64,000 nt of DNA, taken from the NCBI RefSeq assembly GCF_036971445.1, contig NC_091478.1, forward strand, positions 63,302,001 through 63,366,000. Reading direction: 5' to 3'. Shown in pieces: positions 1 to 64,000 of this stretch. The first letter of the stretch is position 1. Each line of letters starts with the position of its first letter. Source of the stretch: Narcine bancroftii. Lineage: Eukaryota. The position numbers and the translations under genes are program-made. A model generated the notes under the pieces. The model had not been told where the DNA came from, made no database searches, and worked only from the letters and a program-made list of their open reading frames with translations.

Positions 1-1325
1 GGATGAAAAATTGGTACAATGTAGGAATTCTCCAGTATTACATCATCTGCTCAATATTTGGAAGAAGATTTATGTAGAAAGGAATAAAACAAATTACCAA
101 CTATCAAAACTAGTACTGATGCAAAATCAGCTAATCCCTTTTACAATAGATAAACTTTCCTTTAGAGAATGGGAGAAAAAAGGGATCAAAAGAATAGAAA
201 ATAGTTTTTCGGGAAATAAATTATTATCCTTTGAATAAATGAAGGATAAATATAATATAACTCACGATACAGTGTTGGCATACTACCAACTGAAATCCTA
301 CTTGAAGGACAAATTGGGAAGCAGTCTGAGGTTACCAGAGGGAAGTAATTTTGAATATGTGATTACAGACACAATGATAATCAAAACATTTGTAACAAAC
401 ATGTATATTAAACTACAAGAAAAGGAGAATGAGGAAACAAATGGTAAAACTAAACAAAAATGGGAACAAGATCTAAACATAAAGATAAAGAAGGAAATAT
501 GGGAGAAGTTATGCTCAGGAACTATGAGAAATACAATAAATACCAGGTTATGTATGATATAATATAACTGGATACACAGGCTATACATCACACCTCAAAA
601 GTTAAATAAATGGGACCCTACAGTATCAGACAAATGTTTTCGCTGTAAAAAGGAAACGGGAACAATAATTCATACAATATGGACATATGAGAAAGTGAAA
701 AAATTTTGGGAAGATCTAAACCAGATATTAAATAAAATCACAAAAAGCAATATACCAAAAAACCCAGAGATCTTCCTCCTAAGTAACATAAAAAAACAAA
801 GAATTTGGACTTGATTTGGATGGTGCACAAAATAGATTTGTTATGATAGCCCTAGCTGTAGCAAAAAAATGTATTATGTCAGCCTGGAAACTAGAAGATA
901 ACTTGAGAATACAACAATGGTACATAGAAATGAATAAATGTATTCCATTAGAAAAAATAACATATAATTTAAGAAATAATATTACAATATTTGAACAAAT
1001 ATGGGAGCCATACATGAAACATAATAGAGAAAACCTACCGGGGACATCTACCACCTAAAATGACAGAAGGAAAAGAGAATGAAAAGAACTGACTCAATGG
1101 AATTTCTTGTTTATTTAAATTGAGTGACAACATTGTTTGACGGGTTTAATGTCTCTTAGATTCTGAACTTTAAATGAATGGGAGGGGAGGTAGGGAGGGT
1201 GGGAGGGGAAGAGGGAGGTGGGGGGGGGAGAAAATGACACTGTATATATTTGAAAAGGAAAATGTATGTATCTTGATCAATGTGGTTTATAGTGTGAAAA
1301 ATAAAAAAATTTAGAAAAAAGAAGA
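1..1325 (+). mobile_element. L1 LINE 3' end (ORF2 C-terminus with in-frame stops, 3'UTR, A-rich tail)
   Basis: ORFs 11..238, 239..562 and 816..1058 give L1 ORF2 C-terminal sequence (CFRCKKE..H zinc-knuckle region). G-rich 3'UTR and AATAAA/A-tail at about 1300-1320. Same family as the copy at 3004-11695. Confidence 0.9.
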
Positions 1326-1334
1326 GAGAAGGGA

Positions 1335-2010
1335 TGACCACTGCTATGTAAACTTTCATCTTGTGGAGATGTGGACATTGTGTTGATTGAGCACTCCAGT
1401 ACACAGCCACCCCAGAGCCTGGCTAGCCTTTCGAATCCTGGAGACAATTTCTTTGTCCAAAGACCCATCATTCGAGTTGAACCCAAGTATTTGAAGCTTT
1501 TTACATTGGTCAGCTGAGTGTCATCTGCAGTCATTTTTGGTTCTATGATGTTGGGGTTTGGCACGGACTGAAGGAGTACTTCAGACTTGTTCAAGTTGAT
1601 GGTCAGGCGAAAGAGCATAGCAGCATCTGAGAATTTGTTCAGTATTAACTGCAGATCTCTGTCTTTGTATGCAGAGTGTACAGTCATCAGCAAAATGTGT
1701 TTCTTGAATGATAATATAGATGTGCTTTGTCCATGCGGTCAAGTGGCGAAGGTCAAAGAGAGAGCTGTCCAGTTGGTACCTGATGTACACTCCCTCCTCC
1801 AGACCTTGGACACCACATGACAACAAGTAAGTGAAGAACAGATTGAATAAGACTGTGGCTAGTACACAGCCATGCTTCACCCCATTAGAAATGGTAAATA
1901 GAGCTGATGTATCACCAAGGCAGACGACCTGTCCTATCATTCCATTGGGAGCAGATGAATTATCTTTATGAATTTCCTTGGGCATCCATAATGTCTCAGA
2001 ATGACTCAGA
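1335..2010 (-). mobile_element. RTE-clade LINE reverse transcriptase fragment (degenerate)
   Basis: Minus ORFs contain SNGVKHGCVLATVLFNLFF, FADDC and FKYLGS motifs typical of RTE RT. Confidence 0.8.
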
Positions 2011-2519
2011 GAGCCTCTCTGTTTAGGTAGTGGAGTATATCATGACTAAGTTGTGGAACAAATAACAGCAGAATCTCAGCCTTAAGGGTGCAGGAAACAA
2101 AAGATGGAGCAAAAAATGAAATTTAAATGATTTCTATGTTAAAACAACATCCAGAAGAATGAAAGGACTTTTATCTCAAGTATGAATAAATGAAGCATTT
2201 GGCAACTATCGAGCTTAACAATTTTGCCTCAACTCGAGATGATTCTCTGCAAAGTCCACTTTCAGGCTTGGCTTTCAGACTCTTTGATTCTTTTCATGTC
2301 CACAGACCTTACAATTTCAGTATCGAATATACTACTAGTATAATCTGATGAGGGTTCATAAATATCCCAGCAAGAGGTTTCTCCCCATCTGCAATTTGGA
2401 GAGAAGACCACTGTCCCAATTATAATCCCACTTTTTGCTGGAGGAAAGAGTCACGTATTACATTTCCTGGGGATGTATGTCAGAAACACAATGACCTCAG
2501 AGAAATTATCTTTTTTTTA

Positions 2520-2915
2520 ACTAAAACACCAAAATGCTGGAGCAACTTATTAGGTCTCCCAGCATCCATAAGTGGAAAAGATATACAGTCAAAGCTTTGA
2601 GCCTGAGCCATTCGCCAATGGATGAGGAAAGTGCAGGCAGGCATTTAAATAAAAGGGCAACAGTCCAACAAGCAGAAGGACATGGACAGGACAATAGGAG
2701 AGCAAATATGAGAATTTATTGGGACAAATTTGTTGGAGTGTGGCTATGTGGAGGAAAGGAGACAGATGAAAAGGCAGGTAAAGAGAATGAGAGAAAGAAA
2801 GAAAGATATAAGGATAGGGAATGAGAGGGATGGTGGGGAACAAACGGGATGTGAAGAAATTGATGTTAATCCCATCTGGTTAGAAGGTGCACAGATGTAA
2901 TATGAGGTGGTGATG
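2520..2915 (-). mobile_element. Penelope-like element 3' remnant (GIY-YIG C-terminus plus pLTR-like tail)
   Basis: Reverse complement of about 2856-2910 reads HLILHLCTF*PDGININF, resembling the PLE C-terminal HLIFRLGxLQPxGxNIxF motif. Confidence 0.55.
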
Positions 2916-4046
2916 ACGTTAATGAACATGGAATAATGGCCATTAATGAAGATTGCTTGCAGGAGGGCAGGACTGGGAGCTCAATGTTCTGGTCTTCTGT
3001 TGCTTTTTTTTTAAATTTTTTATTTTTCACACCATTAATCACATTAACCATGATACACATTTTTTCCTTTACACACATATACAATGTCATTTTCTCCCCC
3101 ACCCCTCCTCCCCTCCCACCCTCCCCACCTCCCCCCTCCCGTCAATTTAAGGTATAAAATCTAGGATACATTAAACCAGTCAGACAATGTTGTCATTCAA
3201 TAAAAACACACCAGAAATTCCACTGAGTCCATTCTTTTCATTTCCTTTTCCTTCCGTTAACTTAGGTAATGATTGTCCCCGGTAGATTTTCGCTATTGTG
3301 TTTAATATAAGGCTCCCATATTTGTTTGAATATTTCAATATTATTTCTTAAACTATATGTTATTTTTTCTAATGGAATACATTTATTCATTTCTATATAC
3401 CATTGTTGTATTTTCAAATTATCTTCCAATTTCCAAGTTGACATAATACATTTTTTTGCTACGGCTAGAGCTATCTTAACAAATCTTTTTTGTGCATCCT
3501 CCAAATCAATTCCAAATTCTTTGTTTTTTATGTTACTTAGGAGAAAGATCTCTGGATTCTTTGGTATATTGTTTTGTTATTTTATTTAATATCTGATTGA
3601 GATCTTCGCAAAATTTTTCTACTTTTTCACATGTCCAGATTGCATGAATTGTTGTTCCCATTTCTTTTTTACATCGAAAACATCTATCAGATACTGTTGG
3701 GTCCCATTTATTTAACTTTTGAGATGTAATGTATAGCCTGTGTAACCAGTTATATTGTATCATACGTAACCTCGTATTTATTGTATTTCTCATCGTTCCA
3801 GAGCATAACTTCTCCCATGTTTCCTTTTTTATCTTTATATTTAAATCCTGTTCCCATTTTTGTATCGTTTTACCATTTGTTTCCTCATTCTCCTTTTCTT
3901 GCAGTTTAATATACATATTTGTTATAAATCTTTTGATTATCATTGAATCTGTAATCACGTATTCAAAGTTCCTTCCCTCTGGCAAACTCAAACTGCTTCC
4001 TAATTTATCCTTCAAGTAGGATCTCAATTGGTAATATGCCAGTGCT

Positions 4047-4820
4047 TGTAATGGAGGATTAAAACCATGTACCCAGATGCTTTTTGCTTATGTGGAACTG
4101 ACGACACTGGGTCCACACGCAGGTCACCTTACTTTCAGAACTAGCAGATGTAATTAAACTCAGCCATGGGGACTTATCTGAAGATACACTTTGAAATGGA
4201 ATTCCACTGTGAGGCCCAGGGAAGGCAGTTGTCAAATGCAACACTCTGAAATTGACGAATTGGTCACAACCTGTCTTGCTCGAGAAGTTTTAATAAGTCT
4301 TTGTATCTACGAGATAAACCAGGAAATTATAACATCCTGGTTCCATAATAATTAATCTTCTAAATTGTAGAATGTAATGTTCAGTTTTGATTTTGGCTGA
4401 CAAATATTAGAAGGAGTAGGCGCATGATTAATTGTTTTTGGGGTATATAAGCCTGTGGTCCTGCTGCTGAAGTTTAGATTCTCCGAGGGGTGGGAACACC
4501 CCTTGTCAAGAAGGAAGAACAGCCAGAGTCCAAGCAACGTCCCGGTCGGGGGAGGTGGAGAAGCTGCTACCAGCGCCCTGACAACCTACTACAAGTGTGC
4601 AGTCGTTGCCTCGCTTAGGCAGTTGGGACCAGTCCAAGCGTTGATAAGTATAGTTGGGAAGGGCTTGCATATTGTAGTGTGAAATCAGCTTTTGAATTAG
4701 TAATAAACATTTGTATAAACTGAACTGCTCTCGGTGTATGTGTCTATTTTCTTTCGGTAGCTCAAACACTGTGACCAATCTAAAATGAACAAAATGAGAG
4801 GTATAAGTTTACCCAAGACA
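4047..4820 (+). mobile_element. Solo LTR inserted in L1 ORF2
   Basis: TG...CA termini, TATATAA at 4444, AATAAA at 4702, flanked by gTGCT/aTGCT target duplication. The L1 reading frame resumes on both sides. Confidence 0.8.
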
Positions 4821-7271
4821 ATGCTGTATCTTGAGTTATATTGTATTTATCTTTCATTTGTTCAAAGGATAATAATCTATTTCCTGAAAAACAATTTTCT
4901 ATTCTTTTAATCCCTTTTTTCTCCCATTCTCTCAAGGAAAGGTTATCTATTGTAAAAGGGAATAACTTGTTTTGTGTCAATATTAGTTTTGATAATTGAT
5001 AATTTGTTTTATTTCTTTCTACATGAATCTTCTTCCAAATATTGAGTAGATGATGTAATACTGGAGAACTTCTATGTTGTACCAATTTTTCATCCCATTT
5101 ATATAATATGTGTTCAGGTGTCTTTTCCCCTATTTTATCTAATTCTAATCTACTCCAATCTGGCTTTTCCCTTGTTTGATAAAAATCTGATAGGTATCTT
5201 AATTGTGCGGCTCTATAATAATTTTTAAAGTTTGGCAGTTGTAAGCCTCTTTGTTTATACCATTCTGTTAATTTATCTAGTGCTATCCTCGGTTTCCCCC
5301 CTTTCCATAAAAATTTCCTTATTATTTTCTTTAACTCCTTGAAGAATTTCTCTGTCAGTTGTATTGGCAATACCTGAAATAGGTATAATATCCTTGGAAA
5401 AATGTTCATTTTAATACAGTTTATCCTTCCTATTAGTGTTAATGGTAAATCTTTCCAATGCTCTAAATCATCCTGTAATTTTTTCATTAGTGGATAATAA
5501 TTGAGTTTATATAGTTGGCCGAGATTTTTGTTTATTTGAACACCTAGGTATCTTATTGCTTGCATTTGCCATCTAAATGGTGATTCTTTCTTAAATTTTG
5601 AGAAATCCGCATCATTCATAGGCATTGCTTCACTTTTATTTACGTTGATCTTGTAACCCGACACTTCTCCATATTCCTTCAATTTCTTATATAATTCTTT
5701 TATTGATAGTTCTGGTTCTGTTAAGTATACTATAACATCATCCGCAAATAAACTGATTTTATATTCCTTGTCTTTTATTTTTATCCCTTTTATATTATTT
5801 TCTGTTCTTATCAATTTTGCTAGTGGTTCTATAGCTAACGCAAACAATAAAGGTGATAGTGGGCATCCCTGTCGTGTTGACCTGCTTAAGTTAAATTGCT
5901 TTGATACATGTCCATTTACTGTCACTTTCGCTAATGGTCCCTTATATAATGCTTTAATCCAATTAATATACTTCTGCGGTAAACTGAATTTTTGCAATAC
6001 TTTGAACAAATAATTCCATTCTACTCTGTCAAAGGCCTTCTCTGCGTCTAAAGCAACTGCTACTGTTGGTGCTTTATTCCCTTCTACTGCATGAATTAAG
6101 TTAAAAAATTTACAAATATTGTCTGTTGTGCGTCTTTTTTTGATAAATCCAGTTTGGTCTAGATTTACCATTTTAGGTACATACTCTGCTAATCTGTTTG
6201 CTAATAATTTAGCTATTATCTTATAATCTGTGTTTAGTAAAGATATTGGTCTATATGACGCTGGTGTGAGTGGATCTTTCCCTTGCTTTAGTATTACTGT
6301 AATTATTGCTGTTTTACATGAATCTGGTAAGCTTTGCGTTTTATCAATCTGATTGATTACTTCCAGGAGGGGCAGAATTAATAAGTCTTTAAATGTTTTA
6401 TAGAATTCTATTGGGAATCCATCCTCTCCTGGTGTCTTATTATTTGGTAATTTTTTTATTATCTCTTGTATTTCTACTATTCCAAATGGCTCTGTTAATT
6501 TATTTTGTTCCTCTATTTGTAGTTTTGGTAGTTCAATTTTAGTTAGAAATTCATCTATTTTCCCTTCTTTCCCTTCGTTTTCAGTTCGGTATAATTGTTC
6601 ATAGAATTCTCTAAAGTTTTCCTTAATTTCTTTTGGATTATATGTAATTTGTTTGTCTTTTTTCCTTGATACCAATACCATTTTTTTAGCTTGTTCTGTC
6701 TTAAACTGCCATGCTAGGATTTTGTGCGTTTTTTCACCTAGTTAATAATATTTCTGTTTTGTCTTCATTATATTTTTCTCCACCTTATATGTTTGTAGTG
6801 TTTCATATTTTATTTTTTTATCTGCCAATTCTCTTCTTTTAGTGATATCTTCCTTCATTCCTAATTCTTTTTCTATATTTACTATTTCCCTTTCTAACTG
6901 CTCTGTTTCCTGATTATAGTCCTTCTTCATCTTGGTTACATAACTTATTATTTGCCCGCTAATGAATGCGTTGCATAGTATAAACTTATCTTCCACTGAT
7001 TCTGTATAATTTCAAAATACATTTAAATTTGTTTTTCAATAAATTCTCTAAAATCCTGCCTTTTAAGTAACATGGGGTTTAATCTCCGTCTATACATTCT
7101 TGGAGGGATGTCCTCTAACTTTACTGTCAATATTAAGGGTGAATGGTCCGATAGTATTCTAGCTTTATATTCTGTTTTTTTTACTCTATCTTGCATAAGA
7201 GCTGATAACAAAAATAGGTCTATTCTTGAGTATGTTTTATGTCTAGCCGAGTAATATGAATATTCCTTTTC

Positions 7272-9085
7272 TTTTTCTTTCTTTTTCAATCTTTTTATTA
7301 TTATTATAATTTATAAACACATACAGTTCAAAGAGATATAAAAAATACATAGTAAGTAATGAATTAATACAGAGATATTAAACAATAATATTACAGAAGA
7401 AAAATATATCATATAAAAAAAATTTTAGATCAGTTTAGGATGTGAACTATCTCTAAAAAAAAGATATAATTAATAACAATATATGAAAAAAGAGAAAAAA
7501 AAACCCCAAAAAAGAAGAAAAAACAAATCTGAATTAAAAAATCTTTAAAAAAAACCTACAGATATAGCTAAACCACGCCGATCACTCCAATCTCATCTTA
7601 CAGCCCAATTATCATACATAATCATAGAAAGAAAACAGAGCCAGATCAACTCACCACAAATGAAAATATTGAATAAATGGTCGCCAGGTTAACTCAAACT
7701 TAGAAGGGGATTCATAGACAGAGTTTCTAATTTTCTCTAAATTTAAACATAGTATAGTTTGGGTAAACCATTGGAAAACAGTGGGAGGATTAACCTCTTT
7801 CCAATTCAATAGTATAGATCTTCTAGCCATTAGTGTAAGAAAAGCAATCATACGATCCGCAGGAAGAGATAAATAAGTCAAATCTATCATAGGTAATCCA
7901 AAAATTGCAGTAATGGGATGTGGTTGTAAATCAATATTCAAAACAGTAGATATAATGGAAAAAAATTCCTTCCAATAATTCTGTAAAGAGGGACAGGACC
8001 AAAACATATGTGTAAGGGAAGCTATTTCCAATTGACATTTATCACATATAGGATCGATATGAGAATAAAAGCGGTGGAGTTTATCTTTAGACATATGAGC
8101 TCTATGAACAACTTTAAACTGTATTAGTGAATGTTTTACACATAGAGAAGAAGAGTTTACTAGTCGCAGAATTTTATTCCAATTTTCATTAGAAATATGA
8201 AGGTTGAGTTCTCTTTCCCAATCATTTTTAAACTTTTCAAAAGTCCCAGAATTTATTTTTGTAATTATATTATATAATTTAGATATCACACCTTTTGGAG
8301 GGAATTTTGAATATAGTATATCCTCTAAAACAGTCGTAGTCTCCCGATTGGGAAAAGAGGGTAAAGTCGAAACTAAGAAACTCCTAATCTGCAAATATCG
8401 AAAGAAATGAGATCGAGGTAAATCATATTTCATGGATAATTGTTCAAATGACATGAAAGAGTTATCCAAGAATAAATCCGAAAAGCATGTTATACCTTTA
8501 ACTTTCCAGAGTAAATAAGCTTGATCAATTAGAGAGGGATGAAAAAGGAAATTTAGTACAATAGGAGTTTCCAAGATAAAATGAGTTAGGCCAAAAAATC
8601 TCCGGAATTGAAACCATATACGTAGTGTATGTTTAGCCATTGGATTATCAATTTGTTTATATAATTTAGTAAGAGTAAAAGGGAGAGCAGCTCCCAAAAT
8701 AGAGCTAATTGAAAAATTTTGTATCGGTTTAATTTCTAAATTTACCCAATGGGGATTTAGAGATAATTCTGAATAATTCAACCAATACCTTAAGTAACTA
8801 ATATTAATTGCCCAGTAATAAATTCTAAAGTTGGGTAATGCCAACCCTCCCTCTAGTTTAGATTTCTGTAAATATTTTTTCCCAAATCTAGGATTCTTGT
8901 TTTGCCAGATATATGAGGACAATTTAGAATCGACCTTATCAAAAAAAGATTTAGGAACAAAAATAGGTATAGCTTGGAATATATATAAAAATTTAGGTAA
9001 GATCATCATCTTAATAGCATTAATTCGGCCTATCATGGATAGGGATAATGGTGACCAATTGGTAAGTAAACTGCCGATCAGGTCC
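7272..9085 (-). mobile_element. 5'-truncated L1 of a second family nested in the first L1
   Basis: Uninterrupted ORF2 C-terminus (ORF 7651..9120), T-rich tail at 7272, and a 13-bp TSD AATATTCCTTTTC at 7259-7271 and 9086-9098. Confidence 0.9.
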
Positions 9086-11695
9086 AATATTCCTTTTCCT
9101 TTGGGTGTTGTTTCCTCCATATATCCAAAAGTTGCATTTCTTCCATCGATTTAATTATAAATTTGTTACTTTGTTCTTTCTGTTAATTTTTTTTCCCAGT
9201 TTTGTCCATATTTGAATCCAAATTCAGGTTGAAATCCCCTCCTATTAATAAGTTCCCTTGCGTATCTGCTATCTTCAAAAAGATATCTTGCATAAACTTT
9301 TGATCTTCTTCGTTAGGTGAATATACATTGAGTAGATTCCAAAACTCCGAATATATCTGACATTTTATCGTTACATATCTCCCTGCTGGATCTATTATTT
9401 CCTCTTCTATTTTAAATGGCACATTTTTACTAATTAATATAGCTACTCCTCTTGCTTTTGAATTATACAATGCTGCTGTTACGTGTCCTACCCAATCTCT
9501 CTTTAATTTCTTATGCTCCAATTCAGTTAAATGTGTTTCTTGCACAAATGCTATATCAATTTTTTCTTTTTTCAGTAAATTTAGCAGTTTCTTCCTTTTA
9601 ATTTGGTTATGTATTCCATTAATATTTAAAGTCATATAGTTCAACGTAGCCATTTTATACTTTGTTTATCTTCCCTTTCCGTTTCTCCATCATTACCTTT
9701 CCTTCTTATCCATTTCTGTTTTCTTGTTTTGAACCCTTTATAAGACAACATTCCTAAAACATCAAACATTTTCCTTATTCTCCTATTTAAAACTTCTTTA
9801 GCCCCAATCCCCCCTTCCCCTCCTGAGTTGTCCTTTATCCCTTGTCGGACAACCACATCTCCCCTCTCCATTTGGATTTGCGAATTCACTCGCAAGCGTC
9901 AGCTGATTTTGCAGTGACCGTAACACCCCTCCACCCAGCCCACCCCAGAAAAGAATTCACTTTTCATATGTGACAAAGGTCACTCTTTTAATTCCCTCCT
10001 TATTCCCTCTATTCCTTTTCCTTCCCTTATTAATTCTTGTCTATACTATCTATATTTTCCTCTAAATACGGATACATTCATGTATGCACATTATACATAT
10101 ACACACATATACCTCTTTACCCACATACATATAAATCGTGGTCATTTTTACTCTTATTACATGTCTTCATCTCTCTGTTTGTTTTGTAGTTGTTTTGCAA
10201 ATTTCCTTGCTTCCTCTGGATCCGAGAATAGTTTTTTTTCCATAAGATTGTTTTCAATGTTTTGAACTCCTTCCCCTTCTTCAGGAGTTCAAAACTTATG
10301 TCTTTTTAGTTTGCAGTCTTTTGTACTCTCGTTACACGTCTTCATCTCTCAGTCTATTTTGTAATTGTTCTGCAAATTTTCGTGCTTCCTCTGGATCCGA
10401 GAATAGTCTGTTTTGTTGTCCTGGAATAAATATTTTCAATACCGCTGGATGCTTTAGTATAAATTTATACCCTTTCTTCCATAAAATCGCCTTTGCTGTA
10501 TTGAACTCCTTTCTCCTCTTCAGGAGTTCAAAACTTATATCTGGATAAATGAAGATTTTTTGCCCTTTGTACTCCAGTGGCTTATTGTCCTCTCTTACTT
10601 TTTCCATTGTTTTCTCCAGTACCTTTTCTCTTGTAGTATATCTTAGGAATTTTACTAAAACAGATCTTGGCTTTTGTTGTGATTGTGGTTTAAAGGCCAA
10701 TGCTCTATGTGCCCTTTCTATTTCCATTTCTTGCTGTAGTTCTGGACATCCTAGGATCCTAGGGATCCAATCTTTTATAAACTCTCTCATATTCTTGCCT
10801 TCTTCATCTTCCTTAAGGCCCACTATCTTTATGTTATTTCTTCTGTTATAATTTTCTGAGCTAACAGTTCTTGTGTCTCTTTAACTTTTTTATTAGATTC
10901 CTCTAATTTCTTTTTTAAGTCCTCTACCTCCATTTCTACTGCTGCTTCTCGTTCCTGCACCTTGTCCATTCTTTTTCCCATTTCTGATATGGTCATATCT
11001 ATTTTATTCATTTTCTCTTCTGTATTGTTTATTCTTCTTCTTAAATCATTAAATTCTTGCCATTCTTTAAATGACTCCATGTATTCTTTAATAAGAGAAA
11101 GTATATCCTTTGTCTTGCCTTTCCCTTCTTCTTCTATTTCACTGTACTCTTCCTCTTCCTCTTCTTCTTCCTCTGGGTTGGCCATCTGTTGTTTTTTTGT
11201 TGCCCTTTTCTTCTCTTCTTTCTTGTTTTCATTGTCTTCTATGTTCTCCTCTTGCTGCAGGTGTTCTGCAGCTGTCGTTGCCGGCTGTGGAGATCGACTC
11301 CCCAGCTGGTCACCCCTCCCGTCGGTGTGTTTTTTTTCATGCGCATCGCGCATGCACGACTCCTCGCGCATGCGCGGTTGCGCACTTTTACTCGGCTCAG
11401 CGAGCCATTTTTGTAGTCCACTTTCTACCAACCTGAGGGAGCGGGTTTCTCTCTCCACCGCGGGCCTCTTCGAACAGGTAAGGCCTTTTCCTTCATCTTC
11501 CGTTGTCTTCTCTTCCTCTCTTCTTACCGTTTGTTTCGACTTTTCTTTTTTCATCGCCATCTTCTTTCCACCTTTATATTCACTTTACTTTGATTTTTAT
11601 TTTTGTGCCTTTGTGTTTTGCTTTGTTTTTTTCTGACTTTTCTAGAGAGGGCTGGAGTTCACCGTCCGGCCACTACTCCATCACATGACTCCCCC

Positions 11696-12280
11696 GATAT
11701 GTTTTCTTCTTGATGCCATTAGTGTGTTGTGTCCAGGAAATATCCTCTGAGATAGTGACTTACAAGAACTTAAATTTGCTCACCCTCTCCACTTCTGATC
11801 CCTCAGTGACCACTGGATTGTACACCTCTGGCTTTCCCTTCCTGAAGACAACAATCAGCTCCTTAGTTTTGGTGACATTGAGTGCAAGGTTGTTGTTGGT
11901 GCACCATTCAGCCAAATTTTCAATCTCCATCCTGTATGCAGACTCATCCCCTTTCTTTATACAAGCCACTACAGTGGTATTGTTGGCAAATCTTTAGATG
12001 GTGTTATTGTTGTAATGAGCTGTACAGTCGAAGGTGTAAATTGAGTATAGCAGGGGGCTAAGTATACAACCCTGTGGTGCTCCGGTACTGTGATTGTGAA
12101 GGAGATGTTCTTACTGATTGTGGTCTGGAGATGAGAAAATCCATGCTCCAATTATACAGTGGGGTATTGAGTCCCAGGTCTTAGAGTTTTCTGATCAATT
12201 CTGAGGGAATTATGGTGTTAAATGCCAAACTGAAGTTGATAAAGAGCATCCTGGTGTATGTATCTTTGCTGTCCAAGGGG
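11696..12280 (-). mobile_element. Rex1/Babar-type LINE RT fragment
   Basis: Minus strand GAPQGCILSPLLYS-like motif and GDESAYRMEIENLAEWCTNNNLALNVTKTKEL (ORF 11760..11969). Confidence 0.75.
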
Positions 12281-13096
12281 TTTGTGTAGAATTGGTAAGG
12301 TGTATACAATTCTTGAAATGTATCACAATGACTTAGTCATGTAATATATCAAATCAGCTCAAATTGTGTCATTTATCAATTTCTTCAGAAAATTTGCAAT
12401 ATGTTGCCAAAAGCAGCACTTCGGCATGTGTCTCTTCTGGCTATGATTTGGCAAAGTACATTTAGTTTGCATGTATATCATGCAGAGCAAATCTTATTTT
12501 TGAATTTTCTGTGTCTGTGTTTCAATTCGGATCCATGTGAATTCTGAATAAAAGACAAAATGTAGAAAGCGTCAGTTCTCCGATTAATGTTAGATAAAAT
12601 ACAATTTTCAACGTGTAATTTTTTTTTCACTGGAAACATCAAATGGTGAAGCAACATGCAAGCAATAATCCCAGTATTTAGAACGGCCAGAAAAGTAGAA
12701 ATGCTGTTGTCAGGCCTCTTGAGGAGTGAGCTATGAGCATAAAACATCTGAAATGGTCGACCTCTTACTGATCAAAATAAAGATAAGTGAAAGGGAAGCC
12801 TGAAATTAACTAAAGGGTATGGTGTTAAACAGAGGTCTACAGATGACTGATCACAGATTCCTTTTAGGTGGAAGTATGCGCGAGATGGCTGTGAAGATTT
12901 GAATGTAGTTCTATGAGTTTTCTCAATATTTTCTGGTTGTATCTGATGTGAATAATTGCAGCAGGTTAAAGATTAGCTCTATCCTGTTATTACCAAAGGA
13001 TTGTGTTAATCAACTGGGTCACAGTTGAAGGGATTAAAAGCTTTTCACTCTGTATTTGGATCTCCCAACTTCACAGACAGGAAACTTGCAATCAGC

Positions 13097-14080
13097 TAAA
13101 ACTTTTAAAAAATATTTTATTTATAATTTTTCCAAACTCAGACAGTTCCAATAATTCACTGCACAACAAACAATCACGTTCATCAGGTATATTTACATTT
13201 CTTCTACTGAGTCTGGTTTTATCCCCCCCAACTACAAAAACAACAAAAAAAGAAAAAAAAACAACATTAACCATTTAAATAAAGAAACTTAACCTACATG
13301 AAAAAGCAAAAACATCCATGTAACATGAAAAAAAAGAGGACCAATATCAAATTAATAAAGACAAAGCTCAACACCCATCCTCCTGGTCTCCTACATTCAT
13401 TTCAACTTAGCCTGATTGGAATGGACCTCTACCCTCCCCTCCCCTGTCCACCCCTGAGAGAGGAAGGATGGGGGGGGGGCAGGTATGGTTGCCAGATTTT
13501 AAGAAAAGTTTTATTTTTTTCCTTAGATTATAAGTAACTTTATCCAAGGGAACATAGCTCTGCATTTCCATATTCCAATGCATAATGCCCAGATGACCAT
13601 CTGACTTCCAGGTAACTGCTATTTACTTCTTGGCCACCACCAAAGCAATCAACCATATTGGATTTGAAGTGTGGACAGGTTCATTGAAAACCTTATGTCC
13701 ATGATGTTTCCCAACTGGGTCCTGTGGAAACTCTTAGGATTTTCTCTAGGGCTTGGCCCAGCTCAACCCAAAAAGGGCCTCACCTTGGAGCATGACCAGG
13801 TTGAGTGCACAAAGGTTCCTGTCTCTATGCTGCATCTGAAACACTGATCTGAAATTTCTGGTTAGCTTTATTCAATTTCTGTGGTGAAGAAAGTTATACT
13901 GCACCAGTCAATATTGTGAGTTAATTATTGTGGTCATGCTATCAAGACACAGGTTCGACCAACACTTACACCTGACTCCCATCTCTGCCCTGACCTATGA
14001 AGCCCAGGTTTTTGGCCCTCTTCTTGGAACAGGGAATACATTGCAGAAAAAAAAAACTTTTTTTTGTGTTTCCTCTTAGC
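13097..14080 (-). mobile_element. Old degenerate L1-type 3' remnant
   Basis: Minus strand IALVVAKK*IAVTWKS and CFRCS..GTFVHSTWSC-like ORF2 C-terminal motifs; T-rich tail near 13100. Confidence 0.6.
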
Positions 14081-14291
14081 ATTTAGTAGGGCCATGACTG
14101 ATTAGGATAAATCTTCAAATAAACCGACCCCCCCCCCCCCCACCTATTGAAATCTATATTCGCTTGCACCATATTTGGTAATGCTCTGATGGACATTCCG
14201 TGTGTGGTTATCCGGAAACATTTCAAGCGGATTGGTGTTGGTTTTACTGAAACTCATGAACATAAATATCAACTTGAACTTGGTACGTGGA

Positions 14292-17200
14292 AGGGGAGGA
14301 CTCACGTGATTGAGTAGTGGCCAGCAGGGGAATACCAGCCCTCTCCAGGAAAGAAGAAATAAAGTGAAGAAAATACAAAGTTCAAGAAATACAAAACATA
14401 ACAAATAAAAGATTAAGTTGTAGAGAAAAGAAAGAAAATGGCACCCAAGAAGGAAAAAGTAAAAACTATGGGAAAAAAGAAGAAAAGACAATGGAAGAAA
14501 AAGGAGAAGTCCTTACCTGCATGAAGAAACTTCATGGAGAAGAGAGCCCATTTTCCAAGGCTGGTGATGACCCCGCAGAGTCGTGACCTCCCAACCGCTG
14601 GACTGCAATAATGGCTCTTTGAGCCAAACAAAATTGTATAGTACACTTTCTTTTTTTTTCCGAAAATGCTATTTTTTTATTCACAACCTTAGTGGTACAG
14701 CAGGGCCTTTCAGGTCGTGGTTAAGCTATGTTGTTCACAATCTCACATTAAAACAAACAAACAAAACTGTAGCATAATTAAGCAAACAATGTATGAACAA
14801 TACAGATGATTGGACATTGTAAACCTGTCAACTACTCTGCAACTCTATTAATAGAGCCAACCACATTTTTCAATGCGTCTCCAGTAGGTAATTCACTGGA
14901 ACTACGTGTCTTACAGGAAGATGAGTAATGAAAGCACAGCCAGTATAACTACAGAAATGTTGCACAATTTTATTTCTATCATTTTGTAGAAAGTCCACAT
15001 GACACTCATCCAGCAACAAAAGAAATCTTTCCATGTTTTATACATCAAGATGACAGGGCTGAACGAAAAGTTAATTACTTTGGTCGATTGTTCTTCAGCA
15101 AGATATTACTAAACAAATATTGGTTTTTCATTTGCTGTTCCCAAAAGCCACTGGTGGTAGCTCCAACAAAGGTTGTCTGAAGAATCCAAATTCCATTGTA
15201 TTGGAATGACAAATTCTGGAACTTTTATAAACTTCATTCCATGAACAACCAATTAAACAAAACAAAGCAAAAGTACCAACCACATTCTGAACTGGCTGAT
15301 TCAAGGGTTCATGATTAACCAAAAAAATGCTAAATGAAATTTGTCTGACCAAGAAAGTACAAAACATTATAAGGCTGTTAAGTAACTATTAGTTTATGGT
15401 AAGCCAGTACAGTGCAGTTGTTGCTCAAGGCCACATAAACAGATTTCACTGCTGCTTGCACTCAGATGGTGGGCTTGGATCCTTCTTTGGATCATAATCC
15501 GGATCATTCTCTTCATCTGCTTCTTCCTCCCCTTCCTCATCATTTGCCACTTCATCTTCTTCATCATAATCATCATCGTCAATAGCTTCTCCAGTGAAGT
15601 ACAACACTGCTCGCGGAACTACCCGCTCATGCAAAAAGTGACCGATTTAAAAGTCAGAGGCGAGTATTGCCTCGGAATCTTCATTCATTTCTCCATTCTC
15701 CAGAACTTCAGGAGGTGAAAAAAAAATTGAAGAATGAATCATTTGGTACAGTTTTTGTAACAGTTCGAACAGTTCCACGACCCTGATGTTTCTGCTTCTT
15801 TTTAAATAGTTTTCTTTGTTATGTTCTTTCCTTTCTTCCAGTCAATATGGCACCCAGTGCACTCCATAATTTCTGGCCCATCAAATGAAAAGGGGTCTGA
15901 CTCATCAGGCTGTGATCTCATCATATGCATCTTTGTCACGACTTCATTTGTAAAATATTCAATTGATTCGAACTTAAATTCCAGAGTAAAATTCATTGGT
16001 TGTCCAGGATCTGAAAATTTAACCTTCAAGTCTTTTATATGCTTTAAACTAGGCTCATCATGTTCCTGTACCATGTCATTGAGCAAATCCACATTCTTAA
16101 AGACAGTTAACCAAAATTCTGGAATTCCCTTTGGTTTATCTTTTTCTTCATCCTTCTTTTCTTCCTCCACTTTCACCTTTTCTTTCATTTCATCTGATAA
16201 TTCCTCCTCTTCATCTCCTTGCAATTTGCATTCCTCCTCTGTAGGCTCAAGGGTGGCATTGATAATATCACACCTCTGATCAAAAAGAGGTTGATAAAGA
16301 GCAGTATATTATCTTTGCAATTCGTGAACTTCTTCATAGAACTTGGCCTCTATATGAGCACACTTCACCTGAAGGTTCTTCAAAGCATTAACACACTTCT
16401 TCACAATTTTTGGCAAGCTTTCTATATAACCAGATGGGTTTCCTACAAGTCCATCAAGTTGCTCCTGTAATGCTGCCAAAATTCATGGATTCTGCATCAT
16501 CTGAACTGTAAGCTGTCGAGCATTACTATCTTCAGATGCATCTTTTTCTACAATATCTTCAGCATCCTCCACATCTTCTTTCTGATAACTTTCAGTCTGC
16601 TCTTTGTTGTCAATATCTGCCATCTTCAAAAATAATACCAGATGCCTGGCTCCTGCAGCATGAGCTGCTTTCAAATGGTGCAAAAGCTGCAGTGCATTTA
16701 CTAAGGAAAAGGAGAACTCCGATGGGAGGGGGTCTCACCTGAGGAGAGGGCAACCACAGCGTGACCAGCTGAGGGATGGCGGACATCAGGGGTCTCAGCT
16801 GGAAGAAGAGGAAAGTGACAGCAAAGGTAGTGAAAGGAAAGAAGAGCAGCAGCAGGAGGCTCAACAGATGAGTAGCCCAGAAGAAGAGGACCAACAGCAA
16901 GAGGCAAAGCAAGAAGAAGCCCAGCAAAGTGAGGCAAGCAACTCATCAGGAAAGTCAGAAGAGACACAGATAGGAGAAAGAGAAGAGGAAGACACAAACA
17001 CAGGTGCAGACACAGAAGAAGAGGAAGAAGATTACCAAGATCTGCAGAGAGAAATAGAAGGTAAAATAGATGGACAGAATATAGATTAAAAAAAATTTCA
17101 AGAACAAATGAGAGCCTTAAAAGAATGGTTGACATTATAATTTAGTGAAATTAAAAGTACAGAAGAAAAAGTGAGTAGAATAGAGCTGGTCATAACAGAA

Positions 17201-18558
17201 ATAGGGAAAATATTAGAAAATGTGGAAGAATGAGAAACAGCTGTAGAAATTGGAAGAAAGTGACAAAAAAGTTAAAGACTCATCAGAGTTGTAAGCTCAG
17301 AAAATTGATATGATGGAAAATTATAGTAGACAAGAAACAATTTAAAGATAGTGGGCATAAAGGAAAATATAGAAAGCACAGATATGAAATAATTTATAAA
17401 AGAATGGATCCCAAAAGTCCTGGGAATGACAGAAATACAGGAAGGAATGGAAATAGAAAGGGCACACAGAACACTAGCCCAGAAACCACAAACACAACAA
17501 AAACCAAGATCCGTTTCAGTAAAATTTTTGAGATATACAACAAGAGAAAATATACTGGAGCAGGGAAGGAATAAAATTAGAGAAGACAAAAAACCATTGG
17601 AATACAGGGTCAAAAAATAGTTTTTTACCCAGACATAAGTTTTGAACTCCTAAAGAAGAGGAAGGAGTTTAATACAGCAAAATCGATCCTATGGAAAAAA
17701 AAGTTTATAAATTTATGTTAAGATATCCAACTGTGCAATATTTATCCCTGGGGAGCAAAACAGACTGTTCTCAGATCCAGAGGAAGCACGAGAATTTGCA
17801 GAACGCCTGCAGGACAGAAGGAGAGATTAAGAGATGTAACAAGAATGAAGAATGGCAATAAAATGCATATAAAGATGTAAAAGTAATGTATATGTAAGAA
17901 CTAAAGAAGGGAAAGAAAAGGGAAGAAAGGAAATAAGGGGTGGGGAACAGGGTGAGCTTTGTTATATGTGAAGAAAAAAGTATTTTCTGGAGGGGGTTAG
18001 GTGGGAGAGAATGAAATCAGTTGATGCTTGCGAGCGGGTTCACGATCCAAATGGAGAGGGGAGTTGTGGTTGCCTGGCAAGGGATAAGGGGCAACTCAGA
18101 GACTAAGGGAATATTAGATGTGGGAGTTGTTGAAGTATTTTATATTTTAAATATGTTATACATTGAGTTCAAAAAGGGAAAACTGAGAGATGAAAATGGG
18201 GAAAAGTGAAGAAATGGAAATGAGGTGTAAACAGGATATGAGATGGCCATGTTGAACTATATGACTATAAATATTAATGGATTACATAACCAAATTAAAT
18301 AAAAGAGGCTATTAAATTTCCTAAAAGAAAAAAAAATAGACATAGCATTTGTGCAGGAAATGCATCTAATTGAAGCAGAACATAATAAATTAAAGAGAGA
18401 CTGAGTAGGACACAGAAGCAGTATCATATAATTCAAAAGCTGGAGGTGTAGCTACATTAATTAATAAAAAAGTACCAATCAAAATAGAGGAGGAAATAAT
18501 AGATCCAGCAGGGAGATATGTAATGATAAAGTGTCAGATATATTCAGAGTTTTGGAAT
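14292..18558 (+). mobile_element. 3'-truncated L1 (5'UTR, ORF1, inter-ORF, start of ORF2 endonuclease) interrupted by the NAP1L1 retrocopy
   Basis: 5' end resembles that of the 11695 element. ORF1 IERAHR at 17426..17620; EN start MTININGL near 18260. Bounded by the 18-bp direct repeat TTGAACTTGGTACGTGGA (14274-14291, 18559-18576). Confidence 0.85.
14647..16690 (-). pseudogene. NAP1L1: Processed pseudogene of nucleosome assembly protein 1-like 1 (CDS remnant 16623 to 15446, with 3'UTR and poly-A)
   Basis: Intronless. Reads MADIDNKEQ..ARQLTVQMMQNP, GIPEFWLTVFKNV, DPFSFDGPEI and the C-terminal DPDYDPKKD..ECKQQ. AATAAA at 14676-14681 (minus) and poly-A at 14647-14659. Premature stops and frameshifts. 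Confidence 0.95.
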
Positions 18559-18698
18559 TTGAACTTGGTACGTGGACAAAGAGAACCAGAAATGCATCGC
18601 GGTGCAATAATCATGTGATAGACCACATCAGGGTCATACTGCCTCAAATTTCCGATGAAATCTGATTTTTTTCAACCCAAGTTACTCTCGTTTGCGAT

Positions 18699-18753
18699 AT
18701 GTTGTTCAAAGCAGTAATTCGGTACATGTCTCTTTTGGTTGTGATTTGGCAAG
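18699..18753 (+). CDS. IgSF gene A exon 1: leader peptide (MLFKAVIRYMSLLVVIWQ)
   Basis: ATG plus 18 codons, then phase-1 donor G|GTACGA. Aligns with the gene B leader at 55196-55250 (same length). Confidence 0.75.
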
Positions 18754-18918
18754 GTACGATCAATTTAGCAGCCACTTTGACGGCGTCAATCCGATTGCAC
18801 CATATTCTACGTTCGAATGCGATTCCCATTCTCTTGCCCTTGATCCTTCGAGGTTTTGTACTCGGCGTCTCTTGGTCCGGTGTGTGCATTTGTTTTTATC
18901 GTCCTTACTTTTTCCCAG

Positions 18919-19224
18919 CAGCCAAAGCAACTTCGAACAAGGTGGAACAATTCGATCGGGTTGTGAAAGTTTCCAAAGGTGGAAATGTAACGATGTACTG
19001 CAAGTATAAACTATTACAAGATATTGCTGACGTTTCCTGGTGGAAAGAGGGTGAGAAAACATTCATAGAGCCAGACAGCAAAACTCAATTTCGGGAAAAC
19101 AGGGCTATGAGTACATTTACGCTCCTGAACGCTAGTGTCGCAGATATCGGGATGTATTATTGTCAAGTGAAGCATCGGCAACAAATAATCGGAAATGGAA
19201 GCGGCTCCCAGCTTATTGTGTTGA
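18919..19224 (+). CDS. IgSF gene A exon 2: V-type domain with in-exon J-like motif
   Basis: Polypyrimidine-CAG acceptor, donor A|GTGAGT, phase 1-1. Motifs GGNVTMYC, VSWWK, DIGMYYC, GNGSGSQLIV. Confidence 0.92.
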
Positions 19225-19657
19225 GTGAGTGTATTTTTGTTACTCTGAGTAGGAGAATTTTGTGTTTTGGTGACATCGGTAAATTTCCCGGGTCGTTTTG
19301 ATTTAAAATGTGATAATTGGGTTAATAGGGTGTGAACGTATTCGTCTCATCCTTCAATAAATACTTCAGAGGTGGAATCCCGAAATAAAATAGAACACCC
19401 AGAGTTTATTCCTCACCTTATTTTGTGCTTCATATGGACGTGACCCCGTTCATTTCCACGCCATCCCGATTGTTTTGGCGTCCGCTTCTCAAATTCCCAA
19501 TGCAATGTTTCCTATCGCAAATTTCAGACACTTGCAAAACAAACTCCCAATTTTGAGATGGAGATTTTTTTTTCGGGAGAGCTGAATAATATTAGGGGAT
19601 AGGGGATGGAAAATATCATCAAAAACATTCATATTTGCATTCTTCTCTCTGTCTCAG

Positions 19658-19954
19658 CTCCCCCAACTCCCCTGAACATTGTTCCTGTTGAAACGACTTC
19701 ACCGCATTCTCGGAAACTCGTGTGTAAAACGGCTCCATTTTATCCGGAGGAATTAGAAATCATCTGGCGAAGAAATAACATGGACATTCGGACCGGAGTA
19801 GAAACTGAGACACGGACGACTGCGGAAGGATTTTATGAGGCTTCGAGTGTTTTGGAAGATTCGCAGCTTGCTCTGGGCAAAGCTGTTTACACCTGCCTCG
19901 TGTCACATGAGGCTCTTACAATGTCTGCCAGCTTCACCTACATTATCGAGCAAG
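19658..19954 (+). CDS. IgSF gene A exon 3: C1-set Ig domain
   Basis: CAG acceptor and G|GTAAGG donor. LVCKTAPFYPEELEIIW and YTCLVSH (FYP and YxCxVxH C1 signatures). Confidence 0.92.
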
Positions 19955-20769
19955 GTAAGGAGGGAAGCTCCAGCCCAGATGAGAAATTCTTCGACCACCG
20001 CAGTCTAGTCGCGCACGAGGGCAAGAAAGGTGAATTGTTTTCATTCACCATAAAAAGTTTTGTTTTCAAAAGCTAAAACGTCATTTCCAGTCTGAACTAA
20101 CATATTCTGCCTGCGACCTCGCAAACATTATTGCATATTTCAAAGCCATTAAAATGCAAACAAGCACCAATAGGAAATATAGCCAATGCTTAGGCCGATG
20201 GACGGACGTTAAGACGTTCAGGTGGACGTTAAGACCTTTTCCCAGGAGAAAAGCTAAAGCAGAAATTGGATTTATATGCGAAATTTAGCTTTGATGCGGG
20301 TAGAACGGGGGGAAACAGCGGAGAAAGCATCGGAATAAGCAAGTTAAGAAATGGCAAGAACTTAGAAACGGTTCCCGAAACATGATCGCGTGAGAGAAAG
20401 GCATAGCTGGGTAACATCCAATCACCAAGCCCCTTGTGGCGTTTGTGTCCAAGGTACAAATCCATTGCTGTTTAATTTTCGCAGCATGGGATTTACTCCT
20501 TCATCATCAATCACTCTGTCAAATGGTGCTTCAGCAAACACTATAACCTTTCATTCAAATCCAACCCATATAAGGGTCTTGAATCCCGTGCAGTCCAATC
20601 TCATAACATTCTCCACTCCTTATATCGTCGCAAAGTAATCGCTTTGAAGCGTTCAATTTGCTGTTAGTCCTTATGTTTCTCTTAGGCGACCGAGCAAATG
20701 ATTTGCCAGTGGACCGTAATGTAAAGAATTTTTTTTACGGCAGAAGAATTAGAAAGAAACCATTTGTGA

Positions 20770-21540
20770 CCATTAAATTAAGTGCAGAGGATTTCTACCT
20801 GCTGTACCAACTCCAAGATCTCTCTGCAGATCCATATCATTCACTGGGTGTATTCTACCCACATTATATCGGTCAAAATGCAACACCTTTCCTTTCTCTG
20901 TATTTAATCCCATCAAATATTCGTCTCCCCATCTGCCCAACCGATCAATATCATGCTGCAATCCTGTCCCAATCTTTGGGAATCGTCCTCACTGTCTACA
21001 ATACCGGACACTTCCGTGTCATCGACGAACATTTTGGAGCCGTAATTGACAGTTCTTTGAAGGCAGGGAAAAAAGGTAAAATCTCTTTCAAAGTTCAGAG
21101 TAATGTCTCTAAAATACATGGTATTAATGTAATGAATGGAAAGTAAAAATGCTAAACACAACCAATATTAAGCATATTTCTTAGAGTTGCAGATTCATGC
21201 AGCACAGAATTAGCCCTTCGGCCCATCTCATCCATACCGAATAAATTTGTATTCTGGGCCGGTTCCACGTGCCTGCATTTAGTCCACACAACTTTCCAAT
21301 CTAATCATCTGTGCAAATATCCTTGGAATTTGGAAATTGTGCTCGCTTCTATAGCTTCCTCTGCCAGCTCGATTAAAAAACGGACTGTCCTCTGAGAGAA
21401 GAGGTTTCTACTCAAGTCCCTCTCAAATCCCTCCTGATTCACCTTGGACCTATACTCTCTAGTTCTACAATCCTCAACACTGGAGACAATAAACAATGAG
21501 CGTTCACTCTATGCATGCCTCACATGATTTCAATAAATTG
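20770..21540 (-). mobile_element. Degenerate CR1 LINE fragments in gene A intron
   Basis: SKMFVDDTEVSGIVDSEDD RT motif and a CR1 3'-end-like sequence on the minus strand. Confidence 0.6.
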
Positions 21541-21766
21541 GCAAAATAATCTAATAGCCAATCCTCTTTATAGCGTAATACTGACTGTGTCTTGAGCACA
21601 AACAGAAATACGTTCCTCAATGTGTAACGTAAATATGTCCTACATTCCTTCCCGAGTCTCTATTATTCTCTATCCATCTCTTTTTTCCCTCATCTTCCTA
21701 CCTGCTTCGCTTCCCTCACCATTTAGAGCAGTGGTTCTCAACCTTTTTCTTTCCACTCACATACCA

Positions 21767-21823
21767 TTGGTATCACATGAATCCTCTAAGACACCCTCCC
21801 GTTTCAGTAGGTAGCCGAGCAAT
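21767..21823 (+). pseudogene. Relic of the 3' end of a C1 exon (LVSHESSKTPSRFS...EQ)
   Basis: Aligns with the end of gene A exon 3 (LVSHEALTMSASFT..EQG) and is followed by sequence homologous to the start of intron 3. Cut on the 5' side by a hAT-type end (CAGTGGTTCTCAACC at 21729). Confidence 0.65.
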
Positions 21824-22309
21824 GCAAGAAGGAAAGCATTTAAAGCAAGTTCCAACCCGGATGAGCAATTTAGGAGCGATGAATATGAATTATATATCTC
21901 GCTGTTGAATTCATCTGTTCCCCGTTACATTGCAAACATCCCAAGTCAATTCACAAAAACTTTTAAAATGCAAACAAGCACCAATAAGGAAATATGACAC
22001 AAGGAAATATGAGGGCAGATGGCCGGCTGCTTCGGCCATGAGGTAAACTTAAAAGATTTTTTGCATAACTGTATGTGGAGGTATGATGGCCAGATTCTAG
22101 GGTGACATTGACCAAGAATTTATTTTCGGGCGGAAAGCTGAGGCACGGGTGGATATAAGTTTATGGCCAGTAGAACAGGGATGGCCAGCCAAGAATGCAA
22201 CGAAACAAGCATGTTTATCGAAGGCAATGATCTGAAATAAGGGTGTCTAAACAAGCGAAGTGCGAGAAAGGCACAGTCCGGCATTGCCACCGCGCTAGGT
22301 AGCACAAAC

Positions 22310-22680
22310 ATCGGCCCTTCTGCCCAACGCGTCCTTACCGAACAAGATGCCCTTCCTGAACTAGTGGCATTTGTCTGTATTTAGCTCTTACGCCTCTAAA
22401 CCTTTTCTATCCATGTATCTTTCAAAATATTTTTTAGCTTTTTAATTTTTCCTGCTTCTGTTACCACCTCTGATGGAAATGCCACATACAACATATCCTC
22501 CACCATCTGAGTGCCCTTCAGGGTTATTTTACTTCTTTCCATTCTCATCTTTAATTCGTGCGTTCTTGTTTTGGCCTCCGCGAGCTCAAGGAAAATTCTG
22601 TGACAACCCATTTTATCTATGCCGTCATGATTTATAGAGGTCATCTCTCAGTCTCCTCCGTTCCAGGGAGAAAATGTCGC
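22310..22680 (-). mobile_element. CR1 3' end remnant
   Basis: Minus ORF 22396..22644 resembles the CR1 ORF2 C-terminus (KTRTHELK..). Confidence 0.5.
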
Positions 22681-23507
22681 GCCCTATGAAGTATATCGTC
22701 CTAACTCAAGCTTTACAGCCCCCCCCCCCCTACATTCACATCTGTTCTGCTCCCTTTCCAGCTTCGTGTACTTCAGAATTCGTTGCAACTCTCTTTGATA
22801 CCTCTGTGCCCACCAAAACAACTCTTGCTGCTTTCCTGCCACATGAAAATTGTTTCCTCGGTACCTATTACTCTACCACAGGATAATCTCTAAATAATGC
22901 CCACTAGATTAAGGTCCAATGTGTATATGTACGTCGGAGAGCAAAGATCTTGGACCTAATGCCGAATCGCCAGCAATTCCTTTCTATAAACCTTTCCATT
23001 CCAGATGACCATTGCTCCCGCTTTCCTTCATTCAGTTCGCCCTCATCCTTTGGGCAGGTTCACGTGAGAAAGCAAAAGGAAATGGGGGTTGTCAAAATTA
23101 TGCCTTTTAATGTGAAGTGATTTGGGGTGCCTTATTGTCTTATATGCACAAAGCAAATAACATGTTTCTCTTGTTAACAAATTAGAATCTGTTGGGGCAA
23201 GTACTGAATATCCGCTCCAGAACAGAGAACATCTTGACCTTTTCAAGCTAATGTCAAGCTGCTTGGTGCAGCATCGTAAACAGATAACGAGACTCCTCTT
23301 AATCTGAATAGACCATCTTATGTGCAAAGCACTAATGCGATTTGTTTGTTCTGTAGATTCTGTCATTAAATTATAATTCGTGATTTGTAGTGTTCCTTGT
23401 AATTTATGTACCATAAGGAATGAAAAATATATGTTCAGTCTTCTTGACTCCCAATACATGAATATGTATCTATGTGTCATGGTTTCTTGTTTTTTCATTT
23501 GGTTCAG

Positions 23508-23609
23508 AGAGCTCAGGTGGAAAATATGTTCTTGGATGTGCATTGAGCGGATCCGCAATTGTGATTCTGGTTATATTTTTGAACACATATGGATTAAAAA
23601 CAGATTGTG
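23508..23609 (+). CDS. IgSF gene A transmembrane exon TM1 (ESSGGKYVLGCALSGSAIVILVIFLNTYGLKTDC)
   Basis: Polypyrimidine-CAG acceptor, G|GTAAGA donor, phase 1-1, hydrophobic stretch, homologous to the gene B TM exon. Confidence 0.8.
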
Positions 23610-23764
23610 GTAAGAATACTGTAGAATTTACCATTCCTTCATTCTGTTTTAGATAAGAGAAAAATGACATCCTCTCAACCTGCAAAACACCATGACAATA
23701 GCGTAATTGACAATACCAAATTTTTAAATGGATCTTAAAATACAATTCTTTAAATTTTCCGGAC

Positions 23765-23829
23765 AGCTGCCTGGTTTCAAAATGAATCTTTCAAAGTTTA
23801 TGTCCGTTTAAGATACGGTGTCAAAAAGT
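23765..23829 (+). pseudogene. Second relic of a C1 exon 3' end (CLVS-NESFKVYVRLRYGVK)
   Basis: TGCCTGGTTTCA(A)AATGAATCT reads CLVS.NES with a 1-nt frameshift. Followed by AAGCTCCAGTGCAGATGTGAAATT, homologous to the intron-3 start at 19965. Confidence 0.55.
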
Positions 23830-24467
23830 TTAGACTAGAAGCGTTAAAGCAAGCTCCAGTGCAGATGTGAAATTTAAGTGGATTGCTGACATACTCGAGG
23901 ATGAAAATTATGAATTGTATTTATTCATAGTGAAAAGTCAACGTGCGAGCAGATCAAAAGTGAATACATCATTTCCAATCGAACTTCTGCATAGAAGGTC
24001 CGCTGAAGATTAATTGTCACTTGCCGACTATGCAAGTCTATAAAATGGAGTCTTTCCAATATCTCTCATTTCTCAACTCTCGCCATGTACGTTAGCTTTC
24101 TTCAAGTTTTCATCCAGATCCTTCTATAATATCCCCAGCCTACTAGACCCTTCTCCTTATCTATAATTCTACTGTTTGCATATCTCCTTTCTCCAGGAGT
24201 GGGGCCATCCCAGTTACGGCCCAGCCAACCATTCCGCCTAGTTATGCTTATATTTGATGTGGAGAGAGAAATAGTGAGACAACTTTGTTAATTCCGGTAT
24301 CGGTCGATAAGCATCACAAGGTTCCTACTTCCTCCAAGTAATTCTGTATTCTTCAACTCATTATCCATTATGTGTCCTCTTCAAATATTGTCTTCACCCT
24401 TGTTAATTTTACATACCGGAAGAACATTCTACTTTCCATGTGGTTTTACTCCAACAACAAGGACATG

Positions 24468-25555
24468 GTGCCCAATGCCACCATGTAATATTTGCTTAAT
24501 ATATTCCATAATTAACCAACAATCTGAGTTTTTTTTTTCAAACTGTAAAATGCTATATTTCGCCGACTCCCAATCCTTGTATTGTAATTGCATGGGGCTT
24601 TGTTGAGGTCACTCTGACGAGAATACAGTTTTGTCCTTAATACACAGGGAAGGATATCCTTTGTCTGAAGCTGAAGTGTCCATTCAAGAGATTGATTCCT
24701 AGACGAATAGTATCAGGCGTTGAATGGGGTGAGAATAATGGCATCGGTGTGAAGTTCAAAATGATTTCACTGAAATGGTTACATTGTAAGAGGGATTCCC
24801 CAGGCAATAAAGGGCGTGACACTTTCCTCCAGCCGGGATAACGGTCTGGCTTCCAAGATGCAAATGAACAAATCTTCTTCTCTGAGAGATTTATGACTCT
24901 TTGTTTACCTCAGAATACTGTGGACGAAAAGTCACTGAGAATATTCCAGGCTGCAATTGTTAAATTGAGAATCAAGCGATCTTAACGCCAAACGGGATAG
25001 TGGGTGACACCGTATTCTCGAGAAATGCCTTTAGGTTACAAAATGACAAAATCTTAGTTATATCGAAGTTATTTCATTCTTCCATATACTGTTTCGGGTC
25101 AATATGTTTTAGATTTCGTTCTGTTCATCCATTTTCTGCACACGATGTCTTCAGCTGTCAATACTCTTCATTCTCGATGTCCCTCTGCAACCCCATCTAT
25201 TGCATTACCTGTCTCTAAAATGTTCAATTTCCTATTATACGCATCAATACCTTTATATGCAATGTCGAGGGATTTATTGCTATGTTAGACACAACATAAA
25301 ATACCGGTTCTTCCACGCAGCTGCTTGAACCTAGGACAGGTGCTCACTGAACACGGAAGTCGTTTTGATCAGCTGATATGAATGCCCGGCTCAGCAAAAT
25401 AAAAAGCAAACAACTCCTCTTAATCGGAATAAACAATTCCTATGTGCCCAATGCCACCATGTAATGTTTGCTTAATATATTCCATAATTAACCAATAATC
25501 GGAGAATTTTTCAAACTGTAAAATACTATATTTCGCCGACTCCCAATCCTTGTAT
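24468..25555 (+). repeat. Local direct repeat of about 112 bp (24468-24582 and 25444-25555) from the pre-TM intron
   Basis: Near-identical copies GTGCCCAATGCCACCATGTAAT...GACTCCCAATCCTTGTAT. Confidence 0.9.
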
Positions 25556-25588
25556 GTTTCACAATTTCTTATTTTTCTCCTGATCCAG

Positions 25589-25690
25589 AAAGCAATTATA
25601 AAAGACTAACTATCATGCGTACAGCCGGTGGATTGGCCATTTTACTTCTGGTTATAATTTTGACAAGATTCGCATTAAAGGCATAACATG
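25589..25690 (+). CDS. IgSF gene A second transmembrane exon TM2 with a stop before the donor (ESNYKRLTIMRTAGGLAILLLVIILTRFALKA*); tail-less isoform or pseudo-exon
   Basis: CCAG acceptor, G|GTAAGA donor, 102 nt like TM1. TAA sits where gene B has TCA (LKASRG). Confidence 0.65.
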
Positions 25691-27068
25691 GTAAGAACTT
25701 TATATGGTTCCCATAATTATGTTGATAGAAAAGAGGTCTGTGCACTCACTAAGAATGGATTAGAACTCGCCAAGTTTGATTTGACTGACTGTCGACAATA
25801 CCAATGTAAATCATGCCTCAAAATACAATTATTCCTTTTTCCCATTTGAATTATTCGCTGCACTAATAATTTTTGAGCATCTTCTTATTCAAGAATGATG
25901 CACTCGTGATAAAGAGGGCGGACATTGAGCCTCGAGAAACCAAGCCTTCGTTTTCTCCTTAGAGGGATCCCTGAGCCGGCTGTCAATTGAGATGTGTCGG
26001 GAGGTTCAGGCGAGTTTGGTACGGCATGGGTAGATTAGGTCTAATACGTCGAAATGGCACGTTGCGATATTAGTATTCTAAATATTCAGTACCAAAGTGT
26101 GCATTTTTTAGTTTACCTAGTCTATGAACTAGATTTTTTTTTAATGGCAGTGCTGCCGGAGTTGCAGCAACCCTGCGGACGCTGTCGACCCAGCGCTGCT
26201 CTGCAGGGTCCAACCGCCCGGTATAGAAGCTTTAAATGACCTTCTAAAGGAGCCCACGGTGTTGTTATTTCCAATCAAGCAAATGCAGCGTCTGAGCCCT
26301 GGATGGCGGCGCCTATGCTCGGCAGCGGCCACAAGGGGTTACAGACACCGGGAGAGCAGCGGGCGGGTGCAGTTCACCAGAAATGGGGAGAACACCCCTT
26401 CCCCTTCTCCCCTTCAAGAATGAGAGGAGGAGACAACTCTGTAGGACCGATCAGCGGTTGAAGGATCTGCAGGACGGTGACTGTGGCAGCAGGCAAGTGA
26501 GGGGCTCAGAGGCCCACGCAGGCTGCAGGTGGTCAGCGACGCGGTCGAAAGACTCACGGAACTAGAATTCGAGGGTGGGGGGGGGAGGGCTCAGGTGCTC
26601 AGATCTGTAGCTGGGATTGCCAATGGATCTGTGCGGATGGAGTCTCTGAATGGACTTGTTTTCTACTTTCTTACTCTTACTGTACTTGTACTGGGCGCCA
26701 CACAATACGAATGGCACCTGTCTATCTTGCGGGAGCAGGAGGAAATTTGATGTAATATAAGATTTTTTTGTATTATTAGATGACAGTAAAATCGACTTGA
26801 AATCTTGAAATTATAGAGCTGCTGGCTCTCAGTTGGTCACCGGCTCCAAATTCTCCAAATGCATATTCTCCAAATGCTCTTCATTTTACCCCATCTCAAA
26901 GACATGCAGATTTGAGGGTTGTAAAATATACTTAATGTTCACGGAAGTGTTAAAATTTGGGGGAACATAGAGGTAACTGGCAATCAATGTTCCCTCTAAT
27001 CAATCTTATGTTGTACAATTTTTTTCCCCTGTGACATGTGTTATGTAGGGCTCACGCTCATCCCGCTC

Positions 27069-27278
27069 TGTGATGATATGTATATACTGTGGTTGGCCCG
27101 CCCACTGATGACTCGACCACCCCTTGTAACCCCTTCCCCTATGACCTGGCCATAAAGGTCGACCTCCCAGCCCCCTTCCATTCATTCCAGCAAATTGAGT
27201 TGGGCCAGCTGAAATCTAATGTGTATTAAAGCCGATCGTTCCTCACTCAATCTTTAGAGTTATTGATAAAGCGGATCG
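27069..27278 (+). mobile_element. Short solo LTR (Gypsy-like)
   Basis: TG start, CATAAA and ATTAAA signals, cGCTC/cACTC flanks as a possible degenerate TSD. Confidence 0.45.
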
Positions 27279-27559
27279 CACTCCTTCCCAGCAGTTTCAC
27301 AAGCATCTTTTATCTGCATTCCAATTCTGACTAAGAGACTTTAACTTTAAACATTAACTCTCTTCCAATGGATGTGATCTGAGCTGCTGAATTTTTCCAG
27401 CATTTCTAATTTTATTCTGTATTTCTGGCATCTTTTTTTAAGTACTTTGGAATGAATTTCACATTCCTTTCGATTCTACCACAAGGTCAGGTACCCAGGT
27501 GTTCCTGTCCATTTTGCAGTATTTTTCCCTTGGTGGTTCTCAGACCGCTTCTCATGTGG

Positions 27560-28020
27560 AAAAGAGCGCATCTAAACAATATTGGTCGTCTCCGTATAGA
27601 AGGAATATGATAACTCTAGAGATGGTGCCGAGGAGATTCACCAAGATGTGTCCTAGGCTGAAACATTTCAGTTATGGGGACAGAGTGGGTGCGCTGCCTT
27701 GGTTTTCACTGGAGTAGAGTCGGCGTATAAGAAATGATTATGGACATAGATGGGGTAGATATGACTAATCCTCTCCCACGGATCCGTTCACAGAGGCACA
27801 GTTTAAGATAAAGTGTAAGAGGCTTAAGGCTATATCAGAATGCTTTCTTTTCACTCAGTGGGTGATTCACGTTTGGTCTGCTCTGCTTGGAGTGGGGTGG
27901 GGACATGAAGTAAGAAGGAAAGAGAAAGGGGGAACTCTTACAGAGCTTCAGATGTGTCAAGATAAATGCTTGAATTTCAATAGCATAGATAAGTATGGAT
28001 CAAGTGCTGGTAAATGAAAT
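27560..28020 (+). mobile_element. CR1 3' end remnant
   Basis: WSSPYRRNMITLEMVPRRFTKM is the CR1 ORF2 C-terminal motif. Confidence 0.65.
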
Positions 28021-28066
28021 GAGGATGGGATGGCAGAAAGGCCTCTTTCTATAACATTATAATTCT

Positions 28067-28831
28067 TGCAAGGATCGACAACGAGATGGACAACAGACTC
28101 TCCAAGGCAAATAGCACCTTTGGAAGACTACACAAAAGAGTCTGGAAAAACAACCAACTGAAAAACCTCACAAAGATTAGCGTATACAGAGCCGTTGTCA
28201 TACCCACACTCCTGTTTGGCTCCGAATCATGGGTCCTCTACCGGCATCACCTGCGGCTCCTAGAACGCTTCCACCAGCATTGTCTCTGCTCCATCCTCAA
28301 AATTAATTGGAGCGACTTCATCCCTAACATCGAAGTACTCGAGATGGCAGAGGCCGACAGCATCGAGTCTACGCTGCTGAAGATCCAGCTGCGCTGGGTG
28401 GGTCACATCTCCAAAATGGAGGACCATCGCCTTCCCAAGATCGTGTTATATGGCGAGCTCTCCACTGGCCACCGTGACAGAGGTGCACCAAAGAAGAGGT
28501 ACAAGGACTGCCTAAAGAAATCTCTTGGTGCCTGCCACATTGACCACCGCCAATGGGCTGATATCGCCTCAAACCGTGCATCTTGGCGCCTCACAGTTCG
28601 GCGGGCAGCAACCTCCTTTGAAGAAGACCGCAGAGCCCACCTCACTGACAAAAGACAAAGGAGGAAAAACCCAACACCCAACCCCAACCAACCAATTTTC
28701 CCCTGCAACCGCTGCAACCGTGTCTGCCTGTCCCGCATCTGACTTGTCAGCCACAATCGAGCCTGCAGCTGACGTGGACTTTTGCCCCCTCCATAAATCT
28801 TCGTCCGCGAAGCCAAGCCAAAGAAAGAAAG
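28067..28831 (+). mobile_element. 5'-truncated young RTE LINE
   Basis: ORF 28086..28742 (LRWVGHISKMEDHRLPK, RGAPKKRYKD). 3' tail CATAAATCTTCGTCCGCGAAGCCAAGCCAAAGAAAG; TSD ATAATTCT. Confidence 0.9.
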
Positions 28832-29110
28832 ATAATTCTGTTGAGATCATGGGTCAAGTCAACATAGGAACTAATATTCGGCATGTTTCCTTTGAGTTGC
28901 TTGAGGTTGTAACTAAGAAAGTAGATCAGGACAAACGTTGAAGGTTTCTGATAGGGCAACAAGCAAAAAATTATCAAACACAAATAGAGAACATTGCAAG
29001 ATTGATAATAAACTGGTGTGAATTCAGAACTGGTTAATAAACAGTCAGCAAAGATTGTAAAAAGCAGATCATTTTCAGGTTTCGCCACTGTAGTTTCTGT
29101 GATATTACAG

Positions 29111-29624
29111 CAGGGGTGGCCAAACTGCCGCTGACGGGCCAACTGTGCACGGTTGCCCGTTTTAAGTGGCCGGTTACCACAGGCTACCGTTGTTTCAACA
29201 CTAGATGTGGCTGCTCCTTTGAACAACTACGAGACCGACGTATGCAATGTTGCCCATCGATGAAAACGATGAAAAATCCTCTTTATTTTTTTTTAAAAAG
29301 CACATTCGCCTCAGTTAATTAAACAAGGTGGAACTGAAAAGATTGAAAATTGAAAATAGCAAGGGAGCGTTGAAACTTTCCGACAGGTTGGGAAAATTAA
29401 TACTTTTTCACGGAAGTTAAGGGAAGTGTGTTTGTTTGATTTGCAAGACGTCTGTTAATTTTAATAGAGTTTAACTTTAATAGAGTTTAACTTTAAACTT
29501 GAGATTTACACATTGTATCATAATCATTAGGGTGGACACTTGGGCCATGGACTATATTCACTGAAAACTACCGGACTTATTATTTATTATTTGTCCCACA
29601 GTCAAAAAGGTCTGGCCACCCCTG
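29111..29624. mobile_element. hAT-type non-autonomous DNA transposon (MITE)
   Basis: 15-bp TIRs CAGGGGTGGCCAAAC / GTCTGGCCACCCCTG with one mismatch; 8-bp TSD not conserved. Confidence 0.7.
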
Positions 29625-31300
29625 CCTAATAGGGATAATTGCAAGTTCACAATCGATAAGGACGAGGGAATCCAAGAGAAAATACTTCCGTGGAAAGTGT
29701 GTAATCATTAATTTAAACTGGAAAAAGTAGAAACTTCTCATTTACAGATTGGCGCAACCTTAAAATACAGAGGAAATGGAAGTTGTTACTGTTCAAAGGG
29801 ACCTATGTGTTTCTGTTTCTCAAATCTCCTAGCACACGGGAAGGGGGCACTTTTGGCATTTCACAAAGCAACCCCTTTGTCCGAGAATTTTCCATGTTAT
29901 TTATTTTCCCAACATTTTAATCGGATCTCCCCAGATTCTACAAGCCATCTGCACACTGGGACAATATTCAGAGGCCGATTAAACTGCCAATGCAGCTTTG
30001 GGATGAGAAGGAAGCCGGAGCTTCCGGGGGGAGATCCACCAAATCACAGCAGAACCCCAGAGTGCTCTTCTAGTCAGGACTGCCAGTCCCTAATTACCTT
30101 GGAGAGACCACTACCTTAAACCGGTGCAATCGGTCTGGTGCAGGAATTTCTAAGATATGGTGCTGAGTATACATCTTAAATTCTTGCGGACAGCCACATT
30201 CACTAAATCTTACTAATCCCAACCCTATAAATATGCACGATTCAAATCAAGTACTCAGTCTGCTACTGGCATGTATTGGGAGAGGGCAACTTCACAATTC
30301 AACCAGTTCTTAGGAGATGTCCCCTCACAAAATGTGCAGTAGCCTCTCATCAAGTTTCTGCAGATGTTGCCAAAACATTCTCACGGTTCAATATAATACA
30401 TACAATTTCATATTATAAATGTCCCGACTCAACCGTTTCTTTCAAGGTTTCCACGTGTCCGTGTGAATTACGTTCAGTGTCTGATTAAATGTCACAATGC
30501 GCCATTCGCCGCCCAAGTTATCTCATCTCAATCAGCCGAGTCTTCTGCAGAAAGTCTCCCTTCTTCCAAACATTAAACTGGTGACGAGTCCATTATATCA
30601 TATTTCCAGGGTTTAGATTTGCGGTGCTGGTCATGGTCCCAGGAGAAAATATAACACCGAGCATAACCTCAGGGTCAAGTCTATTCAACCAGACCCTTCT
30701 GTGAGGTTTAATTATCCCTGATAAATAACAGTGAGATTTGCATTCATCACGCGTTTGTGGACCAGTAAGCATCAAATGTTGACATCTACAGGCTCCAAAA
30801 AGGCATCAGGAATAACCCACTTGGCGCTTCACCAACAGTGATTTTTGTAGTTCAGCCCCCATTCCTCAACTGAACTGAGATTATGAGCCAAAAATCAGAT
30901 CAGGGTTAAAAATTCGACTTATCTGACAAATCGAGATCTTGTGCGGGGAGAGGATTCCAGATTCTACAAAGGCTCATGGTTTTGATGTTGAATGGTTGAT
31001 CCTAAGTCTGTTGTAGTGATAAATAATGTAGTTCGTTTATCGACTATAATGCCTTGCAGGATAATATAGATTGGTTATCGATTGTTATGGCTGGCATGTT
31101 GCACAGGACCATGAAGGAATGGTGGAATAAAGACTGAGCATATTTGAACTCAACCTCAGAGTCCTGACTTTATTTGACCTCAGGATTTGACAATGTCCCT
31201 TTCTTCTACCTCCCACGTCACAAAAAAACCTTCCGCTTAAATACTAGAGAGCAACTTTTTAGTGTAATGGTATTTACGGAGTACTGCAGACCATTGCCAC

Positions 31301-32304
31301 TGTAATGGATAAATATTGGGAGGAATTTGGTAAAATTAGAGTAGGTTACACATTTTAAAACAGATCTTATTTGAAAGACTGAAGAATTCATATTCAGTAA
31401 CATTTCGGGATCTTTGGAGATATTTATGCACATTTCACAAGTAGGTGCTAATTGAATAGACCATTGTTTGGAATTGGAGACAGGCTGGATGGTTGGATAA
31501 CTACAAGGCTTCTGACCTTTCTGCAAAGTGTTCACAGAAGGGTCACTCCTTGGTTTTGTTTACCTAAGACAACAGCTTGACCAAGAGAGGAGAACTGCTG
31601 TGGTTTGCTGAAGAAGATGGGGGTTTTTACAAGTGAGAGAGTCACATGGGCTTCCTGACAGTTGACAGTTGGAGTAAGAGAGAGATATGAGACAAGTTCA
31701 AGAAGCTCTCTCAGCTACTGTGTGTGACACTGAAAGCAGCTGAACGTGCAAGCCAGAAAAAGCTGGTTGGAAACAGAAAGTTCCGGAGAGGCGGATGGCT
31801 GAAAGTACTATTTGTCTGATGTTTCTCTTGGAATAATAGGGACAGAAAGGAACTCTGTGGTGGCCTGAAAGAAACAGGTTACCATTTGGAGAACCCTGAT
31901 GGGGCAAGTTTCATCAGCAAGACATTGAGATGACTAATGGTGGTACCTCAGTTGTGGAAATTCTGGAACAACAAATCTCTCTCTGCAAATCCTACAATAA
32001 CCTTCCTGAGCAGTAAACATTTATCTTTCGAGCACCAAAGCCTGTATCCAGAGAACATGGAAGAAGGAGAAGTGAGATTGAACTGTGACCCAAAGAACTT
32101 TTCTTAAATTTACACACACATTACATAAACGTGCACTTAGAATTAGAAGGGGGTTAATTTGGGTTAGTTAAGTATAGAGATAAGCTAAAGTTTGATTCTA
32201 TTTTCATGTTTAAAGTTGATTAAAAACAACTTTTGTGTAAGTAAATACTTGTCTTGGTGAATGTCTATTGCTGCTGGGTTTTGGGGTCCTTTGGGCTTGT
32301 AACA
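31301..32304. mobile_element. Solo LTR (about 1 kb)
   Basis: TGT...ACA termini, 4-bp TSD CCAC on both sides; related copy at 56329-57053. Confidence 0.8.
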
Positions 32305-34437
32305 CCACCTGCAGCTGAGTTGCTCCCCATTGTGAAGGATAGGGAACACGACATCAGTGACATGCAGTACGTTTGCAGATAACATGAATGTTAATGGCAC
32401 AGAGGACAATGAGGAATGGTACCTGACATTACGAAGTGATCTTGATCAATTGAGTCAGCAAGATGAGCAATGGCAGATGGTGTATAATTGGGATAAGTGC
32501 AAAGGGTTGCATTTTGGTGATTCAAATCAGTGTGGGACTTGCATTGGTCGTAAATATTCGGAAACCTGGGGAGAGTTGCAGGACAGAGATATTAATGAGG
32601 TAAGGTTCTTTCTGGTTTAGTTTGGTGTTGAATGATACATCAAATACATTAACACATAAATACAACTTGGTTGATCCACCATGCAGATGGACATTGCATA
32701 GCCTAATGCTGATGGGATCATTTTTGCCGCTGTCGTGGTTTGTCCAATGCCAAGAATGACCAGGAGATGCAGAAGATTCTTCAAGAAGTTTAAACTTTTA
32801 TTTGCAAACAAAAGCTGCGTCAATCAAAGAACTAGTCTCTGACTCCCTGCACAACACAGCGCATGGTCTTTTTATAAATATATATATTACAGTTGTGACT
32901 TAATTATATTTCTGAACCCAATCATTCATAACTACATATCTTAGCAGTATGTCATCCCTTGACTAGTCACAATTTTTTCCACCCATTAACCTAATCATGT
33001 TTTTAACCACGTGTTTCTTCATAACCTGCCACCTTCTACCTTATTCTTGATTCATTCACTGTGGCATAGTGTAGTAAATACATAATAAATTGTTTCTTTT
33101 GTAGCATAGTATAGTAGATATAATGAAGAATACTTAGTAAATATAGTACATAGTAAATTGTTACATAGTAATGGATTAATGAATACATAATAAATAGTAC
33201 ATTGTTCATGTGGTTTATTTTCTGTACTGCCAGGGAGATGACTGTTTTGAAATTGGTTAATGTTGGAATATTGGAGAATATAACCCCATGTCCTTGTATG
33301 TTCAGGGAGCTCCTGGAACCCCTACAGGAAATGATGGAATTCCCACTAAGCTTGTGTGTAATAAAACAGTACTCAGGAATCTAAAGTGTCTGAGCTCTTC
33401 ATTCCTTACGGTACATTTACTGAAGAATAGGCCACCACCCAGGACATGGACAAAGGGGGTCGAAAAGCCACCATCCACAAAATGCAGCATTATATGTACA
33501 TCATTTTTCAGAAATAGTAATGCAGGAGACAGGGTGGTGAAGAACACTTTTGGCATACTTGCCTTCATTCATCATAGATGGGAGGTAGGGCGGTGGAGAA
33601 CACTTTTGGCATACTTGCCTTCATTCGTCATAGATGGAGTTGGGTCTCATATTGTAAAGGATTTTGGTAAGGCTATATTTGGAGAACTTTGTGTAGTTCT
33701 GGTTGCCTTATTATAGGAAAGCCATCATTAAACTAGGAAGGGTGAGGAAAAAGATTCACAAGAAAGTGAAAGAAACTGAAGGGCTTGATTATAATGAGAG
33801 GCTGGATAGGCAGGGACTTTTTTCTCTGGAGTGTAGGTTAATCGAGTGTAAATTGGGTAGCACAGGCTCATGGGCCAAAATGGCTTGTTACAACGCTGTA
33901 TGTCTAAATTTTAAAAAAATTAATTGTTTTATTTTAGTTACGCAGATGCAAGATGTCAGAACCAAGACAATGCTGTTCTCAAAACTCATGTTTTGGTGAA
34001 CTCTGTAAATACAACTGATTACAGATCATGAACAGCCTGTAAAAATGGGAAGTGAAACAAAATAAGAAGGTTTGTGCCCATTGTTGGTTACAACAGGTCT
34101 TCTCGTTTAACAGAGCACCTGCTTTGCAAATTAATAAACTTTTGTTGAACTTGCATTATTTGTCATACACTATTTTTGCTCAAAGTCAACAACATGATGA
34201 GGAGTAGGACATTTGGCCCATCAAGCCTGCTGTATTATTCAATAAAACCATGAATGATCCAGCTCCACTTACCCACCCATTCCTCATAACCCCTACTCCC
34301 TGATTCTTGAAAAGCTTATCAATCTATGTCTTAAATGCTTTGGGTTCCTTGGGCAAATGATTCACGGGTCTCTTGGAAAAGCAGTTCATTCTGATCTCTG
34401 TCTTAAATATACTTCCCTGAAACTTGAGGCAATGTAA

Positions 34438-36056
34438 GTAGAAACTGATGCCTCAGATTGTGCCTTGGCAGGAACCCTTAATCAAAAGGGCAGACCTGTG
34501 GCATTCTTCTTCTGCACATTATGCAGACCTGAACTTAAACATCCTGCCATTGAAGAAGAAGCCCAGGCTATTATTGAAGCTGTTCACTACTGGAGACACT
34601 TTCTAGTTGGCAGAAAATTTACTCTTGTCACTGATCAGAAATGGATGCAGCACTCAAGACAGAGCGGCTGATAATCGACCAGTCTGCCCCGAGGGCCACA
34701 GAAATTTTCAACCACTGGATTGCTTGTTTCAATTACTACATGGCTTGAAACAATGTGGTCGATGAGGTGATACAGTGGGGCCACCTGAACTCTCTGCTGG
34801 GTGAGGTCCCTTTTGCCATAACGCAAAGAGCTACCATTCTGGCTATAGCCCAGGATCATCTGACTGCTTACTGTAATTGACAAATATTCCAGGTTTCACT
34901 TTGCGATACCCTGCCCTGACGCCTCATCAGGGTCTGTCATTAAATCACTTGACAGAATTTTCAGCATTTTTGGTTTTCCCAATTACATTCATACCGCTAA
35001 GGAGCTCAGCATTCATGAGCGCTGAACTGTGGTGAGCCCTGCTACAGAAGGGGATTGCCACGAGCCGTACCACGAGCTACAACCCATAAGGCAATGGGCA
35101 GGTCGAAAGGGCTAATCTTACACTCTGGAAGACTGTTAAAAACACATGGTTACCCTGTAACCCGGTGGCAGGAGGTGCTGCCTGAGGTGCTACATTCTAT
35201 TCAGTCATGATTGTGTACTACAACAAATCAAACACCTTTCCATGAAAATCAGGAACTGTGATGGACTGGCCAGGCTGTTCATCTGAGCCTGGAACCGTGC
35301 TGCTGAAGAGCCATGCTCGGGCGTGTAAAACAGACCCCCTAGTCCAACCAGTTCGGCCACTGCATATGCTCATGTTTAATTCCCAGATGTGAGTACTGAC
35401 ACTGAACCCCTAAAAGATCTGGCCTCGCCTGGTTTGCCCCTTCCTCACACCCCTACTCAGAGTGAGTCTGAGAGATTGTGCTCACCACCACCCCCCCCAA
35501 CCCCACCCCCAGCCTGTGACCCCTAGTAAGCTTTCAGATGGCCATGCTGAGGCTCCACTGCCTCACGCTGGTGATTCTGGTGCAGATTCAGAAGTCAGTC
35601 CTTCCCACACTACAGACGCAGGAACTGTACCAGTTCCCAAGGTTGCAAAGGAGCCGCCTGTTTTGAGAAAAAGCACCAGACTTCATAAACAACCTGATAG
35701 GCTGTCATATTCATAAAACATCTCATTATATTTAAATTGCTTTCTATATACTGGCATATTTTGGCTGTTAGAGTATTCTCAATGCCAAACATGGTATCGA
35801 TGTGACGCTTGCTTCAGTCTTTCCTAGCAGCTGGTCTTTTGATTTTAACCCTTCTTCTGTTGTGGGGGAGACTGTGGTGAATGCCTGCCAAGCTGCCTGT
35901 CTCCCCTCTGGTGAGCCTTGCTGTACTAACATTGGCTGTGCATTATCTCTACTGTTAAGGACACTCCCCATTATTGTACCATGAGTTTCTGCTAATAAAA
36001 GCCATGATTATTGTTTGACCACATTGTCTTTGTCTACTTCATCAACTGGCACTTCA
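34438..36056 (+). mobile_element. Gypsy LTR retrotransposon remnant: RNase H and integrase, PPT and 3' LTR (35873-36056)
   Basis: ETDASDCALAGTLNQKGRPVAFF and EAVHYWRHFL (RNase H); YNP*GNGQVER (integrase); GGGGGAGAC PPT; TG...CA LTR with AATAAA. Confidence 0.8.
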
Positions 36057-36059
36057 GTC

Positions 36060-36900
36060 ATTTAGTTTTCATGTCACCTGTCTGAAGAAAACAAGCTCCA
36101 TGCTTCTATCTTACAATTCACTTTTATAATTGTTGTCTCCATAAGATCCCCCACCCCATCCTTCTGAACTCCATTGAGTTTTGTGCCAGGCTACTCAATC
36201 TCCCCTCATACGATAACCCTTTTAATTGCATAATCAGGCTGGTGAGCTCTTCTGCATTGTCTCGAAAGCCAGTCCATGCTTTCACCAGAAATGCACACAG
36301 TAATCCAGGTGCGGCTTCACCAGTAATCGGTATAGTTGCAGCAGTACCTCCCTGGTCTTAAATTCAATCTCTTCATTAGCAATGAAGGCCATATTACCAT
36401 TTACCTTCTCGATGACCTTGACTACCAAACAGACCTTTCTGCAAATCGTTCACAATTACACCCAGGTCTCTCTGCACAACACCATGCTACAATTTTCACC
36501 ATTTAAGCTGTGGTCCTATCAGCTTTTTTTTTCCAATTTGGACAACCACATTCACTGACATTGTATTCCATCTCAGATATTTACCTATTCATTTAACCTC
36601 TGTATTTCTCTCTGCAGACTTTTGTTATCCTCTACACAACTTGCTTTTCTATTCATTTTGTTGTTTCATAACTCTGGGCTACATTCCATCTAGACTAAGG
36701 GACACATCGACCTTTAGGAACACTAATCTGCCCAGTCCAACCTCTTTAGTGATAGCCATTGTACAGAGGTCCTCACCTCCCATTGCCTTTAGAACATCAA
36801 ACTTTGTTGATTTCCCCATGTCTTCTGCTGTTAAGACTCACTCAAAAAAGTTGTTCAGACCATTGAACATTTCCACATCATCCACTATTAACCCTGCCTT
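36060..36900 (-). mobile_element. Degenerate CR1 fragment
   Basis: Reverse complement resembles the CR1 RT C-terminal region (LVKPHLDYCVHFW-like). Confidence 0.5.
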
Positions 36901-36937
36901 CTTATCTTTTTTTTGGTTTTATAAGAAATAAAATAAA

Positions 36938-37025
36938 ATGAAAAGTGAGGGAAAGTGAAAATACAATATCATATATATATATATATAAATATGATATTGT
37001 ATTTTCACTTTCCCTCGCTTTTCAT
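36938..37025. repeat. Near-perfect inverted repeat (about 37-bp arms) centred on (AT)n
   Basis: ATGAAAAGTGAGGGAAAGTGAAAATACAATATCATAT ... ATATGATATTGTATTTTCACTTTCCCTCGCTTTTCAT, one mismatch. Confidence 0.9.
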
Positions 37026-37377
37026 ATATATATATAAAGCTAGAACTTTAAACAGTATAAATGGTCCCCGCTCCACTGCAATGAGTGAAAATATTAAAAA
37101 TCCAAAGTTTTATATTAAAAAAAAGATAAAACTAACAAAAAACAGCTGAGCACTTTATGCTGAGGATTACATATATTTTGTAGCTTTTGGTTCCTCCTGT
37201 AAATCAAAAACCAAGGTAAGACTATATCTCATCTGGAAGAGTAAATGCATCTAATCACATAAGAAACATGTACATCATATGAAAATAAGACATAAAAGAT
37301 CACCATATATCTTTAAATTTCACTGATGAATCAAATATATGATATCTAATTTATTCTAAGTTTAGACTAAGCATAAC

Positions 37378-39085
37378 GAGGGAAAAGAATATTGAACCAG
37401 TTGAGGTAAAGAAAAATAGTGGGGAGGTCATGAAGCATATAAGGATAACCGAGGAGGTAGTGATGGCTATGTTGAAAGAGATAAAGGTGGATAAATCTCC
37501 GGGACCGGACAAAATATTCCAAAGGACACTCAGAGAGGCTAGTGGACAGGTAGTGGGGCCATTAACAGAGATATTTAGGATGTCACTGGCCAAGGGGGTA
37601 GTGCCAAAGGATTGGAGGGTGGTGCATGTGGTTCCACTGTTTAAGAAAGGGTCTAAATGTAAACCTGGGAATTATAGGCCTCTGAGTCTGACATCTGTGG
37701 TGGGCAAGTTGATGGAAAGTGTTCTGAGGGATGGTATTTACAAATATTTGAAGGTACAGGGATTGCTAGGGAGTAATCAGCATGGTTTTGTCAGGGGTAG
37801 ATCATGCTTGACAAACCTGATTGAGTTTTTTGAGGAGGTTACAAAAAAGGTTGATGAAGGGAAAGCTGTGGATGTTGTCTATTTAGACTTTAGTAAAGCT
37901 TTTGACAAAGTTCCCCACAGGAGTTTAGGAAAAAAGGTGGAGGCATTAGGTATAAATGAGGAGGTAGTGAAATGGATTCAGCAATGGTTGGATGGGAGGT
38001 GTCAGAGAGTAGTGGTAGAAAATTGTTTGCCTAATTGGAGGCCGGTGACTAGTGGAGTTCCTCAGGGATCAGTCCTTGGTCCACTATTGTTTGTTATATA
38101 TATTAATGATCTGGAAGTAGGGATGGAGAATTGGATAAGCAAGTTTGCGGATGATACAAAGATTGGTGGTGTTGTGGACAGTGAGGAAGATTACCGTAGA
38201 TTAAAAGGTTATTTAGGAAGGCTGGAGGTGTGGGCTGAGAAATGGCTGATGGAATTTAATACAGATAAGTGTGAGGTGTTACATTTTGGAAAGGCAAATC
38301 TAAATAGGTCATATGCATTAAATGGTAGGCTATTGAGATGTGCAGAGCAACAAAGGGATTTAGGAGTTGTGGTAAATAGTACCTTCAAGGCTGATACTCA
38401 GGTAGATGGTGTGGTGAAGAAGGCATTTGGAATGTTGGCCTTCATAAATTGGAGTATTGAATTCAAGAGTAGTGAGGTTATGATGAAATTGTACAAGGCA
38501 TTGGTGAGGCCAAATTTGGAGTACTGTGTACAGTTTTGGTCACCAAATTATAGGAAAGATATAAACAAAATAGAGAGAGTGCAGAGGAGGTTCACGAGAA
38601 TGTTGACAGGATTTCATGGTTTGAGTTACAGGGAAAGGTTGTGCAGACTGGGGCTTTTTTCTCTGGAGCGTAGAAGATTGAGAGGGGACTTGATAGAGGT
38701 GTTTAAGATTTTAAAAGGGACAGACAGAGTAAACGTGGGGGAGATTCAAACTAGAGGGCATGGTTTAAGATTGAAGGGCGAAAATTATAAGGGGAACATG
38801 AGGGGAAATTTCTTTACGCAAAGGGTGGTAGGGATGCGGAATGAGTTTCCGACAGACGTGGTCGAGGCGGGATCATTGGTTACATTTAAGGAAAGACTGG
38901 ATAGTTACATGGATAGGAGAGGACTGGAGGGGTATGGATCGGGTGCTGATCAGTGGGACTAGGAAGGTGGGGATTTGTTACAGCATGGACTAGTAGGGCC
39001 AAACTGGGCTGTTCTGTGCTGTAAGTGGTTATATGGTTATATATGGTCATAAATCTTCGTCCGCGAAGCCAAGCCAAAGATGGTT
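37378..39085 (+). mobile_element. 5'-truncated young CR1 LINE with an open RT frame
   Basis: ORF 37430..38962, 510 aa (LDFSKAFDKVPH, GVPQGSVLGP, FADDTK); (ATATGGTT)n tail; TSD ATAAC. Confidence 0.92.
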
Positions 39086-53130: not shown

Positions 53131-54732
53131 TAAATTAGAAAAGGAATAAAATACGTTGCCTGACTGATGCACCCAAACCCCTACCATGTTTAATTTGTTT
53201 GTGTTGGAATTGTTCTCAACACACAGAATGCAAAAGGATAAATTTAAATGCATTCACTTGCCCAGAGAAAATCATCCGCGATACAAAACATAAAAAGTGT
53301 TCAGATTATCCTCGTTCATCCCTTCCCCTTTTCATTCTGCATAGAAAAATATAGCATATGGGTGAATCCGAGTTGTTAAACAAGAACGTGGAGAGCAAGA
53401 GATCAGGATTGGTTTCTCCACCCTGGTCACACTTCTATAACTTGGATTTGAGGTTAATCATTCTCCAGCTATTTTTAAAACTAATATAAGCAGTAATCGC
53501 TGATTGATTTCCCAGTCTATGAAAGTGGAAAAGGTCCGCAAGTGCCGTTGATCCGAGTTGTAGAATGTGGACCCACCCCGCCACCTTCCCTTCGCCCTTC
53601 AGGTTCCAGGTTCGAGGGCACCAGGTTCAAGGGCAGTTACTTTCCCATCGTTAGTAGACTCCTGAGCGAACCGCGCTCGAGTAAAAAGATGGTGCCTTTT
53701 TCTGTGTTCTAATTGATTGTCGCTCTTTAACTATGCACTTCTACACTCTGTTTTACTTGCTCTGAATGGAGTGACTCGCTGGACTGTTGGCAAAACAAAT
53801 TTTATCATTAAACCTGGATACATGTGACAACAAATTGGAACCCGTCAACGAGTTCCTATTGTACAGGATTTAATGGAGATCTGTCAAGTGGGGTATAATA
53901 TTTCAATCTGCCCATCACATTTTAGGCAGGTTAAAGAGGGCGAAGAAAATATGACCAGAAAAGAAGTGAAGACTTTCCATTAATTAAAGGGATTAGAGAA
54001 TCTGGTTTTATTCGTTTAGAGGGTGTCTGATGCCGAGATTCGGGAGGATAACCCAATATGTATTAGTAAAGAAGACATTGACTGAGTGGTCGGCAACATT
54101 TGATGTAAGCTGGTTGGTAAAGCCACCGGAGGTGACTATTATTCGGGACTGACGAGCAATCTCTCGCAGTCGTGCTTTGACGAAGTTATACAGGTCATCA
54201 GATGGCCGGCGAGAGCGGATTTTCAAGTTCTAATTCAGATAAACGAATCTGGCGTGGAGGGAGCGTACAGATGAATTGGTGTCACTTTTATTGACATCTA
54301 ATTTACCTTGTAGTATAAAGTCCATCATTCTAGTTCGTTTTTGTCAATTGTGTTTCTTAAGAAATAAATCGATGAAGCTGAGTAAATGACTAACACGAAA
54401 ACGTGCAGATATCGTTGTTTACCCTGAACTTAAACTAAATTTTCAACAGATCAGAGTAAAAGAGAAAGAAATGTGTGGGTGTATAAATCTTTATTGTTAT
54501 TTCGGTGTCTTTAAAAATCCGCAGACGTGGAAGGTGAGAGAGAATAGACGGATGAGTGCAAAGGCCATGAGATGCTGGTCCAACTGTTCAGGGTGAATTA
54601 TTTGAACGCAATGTCTAGGAGAATCTGGAAAGCTATTTGACTCAGATCGGAATTGTTAATTTGCGAGATGGGAAGGGAAATCGCTCCTACTTGGCATTTC
54701 CACAAAACATCTCAATGTAAACGCACCGAAAG

Positions 54733-55055
54733 GCTGGAGGAACTCGGCTGGTCTTTTCACTATCTGCAGGAGACGTTTCGGGCCTGAGCCCTTCTTCAAG
54801 AAGAAAAAAAAATCAGAAAAGGAATATATCAGAAAGTCTTAGAATTCAAACAATGGGGGAGGAATCTGATACACCCTGTTTCTGCCTTTTCTGAGTTTTC
54901 CTCAGGTCCGAAACGTCGCCAGGAAAGGCAACAAAGACACAAAAAGTACAAAACAATGTCGGCAATATAATCCTTGTTTCCGAGAGATGCTGAAAAGACC
55001 AGCCGAACTCCTCCAGCATTTCGGTGTGTTGACTCCAATCACAGTGTCTGCAACC
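54733..55055. mobile_element. Inverted pair of Penelope pLTR-like repeats just upstream of gene B
   Basis: GCTGGAGGAACTCGGCTGGTCTTTTCA (54733) versus TGAAAAGACCAGCCGAACTCCTCCAGC (54991-55017); GACGTTTCGG/CCGAAACGTC cores. Confidence 0.6.
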
Positions 55056-55195
55056 TCTCGGAAACCTGTCCCACTGACATGGGGTGTCCGACGTCATGGT
55101 CACAAGCATCGAACACCTATTGGTAAAGAATTGTTTCTTACATCTGGGGACACCTCTCATTGGCAGCAGGTGGGAAGGAAACTCGGTTCCACAAT

Positions 55196-55250
55196 ATGTC
55201 ACTTAAAGTGTCAATTCGGGACATAAATCTTCTGGCTACAGTTTGGCTGG
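55196..55250 (+). CDS. IgSF gene B exon 1: leader (MSLKVSIRDINLLATVWL)
   Basis: ATG plus 18 codons, G|GTACGT donor; homologous to gene A exon 1. Confidence 0.75.
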
Positions 55251-55433
55251 GTACGTTCGTTAAATGTGCTGTGTCCAAACATCAAATCCTGTTTCAGATT
55301 ATTTCACGTTAGTTACGCAGTGCTTCTCCAAGTGGCTTGATGCTGTTTCAACATTGTTTTGTACTTTTTGTGTCTTTGTTGCCTTTCCTTGGCTGTGCCA
55401 CCATTTTAACGGTTCTTGCTTATTTTCTGACAG

Positions 55434-55739
55434 TCGCCGAAGTCACTTCGAGCAAAGTGGGCCAATTCCCTAAAGCGCAAAACGTCCTCAGAGGAGACAA
55501 TGTTTCAATGTTCTGCACATTCCCCGTGTCACGCGTTACTGCCGAAGTATATTGGTGGAGATGGAGCGAGAAGGCATTTATAGAACCAGACAGCAGAAAG
55601 AGGTTTACTGGTAAAAAGAGCAGTGAATTATTTCAGCTCTTGAACGCGACGGTCGCAGATTCCGGTACCTACTTCTGTAAAGTGAAGCGTCAAGAAAAAA
55701 CTGTCGGAGTTGGAAGTGGCTCCAGGCTCACTGTGTTCG
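55434..55739 (+). CDS. IgSF gene B exon 2: V-type domain with J-like motif
   Basis: CAG acceptor, G|GTAAGT donor, 306 nt like gene A. GDNVSMFC, VYWWR, DSGTYFC, GVGSGSRLTV. Confidence 0.92.
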
Positions 55740-56328
55740 GTAAGTTTTGAGTCAGTGAGAGAATTTAAGCTCCGTGCGGTATGGCCAAGGCTGGGTGATG
55801 GGGATAATTAACTGGACACACAGGAGACGGTAGGTGCTGGAGCCCGAAGGTAAACACAATCTGCTGGAGAAGCAGGGGGTCAAACTAAGTCACGGGTGAA
55901 AAAAAAACGATGCCTGTATCCACCATGTTTCAGTATTCCCACATGGGGACATTGTTTCGCCCTTCCCACCCTCTCCTTTTTTCGCTAGATTCTTTTCTAC
56001 ATTTCCCCGGTCTCAGTAAAGGCATTCAGCTCGAAACGTCGGCAATTCTTTTACATCCAATGGTGCTGTTTGACGCACAGAACTCCTTCAGCAGATTCTG
56101 TTTAGCGCAATGCTAACTAACTACTCTTTATGCTATCAAATCAAAGGACTCACAGATTGAATGTAACAATTCTGGAAAGCGTCAGCACATTATCCAGCGT
56201 CTGTGGAGCAAGAAAGTTTGTTCTGTTCTCAATTTTCTCCAAAGAACCTTTAAGTGAAGAATCACTTTGTTCTTTTTTTTGTGCTATTATCCAGCTTTCA
56301 GATTCGACCTTAATTTTTCACATGATGG

Positions 56329-57053
56329 TGTGACAGAGTATATAGAGGTGTTTGGGAGATAAATTGGGAAAGGTTTGTTAGAGCAGGTCACACACCAACA
56401 CTTTTAAACACAGCATTTTTGCAGGAGCTTTTGCAAGAGTGCAGGCGGAGAGGAGAAAAAAAATAGGCTTTGCTCTCAGAGTTGGAGGGAGTGAGAGTGA
56501 GAGAGAGAGAGAGAGAGAGAAACACAGACATCATTTCTAGAGGGAAAAGCTTTGGAGGCACACCTGGTCAAAGGAGAGGGGTTGCTGTCTCGTGTTTCCC
56601 TTGGAATAGGTGAAACAGAAAGGAACTCTGTAATGTCCTGGGACAGGTTTCGTCAGCAAGACTGGAGTGGCTGATGAAAAAGGAATCAGTTGTGGATGTC
56701 CAGGAACAAGAACAACTCTCTCTCTGAAAGCCAACAAGAACCTTTCTGAGTGGTATCCATTTACCTGTTAAGCACCAACGCCTGGTGAACTTTATTAACG
56801 TTAACCTCTGTGTACAGCGGAAGAATTGCCTGCAACCAGTGAGATTGGACTGTGAACCAAAGAACTCACACATGCGCTTAGCATTAGAGGGGGGGGGGGG
56901 GGGGTTAAGTCTAAGTGAGTCAATAGATATAAGTTAAAGTTTGATTCTATTTTCATGTTCAAAGATAATTAAAAGCAACTTTTGTTTAAGTAACCCTTTG
57001 TCGTGATGCATATCTATTGCTGCTGGGTTTTTGGGTCCTCTGGACTAGTAACA
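56329..57053. mobile_element. Solo LTR in the gene B V-C1 intron (same family as 31301-32304)
   Basis: TGT...TAACA termini; shared AAAGTTTGATTCTATTTTCATGTT and TCTATTGCTGCTGGGTTTT blocks. Confidence 0.75.
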
Positions 57054-57140
57054 ATATGTTAGGGTGTTTTAAATCTAATGACTTGAATAGAAGTTTTGTT
57101 CGAATTCTTTTGCAGGGAAGTTGCTGAGAGGATTGGGTGT

Positions 57141-57466
57141 TTAAATCTTGGTTGTGACAGGAAGGGAAGCTGCCTCCTCTCCGAAATCACGAGAACAATT
57201 TTAGCTCCACGGTTCTTTTAGGCGCACATCCAGGCCAACCACAATCTCCGAAGAAAGGCCCTCCCGCAGCTGATATTAATTCACGCACCAGGAGTCTTTT
57301 ATTTTTGGCGTCATCCCTTCAGGGCTATTATGCGAATTTTCCGAAAGGTATAAATCTATTCCGTCATTTGGCAACAGAAGGTGTTACGGTCCTCTCAGGA
57401 TAGGGGGCTGTACACGTTTAGAGTTGGGGATTAGAAGCTATACGACAGCGGACAAAGGGAACTGAG
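57141..57466. repeat. Unclassified repeat of about 300 bp, copy 1 (copy 2 at 61806-62088)
   Basis: TTAAATCTTGGTTGTGACAGGAAGGGAAGCTGCC...GGACAAAGGGAACTGA occurs twice within gene B introns. Confidence 0.85.
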
Positions 57467-59114
57467 TCACGACATCCATAAAAGAACAAAGGAACAGCCC
57501 CGGGGTTAAATATTCCTGTTTCGCGGTCTGAAACCGGATTCAGACCACCGTGATAATTTAACAAAGGAATATCATTTACTATTCAAAGGCGTGGTGTATT
57601 CTTACCCTTGATGTATCCGAGTTTTGGAACCGAATATCTCTGTCCCACCGCCAGCCTCAGTCCAAAATGACATGATTGCAGCCGCTCCATATCTGTAAAA
57701 CCGTTACATGATTCTGTAGCAAAACCAAAGTTTGAAAAGGACAAATGGAACCGGGCTTTGCAGTCACAATGCAAATTTGATACGGTGATGTAAAGATATA
57801 TTGGGGAACGCCTGGAATCTTATCCTTGATGATCTTATCATCATTTCCCTTGACAGGACGCAAACCCTGGCCTCTTTCCAAATATTAATTCTCCACTAAA
57901 TACATGTGTTCGTGGCGTGGGGGAATTCTACGTTTTAGTTGGCAATTCATTAGGAGTATAACGACTGAAATCTCTTCCGAAGCTAACAACACGCCTGTAG
58001 TACAAAAACGAAAAACAGATTCAGAACATTGATGTTAAACAGATTGCTTGTAATTAACCCTTCAACGAGCGAAACTATACATAGTATTCCAGGTAAGTAA
58101 TGACTGTAGACCTAACGGAGGCAAATCAGCGTTCGCAAGCGAAAACTATAGCGCTGGTGTAAGTAGAATCTTATTCAGAAAATTAACTTAACAAAGCGGG
58201 TGCGTCTATTTCGAAACGGCAAACGAATAGAAGACGTGTATTGATGTTCCATTTCCACATCGGTAACTAATATTAAATATCATTCGACCGTGCCATACAA
58301 AATGCTCAGCGCTCCAACACATCATGTTCTGGAGAATGCTCTCGTTGTGAGAGTTCCATCATGTGAACTCTCCCATCTAGACACCGAAACAATTGCGAGG
58401 ACCAAGCTCTAATCGATATTTGTAGCTTCGCCCTGGCCCTAGATATTGGTGATATCAGGATGTCTACTGCGCTGTGTTCGTTAACAATGCTTAAAGCTTC
58501 TCCGGTCCAGGCTCGGTTCTGATTTAGTCTGTGCGCAGATGCACAGTCTCCTTGGAATTTCTTCAAGGGCTCCAGTTACTTCCGCCTGCCAAAGATGGGC
58601 TGGTGTCTAGGGAAACAAGTAACAGTAAATTGTCCCCGGTAGATGAGCAATGATGAAGAAGGAATGAGGTTAGTTATTAGGGATGTTGAAAGAGAACGGG
58701 ATTTGTGGGCTTATGCACTTAATGGTCGGCGCGAGCGCGGGAGGCGGTGGGGGTTGTTTTCGTGCCGTGAATCACGATGACATGCAATGATACACATCTG
58801 AATCGCTACAATACCTAACATTAGAAGCAGGAAGATTTGAAGTGGTTGCTACCAACTTCTACCGCGCGCTAAATCTGTCATTTCCATTCCAAACAGTGGT
58901 GCAAACGTGCATTTTACCTCCATCAAGTTCCACATTCCTTGTGCACTGCTTAAAACCATTTATTTTACAAAATAATTGATAACCCCAACAGTTTAAAAGC
59001 GATCGAGTTGATACCTAATATGTTGGCAGCATTGTAATATAGCCAGGGGAATGAAGCAAACGTTCATTAACATGCAAAGCACACATTCAAAACAACTCTT
59101 TTCTTCTGTTAAAG

Positions 59115-59414
59115 TTCCGCCAACACCCCTGAAAATTGTTCCTGTTGAAGGGATTTCGCCACCTTCTCGAAAACTCGTGTGTAAAACGGTTCCTTTTTAT
59201 CCTGAGACGACATTGGAATTCTCCTGGTTAAAAAATAGTGCAACAATTCCGACTGCAAAAGGAGACGTGGAAAATAGCAGCGTGGAGGGACTGTTTGAGG
59301 CTTCCAGTTGTCTGAATATTACGCCGCCTTTCTGGGGCAAAGATGTTTACATCTGCCTGGTGTCTCACGTCTCCCTCTCTGGGCCCGCCAGCGCCAATTA
59401 CACCGTCCAGCAAG
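59115..59414 (+). CDS. IgSF gene B exon 3: C1-set Ig domain
   Basis: AAG acceptor, G|GTAAGA donor; LVCKTVPFYPETTLEFSW and YICLVSH. Confidence 0.92.
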
Positions 59415-59899
59415 GTAAGACGCTGGACATTTAAGGTAAGACGCTGGCATTTAAACCGTGAACAGAGGGTGAATTCTGGAGAAACAGAAGCACTGCAAAT
59501 GCTGCAATCTGGAGCAAACAATGAAAAGATGAAGGGATAAATGGTCAGGCTAAGTTTCGGGTTGGGACCTTTATCGAGAATAAAATAGGATGATAACTCT
59601 CACCCGGTATAGAAATGCAACTGGACATTAGTCCGAACACGAGGACGAGGGGTAACTATTAACGATCTTTATTCGGAATGGAAGATCGGTGTACATATAT
59701 GGAATTAGATCCGCATAGGAGAAATTGGCAACTGATATTTGAAAAGCAATTAAAAAGCTTAAGTCTGAGACGGTCTGCCACAAAACATAATAAAACGTTG
59801 GCTTTTTACATGTGGAATGAGGAGCAATTAGTGGGATGGAGATGTTAATCTTAATAATTGGAAATCTAGAAACATTTCAATGCTTCATCATTGAGCATT

Positions 59900-60400
59900 T
59901 TCTGCATAGATTGTTTTTGGAAAATAAAATCGCCATGAAAGGGGTCCAGTGAATGTTTACCAGACAGATTCCTAGAACGGTAAGACGTATGACTGGATAA
60001 ATTAGAATTATACTTGCGTGATTTAGAATATTGAGAGATCTAAATTTCTGACAGGAACAGACAGTTTGGATTCAGAAAGAATATTCCCGATGTTGTGCAA
60101 GTCTGGAACAAAGATAAGGGGCATGACTGTCTATAAGAGGTAAACCATTAGGACCGAGATGAGGAGAAACTTACATATTCAGAGAGTTGTGAACTTGTGG
60201 AACTTCCGACAACCAAACATTGTTGAGGCCAATTTATTTATTTTTTTAAAGTTGAATGTGGCCCTATTGGCTAAAGGGACCAAGGGGCATGGAGAGAAAG
60301 CACGAATAGGCTCCTGAAGTTGCATTAGTCATGATGGTGTTGAATGCTGATGGTGGTGCGGGCTGACAATCCTTCTCCAGCATCTATTTTCTTTGTTTCT
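59900..60400 (+). mobile_element. Degenerate CR1 3' remnant
   Basis: GACCGAGATGAGGAGAAAC..CAGAGAGTTGTGAACTTGTGGAA is a CR1-type 3' motif. Confidence 0.55.
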
Positions 60401-60726
60401 AAAATCTGTTGGTAAATATGCCAGTGAAGTTCCTTGGAATATTTAAATAGTTAAAGGCATTCTTGTCACATTTCAAAATCTGTAGAAGCTAAAATTAGGT
60501 GCCATTCTGGGGTATGTGAATCATTTTGAATCTGCAATTCTTCATGTTATATGCTAAGAGAAAAAAAAAACATTTATTTTTACCCTTCATAAGTAACTCT
60601 GGGCCCTTTCAAACTGCTGTGTAAAATGGGGTTAACTGGGCACTATTCCCTTTATGTTATATTGTACACCTGGGATTGAATGACAGGTTTGAAATGCTCT
60701 GCCTTTATGACTCCCAATCCTCAAGG

Positions 60727-60763
<37 letters not shown>

Positions 60764-60799
60764 ATTTTATAGTTTCTAATGAATCTGTTTCTCTGGTAG

Positions 60800-60898
60800 A
60801 ATCTGATTATGCACTGATTCTTGGATGTGCAGCAGGTGGAATGGCATTTTTAATTCTGGTTACAATTCTGGCATTAGTCCGATTAAAGGCATCACGTG
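60800..60898 (+). CDS. IgSF gene B exon 4: transmembrane (ESDYALILGCAAGGMAFLILVTILALVRLKASR)
   Basis: TAG acceptor, G|GTAAGT donor, phase 1-1; uncharged hydrophobic helix followed by basic stop-transfer residues. (TG)n lies just upstream. Confidence 0.88.
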
Positions 60899-61529
60899 GT
60901 AAGTTTGTGTGGTACTTCACCAAACGCTTAAATGTCCCAATAGTATTTTTAGAAAAGAGGAAGAGTGAGTTAATGGTAATCAATGGCAGAAGAATAAAGA
61001 TAATGTACTCCATTAATATGATGAATCTGCATAACAAATGTATTATGTGGTAAAAAAAAAATATCTATGGAAGCACGAAGTGGGTCTGGAAATATTTTTT
61101 TCCCATTCGAATTCCTTTCTCACCTTATACACTCCTATATTTTGGCCATTTTCAATTGTTCATGCATGGCATTTAAACATATATCTTTAATTGCAAGCAA
61201 CTCTTTTCTTTGTTTTGGGGCAACCTGATCTAAATCTCTGAGCTGTTAATGTCCATTATAAAGTTGAGTTCTGAAACAGCCATTGACACCAACCATTATT
61301 TTACAATATAATTCAAAGTAAACTTCCATAACATTTGGTATGCATTATTAACGAGTATGAGAAGCTAATGCGCAAACATAAAATTGTAACAACTTTCATT
61401 GTGAAATGGTTTGAAATACATCCACAGCATCAGGAATCCTTATTCTCGGCAATACATTTGATTAGCTTCAGAGTGGTGATGTTTGTTTTATGGTCACAAA
61501 TTTTGTTAATCAAATTGTTTTCTTTTTAG

Positions 61530-61573
61530 ATGTGAATAGAAATTTAATGGAAGAAAGAGAAAATGCAGAATTG
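61530..61573 (+). CDS. IgSF gene B probable first cytoplasmic exon (DVNRNLMEERENAEL)
   Basis: Strong T-rich TAG acceptor, phase 1 in frame with the TM exon, TTG|GTAGGA donor. Further exons would lie beyond the window. Confidence 0.6.
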
Positions 61574-61805
61574 GTAGGATGACAGAGACTTTTTTATTTT
61601 AATAATAATTTCATTGAGTTAAATACGAATATTGTGCCACGGAGGAAACTATTCTGTCTATGTCAACTCTTTATTTTCTCTATTAAAATCTTTATTTATT
61701 AAAATCCCCAAAATGGATTCCAGGTCAAAAAGTTTAAGAGGCAGATAGATTTAAATACAAGCTACTATTTATTGTCATGTAGTAAAACAGAAAAGTAACA
61801 TCTTA

Positions 61806-62088
61806 TTAAATCTTGGTTGTGACAGGAAGGGAAGCTGCCTCCTATCTGCACATCCAGGCCAATCACAATCTCCGAAGAAAGGTCCTCCCGCAGCTGATAT
61901 TAATTCACACACCAGGTGTCTTTTATTTTTGGCATCATCCCTTCAGGGCTGTTATGCGAATTTTCCGAAAGGTAGAAATCTATTCCATCATTTGGCAACA
62001 GAAGGTGTTACAGTCCTCTAAGGATAGGGAGTGTACACATTTAGAGCTGGGGATTAGAAGCTATGCTACAGTGGACAAAGGGAACTGA
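61806..62088. repeat. Unclassified repeat copy 2
   Basis: Homologous to 57141-57466 with an internal deletion of about 40 bp. Confidence 0.85.
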
Positions 62089-62107
62089 CTTCAACATCTG
62101 CCTTTAT

Positions 62108-64000
62108 ATTTGTTCCACCATATCCCCACCCATGGCCCACCGGTTCACTCCAAGGCACGCCGGCTCCCACCTGTCAAGCTCCAGGTAGCAAAGGAGGGGT
62201 TTTCGCACCTGTTTGAGCTGAGGATCATTCAGCAGTACAACAGCCCATGGGCCTCGCTACTCCACCTTGTCCCGAAAGCCTCTGGTGGCTGGAATACCTG
62301 TGGAGACTATCGATGGCTTGACGAAGCAGCCATTCCTGACCATTACCCCATCCCTCACATCCAGGACTTTACAGCCAACCTACATGGCACGAGGGTCCTC
62401 TCCAAGGTTGAACTGGTGCACGGATATCACCAGATCCCGGTGCACCCCGATGACATACCCAAGACGGCCATCATCACCCACTTTGGCTTGTTTGAATTCC
62501 TGAGCATGCCGTTCAGGCTCAAGAACGCCGCTCAGAGCTTCCAGCACCTCATGGACTCTGTGGGCAGGGACTTGGATTTCATCTTTATTTATTTAGATGA
62601 TATCCTTATCGCCAGCAAGGACCAGGTGCAACACAAGGCCCACCTACGTGCCCTTTCCTCCTGGCTGACCGACTTCAGCCTCACCATCAACCTGGCTAAG
62701 TGCCAATTCGGGAAAGAGTCCATGCAGTTCCTGGGCCACAACATCATGGCTGAAGGAGCCACACCCGCTGCTGCGAAGGTTGTCACCATCAGGGAGTTTC
62801 CACACCCAAACAGCCTCAAGGGGCTGCAGGAGTTCACACGTATGGTCAACCTTTACAACTGCTTCATCCTGGGAGCTGCACGCATCATGCAGTTGCTGTA
62901 AGCTCTCATTGCAGCCAAGCACAAGATGCTCGCTTGGAGCCCAGAAGCCTGCACTGCATTCGAGGCCAAGAAGGATGCCCTCACGAAGGCCACCATACCC
63001 GCACACTGACCTGCATTTCAACCTCTGTCGATGTCTCTGCCACAGCTGTCGGTGCCATCCTGGAGCAGCAGGTGAATGGGCATTGGAAGCCCCTGGCATT
63101 CTTCAGCTGCTTGCTCCGCCCACCGAAACGCAAGTATAGTGCCTTCGACCGCATGTTACTGGGCATGTACCTTGCGGTGCAGCATTTCCAATATTTTTTG
63201 GAGGGGAGGACTTTTACCATCTTCACCAACCACAAAACCCTGACTCAGGTGCTCGCGATGGCAAAGGATCCCTGATCAGCCCGCCAGCAGCGTAACCTCT
63301 CCTTTGTGTCGGAGTTTACCATCGACATTTGGCACAAGGCAGGGAAGGACAATATGATTGCCGATGCACTCTCGCGACTGGTCATCTGCTCGTTGACGCC
63401 CGGTCTCAACTTCAACCAGCTCACCCGGGACCAGGAAGCTGATGAGGAGACAAGGGCCTTCAAGACTGTCATCACTGGCCTGCAGTTCCAAGACCTCCTG
63501 ACTCCAAGTGGCGAAGGCACCATCCTGTGCAATATCTCCTTGGGCACCCTGCAGCCAGTGGTTCCGCAGCAGTGGTACAGGCAGGTCTTCTGTCATATCC
63601 ACGACCTTTCATATCCGTCCATCAGGCCCACAGTCTGGATGGTGGCAGAACGGTTCATATGGCATGGGCTGCGGAAGCAGATCACGGGCTGGGCCAGAAC
63701 ATGCACCCATTGCTAGGTGACCAAGGTGCACATGCACACCACAGTGCCTGTACAGGAGTTCAAGCACATCCGGGAACGGTGCAGCCACATTCACATGGAC
63801 ATCGTCAGTCCCTTACCCATTTCCCAAGGCAAGTGTTACCTGTTTACAATGGTGGACCACAACACTCACTAGCCCAAGGCCCTCCACCGACTCCTGCTCC
63901 CGAGCACTGTTGCATGGTTGGGTCACCCAGTTCGGCATCCTGGTTCACCTCACCAGTGATCGGAGTGCCTAGTTCACTTCTGCGCTCTGGGCACAGCTTG
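62108..64000 (+). mobile_element. Gypsy pol fragment (RT, RNase H, integrase start), same family as 42164-46483, 5'-truncated and running off the window
   Basis: ORF 62110..62901 (YLDDIL), VDVSATAVG, ADALSR, H..H...CTHC integrase zinc motif. Confidence 0.92.

What the first reader, a model, noticed from the sequence alone, without database searches (positions are those of the whole stretch)
18699..61573. Tandem pair of non-rearranging, antigen-receptor-like VJ-C1-TM genes
Seen: two same-strand paralogues about 36 kb apart with the same exon plan. Each has a 55-nt leader, a 306-nt V exon that already includes a J-like GxG strand (GNGSGSQLIV / GVGSGSRLTV), a 297/300-nt C1 exon with FYP and YxCxVxH, and a TM exon. 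All junctions are phase 1 and I see no RSS in or next to the V exons. Known: C1-set domains are restricted to Ig, TCR, MHC, b2m, tapasin, SIRP and B7-H6-type proteins, and a germline-joined VJ plus C1 is the proposed pre-RAG antigen receptor form (compare NKp30, B7-H6/NCR3LG1, SIRP, PRARP, shark UrIg). Inference: an expanding cartilaginous-fish receptor family that may be poorly described or lumped as SIRP-like or NCR3LG1-like.
Basis: partly seen in the sequence, partly recalled or inferred. Interest (0 to 1): 0.85.

Follow-up and report, generated by a model that had tools for sequence, protein, structure and literature searches.

The report
Ray non-rearranging VJ-C1 receptor genes
Two old paralogous genes in the lesser electric ray encode membrane receptors built like a ready-joined antibody light chain (V+J, one C1 domain, membrane anchor); they belong to a large, unnamed receptor family found in all cartilaginous fish that databases mislabel as SIRP-like or NCR3LG1-like.

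Summary
The window (Narcine bancroftii) carries two same-strand genes. Each has a 306-nt V exon ending in a J-like GxGSxLxV strand, a 297/300-nt C1 exon (FYP, YxCLVSH) and a 99-102-nt TM exon. All junctions are phase 1 and no RSS is present. The copies are old (45% and 52% aa identity; dS 0.6-1.1; dN/dS 0.4-0.6).

They belong to a discrete family of at least 130 clusters, all named members from 16 chondrichthyan species. NCBI gives it about nine inconsistent "-like" names. About half the members carry ITIM tails; others are short-tailed or lack a TM.

Sequence profiles place the V-C1 unit nearest Ig light chains, then SIRPα and UrIg2. No orthology to SIRP, B7-H6 or UrIg was found.

RNA contigs show the leader-V-C1 splicing, but from a near-identical ITIM-bearing paralogue (XP_069757172-8), not demonstrably from the window's copy. 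Gene A has its own TM exons; one has an Arg and an in-frame stop, suggesting an activating or decoy partner, or decay. Gene B's leader intron would be only 39 nt.

The N runs lie in intergenic TG repeats. The scan noted sister genes 126 and 289 kb upstream. Verdict: an undescribed member of the SIRP/PRARP-like non-rearranging VJ-C1 receptor kind.

The parts
12401..12455 (+). Orphan leader-like exon: 55 nt, starts with ATG, donor AAA|gtaca. No V exon follows it before gene A.
   Evidence: It matches gene A's leader at 43 of 55 nt, and 67 nt around it are 80.6% identical by blastn. tblastn with the P0002 leader hits it. No V or C1 exon lies nearby.
18699..18753 (+). Gene A leader exon (55 nt, MLFKAVIRYMSLLVVIWQ plus 1 nt; phase 1).
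   Evidence: Read from the sequence. RNA contigs join 18753 to 18919 or 18922 with GT..AG ends. The leader is identical to that of NCBI models P0002/P0166.
18919..19224 (+). Gene A V exon (306 nt) with a built-in J-like G strand (IIGNGSGSQLIVL). It has a NAGNAG acceptor (18919 or 18922).
   Evidence: Pfam V-set scores 36.2 bits against a cut-off of 26. RNA contigs cover 18920-19222 with 0 mismatches. The family HMM scores 125 bits. No RSS is present.
19658..19954 (+). Gene A C1 exon (297 nt; PFYPE, YTCLVSH).
   Evidence: Pfam C1-set scores 40.7 bits against a cut-off of 21. RNA contigs join V to 19658 but differ from the window at 7 of 297 nt; they come from the paralogue or allele encoding P0002.
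23508..23609 (+). Gene A TM-like exon 'TM-A' (102 nt, phase 1-1; ESSGGKYVLGCALSGSAIVILVIFLNTYGLKTDC).
   Evidence: Sequence and splice sites. tblastn against family TM segments gives E 2e-4 to 6e-6. No RNA contig lies on it in 4 runs.
25589..25690 (+). Gene A TM-like exon 'TM-B' (102 nt; ESNYKRLTIMRTAGGLAILLLVIILTRFALKA, then stop). It has an Arg where most members have Cys. TAA lies at 25684-25686 where gene B has TCA.
   Evidence: Read from the sequence. It is 79% nt-identical to gene B's TM exon; alignment. Its use in RNA was not tested because it lies outside the stretch laid.
50588..51086 (.). Two N runs (50588-50813 and 50952-51086) inside a TG-rich microsatellite between the two genes.
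   Evidence: No exon is involved and the runs were not filled.
55340..55394 (+). Gene B leader candidate (55 nt, MLFQHCFVLFVSLLPFLG). The donor GCT|gtgcca is weak and the intron would be 39 nt. It is in frame with the V exon if unspliced.
   Evidence: A 39-nt perfect inverted repeat (54921-54959 / 55351-55389) overlaps it.
55434..55739 (+). Gene B V exon (306 nt) with a J-like strand (TVGVGSGSRLTVF).
   Evidence: Pfam V-set scores 35.9 bits. The family HMM scores 112 bits.
59115..59414 (+). Gene B C1 exon (300 nt; PFYPE, YICLVSH).
   Evidence: Pfam C1-set scores 33.3 bits. Sequence. It is 70.8% nt-identical to gene A's C1 exon.
60800..60898 (+). Gene B TM exon (99 nt, phase 1-1; ESDYALILGCAAGGMAFLILVTILALVRLKASR).
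   Evidence: tblastn against family TM segments gives E about 1e-5 to 9e-10.

Best explanation
The window holds two anciently diverged members of a multigene family of germline-joined (non-rearranging) VJ-C1-TM immunoglobulin-superfamily receptors. As far as the named members show, the family is specific to cartilaginous fish.

Each chain is a signal peptide, one compact V/I-type domain whose last strand is a built-in J (GxGSxLxV), one C1-set domain, a TM helix and, in many family members, a tail with several ITIM/ITSM-like tyrosines.

Inferred mechanism: these are innate, germline-encoded cell-surface receptors that work like SIRP, PRARP or KIR-type paired receptors. The V domain binds a ligand through its variable BC and FG loops. 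ITIM-tailed members would recruit SH2 phosphatases and inhibit. Short-tailed members, some with Arg, Lys or Asp in the TM, would signal through an adaptor or act as decoys.

Gene A fits this pairing. Its ectodomain is almost identical to that of an expressed ITIM-bearing Narcine paralogue, but it has different TM exons and no detectable ITIM tail. Gene B is a separate lineage of the same batoid subfamily.

Shown: exon anatomy, domain types, absence of RSS, family membership and spread, tail types in the family, and splicing of the near-identical paralogue.
Inferred: ligand binding, inhibitory or activating signalling, and expression of the two window copies.
For: No RSS was found.

Family:
- An exhaustive phmmer search with the C1 exon gave 414 hits at E<=1e-3.
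- A family C1 HMM scores at least 86 bits on about 130 proteins and at most 60 bits on everything else.
- All named members come from 16 chondrichthyan species, including Callorhinchus.
- In each species the gene models sit on one large contig.

Tails among 130 members: 61 have ITIM-like motifs, 23 have short tails, 19 have long tails without a motif, and 27 have no TM. Some carry R, K or D in the TM (alignment).

Profile against PDB, per V-C1 unit: lambda light chain 74.6 bits, kappa 70.5, SIRPα d1-d2 60.7, UrIg2 59.0. The family's 'NGtGskLtV' aligns onto the J strand 'FGTGTKVTV' of light chains and 'SGAGTELSV' of SIRPα.

The AF2 model of paralogue P0002 has an ectodomain at pLDDT above 90, two Ig domains, a TM helix and a disordered tail. 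Foldseek's best matches are Fab light chains.

Spliced leader-V-C1 RNA contigs occur in 4 runs of one study.

Gene A against P0002: V 100% and C1 94% amino-acid identity, but TM only 35-47%, and the ITIM tail is absent from the window.

A against B: dN/dS is 0.37 for V and 0.59 for C1, so both stayed under constraint after an old split. In the C1 tree, A groups with Narcine P0002 (98*) and a Hypanus/Mobula clade (95*), and B falls inside the batoid clade (99*).
Against: - No contig carries the window's own C1 variants and none lies on TM-A, so transcription of gene A itself is unproven.
- TM-B has a stop. Gene B's leader intron would be only 39 nt. No cytoplasmic exons were found. Both genes sit among LINE and LTR elements. 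Either gene could be decaying.
- P0002 could be an allele or other haplotype rather than a paralogue.
- Ligand, cell type and signalling are entirely inferred.
- The homodimer test gave no answer.
Confidence: 0.75

Rival explanations
1. One or both window copies are non-functional duplicates (pseudogenes in the making) of expressed family members that lie elsewhere in the cluster.
For: All RNA contigs over the C1 exon carry the paralogue's letters, not the window's. No contig lies on TM-A. TM-B has an in-frame TAA. Gene B's leader intron would be 39 nt, and a fresh 39-nt inverted duplication cuts into the leader. No tail exons were found. The neighbourhood is TE-rich. Neither gene was returned as its own protein model.
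Against: All V, C1 and TM exons are open with intact splice sites, and every hallmark residue is kept. dN/dS between A and B is below 1 after dS of 0.6-1.1. Contigs drop rare variants, so absence from them is weak evidence. The stop lies at the end of a TM exon, where it yields a tail-less receptor rather than destroying the protein.
Confidence: 0.3
2. The family is the cartilaginous-fish counterpart of PRARP. PRARP is the non-rearranging VJ-C1-TM-ITIM family described in bony fish, amphibians, reptiles and birds (Fu et al. 2019, J Immunol; recalled from memory and cited in PMC10751288). This is compatible with the best explanation: it would supply a name, not a different mechanism.
For: As I recall the paper, PRARP has the same architecture: a VJ exon, one C1 domain, a TM and an ITIM. 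PMC10751288 lists PRARP among the VJ genes of the MHC and its paralogons.
Against: No PRARP sequence or paper was available. Among the 150 hits listed in the exhaustive C1 search, the non-chondrichthyan ones that I identified score at most 60 bits on the family HMM and are multi-C1 'SIRP-like' proteins.
Confidence: 0.2
3. They are true SIRP orthologues (CD47-type 'don't-eat-me' receptors) that have lost one C1 domain.
For: SIRPα d1-d2 aligns across the whole V-C1 unit at 60.7 bits, including the J-like strand. ITIM tails and paired short-tailed forms match the SIRPα/β logic. NCBI names many members SIRP-like.
Against: There is one C1 domain, not two. Ig light chains score higher than SIRP. The naming is inconsistent. 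Lungfish 'SIRP-like' proteins score only 42-52 bits on the family C1 HMM, against at least 86 for members. A 2026 survey finds the human SIRP family conserved only to Tetrapoda (PMC13262535).
Confidence: 0.1
4. They are NCR3LG1 (B7-H6) orthologues, meaning ligands for NKp30 rather than receptors.
For: B7-H6 also has a V plus C1 ectodomain. NCBI labels several members NCR3LG1-like.
Against: No B7-H6 chain is among the best 60 of 12,271 PDB matches, whereas SIRP, UrIg2 and Ig chains are. The family has tens of genes per genome with ITIM tails, which is receptor-like. From memory, Flajnik 2012 reports that B7H6 copy number tracks NKp30 copy number.
Confidence: 0.07
5. They are germline-joined Ig light-chain or TCR-type genes, that is, bona fide antigen-receptor chains that were joined in the germline.
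For: Light chains are the best-scoring V-C1 match (74.6 bits) and the best structural match. Germline-joined light-chain clusters exist in cartilaginous fish, and the scan notes some in this genome on other pieces.
Against: TM exons and ITIM tails are present. The J strand has N or V where light-chain and TCR J segments have F or W. The V domain is compact, without a C'' strand. The C1 clade is discrete. No RSS relic is present.
Confidence: 0.03

Closest known systems
SIRP family (SIRPα/β/γ)
   Same: The N-terminal V domain has a J-like G strand and is followed directly by a C1-set domain. The proteins are type I membrane proteins. There are ITIM-tailed inhibitory members and short-tailed partners with near-identical ectodomains. 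SIRPα d1-d2 aligns end to end with the family profile.
   Different: SIRP has two C1 domains and this family has one. The similarity is only family-level (60.7 bits) and lower than to Ig light chains. The family is large and chondrichthyan, whereas human-type SIRPs are traced only to tetrapods.
[quoted passage not shown] 2019)
   Same: As recalled, PRARP has a non-rearranging VJ exon, one C1 domain, a TM and an ITIM tail. That is the same architecture.
   Different: PRARP was described in bony vertebrates. Homology to this family could not be tested here because neither sequences nor the paper were available.
UrIg / UrIg2 (Flajnik et al. 2023, 2025; PDB 9DMX)
   Same: These are non-rearranging single-exon VJ genes with a split leader, followed by C1-type domains, in cartilaginous fish. 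UrIg2 is among the top PDB profile hits (1e-37).
   Different: UrIg has three C domains and is secreted. UrIg2 has nine to eleven C domains in sharks. Both are single genes. Here there is one C1 domain, a TM, ITIM tails and dozens of copies.
Ig light chains (lambda, kappa and shark germline-joined clusters)
   Same: They give the best sequence match (74.6 and 70.5 bits) and the best fold match for the V-J-C1 unit. The J strand aligns residue for residue.
   Different: This family has no rearrangement signals. It has TM and cytoplasmic exons. N or V replaces the J-motif F/W. The V domain is shorter and lacks C''.
NCR3LG1 (B7-H6) and NKp30
   Same: B7-H6 has a V plus C1 ectodomain, and NKp30 has a non-rearranging VJ domain. 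The automatic annotation borrows the NCR3LG1 name.
   Different: B7-H6 is not among the top PDB matches. The multigene, ITIM-bearing, receptor-like character does not fit a ligand.

Membership tests
C1-set Ig domain | A match to Pfam PF07654 above its gathering score, with the FYP and YxCxVxH motifs | tested here: met
   Scores are 40.7 and 33.3 bits against a cut-off of 21. PFYPE and YTCLVSH / YICLVSH are present.
V domain with built-in J (VJ) | A V-set match plus a G strand carrying the GxG bulge and LxV, all in the same exon | tested here: met
   V-set scores are 36.2 and 35.9 bits against a cut-off of 26. The strand aligns onto light-chain J and the SIRPα J-like strand. It is flanked only by splice sites.
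V domain with built-in J (VJ) | Full V-set topology with C' and C'' strands, and F or W before the GxG | tested here: not met
   The AF2 model of the paralogue with an identical V domain shows no C'' strand. Pfam I-set and ig models score nearly as well as V-set. The residue before GxG is N in gene A (an N-G-S sequon) and V in gene B.
Rearranging antigen receptors (Ig/TCR) | Separate V and J segments flanked by RSS (heptamer, 12/23 spacer, nonamer) | tested here: not met
   V and J are contiguous in one exon, and no RSS lies at either V exon.
SIRP | A V-C1-C1 ectodomain | tested here: not met
   Only one C1 exon lies between V and TM in both genes and in nearly all family models.
SIRP | An ITIM tail (α) and a short-tailed, charged-TM partner (β) with a similar ectodomain | tested here: inconclusive
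   This is met at family level, and for gene A against P0002. However, use of the TM-B exon, and whether P0002 is a separate locus, are not shown.
SIRP | Orthology or synteny with the tetrapod SIRP locus, and CD47 binding | not testable with these tools
   No annotated vertebrate genome context was available. PMC13262535 dates the SIRP family to Tetrapoda.
NCR3LG1 (B7-H6) | Closest sequence relationship to B7-H6, and NKp30 binding | tested here: inconclusive
   B7-H6 is absent from the best 60 PDB profile hits. Its own score could not be read out. Binding is not testable here.
PRARP | VJ-C1-TM-ITIM architecture | tested here: met
   The architecture is met at family level. In the window genes it is met only up to the TM.
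PRARP | Phylogenetic grouping with chicken, frog or fish PRARP | not testable with these tools
   No PRARP sequence id was available and the paper is not held.
UrIg / UrIg2 | VJ followed by three or more C1-type domains, in a single-copy gene | tested here: not met
   There is one C1 domain, and the family has many genes.
Paired activating/inhibitory receptors | Near-identical ectodomains joined to different TM and tail modules | tested here: met
   Gene A against P0002: V 100% and C1 94% amino-acid identity, TM 35-47%. The ITIM tail is absent from the window.
Paired activating/inhibitory receptors | Association of the charged-TM form with an ITAM adaptor, and of the ITIM form with SHP-1/2 | not testable with these tools
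   This is a biochemical question.

The most novel reading that the evidence does not exclude
This expanded, membrane-bound, single-C1 VJ family could be the closest living relative of the pre-RAG receptor gene whose VJ exon was split by the RAG transposon. That would make it a membrane VJ-C1 chain with light-chain-like V-J-C1 sequence, closer to that ancestor than UrIg/UrIg2. It would give cartilaginous fish a KIR/SIRP-like system of paired innate receptors built from antigen-receptor parts.
Probability: 0.1. Interest if true: 0.85.

Novelty: new member of a known kind. Interest (0 to 1): 0.58.

Why it matters
Non-rearranging VJ-C1 genes are the sought-after relics of the gene that the RAG transposon invaded. 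So far the discussion rests on NKp30, SIRP, PRARP and the shark UrIg/UrIg2 genes.

A pan-chondrichthyan family with dozens of VJ-C1-TM genes per genome adds a large and apparently uncharacterised data set to that question. Its V-J-C1 unit scores best against Ig light chains, and it includes ITIM-tailed and short-tailed forms.

It also points to a paired inhibitory/activating receptor system in the oldest jawed vertebrates, where NK-type receptors are essentially unknown.

Practically, the current automatic names (SIRP-like, NCR3LG1-like, Ig lambda-like, TCRβ-like, tapasin-related-like and others) are misleading and should not be used for orthology inference.

Tried and rejected
I could not fetch the locus of P0002 to prove that it is a separate gene.
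- Homodimer test (complex prediction, two copies of the P0002 ectodomain): no answer, score 0.00. This is neither support nor evidence against.
- A second homologous-protein run at E<=10 added only embigin. The word index does not reach outgroups, so no named SIRP, B7-H6, TCR, IgL or PRARP sequences could be put in a tree.
- Foldseek against PDB returned only Fab light chains at low TM-scores (elbow-angle effects). It does not discriminate among VJ-C1 families.
- Literature: the PRARP paper, the UrIg 2023 paper and the two Flajnik/Ohta B7H6 papers are not held. Ten full-text searches found no description of this family.
- Sensitive tblastn for ITIM-tail exons found nothing credible in the window. 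The only hit is a chance-level 'ELTYSACDL' at 20052-20126.
- An Rfam search on the highly expressed repeat at 21.7 kb found nothing.
The window's exons were searched exon by exon by reference. V and C1 trees were built separately, and the natural NCBI protein P0002 served as the full-length proxy.
- The N runs were not filled.

Full report
**1. Observation**

The window is from the lesser electric ray, Narcine bancroftii. The only near-identical proteins are NCBI models from that species. Two same-strand genes are present.

Gene A:
- Leader 18699-18753 (55 nt, donor AAG|gtacg).
- V exon 18919-19224 (306 nt).
- C1 exon 19658-19954 (297 nt).
- Two TM-like exons, 23508-23609 and 25589-25690 (102 nt each).

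Gene B:
- V exon 55434-55739 (306 nt).
- C1 exon 59115-59414 (300 nt).
- TM exon 60800-60898 (99 nt).

All acceptors and donors are canonical and every junction is phase 1.

Pfam puts both V exons above the V-set cut-off and both C1 exons above the C1-set cut-off. The copies share 45.5% (V) and 52.5% (C1) amino-acid identity. dS is 1.08 and 0.61, and dN/dS is 0.37 and 0.59. This is an old duplication whose two products stayed under constraint.

A six-frame scan with family HMMs finds exactly two V and two C1 exons in the 64 kb. The rest of the window is LINE and LTR retroelement sequence.

No heptamer-spacer-nonamer lies in or beside either V exon. The J-like strand (IIGNGSGSQLIVL in A, TVGVGSGSRLTVF in B) is contiguous with V and is followed directly by a splice donor.

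The two N runs lie inside an intergenic TG microsatellite, about 25 kb after gene A's last exon and 4 kb before gene B. They touch no exon. They only make the 36-kb spacing, and the continuity between the genes, assembly-dependent.

**2. Caveats to the exon plan**

Gene B's 55-nt leader candidate (55340-55394) has a poor donor and would leave a 39-nt intron. That is too short for ordinary vertebrate splicing, but it is a multiple of three, so the ATG stays in frame with the V exon if it is retained. A perfect 39-nt inverted repeat (54921-54959 / 55351-55389) overlaps this leader.

Gene A's second TM exon is the true counterpart of gene B's TM exon (79% nt identity). It carries TAA where gene B has TCA, and an Arg where most members have Cys.

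No cytoplasmic exon could be found for either gene.

**3. What family it is**

An exhaustive phmmer search with the C1 exon against 1.84 billion representatives gave 414 hits. An HMM of the family's C1 domain scores 86-152 bits on about 130 proteins and at most 60 bits on everything else. The family is therefore a discrete clade.

Every member that carries a name comes from a chondrichthyan:
- Rays and skates: Narcine, Pristis, Mobula (two species), Hypanus, Hemitrygon, Amblyraja, Leucoraja.
- Sharks: Scyliorhinus (two species), Heterodontus, Heptranchias, Mustelus, Chiloscyllium, Hemiscyllium.
- Chimaera: Callorhinchus.

In each species the models sit on one large contig. The names are automatic and inconsistent: SIRPα-, SIRPβ-, NCR3LG1-, Ig lambda-, TCRβ-, tapasin-related-, CD276-, PD-L1- and MHC class II-like.

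The nearest non-family C1 domains belong to multi-C1 'SIRP-like' or unnamed proteins of coelacanth, lungfish, teleosts and a snake.

In the C1 tree the family splits into two large subfamilies. Gene A groups with the Narcine models (98*) and a Hypanus/Mobula clade (95*). Gene B is a long branch inside the same batoid clade (99*). The V tree is less resolved.

The scan's own unchecked notes list similar VJ-C1 genes with ITIM tails 126 kb and 289 kb upstream on the same piece. This suggests a cluster.

**4. Architecture and nearest known relatives**

The family alignment shows these conserved features:
- The V-domain Cys pair, WW(K/R)xGE and DxGxYxC.
- The strand (N)G(T/S)GSxLxV.
- PPTPLK, FYPE and YTCLVSH.
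- A TM that often begins with a Cys.
- In many members, tails with repeated LTYAxL, SxYAQL or TxYxxL motifs.

By a simple motif count over 130 members, 61 have ITIM-like tails, 23 have short tails, 19 have long tails without a motif, and 27 lack a TM. A few have R, K or D in the TM.

A profile of 42 members against all PDB sequences gives these scores per V-C1 unit: lambda light chain 74.6 bits, kappa 70.5, SIRPα d1-d2 60.7, UrIg2 59.0. The family's J-like strand lies exactly on light-chain J (FGTGTKVTV) and on the SIRPα strand SGAGTELSV. B7-H6 and TCR chains are not among the best 60.

The AF2 model of the paralogue P0002, whose V domain is identical to gene A's, is confident over the ectodomain (pLDDT above 90). 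It shows a compact V domain without a C'' strand, a G strand split at the GxG bulge, a C1 domain, a TM helix and a disordered tail. Foldseek returns Fab light chains.

The position of the J-motif F/W is taken by Asn in most members, creating an N-G-T/S sequon. A glycan there would sit on the face that Ig and TCR V domains use to pair, which argues against a canonical V-V dimer. This is inference only. A homodimer prediction gave no answer.

**5. RNA**

Four runs of one study hold spliced contigs. They join leader to V, with two acceptors three bases apart that match NCBI isoforms X1 and X2, and they join V to C1 at 19224|19658.

The V part matches the window with 0 mismatches. The last two V bases read AA instead of GA, and the C1 part differs at 7 of 297 positions. 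The four differences that one search lists give V>A, K>R, S>P and one silent change, as in NCBI models XP_069757172-8 (P0001, P0002, P0166-8); three further residue differences near the end of C1 could hold the other three. The TM exon and ITIM tail of those models (LTYASL) are not in the window.

Transcription of the window's own gene A is not shown, and gene B was not tested.

The models also show a TM-skipping isoform (X4). The phase 1-1 TM exon allows this.

**6. Mechanism**

The best-supported reading is a germline-encoded receptor family that works like SIRP, PRARP or KIR-type paired receptors. The V domain would bind ligand. Differences between A and B concentrate in the A'-B, B-C and F-G regions, while the C' segment FIEPDS is conserved. 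ITIM tails would give inhibitory signalling. Short-tailed or charged-TM forms would act as activating or decoy partners.

Gene A, with an ectodomain twin that bears an ITIM and its own Arg-containing, stop-truncated TM exon, is a candidate partner of this kind. It could equally be a decaying duplicate.

**7. Comparison and novelty**

- It is not UrIg or UrIg2: there is one C1 domain, a TM and many genes.
- It is not a SIRP orthologue: there is one C1 domain, the clade is separate, and SIRP is traced only to tetrapods.
- It is not demonstrably B7-H6.
- It has the same architecture as PRARP as I recall that paper. Homology could not be tested.

I found no description of the family in the held literature. 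The genes exist in public annotation under misleading names. I therefore rate it a new, uncharacterised member of a known kind: non-rearranging VJ-C1 receptors of the SIRP/PRARP type.

**8. Limits**

Noticed in passing
window 12401-12455: An orphan leader exon matches gene A's leader at 43 of 55 nt. It has an ATG and a GT donor, but no V exon follows it before gene A. It could be an alternative first exon for gene A or the relic of a lost paralogue.
   Followed up: partly
window 54921-54959 and 55351-55389: A perfect 39-nt inverted repeat. Its second arm lies inside gene B's leader coding sequence, so this is a recent inverted duplication of part of the leader, 391 nt upstream.
   Followed up: partly
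window 18917-18922: A NAGNAG tandem acceptor (cag|cag) at the V exon. RNA contigs use both sites, giving the plus or minus Ala difference between NCBI isoforms X1 and X2.
   Followed up: yes
window 19191-19199 (gene A J-like strand); family alignment A1/A2: The position of the J-motif Phe/Trp is Asn in most family members, forming a conserved N-G-T/S glycosylation sequon on the strand that Ig and TCR V domains use for pairing. Gene B has Val there.
   Followed up: partly
window 21722-21768: A repeat core of about 45 nt (…AGCAGTGGTTCTCAACCTTTTTC…) is matched by thousands of RNA contigs at summed depths of 16,000-166,000. It is probably a SINE or other dispersed-repeat core found in many transcripts. 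It has no Rfam match.
   Followed up: partly
window 24468-24582 and 25444-25555: A 115-nt direct repeat (92% identity) lies between the two TM-like exons of gene A. This fits a local duplication that produced the second TM exon.
   Followed up: no
window 42.0-46.0 kb (-) and 62.1-64.0 kb (+); 4.8-9.1 kb (-); 37.4-39.0 kb (+): Two copies of an LTR-type retroelement (RT plus integrase zinc-binding domain) and two LINE-type RT ORFs, one an open 633-aa ORF, fill most of the non-receptor sequence.
   Followed up: partly
window 50814-51180: The N runs are embedded in a long imperfect TG/GA microsatellite. This may be why the stretch is unread or masked.
   Followed up: no
NCBI models P0001 and P0168 (paralogue of gene A): Annotated isoforms either skip the phase 1-1 TM exon (X4, predicted soluble) or use an internal acceptor in it (X3). 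The family may therefore make soluble forms by alternative splicing.
   Followed up: no
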